Shown: one piece after another, positions 1-39,081 of the stretch | Layout: each line of letters begins with the position of its first letter | How positions within the stretch are numbered: the stretch's first letter is position 1 | From: an uncultured bacterium | Lineage (GTDB): Bacteria > Latescibacterota > Latescibacteria > Latescibacterales > Latescibacteraceae | Assembly (NCBI GenBank): GCA_964400815.1 | Contig: CAYNWJ010000001.1 | Location: 7,757 to 46,837 of the forward strand | Length of the DNA: 39,081 nt | Reading direction: 5' to 3' | Notes under the pieces: model-generated | The model's input: the letters and a program-made list of their open reading frames with translations, nothing else | Told to the model about the DNA's origin: nothing | Databases searched by the model: none | Position numbers and translations under genes: made by a program

Positions 1-99
1 GAAGTGACTCAAAAAACAGGCAATGATGTGTTGTGCCGCAACGACAATCTGCTCCGCCCCTCACCGGGCGGGGCAGTAACTATACCGGAGAGATCATGA
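1..99 (+). CDS. 3' end of an upstream ORF (partial, unknown function)
   Basis: Frame 1 is open from base 1 to TGA at 97-99, overlapping the next start codon (ATGA, 96-99). Confidence 0.4.
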   Translation, partial: EVTQKTGNDVLCRNDNLLRPSPGGAVTIPERS

Positions 100-776
100 A
101 AATACTGGCGATCGGCGCCCACCCCGACGACATAGAAATCGGCTGTGGCGGCTTCCTCGTAGAGCAGAAAGAACGTGGAGCCGATCTGTCGCTCTACGTC
201 GCCACCTATGGGGAGTATGGCGGGAACAAGGCAGTGCGGAGAGCAGAGCAGGTGAATTCTGCAATCATCATCGGCTCAGGAACCAACCTCGTGTTCGGCG
301 ACATCCCGTCTGAAAAGCTGGAGATCAGCCGGGACGTCATCTGGCTCCTCGAATCTCACATTGAGAAAGTCGATCCCGACGTAATCCTGACGCATGATCC
401 CGAAGACAATCATCAGGACCACCGGAACCTGACTGCTGTCGTCATGGTTGCGTCTCGCCACCGTCGGAACATCCTGTACTACGAGGGCTTCAGCACGACC
501 GCCTTCAGCCCAAGCATTTTCTACGAGCTGTTCCCCGACACTCTCGAAAAAAAGATTAATGTCCTCAGTTCGTTCAGATCACAGGTCAACAAGGTCGTCC
601 GGGGAGCCAACATGTCTGTCGAGGAAGCTGTCCGGGCCAACGCTGTCGTCCGTGGGATACAGGCCAGATCGCGGTATGCAGAAGCCTTCAGACCGGCACG
701 AATGATGGCGAGCGAACTCGCGTTTTACCTTCCCGGAAAAACTGAAGAAGAAGCTCACCTTCTGCAAGGCAGATGA
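96..776 (+). CDS. PIG-L/LmbE family N-acetyl-sugar deacetylase
   Basis: MKILAIGAHPDDIEIGCGG (HPDD motif), R.AEQ, DVILTH...D.HQDH, C-terminal YAEAF; GGAG RBS before ATG 96. Confidence 0.9.
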   Translation: MKILAIGAHPDDIEIGCGGFLVEQKERGADLSLYVATYGEYGGNKAVRRAEQVNSAIIIGSGTNLVFGDIPSEKLEISRDVIWLLESHIEKVDPDVILTHDPEDNHQDHRNLTAVVMVASRHRRNILYYEGFSTTAFSPSIFYELFPDTLEKKINVLSSFRSQVNKVVRGANMSVEEAVRANAVVRGIQARSRYAEAFRPARMMASELAFYLPGKTEEEAHLLQGR

Positions 777-1225
777 ATATGGCGGCGCCGAAACCAACAA
801 AAGCCGAGAAAGAACAGCGGGTAGCGGAAATCTACGAGCTTCTGCTCAAGCATGTCACACGCGCCCAAATAGTTCGATACTGTGCGAAAAGATGGGGGGT
901 TGGCGACCGGACAGCTGACAACTACATGGCCGCCGCCCGGGAGATGCTGTACGAGGAGACCTTGGAGGACGCCGAACGGAGCCGCCGCCGTATTCTCCGG
1001 GAGCTTGATTATCTCTACAGTGAGTCGCTCCGAAAGAACCGTGTCGATACCTGTCTGAACATCAAGCGTGAGCAGGCCCGTCTGCTCGGCCTCGACATCA
1101 CCAAGATCGACCTGACCGGAACCATGAAGAACGAGAACCACAACTACGACCACCTGACCGATGAGGAAGTCGAACGTGAAATCCAGCGTCTGCTCGCCAT
1201 CCGCTCCGGCGGAACCGGCGAATGA
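773..1225 (+). CDS. terS: Terminase small subunit (putative)
   Basis: 150-aa helical, HTH-like N-terminus; directly precedes TerL; C-terminal 'DHLTDEEVEREIQRL' is typical of TerS tails. Confidence 0.7.
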   Translation: MNMAAPKPTKAEKEQRVAEIYELLLKHVTRAQIVRYCAKRWGVGDRTADNYMAAAREMLYEETLEDAERSRRRILRELDYLYSESLRKNRVDTCLNIKREQARLLGLDITKIDLTGTMKNENHNYDHLTDEEVEREIQRLLAIRSGGTGE

Positions 1226-2672
1226 CATTCGGCACGATCTGGCCCTGCTCAGGGAGGAGCGCATCAGGCTCTCCCGCGCCACGTTTTGGGAGTTCTGCAA
1301 GACGCTCCACGGCGACTTCTATGCCGATGACCGTCCGCACCTGAAGCTCCTGTGTGACACCCTCCAGGGCCTGAATGAAGGCACGCTGCTCAAGCCCGAC
1401 GGCTCCCCGTACAAGAAGCTCATCATCAATATGCCGCCCCGCCACGGTAAGACCCGGACGCTGGTGCTCTTTTCCATGTGGGTGTTCGGGAAGAAGAAAA
1501 GAACCCGCATCATCGCCACGTCGTACAATGACGATCTCGCCCAGGACTTCTCCCGGTACACCCGTGACGGCATCAGCGAGGAGAAGCTTTTTCCGCACGA
1601 GATCGTCTATGCCGACATCTTTCCCGAGACCCGCGTTTCCCAGGGCAACGCCTCGTTCCAGAAATGGGCTCTCGAAGGTGAGTTCTTCAGTTACAAAGGC
1701 GCCGGCATCGGCGGCTCGATCACCGGCAAGGGCGGCGACATCACGATCATCGACGACCCGGTCAAAAGCGTGGAGGAGGCGTACAGCGACACGGCCCTCC
1801 AGAGGGTATGGGACTGGTACACCGGCACGTTCCTCTCCCGGAAAGAAGAAGGCGGTCTCGAGATCATCAATATGACCCGGTGGGCGAAGAAGGACCTTTG
1901 CGGACTCGTCCTGAAAAAGGACGGGGACGATAAGTGGTTCATCCTGAAGATGGAAGTCAAGGACCGCGTGACCGGCGAGATGCTCTGCCCCCCGCTCATG
2001 AGCAGCGAGAGCTACGAAGACAAGCGGAGTCTCATGGACCCGGCGATCTTCCTGGCGAACTACCATCAGGAGCCGGTGGACATCGAGGGCACGCTGTACA
2101 AGGAGCTGAAAACCTACACCGAGAAACCCGAGTTCGAGTACATCGACGCCTACATCGATGTGGCCGACAAGGGCACCGACTGGTTCTGCGGCCTCGTCTA
2201 TGGCGTCTTCCGGGGTGAAGCGTGGATTCTCGATGTCCTCTACACGAAGGCGGGCATGGAAGTCACCGAGCCCGCGACAGCGGACATGCTGTTCCACAAC
2301 AACGTCCGGGACTGCGTGAACGAATCGAACAACGGCGGCCGGTCATTCTCCCGGGCCGTCGAGCGCATCCTGTGGGAGAGGCACCAGACCCGGCGCGTCA
2401 CGTTCCACCCGTTTCATCAGTCGAGAAACAAGCTCTCCCGTATCCTCTCGCAGTCAACGTTCGTCATGGGTCACATCTACTTTCCGCACAACTGGAAGGA
2501 CCGCTGGCCCGACTTTCACGAGGCCGTCACCACGTTCCAGCGCGAGGGGAAGAACGAGAACGACGACGCCCCGGACGCCCTGACCGGCGTTGCGGAGCGG
2601 GTGAACAACTTCAAGCTCCCCGAAGACGAAAAGAAGAAGACCACCAGCAAGGCGGCCCTCGGGCTGCGGTAA
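1161..2672 (+). CDS. terL: Terminase large subunit
   Basis: Walker A INMPPRHGKT, GGSITGKGGD-IIDDP Walker B, MTRW coupling motif, YHQEP, nuclease D-ADKG.D and NDDAPDALT. Confidence 0.95.
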   Translation: MRKSNVKSSVCSPSAPAEPANDIRHDLALLREERIRLSRATFWEFCKTLHGDFYADDRPHLKLLCDTLQGLNEGTLLKPDGSPYKKLIINMPPRHGKTRTLVLFSMWVFGKKKRTRIIATSYNDDLAQDFSRYTRDGISEEKLFPHEIVYADIFPETRVSQGNASFQKWALEGEFFSYKGAGIGGSITGKGGDITIIDDPVKSVEEAYSDTALQRVWDWYTGTFLSRKEEGGLEIINMTRWAKKDLCGLVLKKDGDDKWFILKMEVKDRVTGEMLCPPLMSSESYEDKRSLMDPAIFLANYHQEPVDIEGTLYKELKTYTEKPEFEYIDAYIDVADKGTDWFCGLVYGVFRGEAWILDVLYTKAGMEVTEPATADMLFHNNVRDCVNESNNGGRSFSRAVERILWERHQTRRVTFHPFHQSRNKLSRILSQSTFVMGHIYFPHNWKDRWPDFHEAVTTFQREGKNENDDAPDALTGVAERVNNFKLPEDEKKKTTSKAALGLR

Positions 2673-2687
2673 AAGGAGACCTGCATC

Positions 2688-4133
2688 ATGAACATCGGCG
2701 ACATCATGACCCTCGATGTGAAGAAGCGCATCGACCTGCTCACGAAGGACATCAGCCCCCATGAGCGGGAAACCCATTACCAGAAGTGGCAGGACGAGTA
2801 CGACGGGAAACACGAAATCCTCCGCAAGAAGGACAAGGACATCGGTGATCCAGCGACCGGCTCCGTCCAGACCGTCAAGACGGCCAAGGAAGTTGTCACC
2901 CTCCAAAAAAAGATCGTCCGCACGGCCGTATGGTTCCTGCTCGGCGAACCCGCTACCCTGATCCTGAACAACGAGGGAGACAAGTACGACAAGGCATTCT
3001 CCCTCATCACGGAAACATGGAAGCGGAACCGCCTCGACGATTTCAACAAGGCGCTCATGCGCCGTGTGAGCATCGAGACTGCCGCGGCCGAGCTGTGGCA
3101 TATAACCGGCGACAGGGTGGACACCGGGAAGAAGACCCCCGAAGGCAATCCCGTCTACCGGCTCGAGAACAAGCGGCTCCGGGTGATCCTGCTTTCCCGC
3201 CAGGATGGGTACTACATCTACCCGCACTTCGACGAGTATGGCGATCTCGACGCCTACACCGTCAAGTACGATGTCGAGCGTCTCGAGAACGACCAGCCGA
3301 AGAAGTACCCGCACGTGGACATCTACACCGCCGAAACGATCTACCATTACGTGAAAACCGGCACCGAATGGACGGAGACCACGGAGCCGAACCTGTTCGG
3401 CAAGATTCCGGTGATCCACTATGAGCAGGAGGCCCCTGAATGGGCCGACGTGCAGCATCTCATCGACCGCCTCGAGAACAAGATGTCGAGCCACGCTGAC
3501 ACGAACGATTACTTCGACAGCCCTGTGCTGAAGGTGAAGGGCAAGGTAGCGTCTCTCCCGGACAAGACCGAAGACGGAAAGGTGATCGTCCTCGAGGGCG
3601 AGCCCGGCGTTGACGGCAGGCTCGAATACGGCGACGCCGATTACATCACATGGAGCCAGTCCCCGGAGAGCATGAAGCTCGAATATGAGATGCTGAAGTA
3701 TTTCATCCTGTACCTGACGGACACGCCCGACATCGGCTTCGACAACATGAAAACTCTCGGGGCCCTGTCCGGGGCGGCCATCCGCCTGATGTTCCTTGCC
3801 GCCGAAGGGAAGGCCCGCTACAAGCAGGAGATTTTCGGCACCGGTTTCGCCCGCCGGATCAATCTTCTGAAGGCGATGCTTTCGACGGCATTCGTCGGCG
3901 AGGCGGCCAATCTCGATGAGCTCGACATCGAGGTGGCGTTCAACAGCGCACTGCCGGAGAATGTGGGCGAAATCCTCGAGAACCTGTCAATCGCCACGGG
4001 AGCCAAGCCCACGATCTCCCGGGAGACCGCCGTCCGCCAGAACCCTCTCGTGGACGACCCCGGAGAGGAGCTCACACGGATCGAGAAGGAAGAACAGCAG
4101 ACGATAGCCGCGGCGCAGTCGTTCGAACTCTGA
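2688..4133 (+). CDS. Portal protein (SPP1 gp6-like)
   Basis: 481 aa right after TerL; 'NLFGKIPVIHY', 'DYFDSPVL', 'LSGAAIRLMF', 'ISRETAV..NPLVDDP.EEL.RI' SPP1-type portal motifs. Confidence 0.9.
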   Translation: MNIGDIMTLDVKKRIDLLTKDISPHERETHYQKWQDEYDGKHEILRKKDKDIGDPATGSVQTVKTAKEVVTLQKKIVRTAVWFLLGEPATLILNNEGDKYDKAFSLITETWKRNRLDDFNKALMRRVSIETAAAELWHITGDRVDTGKKTPEGNPVYRLENKRLRVILLSRQDGYYIYPHFDEYGDLDAYTVKYDVERLENDQPKKYPHVDIYTAETIYHYVKTGTEWTETTEPNLFGKIPVIHYEQEAPEWADVQHLIDRLENKMSSHADTNDYFDSPVLKVKGKVASLPDKTEDGKVIVLEGEPGVDGRLEYGDADYITWSQSPESMKLEYEMLKYFILYLTDTPDIGFDNMKTLGALSGAAIRLMFLAAEGKARYKQEIFGTGFARRINLLKAMLSTAFVGEAANLDELDIEVAFNSALPENVGEILENLSIATGAKPTISRETAVRQNPLVDDPGEELTRIEKEEQQTIAAAQSFEL

Positions 4134-4145
4134 GAAGGAGACCAC

Positions 4146-4541
4146 ATGAACAAGAAGCAGCGTAAGGAAGCCAAGAAGACCGTCGAGCGGTTCTTCACCG
4201 CATGGAGGTACTGTGATTGGGCGGAGATGGAGCGGTTATCCCAATGGGCATGGCGCTTCGCCAATGCCACGGAGTCTCTGGAGATGATCTATGACCTGTT
4301 CTCCTTCATGGTTCTGAGGCGTTTCAAGATCATATCCAGCGAAGTGAAGGGCGAGGCTATGATCGATGTTATCGCCATGGTTGAATACCAATACGAAGAC
4401 AGTGACGAGATTCGTAAACGCACCATCGCAGCCCGAGTGATATGCGAAGCCGCTCCGTATAAGCCGTCTCTCGACGGTGTATGGGGCGTGAACCCGATCA
4501 GCGTCATGAGGACGAAGCGCCGTGAACCTGTCAGGACTTGA
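4146..4541 (+). CDS. Hypothetical phage protein
   Basis: AAGGAG RBS, in operon between portal and minor head gene. Confidence 0.7.
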   Translation: MNKKQRKEAKKTVERFFTAWRYCDWAEMERLSQWAWRFANATESLEMIYDLFSFMVLRRFKIISSEVKGEAMIDVIAMVEYQYEDSDEIRKRTIAARVICEAAPYKPSLDGVWGVNPISVMRTKRREPVRT

Positions 4542-5643
4542 AAAAGAATTCGAGCAGGAGCATTTGAAGCGCATCTCCCGGCTCGTCGGTGGCGTGAATA
4601 TCAATCTGCACTCCGGTGATCCCAGAAGCGGCGCCGTCAACCGCATTCTGCTCAGGGGCGCGGAAACCCTGTCGAAGGACATCAAGAAGTTCCGGCTGAA
4701 GGAGCCACGATCCATTCACAAAGGCGCCTTCTACCGGGCGAACGCGGCCATCGAGAAACAGATCGCCCGCACGCTCCGCACGATGAGCACCGATCTCGAA
4801 ACCACCGTCCGCGACGCGATCGTCAGCGCGTGGGACCTCAACAACGAGAAGTGGGACGATGTCGTCGATCGGATGGCGAAGGGCGTGAAAGTCCCCACGG
4901 CAGTCATGGCGTCCATGCGCCAGCTCAATTACGCAGCGATGGGCGCCTTCATTGACCGGAAGATGGCGGGCATCGACCTGAGCGATCGCGTCTGGAACCT
5001 CGTCGGCCCGAACAAGGAGCTGATCGAGCAGTATCTCGGTTCCGGGATCGCCATGGGACGCTCGGCGCAGAAGATCAGCCTGGATATCCGGGAGATGCTC
5101 CGGGAGCCGCACCGCCTGTTCCGGCGCGTCCGGGACAAGACCGGCAAGCTCCGCCTCTCTGCCGCGGCGAAGGCGTATCACCCCGGATCCGGAGCCTACC
5201 GGAGCTCGTTCAAGAACGCCATGCGGCTTGCAGTCACGGAGACCAACATGGCGTACCGGATGAGTGACTGCACCCGGCGCCAGCAGCTTCCGTTCGTGCT
5301 CGGCATCCGGGTGAACCTGTCGAAGTCTCATCCCCGGTGGGACATCTGCGATTCGATGGCCGGCGACTACCCGCCCGCATTCGTCTTCAGCGGATGGCAT
5401 CCGTGGTGCCTTTGTTACACGACCTCGATCCTCATGGACAAGGACGAGTTCGTTCGGTACGCGAGAACCGGCAAGATCGATGGGCGGCGGTACATCCGGT
5501 CCGCTCCCCGGAAAAGCCAGGAGTACCTGGCATCCAATCTTCCGAAACTCAGAAACATGGAGAACAGGCCGTTCTGGTTCGATGACAACTTCACCATGGA
5601 AGGAACACTTCGAAAAGCAGTTGCCAAACGAGAAAGAGGTTGA
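4522..5643 (+). CDS. Minor head/head morphogenesis protein (SPP1 gp7/Mu F-like)
   Basis: LSDRVW, 'NAMRLAVTETNMAYR', 'DICDSMAGDYP..F.FSGWHPWCLC' Cys/His motif; position after portal. Confidence 0.8.
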   Translation: MNLSGLEKEFEQEHLKRISRLVGGVNINLHSGDPRSGAVNRILLRGAETLSKDIKKFRLKEPRSIHKGAFYRANAAIEKQIARTLRTMSTDLETTVRDAIVSAWDLNNEKWDDVVDRMAKGVKVPTAVMASMRQLNYAAMGAFIDRKMAGIDLSDRVWNLVGPNKELIEQYLGSGIAMGRSAQKISLDIREMLREPHRLFRRVRDKTGKLRLSAAAKAYHPGSGAYRSSFKNAMRLAVTETNMAYRMSDCTRRQQLPFVLGIRVNLSKSHPRWDICDSMAGDYPPAFVFSGWHPWCLCYTTSILMDKDEFVRYARTGKIDGRRYIRSAPRKSQEYLASNLPKLRNMENRPFWFDDNFTMEGTLRKAVAKRERG

Positions 5644-5647
5644 AAAT

Positions 5648-6616
5648 ATGAAGAAAACCCTCTCCATCATCTGCGCCCCCGGCCTCGACAACTTCCTCGC
5701 CTGGGCTCCGCGCCTCAAGGGCGAGTACGAAGTCAGCATCCATGCCGACGGCACGGCCCCGCACACTGTGGCGAACAGCGATATTATATGGCTCGAATGG
5801 GCGAACGAGACGGCGGTGCAGCTCACACGCATGATGGCCCAGGGCGTCCACCCGTTCGACATGACGGAACAGGAGGCGCGCCCGAAGGTCGTCGTCCGCC
5901 TGCACTCGTATGAGGCGTTCACGAACATGCCGGGCATGATAGACTGGTCTGTCGTCGATCACCTCGCCTATGTCGCCGACCATGTCCGGGAGATCGCCGA
6001 GGAGTACAACCCCTTTCTGGCGAACACAGGGTGCCGGTGCACCATCATCCCGAACGGTGTCGAGCTCGACAGTATAGAGCATCTCGATCCCGGCCCCGGC
6101 TTTGATATAGCCGTCGTCGGTTCTATCAATCACAAGAAGAACCCGGCGATGGCACTCCAGGTCATTCAGGAGCTGATCGAGGAATATGACAGCCGGTTCA
6201 GGCTCCATTGGGCGGGCGCATTCCAGGACCCCCGGTACGAGGTCTACCTGAGTCACATGGTGGAGCTGATGGAGCTCGAAGACCATGTGAAGTTCTACGG
6301 CCACGTCGATGACATGGACTCGTTCTGGCGGGGCAAGAACTATCTGCTTCACACGTCCGTCCACGAGGGCCACAGCTACGCGATCATGGAGGCGATGGCT
6401 CGGGGCATCCAGCCCGTGATCCACAACTATTACGGCGCCGACAGGCAGTACCGGGAAGAATGGCTGTTTGATAGTGCGAGATTCGCAGCCGAAAAGATTG
6501 CATTCGGCGAGAACTGCCACCGAAGGTTCCCATCACGGCCGTGGGTGGAGGAGAAGGGCTGGACGCTCGACGATCAAGTGGCGAACATCAGGAAACTGCT
6601 CGGAGGTCTGCAATGA
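5648..6616 (+). CDS. GT4 (GT-B fold) glycosyltransferase
   Basis: RLHSYE, IIPNGV, VGSINHKKNP, TSVHEGHSYAIMEAMARG (E-X7-E); GAGG RBS before ATG 5648. Confidence 0.9.
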   Translation: MKKTLSIICAPGLDNFLAWAPRLKGEYEVSIHADGTAPHTVANSDIIWLEWANETAVQLTRMMAQGVHPFDMTEQEARPKVVVRLHSYEAFTNMPGMIDWSVVDHLAYVADHVREIAEEYNPFLANTGCRCTIIPNGVELDSIEHLDPGPGFDIAVVGSINHKKNPAMALQVIQELIEEYDSRFRLHWAGAFQDPRYEVYLSHMVELMELEDHVKFYGHVDDMDSFWRGKNYLLHTSVHEGHSYAIMEAMARGIQPVIHNYYGADRQYREEWLFDSARFAAEKIAFGENCHRRFPSRPWVEEKGWTLDDQVANIRKLLGGLQ

Positions 6617-6852
6617 GACTGCTCAGGATCGTGTGGCTGTATGCTCTCGTTCTCTGGAGGTGGTTCTGCGCCCCGTTCGTCCTGCTCTACAAGCTCTATG
6701 TCACCGTCCGGCTGGCGATAGGGAAGTACGTGCTTTCATCACTCGACGACTGGATGTCCGATGCCGGATGGAAGCGGCATGAGCGCCGGCAGTTCTGGAG
6801 GGAGTTCGTGAAGACCCAATCCGCCCGCAACGAAGTGTTCAGGAGGCTCTGA
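6613..6852 (+). CDS. Small hydrophobic/membrane-anchored protein
   Basis: MRLLRIVWLYALVLWRWFCAPFVLLY hydrophobic N-terminus; overlaps both neighbours (ATGA / TGATG); GGAGG RBS. Confidence 0.6.
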   Translation: MRLLRIVWLYALVLWRWFCAPFVLLYKLYVTVRLAIGKYVLSSLDDWMSDAGWKRHERRQFWREFVKTQSARNEVFRRL

Positions 6853-7523
6853 TGGACAATGAAAAGATCGCCGCATTCTATGACTCGTTCCTCGAAAGGA
6901 TGAAGTACGACCACGAGCACGCGAACCGGCGGCATTTCGCCATATTCAATCATCTTGGCAAACGGCTGAAGGGACGCATCGGCCTGACAGTGCTGGACAT
7001 CGGCTGCGGCACCGGACTTTCATCATCGTTCATGGCCGACAACTTCAATACGCGCATCACCGCGGTCGATCTCTCCCCCGCCCTGATCGAGTTCGCCCGC
7101 GAGCACTCCGCCCATGAGAATGTCGAATATATCTGCGCCGACGCAGCCTCTCTCGATCTCGGGATGAAATACGACATCGTCGTCATGGCGGACTGTTTCG
7201 AACACTTCCCCCGGGATAGAATCTTCGATCTCAGAGCCGTCATTCAGGCGCACACGCACGATATGAGCGAGCTCTATATCAACATACCCTACGGCCCGTT
7301 TTCCGAGTTCATACGCCGCCACAGCCCTTCATCGATGCAGATCATCGACGAGGTGTATGATCCGGACTTCATCATTCGCTTCTTCATGGACATCGGACTC
7401 GTTCCGTCCGAGATCGAAGTCTACGGCATCGACACCTCCCAACCTCAGTACATGGCGGCATGGTTCGTCAACCGCCAGTATTTTACCCGAGAGGCAAAGA
7501 CCGCCCTCGGCCTGAAGGATTGA
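6852..7523 (+). CDS. Class I SAM-dependent methyltransferase
   Basis: VLDIGCGTG motif I, TAVDLSP, YDIVVMADCFEHF; AGGAGG RBS; no DPPY/PC DNA-MTase motif. Confidence 0.9.
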   Translation: MDNEKIAAFYDSFLERMKYDHEHANRRHFAIFNHLGKRLKGRIGLTVLDIGCGTGLSSSFMADNFNTRITAVDLSPALIEFAREHSAHENVEYICADAASLDLGMKYDIVVMADCFEHFPRDRIFDLRAVIQAHTHDMSELYINIPYGPFSEFIRRHSPSSMQIIDEVYDPDFIIRFFMDIGLVPSEIEVYGIDTSQPQYMAAWFVNRQYFTREAKTALGLKD

Positions 7524-7528
7524 AACGA

Positions 7529-7744
7529 ATGCAGAAAAAGTCCTTGACAGTGTCACGCAAGACGGGCATGATGACCGGTGTGAACGATACGGTGTCAGTC
7601 TATGATCTCGTGCGGGCAGTGAAAAACACGGCCGCCGACAAGTCCGTCATGACGAGTGACGGACGCACCTACTACGGCAAGGTGACATTGTGTATTCATG
7701 ATGGAGCCGTCACGCATGTGGAGAAGTATGAAACGATAAAGTGA
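7529..7744 (+). CDS. Small DUF2292 (YezD-like) protein
   Basis: C-terminal YGKVTLCIHDGAVTHVEKYETIK matches the DUF2292 pattern (YG.V.I.IHDG.V..IE..E..K); start uncertain (7529 or 7568). Confidence 0.6.
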   Translation: MQKKSLTVSRKTGMMTGVNDTVSVYDLVRAVKNTAADKSVMTSDGRTYYGKVTLCIHDGAVTHVEKYETIK

Positions 7745-7850
7745 GAACCCCTTGAGAGCGCGGGCCGCCCACGGTGGCAACATCCTCCCGTGATGTCCAC
7801 CGGAAGACGGCGGCCCGCATAGATTCATACAGAGCAGTACCCGAACAACG

Positions 7851-7892
7851 GGGCTGAGTGCTCAGGAACCATGAGCATTCGCCCTCTTTTTT
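7851..7892 (+). terminator. Intrinsic terminator upstream of scaffold gene
   Basis: GGGC-T-GAGTGCTCA / TGAGCATTC-GCCC stem, 7-nt loop, followed by TCTTTTTT. Confidence 0.7.
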
Positions 7893-7917
7893 GTGCCCAA
7901 ACAAGGAGATCAGCTCA

Positions 7918-8649
7918 ATGGCTTGGAAGACGGATGAGGAACGGACAGAGTACATCAGGAACGCCTTGAAGGAGGCGGGCTTGAGTCTGGAGCTCGTGTC
8001 GAAGATCACCGGCCAGGATGAACTGGCGGTCACGAAAGAGGTCATGAAGCTCGTGATCTCCGACGTTGATCGCCGGGTGAACAAGGCGGTGGAGACCACC
8101 ACCGAGAAGCTGAAGAAAGAAACCGGAAAGACGGATGAAGGCGGCGCTGCTCAGGCTGCTCAGACGGCTTCCGGCACACAGGCGACACAGGGGGCACCGG
8201 CAGATTCATCGCAACCTGAATTCGCCAAGATCATCGCCGACACCGTCGGCAACGCGCTCAAGCCGATTACCGATCGAATCGACGCCATCGAGAGGGAGAA
8301 GGCGGGGGCAAACAGGAGCTCGAAGATTCGGGACGCCCTGAAGGAGGCCGGACTGAGCGAGAGCTACGAGAAGTACATCACCGTCGATGACGAGGCCAAG
8401 ATCACGGACGCTGTCGAGGCATTCAAGGGTGACCTCCAGGCGGACAGACAGGCGGCCATCGACGAGGCGCTGGCGAAATCAGGCGTGCCGGCCCGGGGGA
8501 ACAACACGACCACGGTGTCGGAGGACAGCGCGAAAGACTTCGCCCAGCTCCGCAACAAGAAGCAGGTGAGCGGCGACGGAGATTTCCCGACCGTCGATGT
8601 GTTCGCCTACAAGGAAGCACCATCGCAAACAGGAGCAAGTAAGATATGA
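7918..8649 (+). CDS. Capsid scaffold protein (putative)
   Basis: Charged, helical, low-complexity Ala/Gln/Thr linker; lies before decoration and capsid genes; AAGGAG RBS. Confidence 0.7.
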   Translation: MAWKTDEERTEYIRNALKEAGLSLELVSKITGQDELAVTKEVMKLVISDVDRRVNKAVETTTEKLKKETGKTDEGGAAQAAQTASGTQATQGAPADSSQPEFAKIIADTVGNALKPITDRIDAIEREKAGANRSSKIRDALKEAGLSESYEKYITVDDEAKITDAVEAFKGDLQADRQAAIDEALAKSGVPARGNNTTTVSEDSAKDFAQLRNKKQVSGDGDFPTVDVFAYKEAPSQTGASKI

Positions 8650-9266
8650 GCCTCGAAATAAAGAAGGAGACCGGCACCCAGTACCATCCGGTGTTTCTGT
8701 CGATCCTCGAGGACATCCCCGGCGGTGGTACGCTGAAGACGGATCGCATCCCCTCCACGACAAAGATCATCAAGGCCGGTGCTCTGGTGAACGCCGATTC
8801 GACCACGGCCGGCCTGTTCAATCTCGTGAAGACAGCGAAGCTGAAGCGTACCCTCGGAACCGCCGCCTGTGTGACGATCTACGTCTACACGACCCACGAG
8901 TTCAAGGTGGGCGAGTATGTCGGCATCCAGGGACGGGGATCGGCCGCGACGATTGCAGCCATCACCCGGGCGACCGGCACGGACACCATCGTCTTCACTG
9001 CTGGCGGCGGAGGTCTGAATGCCACCGCCATCACCAGTACCGTCCTCGAGGAGTGCTCGGCGGCCGCCGTGACCGGCGCAGCCGTTAAGTACGCGGCAAC
9101 CGGCATCCTCAGAAACACCGCTCGTGTGCGGAACGACGATCTGAGCACCAAGGAGAACGTCGATGCCGCCGTTGTCGTCCGCGGCACGGTCAAGGAGAGC
9201 ATTCTCCCCTACTCCGTCACCACCGCAGACAAAACCGCCCTGACCGACCGGATCAGGTTCGCATAA
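8646..9266 (+). CDS. Head decoration/cement protein, Thr-rich
   Basis: Directly upstream of MCP; 'EDIPGGGTL', 'AAVVVRGTVKESILPY' ends typical of decoration proteins; about 32 Thr in 206 aa. Confidence 0.65.
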   Translation: MSLEIKKETGTQYHPVFLSILEDIPGGGTLKTDRIPSTTKIIKAGALVNADSTTAGLFNLVKTAKLKRTLGTAACVTIYVYTTHEFKVGEYVGIQGRGSAATIAAITRATGTDTIVFTAGGGGLNATAITSTVLEECSAAAVTGAAVKYAATGILRNTARVRNDDLSTKENVDAAVVVRGTVKESILPYSVTTADKTALTDRIRFA

Positions 9267-9284
9267 GAAAGGAGGTGAAGAACT

Positions 9285-10397
9285 ATGTATCCGACACTGC
9301 TTACTGAGATCAACAGTAAGACTCTGACGGCGTACCTCACGGAACGAGTGTACGACAAGCTGTACTTCCCCCTGTTCTTCCCCTTCGAGTTCATCCCGAG
9401 CCTCACCTGGGAGAGCCTGATCGGAAGCAAGGGTCACCGGATCGCCGCCGATGTGGTCGCCTACGACACGTCTGCCCCGCTGAAGACCCGCCAAGTCGTC
9501 AGCAAGCTGTCCGGTGAGATTCCGGCCATCCGCACGAAGCGCAAGATGGACGAGAAGGACATCCTCACCTACGACATCCTGAAGAACATGGCGAACTCGG
9601 ACCAGCAGAAGATTCTCGATCTGGTCTACGGCGATGTGGATTTCGTGGTGGATGCCGTGACCGCCCGTATCGAGTGGCTGGCCCTTCAGGCCCTGAGCAA
9701 GTCCACGCTCACCCTGACGAAGACCAACAACGCCGGAATAGTCACAGAGTCGTCTGTCGATTTCCAGATGCCGTCCGCAAACAAGAAGGTGGAGTCCGCG
9801 GCGAACCAGTACTGGACGACAGGTGCCTATTCGACCAACGATCCCATCGGCGACATCGAGGACATGGTCGGCTATATGGCAGCCATCGGCTCCAAGCCCC
9901 GGTACATTCTCATGAACCTCACGAAGTGGCAGGCGTTCCGCACCTCCACCGCCGTTCAGAACTTCGTCATCCCGTTCGCACTGTACGGCGGAACGAAGGT
10001 GAAGCGGGCGCCCTCCCTTGCCGTGGCGAACATGGCGCTCCGCGAGGAGGGGCTGCCGGAAATCGTCATCATCGACACCCGGATCACGCTCGAAACGGAA
10101 GCCCATGTGCAGACCGCCTACGACCCGTGGTGCGATTCGTCATCGGCGGACCGATACGTCACCTTCATCCCCGACATGGTTTGCGGTCACACGTACTATG
10201 GCCCGATCGCGGAGGAGATCAGACCGCCCAAGCAGGTGACACAGGCGAAGAAGGGGCCCATCCTCGTCAGCAAGTTCTCGACGGAGGACCCGGTCGCCGA
10301 GTTCACCAAGGGCGAGATCAATGCCTTCCCCGTGTGGGAGAACGTCGAGCAGTGCATGATCCTCGACACCGAGTCCCACACCACGTTCGGAGCCTAA
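9285..10397 (+). CDS. Major capsid protein (lambda gpE-like family)
   Basis: 370 aa; 'AADVVAYDTSAPLKTR', 'GEIPAI', 'ARIEWLALQALS', 'DPVAEFTKGEINAFPV'; AGGAGGT RBS. Confidence 0.88.
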   Translation: MYPTLLTEINSKTLTAYLTERVYDKLYFPLFFPFEFIPSLTWESLIGSKGHRIAADVVAYDTSAPLKTRQVVSKLSGEIPAIRTKRKMDEKDILTYDILKNMANSDQQKILDLVYGDVDFVVDAVTARIEWLALQALSKSTLTLTKTNNAGIVTESSVDFQMPSANKKVESAANQYWTTGAYSTNDPIGDIEDMVGYMAAIGSKPRYILMNLTKWQAFRTSTAVQNFVIPFALYGGTKVKRAPSLAVANMALREEGLPEIVIIDTRITLETEAHVQTAYDPWCDSSSADRYVTFIPDMVCGHTYYGPIAEEIRPPKQVTQAKKGPILVSKFSTEDPVAEFTKGEINAFPVWENVEQCMILDTESHTTFGA

Positions 10398-10400
10398 ACC

Positions 10401-10748
10401 ATGACGAACCTCGAGGCATTGCAGTCCCTGACGGAGTTCTCCGATACCAACCTGTTCACGAAAGTCATGACGGACAGGGGGGTGACGCCGGGGGACACTT
10501 ACGCGGCCGGCAATGCTCAGGTGATAGATCTCTGCCTTGCGGATGTCTATCTACGTCTGGCGGCAAGCCCGGACATATCCGAATACGGGCTGTCAGTGAA
10601 ATGGACTCGAGAGTCCCTGATGGCGGCCCGGAAAACACTCTACGACAAGTGGGGGCTGGCGCTGCCGGAATCCACGAGCCGAAGAAGCACTCCCGGGGTG
10701 ACGGGGAGACCCGTCACCGTCGGGGGAAAAACCTATCCCGCGTGGTGA
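10401..10748 (+). CDS. Head-tail adaptor (putative)
   Basis: 115 aa immediately after MCP; 'DLCLADVYL...SPDISE.GLSV.W...YDKWG'. Confidence 0.65.
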   Translation: MTNLEALQSLTEFSDTNLFTKVMTDRGVTPGDTYAAGNAQVIDLCLADVYLRLAASPDISEYGLSVKWTRESLMAARKTLYDKWGLALPESTSRRSTPGVTGRPVTVGGKTYPAW

Positions 10749-10751
10749 GCC

Positions 10752-11066
10752 ATGACGTTCGAGAGATACCCTCATTCGGCGACAGTCTCGTATGTCGCCC
10801 CCGGCACAAAGAGCGCAACAGGCGTCGTTACGCCCGGGACGCTGGCGACGGTCAGCATCTCGAAATGCCGGGTTGAGGTGAACAACTCACGTTTCGTTAT
10901 CGGCGAAAACGGGGAGCGAATCGAATACGCCCTGAGCGTCATCTGCCCGCTCTTGAGTGGAGTCGATTCAATCCCGAACGGAGCGAAGCTCTCCTGTGCA
11001 GGAAAAACCTATACCGTAGTCGAGATACCGCCGTTGCAGACCCACACCCTGATCCGGTGCAAGTGA
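10752..11066 (+). CDS. Head closure/stopper protein (putative)
   Basis: 104-aa beta-rich protein in the neck gene cluster. Confidence 0.6.
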   Translation: MTFERYPHSATVSYVAPGTKSATGVVTPGTLATVSISKCRVEVNNSRFVIGENGERIEYALSVICPLLSGVDSIPNGAKLSCAGKTYTVVEIPPLQTHTLIRCK

Positions 11067-11067
11067 C

Positions 11068-11514
11068 ATGAGCCCGATGAAACCCAAATTCTCGCAGAAG
11101 GCGGTCGCTGACCGCATCGACCAGTTCGTCGAGGACAAGCAGAAGCAGGCGTTCGAGACGCTGGCGTACATCGGCGAGACGATTGTCAACCGGGCTCGTG
11201 ATATGGCTCCGTTCGAGGACCAGACCGGCAATCTCAGAAGCTCGATCGGCTATGTCGTCATCGTGAACGGCGATCTGAAAAAGCTCGAAGTCACGAAGGC
11301 GAAGAAGGACGAGCGCGGCGCCGGTGTGAAACGCGGCAAGGACCTGGCGAAGGAGTTCGGGGAGAGATTCTCCAAGGGCATTGTCCTCGTCGTCTTTGCC
11401 GGAATGGAGTATGCGGCGGCAGTCGAGAGCAGGGGATATGACGTGATAACCGGAAGCGTTGAGACCCAATCGGCTCTGTATGCAATGCTGAAAGAGGAGC
11501 TTGGCCTCTCGTGA
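11068..11514 (+). CDS. Neck/tail completion protein (HK97 gp10-like)
   Basis: DQTGNLRSSIGY and AGMEYAAAVE motifs. Confidence 0.8.
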   Translation: MSPMKPKFSQKAVADRIDQFVEDKQKQAFETLAYIGETIVNRARDMAPFEDQTGNLRSSIGYVVIVNGDLKKLEVTKAKKDERGAGVKRGKDLAKEFGERFSKGIVLVVFAGMEYAAAVESRGYDVITGSVETQSALYAMLKEELGLS

Positions 11515-11909
11515 AAACCACCTACGACGTGCTCGATCACTTCTACACGGCGCTGAACGTCACCTCGGTGACATCACTCATCGACGGCGCCGTCTGGCGG
11601 CGGAAGAAGCCCCTCGGCCGGGAGCTGAAAGACATCGTCATCGTCACGCTCCCGATCAAGGGTGACGAGCACGACGTTCAGGAGGGCACGGTTGTCGTCA
11701 ACATCTTCTGCCCGAACCTCGACGGCGGGACACCGAACGAAACGGTGCTGAATTCCATCACGGATGCCGTGATCGCGGCGATCGAAGCGTACACGGCGGC
11801 GACGGAGTATTTCGGCACTGTGATTGTCAGCGAGAATACAATGCAGGACCAGGATGTCGAGGAGATGTCGTACTCGAGCATCAGGGTCAATTTCTATATC
11901 GAGAGTTAA
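11511..11909 (+). CDS. Tail terminator protein (putative)
   Basis: 132 aa, acidic, directly before tail tube; GTGA overlap with previous gene. Confidence 0.6.
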   Translation: MKTTYDVLDHFYTALNVTSVTSLIDGAVWRRKKPLGRELKDIVIVTLPIKGDEHDVQEGTVVVNIFCPNLDGGTPNETVLNSITDAVIAAIEAYTAATEYFGTVIVSENTMQDQDVEEMSYSSIRVNFYIES

Positions 11910-11920
11910 GGAGGTCAGCA

Positions 11921-12424
11921 ATGGGAACCAAGCGGGCTGTCGGGCTCGAAAGCATCCTGATCGGTGCGGTCAACACGACCACCTATGCGATTCCGACCAC
12001 GCTCACGACCATCGCGAATATCGTTCCCGATACCGCCAAGCTGGCATTCGAGAATCCTGAAGCACTCCAGTTCTACGTGGAGGATTCGGACGATGTGGAT
12101 GTCGAGATCACCGGCAGCTCGAAGAAGGGACTCGAGTTCGCCACCTATGACATGAGCCAGGAGAATTTCGTTCTTGCCTTCTCCGGCACCACGTCGGGCA
12201 CGCTGTTCAGGGCGCCGGTCACGGCGACCGTCACTGTTCAGCGGGCCGTCCGCATCACCACGAAGGAGTACAACGGCTACCAGCTCCAGTTTGACATTCC
12301 GAACTGTTCGATCAGGGCGGGTGGTGAGCTGAAGTTCTCGAAGGCCGGCCCCGGCAGTATCACATTCAACGGAACCGTTCTGAAGTGCGGCGCCACGGCA
12401 CCGCTCGTCATGAGATACATCTAA
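11921..12424 (+). CDS. Major tail (tube) protein
   Basis: 167-aa beta-rich protein before the chaperone/tape measure genes; strong AAGGAGGT RBS; Thr-rich. Confidence 0.7.
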   Translation: MGTKRAVGLESILIGAVNTTTYAIPTTLTTIANIVPDTAKLAFENPEALQFYVEDSDDVDVEITGSSKKGLEFATYDMSQENFVLAFSGTTSGTLFRAPVTATVTVQRAVRITTKEYNGYQLQFDIPNCSIRAGGELKFSKAGPGSITFNGTVLKCGATAPLVMRYI

Positions 12425-12431
12425 CGGCGAA

Positions 12432-12455
12432 GGGCGGAGAGAAGATGCTCCGCCC
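12432..12455 (+). terminator. GC-rich stem-loop after tail tube gene
   Basis: GGGCGGAG / CTCCGCCC stem; pyrimidine tail but weak U-run. Confidence 0.4.
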
Positions 12456-12480
12456 CTCTCCTTACCCGGAAGGTTGTGAC

Positions 12481-13056
12481 ATGGAGAACAACTCGAAAGC
12501 AACCGCGGCCACGCAGCAGAGGGCGTACGACGCCATCCTCGAGAAGGGCGTCGATTTCGACGTTGAGTTGGCCCGCCCGAACTGGCTTCACCGGATCGGG
12601 CTGCTTCCGAAAGTCCGAAAGTTCGTCATCAAGCCCCTGTATCTCGGAACCCTGTTCAGGGTCACGAAACTCATCCTCGAGATCGACACCGACGTGCTGA
12701 AGGAGGCCGATGGAAACCTCCACGCCATCGGAGTCGAGAGCATCGCCCGTCACAAGGACGGGCTGGTGAGGATCGTCGCCCTTGCCGTCACGAACGGCGA
12801 CCGGGAGCCCCCGAAGCGGCTGGTGCGGTTCCTCGACCGGAACCTGACGCCGAAGGACCTGCTCAGACTCGTCATGCTGGTGGTTCAGCAGATGGAGGTG
12901 CGGGATTTTTTGGCATGTATGGTCTCGATCAGGCAGATAAGCCTGAGCGGGGCCGGGAAGAAGGAGACCGGCCAGACGCCTCGAACCTCTGGCAGTCCAT
13001 CGGATGCCTCGTCAAGTATTACCGATTCGGTTGGCGAGACATACTGTGGGGCATAA
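12481..13056 (+). CDS. Tail assembly chaperone (gpG-like)
   Basis: Between tail tube and tape measure; contains slippery run GGGATTTTTTG. Confidence 0.75.
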   Translation: MENNSKATAATQQRAYDAILEKGVDFDVELARPNWLHRIGLLPKVRKFVIKPLYLGTLFRVTKLILEIDTDVLKEADGNLHAIGVESIARHKDGLVRIVALAVTNGDREPPKRLVRFLDRNLTPKDLLRLVMLVVQQMEVRDFLACMVSIRQISLSGAGKKETGQTPRTSGSPSDASSSITDSVGETYCGA

Positions 13057-13169
13057 GCTGGCCGAACCTCGTCATGCTGACGTGCTCGATCCCGAAGACG
13101 GACGACAAGAAGAACGACGCCGAAGAAATCACTGATTTACGAGAATTGGAGAGCCTGCTCGCGCTATGA
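12906..13169 (+). CDS. Tail assembly chaperone -1 frameshift extension (gpT-like)
   Basis: -1 frame relative to gpG opens after T TTT TTG (12906-12912); encodes LWQSIG...ILWGISWPNLVML..SIP; no clear RBS of its own. Confidence 0.65.
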   Translation, partial: FFGMYGLDQADKPERGREEGDRPDASNLWQSIGCLVKYYRFGWRDILWGISWPNLVMLTCSIPKTDDKKNDAEEITDLRELESLLAL

Positions 13170-14389
13170 AAACGGAAAAAAGACCACTGCTGAGCATCTG
13201 CATGATCGTCAAGAACGAGGAAGCCAACCTGCTTCGCTGTCTCGATTCCCTCCTGCCGCTGATAAACTGGCGTGACGACGAAACCCTCGAGCGCATGACC
13301 GAGTTGGTCGTCGTCGATACCGGCTCCACCGACAGGACGGTGAACGTGGCGAAGCGGTACACGGAGCGAGTCTACAAGAAGACGTTCGTCCCGTGGGACT
13401 TCTCGGCCGCCCGGAACTTCAGCACATCGAAGGCCCGGGGGGAGAAGATCATGATCGTCGATGCCGACGAGGAGCTCGCACAGCAGAGTATCTATCTCCT
13501 CGAAAACTACCTGATGAATCCCGACTGGAAAGAATACAAGACGCTGTTCCTGAAGATCAGGAACTACTACAAGGCCGACCTGAAGCAGTTCACCGAGATG
13601 CTTCAGCCGAGAGTGTTCGAGAACGACGGCAAGCCCATATACGAAGGCTCGATCCACAACAAGCCCCGCGCGATGGCGGCGTACCTGTTCGCCCCGGACG
13701 TCATCCTGAATCACTACGGATATCAGTTCGAGGGCAAGCCGGAGCTGTACAAGAAGAAGAACAGGGACCGGACGCTGCCGATGCTCGTCGAGAAGTATGA
13801 AGCCGATTCCGAAGACATTCACACACTGACCCATCTGGCGAAGACCCACTACGTCATGGAGAATCACGAGGGCGTTGTGGAGATCGGCGAGAAGTGGATG
13901 AAACGGATGGCGGAGACCAAGGTGGACGAAGGCTGGTTCGCCTTCTTCGAGGTGTTCGTGAACCTCGTCGCCTCGTATCTGGTGCTGGACCGTCCCGATG
14001 ATGCCGAGCGGGTCATGAAGGAAGCCGAGAAGTACACCGGCAGGCTCCTGAACATGTACTACTACCTCGGATTGTACTGGCAGTCGAAGGATGAGGCGAA
14101 GGCCGCCGAGTTCTACGAGAAGTGCGTCACCATCGCCAGTGAGGAAGGGAGCCTCTACGAGCTGCTCGTCTCGAACAACACCCTCATCATTCTGCCCCAG
14201 GTGCTGAACTGGCTGGCCGCCTATTACTACGGCCGGGGCGAATACATCAAGGCCGGGAACTGCGTCAACGAGGGCATCAGGATAAACGAGAACCGCGTCC
14301 CGCTCGCGTGGGACATCTGGAACCACCCCGACGTGCAGGGGAAGGCTCCCGGGGAATCCTGCCATGCCGATGAACGTACAGGGGAGTGA
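13166..14389 (+). CDS. GT2 glycosyltransferase with C-terminal TPR-like repeats (protein glycosyltransferase type)
   Basis: LSICMIVKNEE, VVDTGSTDRT, WDFSAARN, IVDADEEL (DxD), YEGSIHN, HYGY, then helical TPR-like region (YYYLGLY..AAEFYEKC). Confidence 0.9.
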   Translation: MKTEKRPLLSICMIVKNEEANLLRCLDSLLPLINWRDDETLERMTELVVVDTGSTDRTVNVAKRYTERVYKKTFVPWDFSAARNFSTSKARGEKIMIVDADEELAQQSIYLLENYLMNPDWKEYKTLFLKIRNYYKADLKQFTEMLQPRVFENDGKPIYEGSIHNKPRAMAAYLFAPDVILNHYGYQFEGKPELYKKKNRDRTLPMLVEKYEADSEDIHTLTHLAKTHYVMENHEGVVEIGEKWMKRMAETKVDEGWFAFFEVFVNLVASYLVLDRPDDAERVMKEAEKYTGRLLNMYYYLGLYWQSKDEAKAAEFYEKCVTIASEEGSLYELLVSNNTLIILPQVLNWLAAYYYGRGEYIKAGNCVNEGIRINENRVPLAWDIWNHPDVQGKAPGESCHADERTGE

Positions 14390-17300
14390 CAGTCTCTATT
14401 GGTCCACGGGGTTCGACAACTCCGGCCTGAAGAGCGGATCGACCGACGCCAAGGGCATCATCCGCAATCTCGCCGCCTCCATCTCCAAGGAGGACGTGTT
14501 CGCGGCGATCGGCGTTTCCGCCGTTGCCGCTTTCGGCGTTGCATCCCGTGCCGCCTACGGCTTCGCCAAGGACCTTCAGACTTCGATGGGCGAAGTGCAG
14601 ACCATCTCCGCCGATGTCCAGCGCAACCTCGAAGGCTACACCAACGCCATCGTCGATATGTCCCGGCGTCTTCCCGACACCGCCCAAGGGCTGAGCCGCG
14701 CCTATTATCAGGTGGTTTCGGCCGGATATGACGGGGCCGAAGGGCTGCGCGTCCTCGAATCCGCCTCGAAGGGCGCCATCGCCGGTGTCACCGACACCCT
14801 CACCGCGGTTGACGGCCTGACGACCGTCCTCAACTCCTTCAAATATGAAGTGTCCGAATCCGACAAGGTCATGGACATCCTGTTCAAGACCGTCGAAAAG
14901 GGCAAGACCACGTTCCCCGAGCTTGCCTCGAAGATCGCCATTGTCGCCCCGCTCGCGGCCGCAACGGGCGTCTCCCTCGAGGAGATCATGGGCGGGCTGG
15001 CGACCCTCACGAAACAGGGTACTCCGACCGCAGAGGCCATGACGCAGATACGGGCATCTCTCGTCAGCCTGAACGAGGTGCTCGGCGACGGCTGGTCGAA
15101 AACCATGACCTTCCAGGAGGCGATGCAGGCCGTCTACGACAAGGCCGGCGGGAGCCAGAATGAGCTCCGGGACCTGCTTGGGCGTGTCGAGGCCCTGAAC
15201 GCCGTGCTCGCGCTCTCCGGTCAGAACTTCGAAGGGGCCGCCGCCGATCTCGACGCGATCCGCGACAGCGCCGGAGCCGCCGGAGCCGCATACGAGACGA
15301 TGGCGTCCAAGGCCGAGAACCAGTTCAAGCTGCTCCACAACACGACGCTGGCGAAACTCAAGCCTCTCGGAGACGCCCTGCTTGGAATGGCGACCGATGT
15401 TTCCGGTGGCCTGCTCACGCTGCTCAACGATACCGACTCGTTCCTCGAGCGGATGATCCGCAGCCACGAAGAATTCATCGCGGTGCTCGGCAAGGAGAAG
15501 CATCACCTGCAAAGCCTCGTCGATCAGCTCGATGAACTGAAGAAGGGCACGGAGGAGTACACCCAGGTGGAGGCCCAGCTCATCGCCTATCTCGGCGACG
15601 ATATGACGATGGCGCTCTCGGATGCAACGGAGAAAATGGACGCCTACGCCGTCGCCAAGCAGCGCATCATCGACCTCGACAAAGAGATACTGCTTTCCCG
15701 GAGAGAATTGGTGCTTGCCGAGATCGAAATGAATCGTATCGAGCAGGAAAAACTCCGTCTCGGAGAAGCGAAGATAGAAAAAGAAATCGACTACCTGAGA
15801 CAGCGCAGAGAAAACAGAATCAAAGATGCCAGGCAGACAGCAAAAGAGCTGGCTCAATCTGATAAGACATATGCAGATCAGACCCTTGATGGTGGTTTGA
15901 CGGCAAGACAGCAGGAAATTCGCATAAAGCTCGCGAGACCTGGCGGGATTGAACGACTTGAGCGGGAATACTTCAACAAGCAAATGGAACGAATTAATCA
16001 GCTTGCCTCCGTGAGACAGGAGGAGTTGAGGCTCAAGGAGTTAGAGCAAGAAAAGATTGTTCGGTGGCAAACCTTGATACTCAACGGAAAGCAACTCCAG
16101 GAAAGCCTGAATGGGTATACGAATGCCCTTGAACATTATGGAGATGCTGTCAAGGAGACCGCCGACACTGAAAAACCCTCCGGGATGAAGCGTTTCGGTC
16201 TCGTCACCGGCGGCGATTACCGGCCTGAAGGCGATGCCGCGTTCGAGATGGAAAAGCAGCTCATCCAGCAGAAGATCGACCTGTACGAATATTCTATCGA
16301 CCGGCGGAGAGATCTCGAGCGCGGCCTGTTCATGGTTGTCAGGGACCTTCAGGACGACGAACTCCGCAACTTCATTGCGAACGCCAAAGAGCAGCTCAAG
16401 TACATCAAGGAGAACTCCGAGCTCCGCACCCTGTGGCTGAAGAAGATTCAGGATGCCGAAGATGAAATGGCACGCCGCCAGCGGGAGAACCTTCAGGACA
16501 TGTCAGATGCCATCCGGGAGATGGGCGATTTCATGGCCCTGTTCGACGAGGACCTTTCCCGGACCGCCTACGCGGTCAGCGGCCTCGTGAGGAGCCTTGG
16601 AGACCTGACGGCGGCTACGAACCCGTTCGAGCAGATCGGTGCCGGTGTGAGCGCCGTCGGTTCTGTCATCGGCATCATGGATTCGATCTTCGGCGGCGGC
16701 AGAAGCAACGCCGGCCAGAAGTACATCGACCAGATGGAGACGCTGAACGCACAAACCCAGAAGCAGCTCGACCTGCTCAGGCGGATGAACGGCCAGGAGG
16801 CCCTCGGCGGCCTCATCGACCTGTACGCCCGGCTCAATGACGAGATAGTCGGGAACATCGAGTCCCTGAAAAATCTTATGGTTGTGACCCGGCAGGGAAA
16901 AAACAACCGCTACACGACTCTCGGAGAATGGGCGAGCACGAACGGGCGGAGCATGCTCGATCTCACGGCGGAAGAAATCAAGAGCCTGTTCAATTCGCAG
17001 AGCACCCGGGATGCTTATGAAGCCCTCGTCGATGACATAAACAAGGCGAAGGAGGCGCTGCTCGACTACCAGGACGAATACAAGGAGATCGTCACCGGAA
17101 CAACCGCCGAGTCCATCGCCGATTCGATAGCCGAAGGCTTCTCCCAGGGCCTCGACGATGCTGAGATATTCGCCGACACGTTCGAGAAGCTGATGCGGAA
17201 CGCCATGACGGAAGCGTTCAAGCGCCAGCTCATCACCGAGCACCTGAACTACTTCTACGACGAATTCTATTCGTCGCTCGCATCCGGTGGAGAGTTGACC

Positions 17301-17900
17301 GCCGAAGAAATCGCACAGCTCGCCGCATCCCTCCAGCGCGACATCACCCTTGCCACGAGTACCTGGGAGGACATGAAGAAGATCATGCAGGAAGCCGGAC
17401 TCGATCTCGTCGATGCCGTGGATGAGGAGGCCAAGAACAAGTCCGGGCTGTCTGGCGCCATTCAGGGTATCACGGCGCAGCAGGCGGATATGCTCGAGGG
17501 CCAGTTCAACGCCGTCCGCATCGACATCAAGTCCGTGCTCGAACTCATGCGCTCCGAGAGCCTCGTGCTCACGACATCCGGGGAGCGTCTCCGGGTCATT
17601 CAGGACCGCATGAAAAGCATCGACAACAGCGCATACTACCTCGACGACATCTTCGCCCGCAGCGACATGTCATTGAACGCGCTCCGGGACATCCGGGACG
17701 CCAGCTACAACATCTCGGGGGTGATGTTCGACCGGCTCGATGATTTGGTCGAAACGAACAGGCGGATCGCGAACAACACCGAGCTGCTCAAGACGGTAGT
17801 CAAACTGCTCGGGACGGCCCCGGCACAGAAACAGGCCTACTACAACCCGGCAATCACGCCCGACGATGAGATCACCATGAACCGGGCGATGGGGGTGTGA
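14364..17900 (+). CDS. Tape measure protein (TP901-type core)
   Basis: 1178 aa, Ala-rich helical; 'YYQVVSAG', 'DILFKTVEKGKTTFPELA', 'GVSLEE' TP901 core motifs. Confidence 0.93.
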   Translation: MPMNVQGSDSLYWSTGFDNSGLKSGSTDAKGIIRNLAASISKEDVFAAIGVSAVAAFGVASRAAYGFAKDLQTSMGEVQTISADVQRNLEGYTNAIVDMSRRLPDTAQGLSRAYYQVVSAGYDGAEGLRVLESASKGAIAGVTDTLTAVDGLTTVLNSFKYEVSESDKVMDILFKTVEKGKTTFPELASKIAIVAPLAAATGVSLEEIMGGLATLTKQGTPTAEAMTQIRASLVSLNEVLGDGWSKTMTFQEAMQAVYDKAGGSQNELRDLLGRVEALNAVLALSGQNFEGAAADLDAIRDSAGAAGAAYETMASKAENQFKLLHNTTLAKLKPLGDALLGMATDVSGGLLTLLNDTDSFLERMIRSHEEFIAVLGKEKHHLQSLVDQLDELKKGTEEYTQVEAQLIAYLGDDMTMALSDATEKMDAYAVAKQRIIDLDKEILLSRRELVLAEIEMNRIEQEKLRLGEAKIEKEIDYLRQRRENRIKDARQTAKELAQSDKTYADQTLDGGLTARQQEIRIKLARPGGIERLEREYFNKQMERINQLASVRQEELRLKELEQEKIVRWQTLILNGKQLQESLNGYTNALEHYGDAVKETADTEKPSGMKRFGLVTGGDYRPEGDAAFEMEKQLIQQKIDLYEYSIDRRRDLERGLFMVVRDLQDDELRNFIANAKEQLKYIKENSELRTLWLKKIQDAEDEMARRQRENLQDMSDAIREMGDFMALFDEDLSRTAYAVSGLVRSLGDLTAATNPFEQIGAGVSAVGSVIGIMDSIFGGGRSNAGQKYIDQMETLNAQTQKQLDLLRRMNGQEALGGLIDLYARLNDEIVGNIESLKNLMVVTRQGKNNRYTTLGEWASTNGRSMLDLTAEEIKSLFNSQSTRDAYEALVDDINKAKEALLDYQDEYKEIVTGTTAESIADSIAEGFSQGLDDAEIFADTFEKLMRNAMTEAFKRQLITEHLNYFYDEFYSSLASGGELTAEEIAQLAASLQRDITLATSTWEDMKKIMQEAGLDLVDAVDEEAKNKSGLSGAIQGITAQQADMLEGQFNAVRIDIKSVLELMRSESLVLTTSGERLRVIQDRMKSIDNSAYYLDDIFARSDMSLNALRDIRDASYNISGVMFDRLDDLVETNRRIANNTELLKTVVKLLGTAPAQKQAYYNPAITPDDEITMNRAMGV

Positions 17901-17901
17901 C

Positions 17902-18333
17902 ATGGGAGCCTATCTGATCGACGGCAACAATCTGAAGACGACCTATGGCGTCCGCGTCCTGAAAGTAGCCGGGCCCCTCGACTTTCTCGCCCGCAAGGGT
18001 GAGACATCCCATGACTGGCCCGATTCCGACGGCGAGGAGGCGTTCACCGATTCAACGGACATCTATTTCAAGTCCCGCGAGATCAGGCTCACCTGTCTGC
18101 TTGTCGCCAGCTCGAACAGTGATTTCGAAACGAAGCTGAAGGCCCTGAAGTACCTGTTGGAGGCCGCCGGAACACACACGCTGACCCTGCCGTACTGGAC
18201 CGAAACCTTCACCCTCATGTTCAAGGGCGGCGATCAGGTGGAAGTCGTCACAAAATGGGGCGGCGACGCCGTCGTCGGCAAGTTCACCCTGACATTCACG
18301 GAAGTCACCCCGTCGCGGGCGACGAGCCCATAA
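17902..18333 (+). CDS. Distal tail protein (Dit-like)
   Basis: 143 aa directly after TMP; 'HDWPDSDGEE', 'SREIRLTC', 'GKFTLTFTEVTP'. Confidence 0.65.
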   Translation: MGAYLIDGNNLKTTYGVRVLKVAGPLDFLARKGETSHDWPDSDGEEAFTDSTDIYFKSREIRLTCLLVASSNSDFETKLKALKYLLEAAGTHTLTLPYWTETFTLMFKGGDQVEVVTKWGGDAVVGKFTLTFTEVTPSRATSP

Positions 18334-18349
18334 AAGGAGAAGATGAACC

Positions 18350-19141
18350 ATGGGATGCCTCACGAATTACGCCGAGAACGAGGTTCTCGATCACGTCTTG
18401 AAAGTCGGTTCGTTCACGCGGCCGGCCACCCTGTATCTGGCGCTCTGCAAGTCCGATCCGGGCGAAGCCGCCACCGGAGCCGGTCTCGACGAGCCGTCCG
18501 GCGGTGCTTACGCCCGCCAGTCTATCAACGTTTGGGATTCGGCGGCGAGCAGGGCCACGGCGAACACGAGCGATATCCCGTTCCCCACGGCTACAGGCGA
18601 TTGGGGGACGATCACGCATTGGGCGATATGCGATGCCCTCACCGACGGGAATGTCTTGGCGTATGGGGTGCTGAGCGCATCGAAGAACGTGGAGACCAAC
18701 GGGACGATCTCCGTGCTGGCAGGCGACCTCGATATAAGCATCAACAGCGGTGGAATGTCAAACTATCTGGCAAACGCCATCCTCGATCACCTGTTCGAGG
18801 GGACGGCCTACACCCCGGCGACGAACCTGTATATCGCAGTGCTTACCGCGGCGGCGAGTGATTCCGATACCGGCAGCACCATCACCGAGCCGGGCGATAC
18901 ATATGCCCGGCAGAATGAAAACACATGGGATGCGGCTGCCGCTGGTCTCTCACAGAACAGTTCTCTGGTGGCATTCCCGGCGGCTACGACATCATGGGAC
19001 ACGCTGACGCATCATGCGATCTGTGATGCCCTGACGAACGGCAATCTCCTGCTTTATCACGCTCTCGATGATAGCCGCGTTATAGGCACGGGAGACATCG
19101 CAGAGTACGCCGCCGGTGCGCTCAAAGTAACGCTCGACTAA
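18350..19141 (+). CDS. Tail fibre/baseplate-associated protein with two tandem homologous domains
   Basis: Two ~130-aa repeats: NY.EN.VLDH...YLAL...EP..G.YARQ...FPTAT.DWGTITH.AICDALT.GN.L. Confidence 0.8.
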   Translation: MGCLTNYAENEVLDHVLKVGSFTRPATLYLALCKSDPGEAATGAGLDEPSGGAYARQSINVWDSAASRATANTSDIPFPTATGDWGTITHWAICDALTDGNVLAYGVLSASKNVETNGTISVLAGDLDISINSGGMSNYLANAILDHLFEGTAYTPATNLYIAVLTAAASDSDTGSTITEPGDTYARQNENTWDAAAAGLSQNSSLVAFPAATTSWDTLTHHAICDALTNGNLLLYHALDDSRVIGTGDIAEYAAGALKVTLD

Positions 19142-19156
19142 TCGACGGAGACTGAT

Positions 19157-20002
19157 ATGGGATATTGGAAAGACGTGCTGGCGAAGATAGCAACCGAGGT
19201 GGACAATGCTTTTGATACCGCCATCCCCGGATCGCCAACAGCCGGAAGCGTGAACGACGTGCTGAAAGACCTCGACGGCGTCCTTCCGGCGAGTGGGACG
19301 CTGGCGACGGTGAGCGACTTGAGCAGCGGCTTTACCGACAAGGAAAAATCCCTGCTCGGTCTTGGTGTCCATCCCGGCTACCGCTTTTTCTTCAACGACG
19401 TTGCGGATGGGGCCGATCCGAATACCAGTGAATGGGACGTACTCGAAACGGGAGGTGCGGCGGTAACTGTCGAGAACGATGACTCTAATGTTCCAAGCAG
19501 GGTCGTTTGTGATTCTGGAGCGACTACAAATGACAGCGCCGCTATACGAACCATTAACCATGTGTCGCTAAAGAACGGCACTACCGAATGTCATCTCAAG
19601 GCGCGAATATATCTGGACGCCCCAAATGGTGAAGATTATGGTACGTTATGGGGCCTTTGTCCTGCGGCTTATGCTTTTGCCTCAACAGCCTCCTTCTTCC
19701 CGAATGGTGCATGTATTCATAATGGCTATTCCGGGGGGCGAACATGGTATTTTAGAATATATGACGGCGTGAATGACGATGACATAGTTATTACATCGTA
19801 TTTCACTGAATCCACGTGGATGGATGTTGAAATAGTCATTAACGACTCGGGCGTGGCAACTCTGTATATCGACGGGACGCAACGGGCGCAGTCCTCCACC
19901 GCAACAATATCGGCGAACTGGAAGGGATATATAGGGAGCAAGGGACGAAATAGCAAGGCGGGTATCGCAAAATGCCAATTTATGGAACTCTGGGGAGAAT
20001 AA
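19157..20002 (+). CDS. Putative receptor-binding/fibre protein with ConA/LamG-like C-terminal domain
   Basis: In tail-tip cluster; 'TWMDVEIVIND.GVATLYIDGTQRAQ' beta-sandwich pattern. Confidence 0.55.
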   Translation: MGYWKDVLAKIATEVDNAFDTAIPGSPTAGSVNDVLKDLDGVLPASGTLATVSDLSSGFTDKEKSLLGLGVHPGYRFFFNDVADGADPNTSEWDVLETGGAAVTVENDDSNVPSRVVCDSGATTNDSAAIRTINHVSLKNGTTECHLKARIYLDAPNGEDYGTLWGLCPAAYAFASTASFFPNGACIHNGYSGGRTWYFRIYDGVNDDDIVITSYFTESTWMDVEIVINDSGVATLYIDGTQRAQSSTATISANWKGYIGSKGRNSKAGIAKCQFMELWGE

Positions 20003-20418
20003 TGATGGAACTTATCAAAAAGATACACACGGAAGTTGATGAACTTCCCGGAACCAAATACGTCTACGGGCTGGCCGGTGTCGTCATGGAGGAAATATTC
20101 ATTCCCGATCCGGACGCCACCACGCTTGACCCGGAAACGATGGAGGATGTACCGTTATCCGATGAGCAGAAGCGCGCCGCGCACCGGCGTATATTCAACA
20201 TCCAACGTGACCGACGGTTCGGTGAAACTGAATGGATAAAATCGCGAGCGGAGGAAGTGAAAACACTCTACTCCGAGGGCAAAATATCACAAGCGCGAGC
20301 CGATGCTATCAAGGCGAAGTATATCGAGTATCTCGAATATCGTCAGGCTCTCCGCAACATGCCGCAAGCTGAAGACTTCGACCCGCGCAATCCCAACTGG
20401 CCCACGAAACCGGAGTAA
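20002..20418 (+). CDS. Tail fibre assembly chaperone-like protein
   Basis: RDRRFGETEW ... EYRQALRNMPQ...NPNWPTKPE C-terminal motif typical of fibre assembly chaperones. Confidence 0.75.
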   Translation: MMELIKKIHTEVDELPGTKYVYGLAGVVMEEIFIPDPDATTLDPETMEDVPLSDEQKRAAHRRIFNIQRDRRFGETEWIKSRAEEVKTLYSEGKISQARADAIKAKYIEYLEYRQALRNMPQAEDFDPRNPNWPTKPE

Positions 20419-20421
20419 GCC

Positions 20422-20946
20422 ATGAAACTCTACAAGAACACCGCAGGCCAGAAACTCGCCGTCCTCGCCATCGACACCAGCGACGGCTCGCTCAAGACTG
20501 GTGACGCCGCAAACATCACCGCGCAGATCAGCAAGGACGGCGGGGCATCGGCGGCATCCGACGACACGAACCCGACGGAACTCGATGCGACGAACCATCC
20601 CGGCGTGTATATTTTCGATCTTACTCAGGCCGAAACGAACGCCGATATGATTTCCTTCACGGCGGGGAGCTCGACCGGCAACATCTCACTCGGCGATCCC
20701 ATGATCATCTACACGCAGGACAGGCCGCTCGATGATGCGAACACCGAGCTTGCATCCGCACCCGGCGTAACCGGCTCGCTCCGCCAGCTTATCCAGTTCG
20801 CCGCCGCCAAGGGCGGCATTCAGAAGGTGGACGCGAACCGCACCACGGGCAAGGAGACGGTCTACAAGAACGACGGCGCGACGCAGCTTTCGCAGGCTGA
20901 TATCGCCGATGACGGCACAACCACATCAAGGACGGCACACTCGTAA
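20422..20946 (+). CDS. Virion structural protein (hypothetical)
   Basis: 'ISKDGGA.AAS', 'ELDATNHPGVY.FDLTQAETN' pattern; Thr/Asp-rich; in tail cluster. Confidence 0.6.
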   Translation: MKLYKNTAGQKLAVLAIDTSDGSLKTGDAANITAQISKDGGASAASDDTNPTELDATNHPGVYIFDLTQAETNADMISFTAGSSTGNISLGDPMIIYTQDRPLDDANTELASAPGVTGSLRQLIQFAAAKGGIQKVDANRTTGKETVYKNDGATQLSQADIADDGTTTSRTAHS

Positions 20947-21533
20947 TGGCGTTGACAGAAGCCACATGCCGGGCCATTCTCGGGGTGTTCCCGGAAGCCG
21001 ACGGAACCATCGAGAAGCCCGACTCGCAGAATTTCGCGGGTATCATGACCGCGAATGCCCTGTATACGTCGTATCAGCTTTCCGGGACAATTCCGGTGAA
21101 TTCAACCGGCGCGGCATCCGCAACACTCGGCGTCACGCGCCAGCTTTCCGGCACTATCCCGGTTGAATTCACCGGCGCAGGGGTCCCAACGCTCCGCGTC
21201 GGACTCACCGGCACTATCCCGGTTGAATTCACCGGCGCGGGGGCGGCAACGCTTGGAATAACCCGCCAGCTATCCGGCACGATTCCCGTTGAGTTCACCG
21301 GTGCAGCCGCCGCTATGATCCGGCATGCTCTGTCAGGGACAATCCCTGTCGTGTTTTCAGGAGCAGCTGTCCCGAGCCTGAGAGTCGGCTTGACTGGAAC
21401 GATACCGGTCGTTTTCACCGGTACTGCTGTCGGAAGTATGCGTATCGGCTTGACCGGAACGATAGCGATCGTTTTCACCGGCCGGGCAACCCCCTATGAT
21501 GACAGCGCGAACGGAATGATGACGAGGTATTGA
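20946..21533 (+). CDS. Repeat-rich fibre-like structural protein
   Basis: Seven 20-22 aa repeats with core L(S/T)GTIPV.FTG. Confidence 0.65.
   Translation: MALTEATCRAILGVFPEADGTIEKPDSQNFAGIMTANALYTSYQLSGTIPVNSTGAASATLGVTRQLSGTIPVEFTGAGVPTLRVGLTGTIPVEFTGAGAATLGITRQLSGTIPVEFTGAAAAMIRHALSGTIPVVFSGAAVPSLRVGLTGTIPVVFTGTAVGSMRIGLTGTIAIVFTGRATPYDDSANGMMTRY
21074..21490 (+). repeat. Seven coding tandem repeats (60-66 bp units)
   Basis: Recurrent ggcactatcccggttgaattcaccggcgc-like units visible at DNA level. Confidence 0.85.
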
Positions 21534-24500
21534 TGGAACTGAACATCTACAGAAACCATTCGGTGATCGAGACCGTCAGGATCGACGAGCAGACGAGGCT
21601 CGTCCAGCGGTTCTTCGGCGAAAACTACATCCGGGCCGAAGTCACGAAACACAGCCCCCTGAGTGTCACCATCGGGGATTACATCGTCCACAAAGGGATA
21701 AAGTTCATCGTGAACACCCTTCCCACCGTGGAGAAGGTGGCGACGAATTACTTCAGGTATTCGATCGTCTTCGAGTCCGAGTATTACGACCTCTCGAAAG
21801 TCCAGTTCCTGCTGTCCGGCGAGAGCGACTTCAACCTCGTTTCCGATGTCGAAACCCTCGTCGATCTGATCGTCACGAACATGAACAGGGTCTACGGCTC
21901 CGGCATCTGGTCCCGGGGAACCTGCAATCAGACGAACACGGACGAGAAACTCCTGCACTTCCAGGGCGAGAGCTGCCGCCAGGTGATTCAGCGGGTATGT
22001 ACGGAGTTCGGCTGCGAAGTCTACTTCCTGCGGAAGGAGATCAACGTCGCCGACAAGATGGGGATCGCCACCGGCCTCACGTTCCAGTACAAGGCGGGGC
22101 TGCGCGGCATCTCCCGGAAGACCGAGAGCGACAAGAACATCGTCACCCGCCTGTACGTCCTCGGCGCCGAGAAGAATCTCGGGAGCTCCTACGGCTCGAC
22201 ACGTCTGAAGCCCACGGCGACGAAGAACCTGCTGACGAATCCCGGCTTCGAGACGGGCGACTTCACCGGCTGGAGCCAGTGGGGAACGCCCTCCACCCGG
22301 ACAGTATCGGCGTTCTCGAATCCGCTCATCATGCCGGATGGAAGCGCCGTCCCCGTCGGCACCTATGCCTATCAACATGACGGAACCGGAGCGAATCAGG
22401 GATCATACCAGACTGTCACCGTCGAGCCGGGCACCAGCTACAGCCTGTCCTGCTACGTGTACCGTATGCACGATCCCAGTGTCTTGAGTCCGACCGTCAG
22501 AATGATGACCCAGGCGGACGGCGTATATCAGTATGCCTATCCCGCCGGATACTCGGCGTGGGAGCGGCTGGAATTGACCGTCACAACCGGCGCCGCGCAG
22601 ACGACCCTGACCGTGTGGATCGGCGGCGAGGGCGAAGCGTGGTTCGATGCCGTCCAGATCGAACGGCGCGACTGCGTGACCCCCTATGTCTCCGGCACGG
22701 TGTACTATCTCGAAAAGAACGTCGAGGAGTACGGCCAGCTCGAGCACACCCTCGTCCTCGACGATGTCTTCCCGTCCCGCACCTGCACGATCTCGGCGGT
22801 GGACGGTTCGAACGTCCTGAAGTTCACGGATTCGTCCATGGACTTCGATGTGAATTCCTATCTCATGAGCGGTGTCACGGCGAAGGTGAACTTCACGTCC
22901 GGCGATCTGGCCGGTTACACGTTCGAGGTCGAGAGCTACGACAACGGCACGAAGGAGTTCACGATCCTCGAATACGATCTCCGCAACGGGGATGCGCTTC
23001 CCAGCGCAAGCCTGAAGCCCGCTGTCGGCGACACGTTCGTCCTCGTGGACATCGAATTGCCGACATCGTACATCGAGGAGGCAGAAGACACCCTGCTTTC
23101 CCGCGGCGTGGCGTACATCGATGAGAACTGTGTTCCCCGGGTGTCGTATGAACTGACCCCCGATCCCCGGTATTTTCGGACGAACAACATCAACCTGAGC
23201 ATCGGAGACCAGATCACGATCAGCGATTCGGACCTGAGCACGTCGGTGTCGGTCCGGGTGGTCGAGCTGACGAAGCAGCTCATCGACCCGTACAAAGTCG
23301 AGCTGAAGCTCTCGGACTACCAGGAGGGACGGCTGTCGCAGAGGCTGTACGACACGGCAGAATCGCTCAGGAAGAAGGCCGTCGTCGATAGGGCCGGGGA
23401 CATCCCCCGGGCGCAGTTGAACAAGATGGCGTCCTCGGAGCTCAGGAACATCATCATCGACCCGTCGGGGTACATCCGGGTGGCCCTGCTGACAGCAGAT
23501 AATATCCAGACCGGGAAGCTCGAAGCGATCTCGGGGAACTCGTATTTCGACCTCGACAATGACCTGCTTGTGATCGCCGGCGGCGAGCTCCAGATCGCCG
23601 GGACGACGATCAATTCAGTTGAGGACGGCGCGGACGTGACCGTGAACAACCGGGCGGCTGACATTGTGAACCTTCCGAGGCTGCTTTCCGGCGCGGGCCT
23701 CTACTGCACGTCGCAGTATCTGGGATATTGGGACGGATCAGAATGGGATGTGTACATCAGCTCGGGCGGACTTTTCCAGTTCAAAGGCGACTCCGACAAT
23801 TATGTCCAGTGGGACGGCTCGACGTTGAACGTCAAGGGCGCGATCACCATACAGAGCGGTTCGGGCATCTCCAACCTGTCGGATGCCGGTTCGCTGGCGA
23901 CAGGCGACGACCTCGACGATGTCGGCGACGGCTCGACCTACAAGCGCACGACCGAGAACGAGAAGACCGGCGCGGGGCGTGCCTATTCCGGACTCGATTC
24001 GAGCAACCGGCTCGTGACGGCGGTGCTTCCGGGTACGAACATCGGGACACCCGGGGGCTCCGGCCTGTATCTCGGCGGCGATTACATGGGGTACTACTCC
24101 GGGAGCCAGTGGCAGTCGTTCATCAAGAGCGACGGGACGTTCACGTTTCGGGGCGATGCCTCGAACTATGTCTCGTGGAACGGCTCGACCCTGACCGTCC
24201 GGGGCGCCCTGTATGCCGATGACATCACATCCGGCGGAACGATCACCGGCAACACAATACAGACCGCATCAAGCGGACAGCGGGTGGTGCTTGACCGCAG
24301 TGACAATACTTTGAAGATGTATGATTCTTCAGGCGACATGCTTATTGATATAGATGACCAAGTCCAAGGAGCGACACAGACAGGTATGGTCATAGGGAGC
24401 ACCAGCGGAGCTTTAATATTATTGAAAGATGTGCTCGAAGGCGATACTGCAACGACATACACTCAGATTTTCGATGGACAGGTGTGGGCGACATTCAATT

Positions 24501-24784
24501 CTAATCATATCGTTATGATGGCCGAGCTTACCGGCGGCAATACAGGCACAAATTTCCTGGCTCTTAACAGCTCTGGCGTCAGTTCCGACTTGTTTGTAGG
24601 AAAGGTTTCGACCGCAGAAAAGTTCAAAGTTACTTCAGCCGGCGTGGTGACGGCCGCAAGTTATGTTGATGCAGCTGGCGGTTTCAAGGATAACGGAACG
24701 GCTGGAGTTGATGGAACCTTCACCGACAACGATGGCAATACAATAACAGTGTCCGGCGGGATCATCACTGATCTCGGGACATAA
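21533..24784 (+). CDS. Tail tip hub/central spike protein (Tal-like) with inserted carbohydrate-binding module
   Basis: 'IVTRLYVLGAEKNL', 'YG.LEH....DDVFP', 'PRVSYEL', 'LSIGD' tail endopeptidase-like motifs; CBM4/9-like insert NLLTNPGFETG...AWFDAVQIE. Confidence 0.85.
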   Translation: MELNIYRNHSVIETVRIDEQTRLVQRFFGENYIRAEVTKHSPLSVTIGDYIVHKGIKFIVNTLPTVEKVATNYFRYSIVFESEYYDLSKVQFLLSGESDFNLVSDVETLVDLIVTNMNRVYGSGIWSRGTCNQTNTDEKLLHFQGESCRQVIQRVCTEFGCEVYFLRKEINVADKMGIATGLTFQYKAGLRGISRKTESDKNIVTRLYVLGAEKNLGSSYGSTRLKPTATKNLLTNPGFETGDFTGWSQWGTPSTRTVSAFSNPLIMPDGSAVPVGTYAYQHDGTGANQGSYQTVTVEPGTSYSLSCYVYRMHDPSVLSPTVRMMTQADGVYQYAYPAGYSAWERLELTVTTGAAQTTLTVWIGGEGEAWFDAVQIERRDCVTPYVSGTVYYLEKNVEEYGQLEHTLVLDDVFPSRTCTISAVDGSNVLKFTDSSMDFDVNSYLMSGVTAKVNFTSGDLAGYTFEVESYDNGTKEFTILEYDLRNGDALPSASLKPAVGDTFVLVDIELPTSYIEEAEDTLLSRGVAYIDENCVPRVSYELTPDPRYFRTNNINLSIGDQITISDSDLSTSVSVRVVELTKQLIDPYKVELKLSDYQEGRLSQRLYDTAESLRKKAVVDRAGDIPRAQLNKMASSELRNIIIDPSGYIRVALLTADNIQTGKLEAISGNSYFDLDNDLLVIAGGELQIAGTTINSVEDGADVTVNNRAADIVNLPRLLSGAGLYCTSQYLGYWDGSEWDVYISSGGLFQFKGDSDNYVQWDGSTLNVKGAITIQSGSGISNLSDAGSLATGDDLDDVGDGSTYKRTTENEKTGAGRAYSGLDSSNRLVTAVLPGTNIGTPGGSGLYLGGDYMGYYSGSQWQSFIKSDGTFTFRGDASNYVSWNGSTLTVRGALYADDITSGGTITGNTIQTASSGQRVVLDRSDNTLKMYDSSGDMLIDIDDQVQGATQTGMVIGSTSGALILLKDVLEGDTATTYTQIFDGQVWATFNSNHIVMMAELTGGNTGTNFLALNSSGVSSDLFVGKVSTAEKFKVTSAGVVTAASYVDAAGGFKDNGTAGVDGTFTDNDGNTITVSGGIITDLGT

Positions 24785-24793
24785 GGAGGCCCC

Positions 24794-25012
24794 ATGGAAG
24801 AAATGATCCGGGAGGTGAAGCAGGCGCTCATGGACACGCAAGCGCAGATGTTACTTCTCCAGAGGCAGGAGAACGCCCTCACGAACCAGCTCATCGCCCT
24901 CGAACAGGCGCAGAAAATCGAGACTGAACGGAAGAAGGCAGAAACGAAAGTTGGCGGCCTCCCGGTCCCGGAAACAGGAGAATCGGATCCAAATGGAACA
25001 GCAGACGAGTGA
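24794..25012 (+). CDS. Small coiled-coil hypothetical protein
   Basis: AAGGAGG RBS; heptad-like Q/L/E-rich sequence. Confidence 0.6.
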   Translation: MEEMIREVKQALMDTQAQMLLLQRQENALTNQLIALEQAQKIETERKKAETKVGGLPVPETGESDPNGTADE

Positions 25013-25313
25013 CATCATCTACATCGCTGGGCTTGCCCTCGGCCTACTCTCCCAGGCCGCCTACCTGAAGGGATCGTTCACCGAGCAGATTCGCCAGAAC
25101 ACGAAAAACCGGGACGGAGACCGGAAGGAATTTTATTGGGTATTGAAAGAACACCGGGAGGAGAACGAATGCCAGCATCGGGAGATCAGGGCCGAGATCG
25201 AATCCCTGAAGAAGAACGTCCGCTACAAGGATACCTGTGATGCGATGCGTTCGGGCACTGATAAGCGTGTTGACCGGCTGGAAAGGCGGCAGAATGGCAC
25301 AGCGTCTCAGTAA
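24993..25313 (+). CDS. Putative holin-like membrane protein
   Basis: N-terminal TM (IIYIAGLALGLLSQAAYL) plus coiled coil; directly before endolysin. Confidence 0.55.
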   Translation: MEQQTSDIIYIAGLALGLLSQAAYLKGSFTEQIRQNTKNRDGDRKEFYWVLKEHREENECQHREIRAEIESLKKNVRYKDTCDAMRSGTDKRVDRLERRQNGTASQ

Positions 25314-25773
25314 CATCGTCGTCCACTGCTCCGACAGTCCATGGGGCAGCGCTTCCGAGATTCGGCGCTGGCACCTCGAAAAAGGCTGGCGGGACATCGG
25401 GTATCATTTCGTGATCCTGAACGGCTGGATTCGGCCCGACTTCTATATCGAGGAGATGGACGGGTGCATCGAGACCGGCCGTCAGCTCGATGGTGACCAT
25501 ATCGTTGACGATAACGAAATCGGCGCCCATGCTCTCGGGTACAATGCGAAGTCGGCCGGCATCTGCCTGATCGGAGAAAACGGATTCTCCGCCCTCCAAA
25601 TCGGGAGCCTACTCAAACTACTCCGACGACTCGAAAAGCTCTACATGATCGAAAACACGGCCGTTCTCGGCCATTATGAAACGGAGAACGCGGGCGGGAA
25701 AACCTGTCCTAACATCGACATGAACCACGTCCGGTATATGTTGTCAATTCTCAAAGGAGGTGTAGTCACATGA
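25294..25773 (+). CDS. Endolysin, N-acetylmuramoyl-L-alanine amidase (T7 lysozyme-like)
   Basis: IVVHCS, GWRDIGYHFVI, GAHALGYN..S.GICLIG, VLGH, KTCP Zn-amidase motifs. Confidence 0.93.
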   Translation: MAQRLSNIVVHCSDSPWGSASEIRRWHLEKGWRDIGYHFVILNGWIRPDFYIEEMDGCIETGRQLDGDHIVDDNEIGAHALGYNAKSAGICLIGENGFSALQIGSLLKLLRRLEKLYMIENTAVLGHYETENAGGKTCPNIDMNHVRYMLSILKGGVVT

Positions 25774-26150
25774 AACGGAACTATTTCTTCTCCCTGCTGC
25801 TGTTCGTCGTCGTCTTTTGCCTCGTCGTCGCTGTCGGCAATGCGTTCGCCGGTGTGGGCGACTTCTTCGGAGCCATCGGCGACCGGTTCGAGGAAGGCGT
25901 CCTCGTGAAGGGCCTGAGTGTCATCATCGGGGGGATGTTTTTCGTGCTGTCGATCTTTTTCGGCGCGAAGGTGATGAAATACCAGCGCATGGTGAACGAG
26001 GGAAAGGATGTCGCCATCGCCGTCTACCGTTCGACCCGGAAGCACAGCCCCGGCGGAGCGACGATCACAGGCGAGGAGTTCGACACGATACTGAAGGAGT
26101 CCGGCGAGTTCGGCACGGCAGTGATCGAGGCCGTCGGCTGGAAGCGATAG
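25770..26150 (+). CDS. Membrane protein, putative holin/lysis accessory
   Basis: Two hydrophobic segments; ATGA overlap with endolysin; AAGGAGG RBS. Confidence 0.6.
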   Translation: MKRNYFFSLLLFVVVFCLVVAVGNAFAGVGDFFGAIGDRFEEGVLVKGLSVIIGGMFFVLSIFFGAKVMKYQRMVNEGKDVAIAVYRSTRKHSPGGATITGEEFDTILKESGEFGTAVIEAVGWKR

Positions 26151-26182
26151 CCCCTATCCCCTGAGCAGCGCGAGCAGCATCG

Positions 26183-26213
26183 AAGCCCGGAGAATGACCG
26201 CTCCGGGCTTTTT
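26183..26213 (+). terminator. Late-operon intrinsic terminator, copy 1
   Basis: AAGCCCGGAG / CTCCGGGCTT stem + T run. Confidence 0.85.
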
Positions 26214-26283
26214 CCATGGCAGTGATCGAGGCCGTCGGCTGGAAGCGATAGCCCCTATCCCCTGAGCAGCGCGAGCAGCATCG

Positions 26284-26314
26284 AAGCCCGGAGAATGACC
26301 GCTCCGGGCTTTTT
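26284..26314 (+). terminator. Late-operon intrinsic terminator, copy 2
   Basis: Identical duplicated hairpin. Confidence 0.8.
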
Positions 26315-26341
26315 CCATGGCAGTGAAAAAAATTTAACAAT

Positions 26342-26388
26342 TCTTGCAAATAATACTTGACAATGGTACACTGCAAGACTACGTTACG
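26342..26388 (+). promoter_or_regulatory. Sigma70-type promoter P1 with flanking inverted repeat
   Basis: TTGACA (26357) -17 bp- TACGTT (26380), AT-rich upstream; TCTTGCA...TGCAAGA brackets the -35. Confidence 0.8.
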
Positions 26389-26445
26389 ACCGTACATTAA
26401 ACATCATATTAACAACATGTTAAACCCACAACAAGGAGAGAGAGC

Positions 26446-26661
26446 ATGGATTGGAAGAGAGTCACAGTCATCACCGTCGAGTTCGACGAGGCTCGCGAGG
26501 TGGAACACTTCGAGGAATCGGTCTCGGACCGGTTCGGCGGCGAGATCGAGGTCCGGTACACCGACCACCTGACGGTGGATGTCGAGATCAAGGAAGAAAC
26601 CGACGCCGATGATGTCGAAGCCTTCATCGCCGAGTACCACGAGGAAATGTTCGCCAAGTAA
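26446..26661 (+). CDS. Small highly acidic hypothetical protein
   Basis: AAGGAG RBS; 23 D/E vs 7 K/R in 71 aa. Confidence 0.75.
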   Translation: MDWKRVTVITVEFDEAREVEHFEESVSDRFGGEIEVRYTDHLTVDVEIKEETDADDVEAFIAEYHEEMFAK

Positions 26662-26667
26662 TTCCCG

Positions 26668-26694
26668 GGGCGGTCGCCAGGCCGCCCTCTTTTC
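26668..26694 (+). terminator. Probable intrinsic terminator
   Basis: GGGCGGTC / GGCCGCCC stem followed by TCTTTTC. Confidence 0.5.
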
Positions 26695-26718
26695 AAACCC
26701 ACGGCAAGGAGAGAAAAA

Positions 26719-26985
26719 ATGTCAGTCCCTGAGCAGAGAGACCAACACGACGTCCGCCACACCTGTCCCGAATGCAAACAGATCATCAGCACCGACGCTG
26801 TCGAGTTCTTCACGGCCGTCAAGCACAAGCTCGACGAAATCCCGTGGTGGTTCGAAAACGATGAATTCTCCGCTGTGATCGAGGTGCTCCGGGACACTTG
26901 CACCGAGTATCTCGAATGGCACGAAAAGGGCAGAGACGAGGAGGTTCGCTATCAGGCGGAAAAAGCTCTGCTGAATTCATTCTGA
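26719..26985 (+). CDS. Small hypothetical protein with CxxC
   Basis: AAGGAG RBS; HTCPECK; acidic. Confidence 0.7.
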   Translation: MSVPEQRDQHDVRHTCPECKQIISTDAVEFFTAVKHKLDEIPWWFENDEFSAVIEVLRDTCTEYLEWHEKGRDEEVRYQAEKALLNSF

Positions 26986-27022
26986 CAACCCGCAACATCA
27001 GAGAGAGAAGGAGAGCAAACCA

Positions 27023-27589
27023 ATGCTGAACACGTTCTACCGCGGAGAAGCCGCAACCCGCAAAGTCTTCAGGAGCGACGGCTCGGAGCTCGATCCCGGC
27101 CCGTCACTTGAAATCTGCAATCACAGCCCCGACGGGTTCGCATGGGGATATTCCGGCTCCGGCCCCTCGCAGTTGGCACTGGCGATCCTGTTCGATATTC
27201 TCGGCGATGTGGCCGCGCCCGAAAAGGTGAGAAGGCAGATCGCCCTCGAGGGTCATCATGAGTTCAAAGGGAAGTTCCTTGTCGATCTTGAACACGACAA
27301 GGATTTCCGCATTCCGGCAGCATCAGTCACGAGCTGGCTCGTCAGGAGGAAGTTCATCGAATGTCCCGCATGGACTGCCGTCCTGCTTTATCCAGACTGG
27401 TGCGCTCAGGACTACGGCGCCGACCTGTACATCGGCACGGCGCACTGCCGGGACCCCAAGGACGCCCCGGAGTTGGTTGCTGAATACGCATCACACGCAA
27501 ACGAATGGCTGATACCGGCCGACGACTACCGGGCTATCCTCGTTCTCGAGGGGATGCCGAAGATTGCATTGACCGCACTCGAGATGTGA
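27023..27589 (+). CDS. DUF6166-like domain protein with second C-terminal module
   Basis: NHSPDGFAWGYSGSGPSQLALAIL motif (DUF6166 as recalled). Confidence 0.7.
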   Translation: MLNTFYRGEAATRKVFRSDGSELDPGPSLEICNHSPDGFAWGYSGSGPSQLALAILFDILGDVAAPEKVRRQIALEGHHEFKGKFLVDLEHDKDFRIPAASVTSWLVRRKFIECPAWTAVLLYPDWCAQDYGADLYIGTAHCRDPKDAPELVAEYASHANEWLIPADDYRAILVLEGMPKIALTALEM

Positions 27590-27634
27590 CCCCCCCCGCC
27601 GGCCAGGGCAAATAGGCCGGCCTCCTTGCTGAAT

Positions 27635-27669
27635 GAAGGGGCGTCCGACTCTCTCCGGGCGCCCTTTCT
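27635..27669 (+). terminator. Probable intrinsic terminator
   Basis: GGGCGTCCG / CGGGCGCCC stem + TTTCT; a second hairpin GCCGGCC/GGCCGGC lies just upstream. Confidence 0.55.
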
Positions 27670-27692
27670 GATAGTGTAAAATATTTTATAAA

Positions 27693-27739
27693 TCTTGCAA
27701 ATAATACTTGACAATGGTACACTACAAGATTACGTTACG
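27693..27739 (+). promoter_or_regulatory. Sigma70-type promoter P2 (45/47 identical to P1)
   Basis: TTGACA (27708) -17 bp- TACGTT (27731). Confidence 0.8.
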
Positions 27740-27788
27740 CGCACAAATTAAACACAACTATAACAAACAGTTATCAAGGAGTGAGAAG

Positions 27789-27935
27789 ATGAAGACAACC
27801 CTGAAAAAAGGCCAAAAGATCAGAACCAGATACGGCGACATCAGGACCGTCCGCTCGGTGAATGACTGTCAGGTGTTCGTCGAGGAGGAGAACAACCGCT
27901 GGTATCATCCCACGAAAGTTTTCGCAATCAGATAA
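27789..27935 (+). CDS. Small basic hypothetical protein (48 aa, SH3/KOW-like)
   Basis: AAGGAG RBS; MKTTLKKGQKIRTRYGDIRTV. Confidence 0.6.
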   Translation: MKTTLKKGQKIRTRYGDIRTVRSVNDCQVFVEEENNRWYHPTKVFAIR

Positions 27936-27970
27936 ACCCGCAACCAGAACCCACGGCAAGGAGAGAGAGA

Positions 27971-29149
27971 ATGACACAGGTTGCCGAAACAAGGGTTGTC
28001 CGATATGAGGGCGTCCCGTATTTCGAGGAGCACCTGAAGCAGATCAACGTCGATCAGCTTCGCCGCATGGCCCGGGACTTCTACGAGGATGGCTCGGAAG
28101 TCCGGCAGAACATCGCGTTCATGAAGAAAACGCAGCTTGTGAACGCCCTGCTCGACGCTGGAGAGAAGTGGCGGGCGGAGGCGGTTCCCGCCGGGCAGCC
28201 AGCCCCCGCTCCGGGCGGCAATGGAAACGGAGGCGGCGGAGACCTCGCCGATGCTATCGCCCGGGCGATCGAGGGCAAGGTGAAGGCGTCCGGGATCGAC
28301 GAAGAGAAGGTTCGGGAGATCGCATCGGAAACCACGACGACGATGATGCAGGAAGTTGTCGAGGAGATCAAGAAGCGCCGCGCCCCGAAAGAGATCGTCG
28401 TTGTCACCCCCGACCAGAAGAAGCTGGAGATCGGTGTCCAGCACAAACAGTTCGAGACGCTGCTCAAGCTGGCGCAGCTCAGGATGAACAGCTTCCTCGT
28501 CGGCCCCGCCGGTTCCGGCAAGACCCAGGCGGTCGAGAACATCGCCAAGGCCCTCGAGCTCCCGTTCTACATGGTGAGCGTCGGGCTCCAGACGACGAAG
28601 ACCGACCTGCTCGGGTACATGGATGTCCGCGGTCAGTACGTGGCGTCCCACCTGAGACGGGCGTATGAGCAGGGCGGTGTGTTCCTCATGGACGAGATCG
28701 ACGCCGGAAACCCCAACGTCCTGACCGTCATCAACGCCATGACCTCGAACAGTGTGGCGGCATTCCCCGACAAGATGGTGGCGAAACATGCCAACTTCGT
28801 CTTCATGGCGGCCGGCAACACGTTCGGGCATGGAGGCGACATCCAGTACGTCGGCCGGAACCAGATCGACGCGGCGACCCTCGACAGGTTCGTGGTCGTC
28901 AGGTTCGAGTACGATGAGGACCTCGAGTCCACGTTCACCGGCAATACCGAATGGCTGGCGATGGTCCGCTCGGTCAGGAGGGCCGCGGCGAAGCTCAGGG
29001 AGAAGCTGATCGTATCGCCCAGGGCGGTCATCAAGGGCGACGCCATGATCGCCAACGGGTTCAAGCCGGACGAGTGTCTGGAGATGCTGGTGTACCGCGG
29101 CATCTCGAAGGACATCCGGGACCGGGTCGAAGCCGAAAGGAGGTCGTGA
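27971..29149 (+). CDS. MoxR/CbbQ/CobS-like AAA+ ATPase
   Basis: Walker A GPAGSGKT, Walker B FLMDEID, AAGNT sensor 1, NQIDAATLDRF arginine finger, SPR. Confidence 0.9.
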   Translation: MTQVAETRVVRYEGVPYFEEHLKQINVDQLRRMARDFYEDGSEVRQNIAFMKKTQLVNALLDAGEKWRAEAVPAGQPAPAPGGNGNGGGGDLADAIARAIEGKVKASGIDEEKVREIASETTTTMMQEVVEEIKKRRAPKEIVVVTPDQKKLEIGVQHKQFETLLKLAQLRMNSFLVGPAGSGKTQAVENIAKALELPFYMVSVGLQTTKTDLLGYMDVRGQYVASHLRRAYEQGGVFLMDEIDAGNPNVLTVINAMTSNSVAAFPDKMVAKHANFVFMAAGNTFGHGGDIQYVGRNQIDAATLDRFVVVRFEYDEDLESTFTGNTEWLAMVRSVRRAAAKLREKLIVSPRAVIKGDAMIANGFKPDECLEMLVYRGISKDIRDRVEAERRS

Positions 29150-29976
29150 TGGAACGAAAGATCAAGAATAAGACGCTGATGCTCGAGTTCACTCCCGATG
29201 AGCTGACACAGTACATCAGGGCGTATGACAATCCGAGGTCATATGCAATGACATACAATGATCGAGGCTACTGCCGGTATTCATGGAAAGACGCAGTCCG
29301 GTTTCTGAATGAAGGCTGGCAAGAAGGCGTTCAGAACATGGATGTCAAGATCGGCTCGATCGAGACTGGTGAAGGCGAAGCCCCGAAGGCGTCCCTTGAG
29401 CGCGATCTGACCGGTGACTTCTTCGATGCAGGGCTCGTCCTCTCGGGCGAGCCTGAATGTTGGTACAGCATCACCCAGGAGCCGCAACCCCGAGAGGAGC
29501 TTACGGTCGTTGTGAACCTGCCGTACTCGTCCGGTGTTAATCAGGACCACGTTGTCATGCGCGGGGCGGTGATCGCAAAAGTCATCGATGTTCTCAGGCG
29601 GAAGTATTACGTCAAGCTTCTGATGGTGAGCTACAATTCCTATAACGGCAAGGCTTTTTATGTCGGCAGCAAGAAATTCTCGAGCATAGAGTATTCTGTC
29701 ATGGTCGATACTCAGAACTACTACAGCCGATCGCTGGTGGCGTTCCTTGTGGCATGTCCAGCCCAGCACCGGCGGTTGTTCCTTGGGATGCTCGAGAACG
29801 AAACTGGTAAAAACGAAGCTGGTCAAGGATATGGCAGTCCAGGTAACACGCATCGCCGTTTCGAGAGTGCCCTTGTCTTTCCGCAAATCACAACCGATAA
29901 CGAACATGAATATAGTTCAATCGACACCGCCCGCCGGAAAGTCGAGAGCATCCTGAAGCAGTACGAGAAGAAGTGA
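29149..29976 (+). CDS. vWA-like partner protein of the AAA+ ATPase
   Basis: TGATG coupling to the ATPase; 'LSGEPECW', 'LTVVVNLPYSSGV...RGAVIAKVIDVL', 'GYGSP' degenerate vWA-like pattern. Confidence 0.6.
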   Translation: MERKIKNKTLMLEFTPDELTQYIRAYDNPRSYAMTYNDRGYCRYSWKDAVRFLNEGWQEGVQNMDVKIGSIETGEGEAPKASLERDLTGDFFDAGLVLSGEPECWYSITQEPQPREELTVVVNLPYSSGVNQDHVVMRGAVIAKVIDVLRRKYYVKLLMVSYNSYNGKAFYVGSKKFSSIEYSVMVDTQNYYSRSLVAFLVACPAQHRRLFLGMLENETGKNEAGQGYGSPGNTHRRFESALVFPQITTDNEHEYSSIDTARRKVESILKQYEKK

Positions 29977-30009
29977 AACCCGCAACAGAGAGAGAAAGGA
30001 GAGAGAATT

Positions 30010-30201
30010 ATGATTCTTTGCCGTGGCAGGAACGGCTGGTTCAAGTATGACCGCCACAAAGTCGTCGTTGGAGATGATACAGAAGGCGCCGTCGTAATCG
30101 ACCTGTACTCGAAAAGGAAGCCGAGAACGCCGCCGGTCATCATCTGCGGACACAGGCCCGATGTCAAAAAGCTGCTGACAGACATGCTCGAAAAGCTGTG
30201 A
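30010..30201 (+). CDS. Small hypothetical protein
   Basis: AAAGGAG RBS with the repeated leader motif. Confidence 0.6.
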   Translation: MILCRGRNGWFKYDRHKVVVGDDTEGAVVIDLYSKRKPRTPPVIICGHRPDVKKLLTDMLEKL

Positions 30202-30238
30202 ATCCCAAAACACCCTCGACAGGAGAAAGGAGCTTACA

Positions 30239-31201
30239 ATGCGAACCACGCAAACCCTCGGAGAAGCCAAGGCCCATATCGACGCTGTTTCCCGGTGGAA
30301 CCATGACGAACTGATGAAGGTGGAGGAGCTGAGAGTCCAGCGGCTCGACACGCTGGTGAGAAGCGAGCTCGCTGGTCTTATCCCGAAGGCGACGCACCGC
30401 ATGACCGAGCACGCCCAGCGCCAGCTCTGCACCCGTCTCGGCGTCCCGTTCGCCTACATGGACAAGTGCCCCGAGTTCCTCCAGCAGGACAACATGAACT
30501 ACTGGCTTCCGAAGGAGCGGAACGAGGAGTACTTCGTCCGGCTGAACGGCGCCGATGACATCCGGGCGATATTCACCCCGCGCTACGTTCCGGTGGACAA
30601 TCACGAGATCGTGAAGCGTCTGCTGGAGATCGGCTACAACCGGGACACGGAAGTCTGCCTGAGCATGGATGATGGCTTCATGGCTATCGACATCCCGGAC
30701 CCGGACAGCAGTTTCCTCCTCAACGGCAACGACAGGTTTCAGCACGGCATCAAGATCACGAACTCGGAGATCGGCATCAGCTCGCTCCGGGTGGAAGCCT
30801 GGGTGCTCAGGCTCGTCTGCATGAACGGCCTCGTCGCCCGGAGGATCACCGGGAGCTTCGTCAGGCGCCACGTCGTCACCGGCCTCGTTGACGGGCTGCC
30901 GGTGCTCATCGACGAGGTGAAGAAGTCCCGGGAGTACCTCGAGGAAGCCTTCCACCGCTCCCTGAAGATCGTCGTCAAGGACCCGGAGGAGACGTTCGAC
31001 ACCCTGAACCGGCGGCACTCCCTGTCCCCGAAGCTCAGGGATTCTGTTGCCGTCGTCCTGGCGGGATCGGAGATCGGAACCCTGTTCGATGTCGTCCAGA
31101 CCTACACCCGGGCGGCGCACACCGGCACCCTGAGTGCGGACGAGAAGTACCGCCTCGAGGAAGTCGGCGGAATGATCCTCACATCCGGCCGGGCGGCGTA
31201 A
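30239..31201 (+). CDS. DUF932-family phage/plasmid protein
   Basis: QLCTRLGVP..Y, IRAIFTPRY..VDN, GIKITNSEIG.SSL, LRLVCMNGL. Confidence 0.8.
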   Translation: MRTTQTLGEAKAHIDAVSRWNHDELMKVEELRVQRLDTLVRSELAGLIPKATHRMTEHAQRQLCTRLGVPFAYMDKCPEFLQQDNMNYWLPKERNEEYFVRLNGADDIRAIFTPRYVPVDNHEIVKRLLEIGYNRDTEVCLSMDDGFMAIDIPDPDSSFLLNGNDRFQHGIKITNSEIGISSLRVEAWVLRLVCMNGLVARRITGSFVRRHVVTGLVDGLPVLIDEVKKSREYLEEAFHRSLKIVVKDPEETFDTLNRRHSLSPKLRDSVAVVLAGSEIGTLFDVVQTYTRAAHTGTLSADEKYRLEEVGGMILTSGRAA

Positions 31202-31217
31202 AGGAGGTGGTACGAAC

Positions 31218-31442
31218 ATGCCTTTCCAGGAATTGTCCTACGAAGAAATCCAGACCATGCGCAAGAAGATCGGCGTCACCGTCACCGCTTTCTGCGAAGT
31301 GCTTGGCGTCAGCAAATCGACGTACTATTCATGGAGCCAGCCGGGACGCCAGCCGAAAGGTTCGACGCTCCGGCTGCTGAACTTCATGATAGTGAACCCC
31401 GAAAGGGCGTATTGGGACTTGAAGCTGGGGGTGATAGAATGA
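31218..31442 (+). CDS. Small XRE/Cro-type HTH regulator
   Basis: IQTMRKKIGVT.TAFCEVLGVSKSTYYSW...RQPKG..LRLL; AAGGAGG RBS. Confidence 0.85.
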   Translation: MPFQELSYEEIQTMRKKIGVTVTAFCEVLGVSKSTYYSWSQPGRQPKGSTLRLLNFMIVNPERAYWDLKLGVIE

Positions 31443-31660
31443 AAGCAACCGCAACCGAGAAACCGATACAGAGACTGTCCTGCTGCTGTTGCGGCGAATA
31501 CACCAGAGGGCGGCAGTGGTGGAACCGGGACACCGGATTCGGGCTCTGCCCGGAGTGCGCCGAGTGGATCAAGACGAAAGGATGTTACTCCGACGAGGAG
31601 TTCAAGAGCATCTACGGCATCGATGGTGTCCATTACAATGTTGAAGGAGGCCGGCGATGA
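31439..31660 (+). CDS. Small Cys-rich (zinc-finger-like) protein
   Basis: CCCCG...GRQWWNRDTGFGLCPEC; ATGA overlap. Confidence 0.7.
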   Translation: MKATATEKPIQRLSCCCCGEYTRGRQWWNRDTGFGLCPECAEWIKTKGCYSDEEFKSIYGIDGVHYNVEGGRR

Positions 31661-32049
31661 AGAAGGAGCACAGCTTTATGTCGGCCGACAGGTATCTGTT
31701 CGACTTCAGGCTTTGCCGGGTGTCGGACGGATGGGCTCAGATCGACACGTCACAGGACGCCTCGTACTACGGCCAGTGGGCGAACCCGTTCACGCTCGAG
31801 ATCGTCAGCTATGTCGAGGGAGATGTCTACCGCAATACGGCCGAGAGTCCCGAAGAATTCGTCGCGGAGCTCCGAAGCATCAAGGCATGGACTATCGAGC
31901 GTGGACACCGGTTCATCGGGATCGACCCCGGCCTGCTCGAACAGCCGAAGAAACGGCTGGTTGAACTCGGACTCGGCGATTTGATGGGATATGCCCCTGA
32001 GCCAGCCGCAAAACATGCACAAGTGGGAGTGGAATCAGGAAAAACGTAG
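31657..32049 (+). CDS. Hypothetical mobile-element protein
   Basis: AAGGAGG RBS, ATGA overlap; 'DRYLFDF...GWAQIDTSQDASYYGQWANP...SYVEGD' looks conserved. Confidence 0.7.
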   Translation: MKKEHSFMSADRYLFDFRLCRVSDGWAQIDTSQDASYYGQWANPFTLEIVSYVEGDVYRNTAESPEEFVAELRSIKAWTIERGHRFIGIDPGLLEQPKKRLVELGLGDLMGYAPEPAAKHAQVGVESGKT

Positions 32050-32065
32050 CTGTTACCGTAGCTGT
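32045..32065. repeat. Tandem 9-bp direct repeat CGTAGCTGT (candidate integrase arm-type sites)
   Basis: CGTAGCTGT at 32045 and 32057, ~50 bp inside the prophage from the tRNA 3' end. Confidence 0.55.
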
Positions 32066-32071
32066 AAAAAA

Positions 32072-32110
32072 TAAATAAGGGCTTTCGCTATTAGCGTAAG
32101 CCCTTATTTA
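32072..32110. terminator. Long inverted repeat / bidirectional terminator downstream of tRNA
   Basis: TAAATAAGGGCTT...AAGCCCTTATTTA outer stem with inner CGCTA/TAGCG. Confidence 0.75.
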
Positions 32111-32116
32111 TATTAA

Positions 32117-32201
<85 letters not shown>

Positions 32202-32224
32202 ACACTCTCGTGTCAGAGATTTCT

Positions 32225-32253
32225 AATATAACATTCCGACGCACGCCGCGCAA
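32225..32253 (-). promoter_or_regulatory. Probable tRNA promoter
   Basis: Minus strand TTGCGC -17 bp- TATATT just upstream of the tRNA. Confidence 0.55.
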
Positions 32254-32362
32254 GCCGCTTTTTGCGTTGTGCGCATGAAAAAGGAGCGGCGGACCCCGGT
32301 GCGTCATCGTCGTCATCGTCCACGCGCCGCCGGGATCCGCCGTTCTCATGTGATGAGCGCCG

Positions 32363-35300
32363 TCATGCCTTCTTCTGGCGCTTTTCCTCGAAGTATTCCT
32401 CCCCGCGGCCGAGGATCATGTACATGCTTGGGACGACCACGAGGGTGAGGACGGTCGACACGGCCAGGCCATAGATGATGGCGATGGCCATGGGCCGCCA
32501 CCACTGGGCCGAGGAGCCGCCCGCCGCCAGGCCGAAAGTGTGGACATCGAAGGACCAGCCGGTGGCGAGGGGAATGATGCCGACGATGGTGGTGATGGCG
32601 GTGAGCATCACGGGTCGGAAGCGTGTTTTGCCCGCCTCGATGATGGCGTCGAACTTGGAGCGGCCCCAGGACCGGAGTTTCATGGTGTAGTCGAGGAGGA
32701 CGATGGCGTTGTTGACAACAACGCCCGCGAGACTGATCACGCCCACGCCGGTCATGATGATGCCGAAGGGAATCTTCGAGATCATGAGCCCCATGAGCAC
32801 GCCGATGAGCGAGAGGATCACGCTCGTCATGATGATGAAGGGCAGCACGATCGAATCGAACTGGCTCACCAGCACCATGGCGATGAGGAAGAGCGCGATT
32901 ACCATGGCCTGCGAGAGGAAGTCGGCGGCTTCCCTGGAGGCCTCGTCCTCGCCGCGATAGGTGATCCGGTAGCCGGGAGGCAGCTCATAGTCGGCCAGGC
33001 GGGCGCGGATGTCGTTGAGGATGTCGCTCGCCAGACGGTTGTGGTTGCTGCCGGTGATGGTGACCACGCGCTTGAGGTCGGACCGGCGGATGGTGCCGAA
33101 ACCGGCGGCGGTGCCGAACGACGCCACGCTGGACAGGGGGATGTTCCGCCCCTCGCTGAAGATATAGATCTTGTCCAGGTCTGGGATGGCGTTCCGGTGC
33201 TCTTCGGGGAAGCGGACGGTGATGTCATAGTCGTCGTCCTCCACCCGGAAGTCCCCGGCGTCAAAGCCGTTGACGGCGTTGCGGACGGCCATGGCGATGT
33301 CGCTTGTGCTGACGTCCAGGACGGAGGCCATCTCGCGGTCGACATCAATGCGGATTTCGGGTTTGGAACTCTCGAAATCGTCGGTGAGGTCCACGAGGCC
33401 CGGGATGTCCTGGATGGTCAGGCGCACGTCCTGGGCGATTTCGCCGAGGAGCAGGAAGTCCTCGCCGGCGATCTGGATCTCCACGGGTTCACCCACGGGC
33501 GGGCCGTTCTCCTCCTTTTCGACGGAGACCTCGGCGCCGGTGACCACCTGGATGTCGTCCACCGACTCGCGGAAGGTCTTGAGAGAAGACTGGCTCCGGT
33601 CCTCGAAATCCAGGAAATCCAGATAGATACGCCCTTCGTTCGGGGTGGAGATGTCGCCGCTGAAGGCATCTGAGCTGGCCGAGACGCCCACGTTTGTGAG
33701 AATGGACTCGATGTCGGGGATATCCTTCGCCACGTCCTCCAGCCGGCGGGCGATGTCGTCGGTGGCTTCGATCCGGAGGCCGGTGGGACCCTCGATATTG
33801 ATCCACATGCTGTCCGGGTCGGTCTCCGGGAAGAGCTCGACGCCCCGGCCGAGGAAGCTGTAGACGAAGACCGTGAGCACCAGCACACCCACCGCTGAGA
33901 AAAGGGTGGTCTTCGGATGGTGGACCGCCCAGGTGAGGATGTGTTCGTAATAGTCGAGGATCTTCGAGGGCTTTTCGCCTTTGGCGGCGTCATCGTCTTT
34001 GATCTTCATGAACCGCGCACAGAGCACGGGATTGATGATGATAGCCACAAAGAGCGACGACAGAAGCGTGATGATCACCGTCATGGGCAGATAGCTCATG
34101 AACTCGCCCATGATCCCCGGCCAGAACATCATCGGGGCGAAGGCGCAGACCGTGGTTACGGTGGATGCAGCCACGGCCATCGCCACCTCGTTGGTGGCGT
34201 CCTCGGCGGCCGTGTCGGCGTCCTTGTTCATGTGACGATGGCGGTAGATGTTCTCCACGATCACGATGGCGTTGTCCACGAGCATGCCCAGGGCCATGAT
34301 CAGGCTGAAAAGCACGATCATATTGAGGGTGATGCCCATGATGTTGAGCACGAGGAAGGTGATGAGCATGCTCAAAGGTATCGAGACCGCCACGAACAGC
34401 GCGTTCGTCACCCCGAGAAAGAGGAAGATGCAGAGCATCACGAGCAGGAAGCCGCTCACGATGTTGTTCTCGAGGTCGGCGACGATGGTCCGGATGAACT
34501 TCGACATGTCGTTGGTAATGTCGATGGTGGTGCCCTTCGGGAGTTCGGGCTTCTTCTCCTCGATGATGCGCTTGATCTCGTCGGCGATCCGGATGTTGTT
34601 CTCTCCGGCGCGCTTGGTGACGCCGATGGAGATGGACGGCCGCTCGTTGAACCGCGCGATGGTCGTCCGGTCCTTGAAGCCGTAATCGACCTCGGCCACA
34701 TCCCGGATGTAGACCGGCCCGTTTGGCGACGCGACCACCACGAGATCGTTGAAGGTATAGGGATTCTTGATCTCGCCGGGGACGCGGACGGTGTAGCTGA
34801 AGTCGCCGATGTCCATGGTCCCGCCGGGGATGGTGACGTGCTCGTTCATGACCGTGCTCGCCACCTCGAACATCGACAGATTGTAGTCCTTCAGCCGCGC
34901 GGGGTCGACATCGATCTGCACCTCGCGCTCAAGTCCCCCGGTGATCCGGGCTTCGAGAACACCGCTTATGGTCTCGAACTCGTCGGACAGGTTGTCCGCC
35001 ACCTCCTTGAGCTTCACCAGGTCGTAGTCGGCGGTGAGCACGATGTTGATGATGGGCATGTTCTCGAAATCGATCTCGGTGACCACCGGTTCCTCGGCGT
35101 CCTCCGGGAGGTCAGGCTGAGCGGCGTCCACCTTGTCCTTGACCCGCTGGAGAGCGAAGTCCAGGTCCACTTCGGGCTCGAATTCGATGGCGATGTTCGA
35201 GACGCTCTCGGACGAACTGGAACTGATCTCTTTCACATCCTTGATGTTTTTGAGCTCCTGCTCGATCTCACGGGTGATGAGGGTCTCGATGTCCTCGGGG

Positions 35301-35464
35301 GCCACGCCCGGATAGATGGTCGTCACGATCATGAAGGGTATCTTCACATCGGGCGCCGCCTCACGGGGCAGCGAGAAATAGCTCACCATCCCGGTGACCG
35401 CGATGAACGTGATCAGCACGAACACCGTGGTGTATTTTCGTATCGCAAAACCCGTAATACTCAT
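32363..35464 (-). CDS. RND efflux permease (AcrB/AcrD/AcrF family)
   Basis: 1033 aa; YPGVAPEDIE, GMLVDNAIVIVENI, GVVVNNAIVL.D, RFRPVMLT, LTLVVVP. Confidence 0.96.
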   Translation of the reverse strand: MSITGFAIRKYTTVFVLITFIAVTGMVSYFSLPREAAPDVKIPFMIVTTIYPGVAPEDIETLITREIEQELKNIKDVKEISSSSSESVSNIAIEFEPEVDLDFALQRVKDKVDAAQPDLPEDAEEPVVTEIDFENMPIINIVLTADYDLVKLKEVADNLSDEFETISGVLEARITGGLEREVQIDVDPARLKDYNLSMFEVASTVMNEHVTIPGGTMDIGDFSYTVRVPGEIKNPYTFNDLVVVASPNGPVYIRDVAEVDYGFKDRTTIARFNERPSISIGVTKRAGENNIRIADEIKRIIEEKKPELPKGTTIDITNDMSKFIRTIVADLENNIVSGFLLVMLCIFLFLGVTNALFVAVSIPLSMLITFLVLNIMGITLNMIVLFSLIMALGMLVDNAIVIVENIYRHRHMNKDADTAAEDATNEVAMAVAASTVTTVCAFAPMMFWPGIMGEFMSYLPMTVIITLLSSLFVAIIINPVLCARFMKIKDDDAAKGEKPSKILDYYEHILTWAVHHPKTTLFSAVGVLVLTVFVYSFLGRGVELFPETDPDSMWINIEGPTGLRIEATDDIARRLEDVAKDIPDIESILTNVGVSASSDAFSGDISTPNEGRIYLDFLDFEDRSQSSLKTFRESVDDIQVVTGAEVSVEKEENGPPVGEPVEIQIAGEDFLLLGEIAQDVRLTIQDIPGLVDLTDDFESSKPEIRIDVDREMASVLDVSTSDIAMAVRNAVNGFDAGDFRVEDDDYDITVRFPEEHRNAIPDLDKIYIFSEGRNIPLSSVASFGTAAGFGTIRRSDLKRVVTITGSNHNRLASDILNDIRARLADYELPPGYRITYRGEDEASREAADFLSQAMVIALFLIAMVLVSQFDSIVLPFIIMTSVILSLIGVLMGLMISKIPFGIIMTGVGVISLAGVVVNNAIVLLDYTMKLRSWGRSKFDAIIEAGKTRFRPVMLTAITTIVGIIPLATGWSFDVHTFGLAAGGSSAQWWRPMAIAIIYGLAVSTVLTLVVVPSMYMILGRGEEYFEEKRQKKA

Positions 35465-36540
35465 TATTCACTATCCTCCGCACTCTCACGCGCTTCGTAG
35501 TCGCCGGTGATGTTGACACGCTCGCCGCTTACCAGGTCATGCTGCCCCCGGACGATGACACGGTCACCGGACTGAACACCTTTCGTCACCATAAAGAACA
35601 GGTCGCTGGAGGCGCCGATCTCGACAGTGCGCTTCTCCGCCGTGCTGTCCGGGAGGGCCACCAGCACGCTCCTGCCCTCCTGGGCCTCGACGACGGCGTT
35701 GACCGGCACCATGAGCGCGTTCTCGTGGACCTTCCGGAGCAGACGGGCGTCGCCCATGATACCTGGACGGATGATGCCGTCCCGGTTCTTAACCACGATC
35801 TCGGCGGGGAACGTTCTGACCGACGTGTTCGCCTCGGGGGAGACATAGTCGATGGTACCCTTGAACCGTTCGCCGGGAATGGCGTCGAAATGGACGATGA
35901 CACGGTTGCCCTTTTTGAAATCGGCGATGTATTTTTCGGGGATGCCGGTGTTGATCTTCACCCGGTCGGTGTCGACAATCCTGAACGCCGGGCTTCCGGG
36001 ACCGAGCAGATCGCCCACCTCGGCCATGCGCCCGGTGACCGTGCCGGCAAAGGGCGCCTCGAGCGTGGCTTCCTCGAGCCGTTTTCGGGCGATATCGAGG
36101 GCGCTCTCCGACTGGGTGAGCTGGAACTTCGCCGCGTCATAGGCCGCCTCGGTGATGCTGCCTTCGCGGAAGAGCTTCTCGCTGCGCTGGAATTCCTTCC
36201 TGTTGTACTCGACCGTGGCCTCAGCGTTCTGGAGATTCGCCCGGAGGACCACGTCATCGGTCTCCAGAAGCACATCACCCGCGCTTACCCTGTCACCCTT
36301 GTCCGTGTGTATGGTTGTCACCCTGCCGCCGTTGGTGAGGCCGAGATTGACCTCGCGATAGGCGCTGACAACCGCGGGAAGTGTTATATATTCCTCGAAG
36401 TCGGTCGGTGTCACCGTGTATACGGCGACATTGGTCACCTTCTCGGCCACCGCACCCGCATCCTCGGGCGCTTCGTTCCCGCCGCAGGAAGCCGCCAGGA
36501 TCATGACGGCGATACCGATGATAAGCATACGTTTCTCCAT
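35464..36540 (-). CDS. RND efflux periplasmic adaptor (MFP), lipoprotein
   Basis: Lipobox LAASC, lipoyl half-motifs GDRVSAGDVL and LEAPFAGTV; start 36540 has AGGAAG RBS. Confidence 0.92.
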   Translation of the reverse strand: MEKRMLIIGIAVMILAASCGGNEAPEDAGAVAEKVTNVAVYTVTPTDFEEYITLPAVVSAYREVNLGLTNGGRVTTIHTDKGDRVSAGDVLLETDDVVLRANLQNAEATVEYNRKEFQRSEKLFREGSITEAAYDAAKFQLTQSESALDIARKRLEEATLEAPFAGTVTGRMAEVGDLLGPGSPAFRIVDTDRVKINTGIPEKYIADFKKGNRVIVHFDAIPGERFKGTIDYVSPEANTSVRTFPAEIVVKNRDGIIRPGIMGDARLLRKVHENALMVPVNAVVEAQEGRSVLVALPDSTAEKRTVEIGASSDLFFMVTKGVQSGDRVIVRGQHDLVSGERVNITGDYEARESAEDSE

Positions 36541-36544
36541 GTCC

Positions 36545-37909
36545 CTACTTCCTCCCTTTCGAATCATATTCAAGGATGCCAAGCGCCTTTTTCAGATTGA
36601 TTTCCGCTGTTTTGCCGTCGAAGAGAGCATTCGCGAGATTGGTCTTCGAGGATTCGAGGGCGAGCTGGGCGTCCAGAACCTCCAGTTGTGTCGCCCTGCC
36701 GTTACGGTACATGGACTCGGCCATCTCGACCGCCTTTTCCGCCTCAGTGACGTTCATGTTCCGGCTCTCGATCTGGGTGACCGCCTTGCGGAGATTCATG
36801 ACCCCTTCCTCGATCTCGATGATGATGGCGTCGCGGGTCTTTTTGTAGTCGGTTTCGGCCTTGCGGCGGTCCACCTTCGCCTGCTGGTATTTCGCCGTGT
36901 TCCTGAACCCGCTGAAAATGGGGAATGTCAGGCTCACATTCGCCATCCAGTAGGGGTTCCAATCTTCGGCGGCGTATTTGAAGGTATCGAAGTTTCCCAC
37001 ATAGGCGAAGGTCGTCCCCGCGGTAAGCGAGGGCAGAAAATCGCCGAGCGCGATACGCACCGCCTTGTCCTGCAGATCGATGTTGTATTCTGCGGCGCGG
37101 AAGTCCGGACGGTTTTTCAGGGCCGTTTTCGCCTCGGCCATCCTGAAGACCGTCGTGTCCGGAGACGCGAGCTCGCCGTCGATGGTCAGGGGCGCGCCGG
37201 GCTCCACTCCGAGCGACTCGCGAAGCCTGAGCATGGCGATGTTCACACTGTTCTCGGCTTCTATGAGATCGGGCCTGGTGTTCTCCACATGTACCCGCGC
37301 GCGGAGCAGGTCGTATTCCGTGGCCGCTCCGGCCTCGTGGAGGATTTCCACGTTCCGGCGATGCTTTTCGGCAAGCTCGAGGGACTCGCGGGTGATATCC
37401 ACCAGTTCCTGTGCCAGGAGAATACCGTTGAACGCGTTCATGACACCGTTCACCACGTTCTGCTCGACTGTTTCATAGGTTTCGTCGGACATGCGGCGGT
37501 ATATTTTCGCCGCTTCGAGCGCCGTACCGACCTTTCCGCCGATCCAGATCGGCTGGGTGAGGCTGGCGCCCAGGTTCACCTGATGATCGGTTCCGACCTT
37601 CAGCCGATTTTTCTGAAGGTTTCCCTTCTCGTCGGGGAACTGGATCACGAACACCTGGGGCTTCAGGTTTTTGTCCATGGTCCATTGGCCGTTGATCTGG
37701 GGATACGCTGCAGCGGCCGCCTCCGTCACCTGGAATTTCGCGCGCTTCGTTTCCTCGCGGGCCTTGATGATCTCGCGGTTGTTCTCCAGCGCCACATCCA
37801 CTGCCCTGTCAAGGGTCAGATCGATCAGGCTTTCTGCGCCTGCCGATGGCGCCGGGAGAACCGCGATCAGGGCCGCGACAAGAAACGCCTGCACGAATCG
37901 CATCGTCAT
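36545..37909 (-). CDS. TolC family outer-membrane efflux protein
   Basis: Signal peptide, LTLDRAVDVALENN, LTQPIWIGG, FPIFSGF, YRNGRATQLEVLDAQ; start overlaps TetR stop. Confidence 0.93.
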   Translation of the reverse strand: MTMRFVQAFLVAALIAVLPAPSAGAESLIDLTLDRAVDVALENNREIIKAREETKRAKFQVTEAAAAAYPQINGQWTMDKNLKPQVFVIQFPDEKGNLQKNRLKVGTDHQVNLGASLTQPIWIGGKVGTALEAAKIYRRMSDETYETVEQNVVNGVMNAFNGILLAQELVDITRESLELAEKHRRNVEILHEAGAATEYDLLRARVHVENTRPDLIEAENSVNIAMLRLRESLGVEPGAPLTIDGELASPDTTVFRMAEAKTALKNRPDFRAAEYNIDLQDKAVRIALGDFLPSLTAGTTFAYVGNFDTFKYAAEDWNPYWMANVSLTFPIFSGFRNTAKYQQAKVDRRKAETDYKKTRDAIIIEIEEGVMNLRKAVTQIESRNMNVTEAEKAVEMAESMYRNGRATQLEVLDAQLALESSKTNLANALFDGKTAEINLKKALGILEYDSKGRK

Positions 37910-38565
37910 CACTGTGCCGCCTCCTTCCTTTCCGCTATGCCGTTGAAGAGGATGTCCATGAAACTCTCTATGTTCATTTTGAGCTGCTCCAGAGTCTCGC
38001 ATTCCCAGCGGGTCATGAGCAGATTGTCGAGTGCGCCGTGGATGACCCCCCGTATGGACTGGGGATTGATGTCCTTTCTGAGCTCGCCCGTGTCCTGGGC
38101 CTCGGCGATCTTTTGATCGGCGAAGGCAAAGAACCGGCTGTGCATCTCGTTGAGCTCGACCGACCGGTCGCCGGAAAACACCCGGTACTTGTTCGCATGG
38201 TGCGCCATGATGATGGTGAAGAAATCCTCGAATTCGAACGAATATTCCGCGAACGATTTGTACAGATCCTCCAGTTCCTCGCGAAAAGTGCGCTCGCCCT
38301 TTACACACCGGTGGATGAGTTCGCTGAAGGTTTCGCTCTTGTCCTGGATGATCTCATAAAGCAGGTCCTCCTTGCTCGAGAAATACAGGTAGAGGGTTCC
38401 CTTCGAAAACTCGGCCTCCTGCGCGACCTCGTCGAGTGTGGCGTTGAAGAATCCCTTCAGCGCGAACACGCGGGTCGCCGCGTCCATGATCTCACGGCGG
38501 TGCTGGAGTTTTTCCCGTTCCCGCCGTGTCAATGTGTCATCTCCCGTGTTCTGTTTATAGGTCAT
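37909..38565 (-). CDS. TetR/AcrR family transcriptional regulator
   Basis: IMDAATRVFALKGFFNATLDEVAQEAEFSKGTLYLYFSSKEDL HTH; GGAGG RBS before 38565 (alternative start 38580). Confidence 0.95.
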   Translation of the reverse strand: MTYKQNTGDDTLTRREREKLQHRREIMDAATRVFALKGFFNATLDEVAQEAEFSKGTLYLYFSSKEDLLYEIIQDKSETFSELIHRCVKGERTFREELEDLYKSFAEYSFEFEDFFTIIMAHHANKYRVFSGDRSVELNEMHSRFFAFADQKIAEAQDTGELRKDINPQSIRGVIHGALDNLLMTRWECETLEQLKMNIESFMDILFNGIAERKEAAQ

Positions 38566-38744
38566 CCGTTCCGCCTCCATTCGTCATGGTGAATCCCATG
38601 GATCATAGTGTATCGTCCCCGTGTTAATGACTGGTTGTTTATTTGTTAGCATTTGGTTTCATATAATAACATTTTGGTTCATTTTATTGTCCATCGGTAT
38701 ATAATATAGTTTATGATTTCATTTAATGCAATGGTTATTTATAG

Positions 38745-38763
38745 AATGAACTGATAGTTTATT
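38745..38763. promoter_or_regulatory. Imperfect palindrome, possible TetR operator in AT-rich divergent promoter region
   Basis: AATGAACT-GAT-AGTTTATT (1 mismatch). Confidence 0.3.
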
Positions 38764-38914
38764 AATTTGCATGCCAATATTTATTGGGGCCGTGTATTTT
38801 TTGTCTGTAACATCTTTGTTTACAGACTTATTCCTTGAATTCCCGTCGCCGTGTCCGTACATTATGAAAGGAGTTCTCAACCAACAACGACCGTTTGGGG
38901 AAGGGGGATGCGCC

Positions 38915-39081
38915 ATGTTTACCAGGGAATACAGGGGAATGAAGTGCCGCAGAATGGGGAGTTCCGGCCTGTGGGTCTCGGAAGTGGGCCTCGGCCTGTG
39001 GAAATGGGGGGATCCGTCATACGACCAGTCGCGGGTGGGTGATCACGACGGTTTCACAATTCTTGACCGTGCGCTGGAACT
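38915..39081 (+). CDS. Aldo/keto reductase (partial, runs off window)
   Basis: Own translation MFTREYRGMKCRRMGSSGLWVSEVGLGLWKWG...ILDRALE matches the AKR N-terminus. Confidence 0.85.
   Translation, partial: MFTREYRGMKCRRMGSSGLWVSEVGLGLWKWGDPSYDQSRVGDHDGFTILDRALE

Follow-up and report, generated by a model that had tools for sequence, protein, structure and literature searches.

The window, a stretch of 39,081 nucleotides from a microbial-mat metagenome bin, is best explained as the late (virion) region of a siphovirus-like phage or prophage. Genes for a PIG-L deacetylase, a GT4 glycosyltransferase, a SAM-dependent methyltransferase, and a GT2 glycosyltransferase with a TPR domain (GT2-TPR) stand among terL, an SPP1-type portal, a minor head protein, a scaffold, a lambda-E-type MCP, a tail chaperone pair, and the TMP (Table 1). 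All four enzyme genes are real, occupy the coordinates assigned to them in an earlier note on this DNA, and score above the Pfam curated cut-offs; in NCBIfam, none scores high enough for an equivalog assignment. The terS candidate has no Pfam match, and its PHROG matches carry no terS annotation. Homologs of g4146 are found in relatives after the portal gene or directly upstream of GT2-TPR, and also in relatives that lack GT2-TPR. The chaperone pair consists of a G-like ORF (12481–13056) and an overlapping frameshift ORF (12915–13169), an arrangement that is kept in relatives. Genes for a TolC-like OEP, AcrB, and MFP, with a tRNA-Tyr, lie at 32–38 kb of the window and would fit a diderm host; no independent contig bridging the phage–host junction was found, and the sequencing runs containing the stretch are DNA runs only.

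Table 1. Genes of the late region, with window coordinates, strand, and basis of assignment.
Feature	Coordinates	Strand	Basis
PIG-L/LmbE-family deacetylase	96..776	+	PF02585 2.1e-21
Small terminase (terS), putative	773..1225	+	position only; directly upstream of terL, overlapping terL
Large terminase (terL)	1161..2672	+	phrog_30251 1.9e-126; PF03237
SPP1-type portal	2688..4133	+	PF05133 7e-56
g4146, conserved 131-aa protein	4146..4541	+	no family match
Minor head / head morphogenesis protein	4522..5643	+	phrog_35295 6e-76; phrog_7625
GT4 (GT-B) glycosyltransferase	5648..6616	+	PF00534 4.5e-16
Small protein, one N-terminal hydrophobic segment	6613..6852	+	sequence; no family match
Class I SAM-dependent methyltransferase (MT)	6852..7523	+	PF13649 1.7e-18
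Small DUF2292-like protein	7529..7744	+	PF10055 1.1e-5
Scaffolding protein	7858..8649	+	PF14265; phrog_172; real start probably near 7918
g8646, accessory head protein in decoration-protein slot	8646..9266	+	weak PHROG matches: decoration/head proteins
Major capsid protein (MCP)	9285..10397	+	PF03864 2.1e-18; phrog_29 1.1e-52
Four head-tail connector / tail completion genes	10401..11909	+	DUF6706, HK97-gp10-like, phrog_5377, phrog_5597
Tail tube protein, probable	11921..12424	+	phrog_6767; position before chaperone pair
Tail assembly chaperone pair	12481..13169	+	phrog_15994, phrog_12247; two overlapping frames
GT2-TPR	13166..14389	+	PF00535 7.5e-17
Tape measure protein (TMP)	14364..17900	+	PF10145 8.1e-26; phrog_991

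Glycan Enzymes and Their Junctions

The enzyme genes and a small membrane ORF were said in the earlier note to share one orientation and to overlap or abut structural genes, as direct reading of the junctions confirmed: the overlaps are 1–26 nt and the spacers ≤5 nt. The PIG-L stop and terS start share an ATGA (773–776), the GT4 ATG at 5648 follows the minor head stop at 5643, the GT4 stop and small ORF start share a second ATGA (6613–6616), and the methyltransferase start overlaps the small ORF stop in a TGATG at 6852. A third ATGA (13166–13169) joins the stop of the chaperone frameshift ORF to the start of GT2-TPR, which in turn overlaps the TMP start by 26 nt (14364–14389). The true starts of PIG-L (96) and GT4 (5648) lie later than those of the longest ORFs. 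Sigma-70-like sites numbered four against 5.3 expected and none preceded an enzyme gene, which agrees weakly with the claim that these genes lack promoters of their own, since the promoters of the host may differ. The enzymes may be made late, with the structural proteins.

GT2-TPR scored 62.2 bits against PF00535 (cut-off 23.3), and individual TPR models fell just below their cut-offs. Its fold model (pLDDT 87.7) comprises a GT-A domain followed by helical repeats at residues 192–374. The best solved relative by sequence is GmaR (22ao; E 5e-22, residues 3–201), and the top full-length fold matches are ThuS and SunS (E 5e-13, TMq 0.57–0.61); RmlT and the wall-teichoic-acid glycosyltransferases TarS and TarP are among those that resemble the GT2 domain less closely (E about 1e-7). 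The relationships to GmaR, ThuS, and SunS place the enzyme in a lineage of protein- or peptide-directed glycosyltransferases, as the earlier note had supposed. The DxD motif (DAD, residues 99–101) and other motifs are invariant across viral and cellular homologs. GT4 scored 59.3 bits against PF00534 (cut-off 26.4) and has a visible E-x7-E motif; the methyltransferase scored 67.6 bits against PF13649 (Methyltransf_25; cut-off 27) and contains VLDIGCGTG. From their sequences, GT2-TPR, GT4, and the methyltransferase all appear soluble.

Position and Co-occurrence in Viral Relatives

The position of GT2-TPR is strongly conserved: a chaperone pair lies upstream in 23 of 24 viral loci selected by GT2-TPR, and the TMP follows in all 21 that continue past the gene. 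By tblastn, GT2-TPR matched eight phage records, none from Mycobacterium, and GT4 had no match among 50,697 phage records. The second site, a hot spot in the head module about 7 kb away, was compared with the first in 25 capsid-selected viral clusters covering both. GT2-TPR and a head-module glycan cassette were both present in 20 clusters and both missing in five, with none discordant; co-occurrence in related phages was a check that the earlier note had proposed. The ORFs filling the gaps in clusters that lack both matched no glycan family. The best capsid tree needs three changes and well-supported branches force only one, and the perfect co-occurrence may therefore reflect very few events.

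The contents of the head cassette vary among relatives and include GT4 with MT, Glyco_trans_1_2 with FkbM, further GT2 genes, a UDP-sugar dehydrogenase, DegT with GFO and a hexapeptide acetyltransferase, and an epimerase with a radical SAM protein. Homologs of the small ORF adjoin GT4 or MT in seven loci (L098, L209, L223, L224, L230, L234, and L254), and those of the DUF2292-like protein lie downstream of MT in relatives, traveling with it. Because other glycosyltransferases, methyltransferases, and entire nucleotide-sugar pathways can take the place of the head cassette as GT2-TPR stays, the pattern suggests a constant priming step and a variable outer glycan. The same hot spot also takes genes unrelated to virions, namely N6/N4 and MT-A70 DNA methylases (L244) and homing endonucleases (L084 and L087), and position alone is therefore no proof of a virion target. 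In a phage with a P22-type portal (L111), the portal, capsid, and adaptor genes are interspersed with GT2-TPR, PIG-L, a gene for a hexapeptide transferase, and one that is GT4-like. A search for tyrosine integrases found one in a single near-complete relative of the five, which is not the record that is 100% complete; as the other four lack a tyrosine integrase, lysogenic conversion is unlikely for them and probably not the role of these genes.

Relation to Flagellin Glycosylation Loci

Among the 80 best cellular loci of GT2-TPR homologs, 29 carry a flagellin gene within 10 kb, and none carries phage MCP, TMP, portal, or terL genes. In Paenibacillus naphthalenovorans (L004) the order is flagellin, GT2-TPR, and a TPR-GT4-MT fusion; in a Desulfobacterales MAG (L063) it is GT4, MT, GT2-TPR, and flagellin. 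The phage GT4 aligns along its whole length with the GT4 domain of the fusion (31% identity, E 2e-52), and the phage methyltransferase is 34% identical to the MT of L063 (E 7e-27). Since the same trio adjoins flagellin in both loci, GT2-TPR, GT4, and the methyltransferase appear to form a unit. The islands and the phage share the enzyme set, homologous parts, and a comparably variable range of tailoring and nucleotide-sugar genes, such as those described for Geobacillus flagellin islands (PMC5109656). They differ in that the phage trio, encoded as separate proteins, is divided between two hot spots in the virion operon, with no adjacent flagellin.

The closest characterized enzyme, GmaR of Listeria monocytogenes, is a bifunctional flagellin O-GlcNAc transferase and MogR anti-repressor with the same order of an N-terminal GT2 domain and TPRs. 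GmaR is cytoplasmic and acts on an abundant filament-forming protein, its N-terminal domain transferring GlcNAc to flagellin and its TPR domain being proposed to recognize flagellin (PMC9638930). GmaR has 637 residues and belongs to the flagellar regulon, whereas the phage protein, with 407, has neither the linker nor the anti-repressor domain and is encoded between the genes for the tail chaperone and tape measure. The glycocin S-glycosyltransferases SunS and ThuS (7msn, 7msk) share the GT-A fold with C-terminal helical repeats and transfer sugar directly from a nucleotide donor onto a peptide or protein. Sequence identity to them is just 16–20%, the NCBIfam SunS model gives 29.5 bits (cut-off 350), and Pfam and PHROG family searches found no glycocin precursor or exporter near the phage gene.

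Catalytic domains are 60% identical within the viral clade and 38% identical to flagellin-linked homologs; for the TPR domain the figures are 51 and 19%. To judge by these identities, the TPR domain of the phage enzyme may have been retargeted away from the flagellin-linked form, which counts in favor of a virion acceptor.

Proposed Glycosylation of Virion Proteins

The explanation that we favor, at somewhat better than even odds, is O-glycosylation of virion proteins by a captured flagellin-type system. The three enzymes would derive from bacterial flagellin glycosylation islands and would have settled at two fixed hot spots, GT2-TPR between chaperone and tape measure and GT4 with the methyltransferase between minor head and scaffold. 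Working in the cytoplasm, the GmaR/SunS-like GT2-TPR would select a protein acceptor through its TPR domain and, with a UDP-sugar as donor, attach an initial sugar (probably a HexNAc) to Ser or Thr; GT4 would then add a further sugar, and the methyltransferase, a proposed O- or N-methylase, would methylate the glycan. The most likely acceptor would be at least one exposed virion protein: the MCP, g8646, or the tail tube. The resulting coat might shield the virion or alter its adsorption. Combined Ser and Thr content is 20% in g8646 and 19% in the tail tube. No Ser/Thr-rich C-terminal tail was found in these three proteins, nor any feature in them that tracks the presence of the glycosyltransferase among relatives, and the g8646 fold model (pLDDT 78.7) has no annotated structural match.

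To our knowledge, virion glycosylation has so far been shown only for phages of actinobacteria, and the proposed pathway, if true, would give a sugar-coated virion outside that group. In actinobacteriophages such as Che8 and Corndog, the virion is decorated by phage-encoded glycosyltransferases, in many cases together with a methyltransferase, and glycans are reported on the C-terminal ends of the capsid and tail tube subunits (Freeman et al., 2023, Cell Host Microbe, as cited in PMC12619734, PMC13313380, and PMC11256854). These glycosyltransferases have no detectable homology to the phage GT2-TPR or GT4, and the host of the system described here is putatively a diderm from a small phylum. The earlier note had also invoked glycosyltransferases encoded among structural genes in such phages, a precedent that fails for the Che8-type phage Maravista, in which they are described near the genome 3′ end (PMC11256854); the enzymes here are threaded through the structural operon.

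PIG-L and Possible DNA Hypermodification

The earlier note had assigned all four enzymes to one pathway, a view that is supported for GT2-TPR, GT4, and the methyltransferase, given their co-occurrence and flagellin loci, and is not supported for PIG-L, which is no conserved member and was found in none of the five near-complete relatives. PIG-L scored 77.2 bits against PF02585 (cut-off 28.2), has visible AHPDD and HQDH metal-site motifs, and has as its best solved relative a BshB-type GlcNAc-malate deacetylase (6p2t, E 1e-9). A TAGT-family DNA glycosyltransferase gene (L003:5440-6186; PF20691 3e-9, phrog_842) lies 1.6 kb upstream, directly after a ParB-N-like gene and before a MazG gene. The set of g6280, ParB-like, TAGT, and PIG-L genes ahead of the terminase is common to an unrelated phage (L260), and this context therefore gives a DNA-modification module at least equal weight. 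PIG-L may tailor the virion glycan, and may equally be part of a separate ParB-like/TAGT module just upstream.

These neighbors suggest the strongest competing explanation, in which the enzymes, or some of them, would assemble a glycan on modified bases of the genome as a guard against restriction. TAGT would set the first sugar, GT4 or GT2 would lengthen the chain, and PIG-L and the methyltransferase would modify it. Dioxygenases that modify DNA bases are described as having ParB-like partners (PMC13229309), and published DNA-glycan clusters can hold sequential glycosyltransferases and nucleotide-sugar enzymes (bioRxiv 10.1101/2023.12.21.572611). The ParB-like/TAGT/MazG genes, and perhaps PIG-L, resemble such sugar-hypermodification clusters (5mYOX/TET or a ThyS homolog with glycosyltransferases; TAGT), and the DNA methylases in the L244 hot spot are in keeping with a DNA target. 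The trio, in contrast, adjoins no base-modifying enzyme, packaging and head genes stand between it and TAGT, and it occurs in all five near-complete relatives, where TAGT, the thymidylate-synthase family, and Tet_JBP were each not found, the Tet_JBP search having no positive control. Tet_JBP and the ThyA family were likewise not found in the host bin, which is 90% complete and lacks the phage left end. With the nearest relatives of GT2-TPR being protein or peptide glycosyltransferases and flagellin-linked genes, DNA hypermodification by some or all of the enzymes is unlikely, and the trio does not depend on TAGT-type DNA glycosylation.

Host-Directed Alternatives

Modification of host flagellin or another host protein, for example as a superinfection block against flagellotropic phages or a change in motility, appears distinctly improbable. 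It would follow naturally from the activity of the characterized family member (PMC9638930) and from the cellular flagellin neighborhoods; the host bin has a flagellin gene on contig C75, and its own closest match to GT2-TPR is no better than E 1e-6. Translational coupling to late structural genes without a promoter-like site, the scarcity of tyrosine integrases in the near-complete relatives, and the divergence of the TPR domain from flagellin-linked forms all argue against it, and flagellin modification late in a lytic cycle would bring no obvious benefit.

Prophage TarP and gtr systems modify host surface glycans, and the enzymes might by analogy form a cell-envelope moron that alters LPS, capsule, or another surface polymer, changing receptors or keeping progeny from adsorbing to debris. 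The TarS, TarP, and RmlT fold matches, the small membrane-anchored ORF between GT4 and the methyltransferase, and Wbp-type nucleotide-sugar pathways in relatives' cassettes lean this way; the explanation is nevertheless very improbable, as the scanned ORFs gave no match to the GtrA, GtrB, Wzx, Wzy, or polyprenyl-phosphate transferase families, in line with the earlier remark that the layout is unlike gtrABC, all three enzymes appear soluble, the genes stand in the late operon, and the best matches are protein or peptide glycosyltransferases with a TPR acceptor-binding domain.

Organization and Enzymes of the Phage Late Region

Bases 1 to ~26,000 of the window constitute a phage late region in which all genes are co-oriented. 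The order begins with a PIG-L deacetylase, putative terS, terL, an SPP1-type portal, a 131-aa ORF (g4146), and a minor head protein, and continues with a GT4 glycosyltransferase, a small hydrophobic ORF, a SAM methyltransferase (MT), a DUF2292-like ORF, scaffold, and the 206-aa g8646. These are followed by a lambda-E-type major capsid protein (MCP), four connector genes, the tail tube, a chaperone pair, GT2-TPR, the tape measure protein (TMP), distal tail genes, and an amidase endolysin. The enzyme genes abut structural genes, which they either overlap, by ATGA/TGATG or by 26 nt, or follow or precede at a distance of ≤5 nt. An earlier note had placed four enzyme genes amid structural genes, and this is borne out by family scores above Pfam curated cut-offs, catalytic motifs, and the tight gene packing. 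Its view that these genes lack promoters of their own is consistent with the sequence, in which promoter-like sites are not in excess (4 vs. 5.3 in shuffles) and none precedes any enzyme gene.

Coordinates of features in the window and in fetched viral or bacterial loci (L numbers; L003 is the DNA upstream of the window on the same contig)
Feature	Location	Strand
PIG-L deacetylase	96-776	+
g4146	4146-4541	
GT4	5648-6616	+
MT	6852-7523	+
GC-rich inverted repeat, by eye	~7760-7816	
GC-rich inverted repeat, by eye	~12432-12455	
GT2-TPR	13166-14389	+
Tandem PF23140 protein	18350-19141	
Genes between lysis genes and tRNA	27023-32049	
tRNA-Tyr	32117-32201	minus
Pre-terminase module, part upstream of PIG-L	L003:4730-7716	
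Large ORF, 1010 aa	L084:6663-9695	
Large ORF, 909 aa	L085:735-3464	
g4146 homologues (examples)	L087:9660-9986; L088:4468-4824; L196:13944-14270	
DNA methyltransferase genes	L244:3742-4410; L244:7247-8170	
Homing endonucleases	L084:3125-3880; L087:2569-3831; L084:11189-11806; L085:17-343	
Extended tail tube	L237:about 10442-11200	
Glycan set of a crAss-like contig	L258:3901-8597	

GT2-TPR matches the GT2 family PF00535 (62.2 bits vs. a cut-off of 23.3) and carries a DxD motif, D99-A-D101, that is invariant in 23 sequences. Its AlphaFold model, based on 23 sequences (pLDDT 87.7, pTM 0.83), consists of an N-terminal GT-A domain of alternating strands and helices, followed by helical repeats at residues 192–374; it matches GT-A structures in a fold search, and TPR Pfam models score just below their cut-offs. 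The best solved relative by sequence is GmaR (E 5e-22, residues 3–201), while at the level of fold ThuS and SunS, both peptide glycosyltransferases, match best over the full length (E ~5e-13, TMq 0.57–0.61), followed by teichoic-acid glycosyltransferases (E ~1e-7). The likeness to SunS is one of fold only, GT2-TPR having failed the equivalog test for the SunS family TIGR04195 (29.5 bits vs. a cut-off of 350), and a profile search returned no NCBIfam equivalog for any enzyme here. GT4 matches PF00534 (59.3 bits vs. 26.4) with its E-x7-E motif present as HEGHSYAIME, and MT matches PF13649 (67.6 bits vs. 27) with the glycine-rich SAM motif VLDIGCGTG, all its NCBIfam matches falling below their cut-offs and giving no substrate class. 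PIG-L matches PF02585 (77.2 bits vs. 28.2) and contains the metal-binding motifs AHPDD and HQDH; its assignment as a BshB1 equivalog was ruled out (73.4 bits vs. 182.5).

Relationship to Flagellin Glycosylation

The activity that defines the GmaR type is transfer of GlcNAc from UDP-GlcNAc onto Ser/Thr of flagellin. The N-terminal domain of GmaR transfers GlcNAc onto flagellin, the TPR domain is the proposed flagellin recognizer, and the 637-residue protein includes a C-terminal linker and anti-repressor domains (PMC9638930). The phage GT2-TPR has a homologous glycosyltransferase domain with a TPR region after it; unlike GmaR, it is 407 residues long and ends after the TPR region, without the linker and anti-repressor half, and its neighbors are a tail chaperone and TMP rather than flagellin or flagellar genes.

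The best GTDB homologues of GT2-TPR are 24–44% identical. Among the 80 best cellular loci, a flagellin gene occurs within the fetched flanks in 29 and a phage MCP, TMP, portal, or terL in none; adjacency of the homologue to flagellin was confirmed by coordinates in two complete chromosomes. In Paenibacillus naphthalenovorans (L004) the order is flagellin, a small ORF, GT2-TPR, and a TPR-GT4-Methyltransf_25 fusion, to which the window GT4 aligns from end to end (31% identity, E 2e-52) and MT aligns weakly (23%, E 4e-6). A Desulfobacterales MAG (L063) has the order GT4, MT, GT2-TPR, flagellin, with its GT4 and MT each 34% identical to the phage counterpart. Strong GT4 homologues were found in 6 of the 80 cellular loci, five of which also contain flagellin. 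Because the same enzymes sit beside flagellin in L004 and L063, the phage trio of GT2-TPR, GT4, and MT is, as judged by homology and gene order, a recognizable flagellin-glycosylation unit. In the limited literature searched, no account of phage structural operons that carry flagellin-type glycosyltransferases turned up.

The two domains of GT2-TPR differ in conservation. Identity of the catalytic domain is 60% inside the viral clade and 38% to flagellin-linked homologues, and that of the TPR domain is 51% and 19%, respectively, a contrast consistent with a new, conserved acceptor.

A Constant GT2-TPR and a Variable Head Cassette in Related Phages

IMG/VR contains 116 relatives of GT2-TPR, including 24 loci that are 42–53% identical at full length. 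TMP comes after GT2-TPR in all 21 loci that extend beyond it, and the chaperone pair lies upstream in 23 of the 24, either adjoining or with inserted ORFs between, namely a g4146 homologue, a 120-aa ORF, HNH/LAGLIDADG endonucleases, or a 900–1000-aa ORF. The large ORFs in this gap in L084 and L085 have no Pfam match. g4146, for which no family could be assigned, occupies two alternative sites in relatives, after the portal or directly 5' of GT2-TPR, and its homologues are also present in glycosyltransferase-free relatives.

Co-occurrence was assessed in loci collected by MCP, so that the trait was not selected on (91 loci, which form 59 clusters when grouped at ≥95% MCP nucleotide identity). 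GT2-TPR was present in 30 of 38 clusters covering the tail site, between chaperone and TMP, and glycan enzymes in 26 of 32 covering the head site, between minor head protein and scaffold. Both sites were covered in 25 clusters; 20 contain both parts, five contain neither, and none is discordant, the site gaps of negative clusters holding small or unannotated ORFs only. The best capsid-tree topology has three state changes, and its well-supported branches force only one, so the association between GT2-TPR and cassette is clean yet may be based on few events. The earlier note had proposed co-occurrence of the four genes in relatives as a check; it was seen for GT2-TPR with the head cassette and not for PIG-L, which was found in none of five near-complete relatives carrying the system (CheckV 89–100%, 48–52 kb).

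The head cassettes of relatives include GT4 and MT with or without the small ORF; Glyco_trans_1_2 with FkbM; a second GT2; a UDP-sugar dehydrogenase; a DegT aminotransferase with a GFO/IDH/MocA oxidoreductase and a hexapeptide acetyltransferase; and an epimerase with a radical SAM protein and GT2. The dehydrogenase together with the DegT/GFO/acetyltransferase set matches the Wbp-type route by which di-N-acetylated uronic sugars are made. That GT2-TPR stays constant while the cassette is exchanged fits fixed priming and a diversifying outer glycan.

Other genes also enter these operons. N6/N4 and MT-A70 DNA methyltransferase genes lie inside the head glycan cassette of a near-complete relative (L244), and LAGLIDADG and HNH/NUMOD homing endonucleases occur in relatives' structural operons, one of them in the gap between GT2-TPR and TMP. 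Since DNA methylases (L244) and homing endonucleases (L084, L087) are found there, the head hot spot is a general insertion site and not virion-reserved.

Virion Proteins as the Proposed Target

The explanation we favor, with slightly better than even credence, is that the phage captured a protein O-glycosylation system of the flagellin type, which would act on virion proteins through GT2-TPR, then GT4, and then the methyltransferase. The single four-enzyme pathway proposed earlier is retained in part: flagellin islands and viral co-occurrence support the trio as a unit, and PIG-L falls outside the conserved set (0/5).

The acceptor search covered three candidate virion proteins, MCP at 9285-10397, g8646 at 8646-9266, and the tail tube protein at 11921-12424. 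Sequence inspection found no Ser/Thr-rich tail on them, and alignments of MCP, g8646, and tail tube from positive and negative relatives revealed neither an insert nor a Ser/Thr tract that marks the glycosyltransferase-positive ones. The g8646 fold has no PDB match at E ≤0.001 and only two uncharacterized proteins as BFVD matches; g8646 is a putative decoration protein by its position. Modeling GT2-TPR and the tail tube protein as a complex, both supplied as alignments, gave a score of 0.00 against a mark of 0.32, which weighs neither way. In one glycosyltransferase-negative cluster (L237 and L240) the tail tube bears an extra C-terminal domain of ~85 residues (255 vs. ~170 aa), and the g8646 homologue is ~310 rather than ~200–220 residues long in several negative clusters (L235, L237, L247, L178, L179). 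The surface might be decorated either by protein domains or by glycans, a pattern that not all negatives follow.

Among alternative targets, DNA is unlikely. A role of the enzymes in sugar hypermodification of DNA is suggested by the TAGT gene upstream of PIG-L, whereas TAGT, thymidylate-synthase family, and Tet_JBP genes were each found in none of the five near-complete relatives (0/5; the Tet_JBP search lacked a positive control), and a search of the host bin, which is 90% complete, gave no base-modifying enzyme genes of the Tet_JBP or thymidylate-synthase families. Described DNA-glycan clusters adjoin such base-modifying enzymes (bioRxiv 10.1101/2023.12.21.572611). The trio differs in having no clustered base-modifying gene: no 5mYOX/TET, ThyS-family, or C5-methyltransferase gene lies beside GT2-TPR, GT4, or MT in the window or the upstream 7.7 kb, where the phage left end is missing. 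Lysogenic conversion, or host flagellin as the target, is a little less probable still. The host bin does carry flagellin, against which stand the coupling of the trio genes to late genes, the tyrosine integrase found in only one of the five near-complete relatives, and the divergence of the TPR domain from flagellin-linked homologues relative to its conservation in the viral clade. Cell-envelope glycans are an improbable target, as none of the ORFs scanned matched a Gtr, Wzx, Wzy, or polyprenyl-phosphate transferase family. The layout had been described as unlike gtrABC, in which GtrA and GtrB lie beside a serotype-specific glycosyltransferase, and the scan agrees, with neither the GtrA flippase nor the GtrB bactoprenol glucosyltransferase family among 47 window ORFs.

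Virion modification remains the preferred reading, and it has a known counterpart. Actinobacteriophage glycosyltransferases are reported to decorate capsid and tail tube subunits with glycans at their C-termini (as cited in PMC12619734, PMC13313380, PMC11256854); these glycans reportedly alter antibody recognition, and phage-encoded virion glycosylation is presented as shown only for actinobacteriophages (as cited in PMC12619734, PMC11256854). Unlike those Che8/Corndog-type systems, to which the window enzymes have no detectable homology, the present one has a different gene layout; it would be a variant of the actinobacteriophage trait, virion glycosylation, with another enzyme lineage. Searches by tblastn at E 1e-5 of 50,697 deposited phage genomes yielded partial matches to GT2-TPR in eight records, none from Mycobacterium, and no match to GT4. 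A GT2(-TPR) homologue of 24–43% identity occurs in 39 further viral clusters, whose capsid lineages include phrog_212, phrog_1005, phrog_138, phrog_10, and a P22-type portal. In 24 of the 39 (23/38 plus L111), that homologue is at most two ORFs away from a gene for a head, connector, or tail protein, so the structural-module habit may be widespread; without a random-gene baseline, this count shows recurrence and not enrichment.

A broader proposition is more tentative, and we place it somewhat below even: phages, probably of diderm hosts and well beyond Actinobacteria, may repeatedly have acquired the machinery of flagellin O-glycosylation, with the TPR-guided initiator redirected to virion proteins. 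The constant GT2-TPR would be combined with a swappable cassette that can comprise a whole nucleotide-sugar pathway to rare sugars, di-N-acetylated or uronic, giving virion glycan "serotypes" like those of O-antigens and flagellins. If the virion reading is right, priming is carried out by a different lineage, a flagellin/peptide-type GT2-TPR; the trait extends to an environmental phage clade of at least 30 capsid-distinct clusters; and the hypervariability of the glycan part implies that the virion surface is under selection, be it by way of adsorption, defence sensing, grazing, or stability. The genes are predicted to provide a compact kit of soluble, cytoplasmic enzymes for O-glycosylating proteins, for which a set of candidate acceptors is defined and which might serve glyco-engineering.

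PIG-L and the Pre-Terminase Module

Upstream of the window, the contig encodes Gam, DnaD/DnaC-like loaders, SSB, RusA, a ParB-N-like protein, a TAGT-family DNA glycosyltransferase, g6280 (ATPase-like), and MazG, and its end truncates the left end of the phage. The ParB-N-like, TAGT, g6280, and MazG genes, an 82-aa ORF, and PIG-L form a pre-terminase module.

The sole trace of PIG-L in a relative's head cassette is a weak fragment in L200 (tblastn 31%, no Pfam match). The seven closest viral homologues of PIG-L are 25–30% identical and occur in two contexts. L111, which has a P22-type portal, and L259 carry PIG-L with a hexapeptide acyltransferase, GT4, and MT amid portal and capsid genes, and a GT2(-TPR) homologue lies 2–5 kb from PIG-L in L111, L262, and L263. 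L260 has the order g6280, PIG-L, WbqC-like, ParB-like, TAGT, terS, terL; four of these genes (g6280, PIG-L, ParB-like, TAGT) are shared with the pre-terminase region of the window phage, from whose terminase that of L260 differs. Because the homologues are split between virion-gene and TAGT/ParB-like contexts, the sugar that PIG-L tailors may be a HexNAc on protein, a sugar on DNA, or both, with chances about even. A separate DNA-modification module possibly lies upstream, with PIG-L in it. The pre-terminase module may serve to hypermodify DNA with amino sugars; neither a dioxygenase nor a hydroxymethylase was found, the phage left end being missing. The ParB-like/TAGT/PIG-L set hints at an undescribed amino-sugar DNA modification.

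On a crAss-like contig (L258), genes for a hydroxyproline-arabinosyltransferase-like glycosyltransferase, APS kinase, a GDP-mannose dehydratase-type enzyme, and PIG-L lie beside a muzzle protein gene, forming a further glycan set in a structural module, perhaps with sulfation.

Host Linkage and Other Features of the Region

The source bin (4.56 Mb, 705 contigs, 90% complete) encodes flagellin. GT2-TPR was found in none of the 12 other genomes of the host's order and none of the 167 others of its phylum, a small one with 168 species genomes. Three public runs contain the stretch, all of DNA and from a single microbial-mat study. The phage-host junction coincides exactly with tRNA-Tyr, which is followed by an operon for RND efflux that includes a TolC-like OEP, and no integrase adjoins the tRNA. 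In contigs of two public runs, summed depth is ~40 at tRNA-Tyr vs. 3–6 on either side. Integration at tRNA-Tyr is plausible, with a chimeric join as the alternative; integration and host linkage are putative, because no public contig bridges the junction (two runs over 24000–37000, contigs short and of low depth). The RND operon and TolC-like OEP after the phage region make a diderm host probable, on the strength of one assembled junction; a spanin or lipobox, sought in the lysis region as further support, was not found.

Between the lysis genes and the tRNA are genes for DUF6166, an AAA_5/CobS-like ATPase (phrog_249), DUF7192, DUF932, and phrog_24512 proteins. Downstream of TMP, a protein common to many GT2-TPR-bearing relatives consists of two tandem copies of PF23140, the podophage GP4 fiber I protein gp80 domain (E 9e-76). 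GC-rich inverted repeats lie within the 113-nt gap ahead of the scaffold gene (GCGGGCCGCC...GGCGGCCCGC) and directly after the stop codon of the tail tube gene (GGGCGGAG...CTCCGCCC); both may be attenuators or processing sites that tune the expression ratios of structural genes.

Follow-up and report, generated by a model that had tools for sequence, protein, structure and literature searches.

What is a glycosyltransferase gene doing between the tail assembly chaperone and tape measure genes of a phage? The window (the whole stretch of DNA analysed here, 39,081 nucleotides) carries prophage DNA in which a 407-residue ORF fills this junction. We refer to its product as GT2-TPR, after its glycosyltransferase family 2 (GT2) domain and the TPR-like helices that follow it. 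Below we consider in turn what kind of enzyme it is, how long it has resided at this position, which other sugar enzymes accompany it, and what it may glycosylate.

The enzyme and its structural relatives

The ORF, its domains and its motifs are:

13166..14389, + strand: predicted GT2 + TPR-like protein glycosyltransferase (ORF of 407 aa; PF00535, GmaR match, AlphaFold2 model)
13166-13735, + strand: GT-A domain, approximately aa 1-190 of the GT2-TPR ORF
13739-14290, + strand: TPR-like helical domain, approximately aa 192-375 of the same ORF
13304..13333, + strand: LVVVDTGSTD motif (containing D51), presumed nucleotide-binding loop, from sequence and alignment
13460..13468, + strand: DxD motif D99-A-D101 (in the translation MIVDADEEL), presumed metal and nucleotide-sugar binding site

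The first-pass annotation had described a 407-aa GT2 ORF with an intact DxD motif and TPR-like helices, and all three elements hold up. The Pfam GT2 family (PF00535) covers residues 10-118 with an E-value of 7.5e-17 and a score of 62.2 bits against a cut-off of 23.3. D99 and D101 of the DAD motif and D51 of VVDTGSTD show no variation in an alignment of homologues (20 of 20). In one relative (L070) an intein splits the LVVVDTGSTD motif between D and T. With Z-scores of 14-25, numerous solved GT-A structures match the AlphaFold2 model of the enzyme (pLDDT 86.7), which supports the GT-A fold. By its Pfam score, its motifs and its fold, the enzyme is a member of glycosyltransferase family 2.

The evidence for the helical domain comes from the model and its structural matches; Pfam TPR matches, in residues 294-376, are all below the cut-off, the best being TPR_2 with 25.1 against 27. 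Nine helices are modelled over residues 192-374. They match TPR proteins structurally (MamA, Z 15.6; the TPR domain of OGT, Z 14.6) and also superpose on the helical domains of SunS and ThuS, so that 'TPR-like' is a fair label for this part of the enzyme. The helix formed by residues 256-274 is hydrophobic (Kyte-Doolittle value of 1.72, the peak of the profile) and is buried inside the helical domain of the model. We would call no segment of the hydropathy profile a membrane anchor.

SunS and ThuS are glycocin S-glycosyltransferases, which act on polypeptides. Like GT2-TPR they have an N-terminal GT-A domain with a DxD motif followed by a helical TPR-like domain, but their sequence identity to the phage enzyme is only 16-21%. 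A Foldseek search with the AlphaFold2 model matched SunS/ThuS over nearly the full length, with an E-value of ~1e-13 compared with ~4e-7 for the next family. Structure alignment to SunS/ThuS (PDB 7MSN, 7MSP, 7MSK) gave Z-scores of 24.6 over 278 residues (r.m.s. deviation of 2.6 Å) and 22.9 over 327 residues; the other GT-A enzymes scored 16.7 or less. With the SunS family model TIGR04195 the enzyme scores 29.5 against a cut-off of 350, which is below the equivalog level. The genetic setting also differs: SunS and ThuS are encoded in bacteriocin clusters, whereas the phage enzyme is encoded in a tail module, and no genes for a precursor peptide, a peptidase-transporter or a disulfide enzyme were found near GT2-TPR in the window.

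The best sequence match among solved structures is the glycosyltransferase domain of GmaR (22ao_A), with an E-value of 5.1e-22 over residues 3-201; the next match has an E-value of 7e-4. The motifs VDTGSTD, DAD and HYGY are common to GmaR and the phage enzyme. In the account given in PMC9638930, GmaR of Listeria monocytogenes is a flagellin O-GlcNAc transferase of 637 residues, with a GT2 domain, then a TPR domain for which a part in substrate recognition is proposed, and also linker and anti-repressor domains. The phage enzyme ends after the TPR-like domain, at 407 aa, and lacks the latter two. GmaR is the MogR anti-repressor, a chromosomal motility regulator, whereas the phage enzyme appears to be the product of a late gene. 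Probable membership of GT2-TPR in the protein-acting GT2 + TPR-like group (GmaR, SunS, ThuS) is supported by both sequence and model. The enzyme also matches PHROG 13126, a family labelled 'beta-1,4-glycosyltransferase' and listed under moron / auxiliary metabolic genes. Among bacteria, cellular paralogues with the GT2-TPR build are frequent.

The chaperone-tape measure slot and the phages that share it

The genes on either side of GT2-TPR are:

12481..13056, + strand: tail assembly chaperone, G-like product in the zero frame (position between tube and tape measure genes; PHROGs 15994/12247, unknown function; frameshift layout)
12906..12912, + strand: slippery heptamer T_TTT_TTG, predicted site of a -1 programmed frameshift (sequence, in phase)
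12915..13169, + strand: -1 frame extension, the T-like part of the G/GT chaperone (ORF whose stop overlaps the GT2-TPR start)
14364..17900, + strand: tape measure protein of 1178 aa (PF10145, E 8e-26; PHROG 991, E 2e-43)

The gene 5' of GT2-TPR matches no Pfam family, known chaperone families included. Of the 24 loci examined, including the window, 22 have an extension in the -1 frame together with an X_XXY_YYZ heptamer that is in phase, and the heptamer contains a T-run in all 22. By its position and its -1 frame extension this gene is the predicted G/GT-type tail chaperone.

GT2-TPR is tightly fitted between its neighbours. As the first-pass annotation had stated, the gene overlaps both of them: its start ATG shares 4 nt (ATGA) with the stop of the chaperone extension, and the tape measure ORF begins inside it, with 26 nt in common. 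The same annotation had seen the codon style of the structural genes here, and the numbers agree (GC3 of 0.85; RSCU correlation with the other structural genes of 0.92, the same as for the tape measure and portal genes). No promoter-like or terminator-like site was found on the + strand between 11500 and 18500. The best reading of this arrangement is that GT2-TPR shares its transcription and translation with the late virion operon, and would thus be expressed late.

Literature searches retrieved no description of a GT2-TPR gene at the chaperone-tape measure junction. The search for phage GT2-TPR genes next to the tape measure gene that had been suggested in the first pass yielded 29 distinct related viral loci with the gene in this slot. 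The tape measure match begins no more than 20 nt from the GT2-TPR stop in 22 of the 24 loci that have both downstream DNA and a tape measure match. Pairwise identity of GT2-TPR follows that of the capsid protein (18 loci, 153 pairs, r = 0.886), a correlation that none of 2000 permutations reached in a Mantel test. GT2-TPR and the capsid gene have diverged together, which supports a long residence of the enzyme gene in its slot. The gene is under strong purifying selection, as judged from sequence comparisons (dN/dS of 0.06-0.16 in 37 pairs). Several relatives have extra genes between the chaperone gene and GT2-TPR, so that the slot behaves as a site for accessory genes. The chaperone-to-tape-measure junction, usually taken as inviolate, can therefore host accessory genes stably.

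The enzyme-bearing relatives form a clade of uncultured phages, and more distant relatives of the window's phage lack GT2-TPR. A megablast search with positions 9000-20000 found no near-identical or related isolated phage, and the best capsid match in a tblastn search of isolates and GenBank records was 35% or less; there is thus no cultured relative to point to. GT2-TPR was found in none of 12 genomes of the host's family and is not a host gene.

Partner enzymes, candidate acceptors and a possible pathway

GT2-TPR is not the only sugar enzyme encoded in the window:

5648..6616, + strand: GT4 (GT-B) glycosyltransferase (PF00534, E 4.5e-16), between the portal/minor-head genes and the scaffold gene
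6852..7523, + strand: class I SAM-dependent methyltransferase (PF13649, E 1.7e-18), between portal and scaffold genes
33..776, + strand: PIG-L family de-N-acetylase (PF02585, E 2.1e-21)

The longest ORF for the GT4 enzyme begins at 5480, but the likely start is the ATG at 5648, which is preceded by GAGG. A GT4 homologue was found in eight of ten GT2-TPR-bearing records and in none of five records without GT2-TPR. The association is not absolute, as one relative (G009) has GT2-TPR without GT4; the 2.6 kb upstream of its scaffold gene contain a LamG-like gene and small ORFs. In two relatives (L184 and L185) methyltransferase homologues, detected by tblastn and confirmed with Pfam, adjoin GT4. 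Relatives further encode a UDP-glucose dehydrogenase, a GFO/IDH/MocA oxidoreductase and methyltransferases, and one (L086) has a different set consisting of a methyltransferase, a glycosyltransferase, an epimerase, a radical-SAM enzyme and a second GT2.

The GT4 and methyltransferase genes of the window and the sugar-nucleotide enzymes of the relatives are all located in the head module, which points to glycosylation of the whole virion and not to a function confined to the tail. The first-pass annotation had proposed a long-standing role linked to tail assembly, such as glycosylation of the tube or tape measure protein. Its long-standing part is borne out by the residence of the gene; a specifically tail-linked role, with the tube or tape measure protein as acceptor, would be only one possibility.

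The place of PIG-L is uncertain. It could trim GlcNAc on a glycan, or equally belong to a set of DNA-modification genes: it adjoins genes for TAGT (TET-associated glycosyltransferase, E 3e-9) and MazG, located on the same contig just upstream of the window. Given these neighbours, and given that no PIG-L homologue was found in the examined regions of five relatives, we have downgraded it as a member of a virion pathway.

We lean towards the explanation that GT2-TPR is a late-expressed transferase that starts the glycosylation of the phage's own virion proteins. The enzyme would be a soluble, cytoplasmic, inverting GT-A glycosyltransferase, whose C-terminal TPR-like domain would bind polypeptide as in SunS, ThuS and GmaR. 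It would take the first sugar from a host nucleotide-sugar and attach it, while particles assemble or earlier, to Ser or Thr (perhaps Cys) in at least one freshly synthesised virion protein. By analogy with GmaR and SunS, the donor would most likely be UDP-GlcNAc or UDP-Glc. GT4 may then extend the glycan and the methyltransferase may cap it; in the relatives, the UDP-sugar dehydrogenase, oxidoreductase, epimerase and other enzymes could play similar glycan-building parts. The outcome would be particles decorated with glycans. We infer the protein acceptor, its identity as a virion protein, the donor sugar and the order of steps from the features described above.

Three proteins are candidate acceptors:

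8646..9266, + strand: 206-aa Thr/Ala-rich protein (ORF between scaffold and capsid genes; no Pfam family)
9285..10397, + strand: major capsid protein, lambda gpE-like (PF03864, E 2.1e-18; PHROG 29)
11921..12424, + strand: tail tube protein (NCBIfam tail_tube_6XGR, weak, E 8.5e-6; PHROG 6767)

The N-terminus of the tape measure protein and a gp80-like protein encoded at 18350-19141 may be counted as further candidates. The 206-aa protein, encoded just before the capsid protein, is conserved in relatives, and its gene lies at what we take to be the position of the lambda decoration gene. In an alignment, the tail tube protein has variable loops rich in Ser, Thr and Cys, one of them right before the last strand; that this loop near the C-terminus of the tube might carry a glycan is speculative. 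We compared the C-termini of the capsid, tube and 206-aa proteins between GT-bearing and GT-lacking relatives and saw no clean clade-specific extension, nor any Ser/Thr-rich C-terminal extension on capsid or tube that separates the two groups. A predicted complex of GT2-TPR and tail tube protein, run without controls, scored 0.00 against a mark of 0.32, a value that weighs neither for nor against their interaction.

Other acceptors and known precedents

The acceptor could instead be a cytoplasmic protein of the host, such as flagellin, pilin or another surface appendage subunit, and its glycosylation could change a receptor, keep out superinfecting phages or prevent progeny from adhering to debris. 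GmaR, the best characterised sequence relative, acts on flagellin, the host genome contains two flagellin genes, and the frequency of cellular GT2-TPR paralogues in bacteria fits this idea. We nevertheless think it unlikely. The gene sits tightly among what appear to be late structural genes and no promoter-like site belongs to it, so that a lysogen would not express it and its product would have only the last minutes before lysis in which to act. At 407 aa, GT2-TPR also lacks the anti-repressor domain that the 637 residues of GmaR include (PMC9638930). Its co-occurrence with glycan-building genes among the head genes, and its co-divergence with the capsid gene, also argue against a host acceptor. 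A lipid-linked or polysaccharide acceptor, as in GtrB-type serotype conversion or the modification of a cell-wall glycopolymer, has to be weighed as well, since sugars or lipid carriers are the usual acceptors of GT2 enzymes. It would agree with the label and moron category of PHROG 13126, and with the presence of TarS, TarP and SpsA among the structural neighbours at Z-scores of 14-16. Moreover, the GtrB-like enzymes by which temperate phages convert the O-antigen are, like GT2-TPR, phage-encoded GT2 proteins with a DxD motif. They are membrane-associated bactoprenol-phosphate glucosyltransferases, whose genes lie beside those of GtrA/GtrC, close to the attachment site, as morons for lysogenic conversion. 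GT2-TPR has a TPR-like domain in place of the membrane anchors of GtrB, and no evident anchor elsewhere, its hydropathy peak (1.72, residues 256-274) lying inside the modelled helical domain; its gene has no flippase or GtrA/GtrC-like neighbour in the window and belongs to the predicted late operon. The full-length fold match to the peptide-acting SunS/ThuS is also well above the matches to polysaccharide enzymes, and we regard an acceptor of this kind as quite improbable.

A glycocin-like system, whose substrate would be a small ribosomal peptide or else a phage protein with a leader, to be cut by a protease after glycosylation, would account for SunS/ThuS being nearest in fold and for the weak TIGR04195 match. 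In 10 related loci, an ORF of 119 or 120 aa between the chaperone gene and GT2-TPR gives a weak Peptidase_C39 match (E 0.0032, below the cut-off), and its Cys/His motifs are, we presume, C39-like. According to PMC12457901, a C39-like protease removes the leader in all known glycocins. The C39-like ORF is restricted to a single subclade, made up of these 10 relatives, and tblastn found no C39-like homologue in the window's genome (best E-value, 0.79). Since the surroundings of GT2-TPR also lack a transporter, an immunity gene and an ORF for a Cys-rich precursor, and the TIGR04195 score falls so far below its cut-off, a glycocin-like substrate seems scarcely probable. The least probable acceptor of all is phage DNA, with GT2-TPR glycosylating modified bases. 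TAGT and MazG just upstream of the window, with PIG-L alongside, indicate that the phage probably hypermodifies its DNA, but with TAGT a dedicated DNA-type glycosyltransferase is already available in the early region. The architecture of GT2-TPR matches polypeptide-acting enzymes instead, and its gene is part of the tail module and, in relatives, is accompanied by sugar enzymes of the head module.

For the reading that we prefer, glycosylation of virion proteins, mycobacteriophages provide a precedent. There, as in the layout of Corndog, O-methyltransferase and glycosyltransferase genes are described inside the virion operon (PMC4351075); according to PMC11600133, which cites Freeman et al. 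2023, their products modify subunits of the capsid and the tail tube. The mycobacteriophage systems (Che8, Corndog and Myrna type) and the window's phage both have glycosyltransferase and methyltransferase genes in the structural operon. Glycosylation is said by Freeman and colleagues to shield virions from antibodies, and there is reportedly little evidence of it in other phages. Our own literature searches found no demonstrated glycosylation of phage particles outside mycobacteriophages. A tblastn search of 50,697 GenBank phage records with GT2-TPR returned eight weak matches to the GT2 domain, none of them in a mycobacteriophage, and GT4 gave no match in GenBank phage records. The precedent is thus one of analogy and not of homology. 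Unlike in the mycobacteriophage case, the host here is a diderm bacterium, as deduced from an RND pump with outer-membrane factor encoded beside the prophage, and one of the enzymes is encoded between the chaperone and tape measure genes.

A broader proposal, which we advance tentatively and with more doubt than confidence, is that siphophages of diderm bacteria, in an uncultured clade, carry all the genes of a modular virion-glycosylation pathway. GT2-TPR would be its universal, protein-recognising initiator, wired translationally into the tail block, the variable head-module enzymes would diversify the glycan, and TPR-type virion glycosylation would be widespread beyond actinobacteriophages. 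If true, particle glycosylation would extend to phages of diderm hosts and to an unrelated enzyme family. One enzyme and a few candidate acceptor proteins make a compact, testable system, which could show how phages change their particle surface for stability, adsorption, or evasion of binding by the host or environment. It could also be the source of a new protein-glycosylating enzyme for glyco-engineering.

Outside the clade, the exact order of chaperone, GT2-TPR and tape measure genes was not seen among 55 distant GT2 loci. A tape measure gene was detected in two of the 55, at 4-5 kb from the GT gene, by an HMM built from 20 tape measure N-termini of one family, and thus of limited sensitivity in distant loci. 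Structural genes occupy much of any phage contig, and it is with this in mind, and with no chance control, that we give the following count: at 25 of 37 loci with distant viral GT2 homologues, a head, connector or tail PHROG is found among up to four nearest ORFs. Many unrelated viral contigs have distant GT2 homologues placed between their genes for head, neck and fibre proteins, and TPR-type virion glycosylation would then be widespread if the pathway proposed here is true.

The glycosyltransferase and its neighbours

The first-pass annotation had placed an enzyme with a GT2 glycosyltransferase domain and TPR-like helices (GT2-TPR) between the tail chaperone and tape measure genes. The open reading frame is present as claimed, with the following sites and neighbours:

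11921-12424, tail-tube-like gene upstream of GT2-TPR (weak match to NCBIfam tail_tube_6XGR)
12481-13056, upstream tail chaperone gene, zero frame (without a Pfam family)
12906-12912, slippery heptamer T_TTT_TTG, in-phase entry to the -1 frame
12915-13169, ORF of the -1 frame extension continuing the chaperone gene
13166-14389, + strand, GT2-TPR gene, 407 aa
13304-13333, nucleotide-loop motif LVVVDTGSTD of GT2-TPR
13460-13468, DxD motif D99-A-D101 of GT2-TPR
14364-17900, tape measure ORF downstream of GT2-TPR (PF10145, E 8e-26)

The chaperone gene and its extension form a classical G/GT tail-chaperone arrangement, and both the extension and the in-phase heptamer are kept in 22 of 24 loci examined, the window included. 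The GT2-TPR start codon shares an ATGA with the extension's stop codon, and the 3' end of the gene overlaps the tape measure ORF by 26 nt, so the slot and both overlaps are as the annotation described. The codon style is also that of the structural genes: GC3 (0.85) and RSCU correlation with other structural genes (0.92) are comparable to those of the portal, capsid and tape measure genes. Between 11500 and 18500, no promoter-like or terminator-like sites were found on the + strand; such matches occur on the - strand only, in numbers not above those in shuffled sequence.

The GT2 assignment is borne out by Pfam (PF00535, aa 10-118, E 7.5e-17, with a score of 62.2 bits where the cut-off is 23.3) and by the intact DxD motif, and PHROGs places the protein in family 13126, labelled 'beta-1,4-glycosyltransferase'. 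Several TPR matches at aa 294-376 all fall below their Pfam cut-offs. Of the solved structures, Listeria GmaR is by a wide margin the closest in sequence, through its glycosyltransferase domain (22ao_A, E 5.1e-22, aa 3-201); the runner-up has an E value of 7e-4. A confident AlphaFold2 model built from 20 homologues (pLDDT 86.7, pTM 0.82) has a GT-A domain up to approximately aa 190 and nine helices thereafter to aa 374. With this model as query, Foldseek ranks two glycocin S-glycosyltransferases, SunS and ThuS, at the top of the PDB (E ~1e-13 over 384-395 columns), ahead of a family with E ~4e-7. A second structural aligner gave Z 24.6 for SunS (278 residues, r.m.s. deviation 2.6 Å) and Z 22.9 for ThuS (327 residues), with the remaining GT-A enzymes at Z ≤ 16.7. 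It also aligned the helical half with the TPR proteins MamA (15.6) and the OGT TPR domain (14.6), in keeping with the TPR-like helices originally proposed. From sequence and model, the enzyme is predicted to work like SunS, ThuS and GmaR, yet it lies outside both named families.

Conservation of the slot

Scanning IMG/VR with the GT2-TPR protein retrieved 80 loci, 25 of which encode a homologue at 42-53% identity, in every case surrounded by the common structural gene order; an additional 66-residue fragment (68% match) lies at a contig end in L033. Using the capsid protein as query brought in four more loci with the enzyme in the slot (L085-L088, 38-44%). The phage-database search suggested in the first-pass annotation thus yields 29 IMG/VR loci. 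The tape measure match begins no more than 20 nt from the GT2-TPR stop in 22 of the 24 loci that have downstream DNA and a tape measure match; the others are L008, with a gap of ~620 nt, and L019, where the tape measure N-terminus is not matched. The chaperone extension precedes the enzyme in 28/29 loci, the exception (L012) being a contig that ends within inserted genes. In more distant relatives (L091, L092, L093, L095 and L098; capsid 34-40% identical), the enzyme is absent and the chaperone is followed directly by the tape measure gene. The shared slot and this absence indicate that the gene was acquired in one lineage and has been retained since.

Pairwise identities of GT2-TPR and capsid are correlated (Pearson r 0.886; 18 loci, 153 pairs; one row, L086, contained a terminal stop in the translated range), a value reached in none of 2000 Mantel permutations, and average 55% and 54%, respectively. 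For the 37 pairs sharing 70-99% amino-acid identity, dN/dS always lies within 0.06-0.16. The GT2-TPR feature is real, conserved and under selection.

The chaperone-GT2-TPR junction is not always direct in related loci, and the enzyme itself can be interrupted:

L011, L013-L018, L021, L033 and L070, a 119- or 120-aa ORF between chaperone extension and GT2-TPR
L011 (5654-6001), L012, L013, L016, L017, L021 and L070, a homologue of window gene 4146-4541 directly upstream of GT2-TPR
L008, 2068-6001, ~3.9 kb inserted between chaperone and GT2-TPR, with ORFs of 133 aa, 1010 aa (Gly/Ser/Tyr-rich repeats) and 95 aa, none matching a Pfam family above cut-off
L070, 4807-6937, GT2-TPR split by an intein that carries a LAGLIDADG endonuclease (PF14890, E 1.2e-10; PF14528, E 6e-10)

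The intein begins with Ser, ends with His-Asn followed by Thr, and sits exactly between D and T of the invariant loop VVD|TGSTD. Window gene 4146-4541 encodes 131 aa and follows the portal gene; the homologues upstream of GT2-TPR in the seven relatives are 37-41% identical to it, and in L187 and the GT2-TPR-lacking L091 and L093 the gene remains beside the portal.

The window is a prophage, with a tRNA gene at its right border and host RND-efflux genes (32363-38308, - strand) in the right flank:

32117-32201, - strand, tRNA-Tyr
32363-35464, - strand, AcrB-like gene
35464-36582, - strand, HlyD-like gene
36545-38308, - strand, outer-membrane factor gene

An efflux operon with an outer-membrane factor implies a diderm host. 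The GC content of the contig (58.0%) matches that of the genome (59.2%). A search of 12 genomes from the host's family did not recover the GT2-TPR gene, and a GTDB scan gave nothing above 44%, that on a partial match. Some genomes of the phylum hold distant cellular paralogues (29-37% identity); one, G029, has six in tandem within ~18 kb (C6:305973-323631), with open frames of 538-633 aa.

Partner enzymes and wider viral homologues

In the head module, the stretch that separates the scaffold gene from the portal/minor-head genes encodes two further enzymes:

5648-6616 (likely extent), GT4 glycosyltransferase
6852-7523, class I SAM methyltransferase

A GT4 homologue (40-45% identity) was found in 8/10 GT2-TPR-bearing virus records searched. 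Of the two without a match, G007 is a contig that stops just upstream of the capsid gene and so does not cover the region, and in G009 a LamG-like gene and small ORFs take its place. No GT4 homologue was found in five records of GT2-TPR-lacking relatives; the whole portal-to-capsid stretch is present in three of them. Other relatives encode a UDP-glucose/GDP-mannose dehydrogenase (L184, L186), a GFO/IDH/MocA oxidoreductase (L185) or methyltransferases, and in L086 the region upstream of the scaffold gene holds a different set, with methyltransferase, Glyco_trans_1_2, NAD-dependent epimerase and radical-SAM enzymes plus a second GT2. GT2-TPR is thus the constant element and the other sugar enzymes vary, the pattern expected of a protein-recognising initiator followed by glycan-diversifying enzymes.

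More distantly, the GT2 domain led to 37 viral loci (24-43% identity), 25 of which have a head-and-packaging, connector or tail PHROG (E ≤ 1e-5) among up to four nearest ORFs. This count is suggestive only, as structural genes occupy much of any phage contig. Recurrent arrangements are:

L028, L032, L034, L054, capsid, glycosyltransferase, head-tail adaptor
L073, L084, terminase, glycosyltransferase, portal
L062, L064, L071, L077, glycosyltransferase adjoining collagen-like tail fibre genes
L050, L075, L078, capsid, HNH endonuclease, fused glycosyltransferase of 949-1001 aa
L058, L079, capsid, then fused glycosyltransferase directly

In both L062 and L071, the glycosyltransferase is followed by another (PHROG 2170). 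The two-domain fold of GT2-TPR recurs in many phage and giant-virus proteins of BFVD, all of them labelled only 'glycosyltransferase', and the top cluster in a language-model atlas is 96% viral (66 members).

Proposed role

We consider it somewhat probable that the enzyme initiates glycosylation of virion proteins, being expressed late and acting in the cytoplasm as a protein glycosyltransferase; this is the best-supported mechanism. GT2-TPR would recognise the protein and attach the first sugar, and the partner enzymes would then diversify the glycan. A precedent is found in mycobacteriophages: in Corndog, genes for an O-methyltransferase and for glycosyltransferases lie between those for the portal and the protease (PMC4351075), and enzymes of this kind reportedly modify capsid and tail tube proteins (PMC11600133, citing Freeman et al. 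2023). The logic is the same, but homology was not detected. In tblastn searches of 50,697 phage records, GT4 had no matches and none of eight partial GT2-TPR matches was from a mycobacteriophage; capsid identity between isolated phages and the window phage never exceeds 35%. Literature searches on the slot, GmaR and SunS found no description of a GT2-TPR enzyme between chaperone and tape measure. The finding would be considerably more interesting if virion glycans were demonstrated.

The competing readings differ in the acceptor. GmaR is a flagellin GlcNAc transferase whose TPR domain has been proposed as the part that recognises the protein substrate (PMC9638930). One rival to virion glycosylation is that a host protein, for example flagellin, is modified; the host does have two flagellin genes. 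GmaR also carries anti-repressor domains, which the window enzyme lacks. A lipid or polysaccharide acceptor is a second rival; the hydropathy profile has a single hydrophobic helix (aa 256-274, Kyte-Doolittle 1.72), placed by the model in the interior of the helical domain. A third, a glycocin-like peptide, would fit the SunS and ThuS fold; the enzyme is not a SunS equivalog (TIGR04195, 29.5 bits against 350). The 119/120-aa inserted ORF has a weak, sub-threshold Peptidase_C39 match (L013:4113-4475, E 0.0032) and Cys/His motifs that we take to be C39-like, and it was not found in the window's genome (best tblastn E 0.79).

The remaining rival acceptor is DNA. A PIG-L de-N-acetylase at 33-776 could belong to the glycan pathway, or may instead serve DNA modification, as it adjoins a TET-associated glycosyltransferase (PF20691, E 3e-9) and MazG. 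These three genes stand in a row before the terminase (L191, the contig left of the window, 4730-7468, and window 33-776), suggesting a DNA hypermodification cluster of the same prophage; a 237-aa ORF just upstream has no Pfam match.

Two observations concern the tail region. The genes at 19157-20418, one encoding a LamG-like protein and the other a Phage_tail_APC domain, fall far below the other structural genes in GC3 (0.54 and 0.58) and RSCU correlation (0.21 and 0.47), and look like a recently swapped host-recognition cassette. The gene at 18350-19141, which in this siphophage-type tail module comes just downstream of the distal tail protein gene, has a 263-aa product in which the 'Podophage GP4 fiber I protein gp80' domain (PF23140, E 9e-76) occurs twice.
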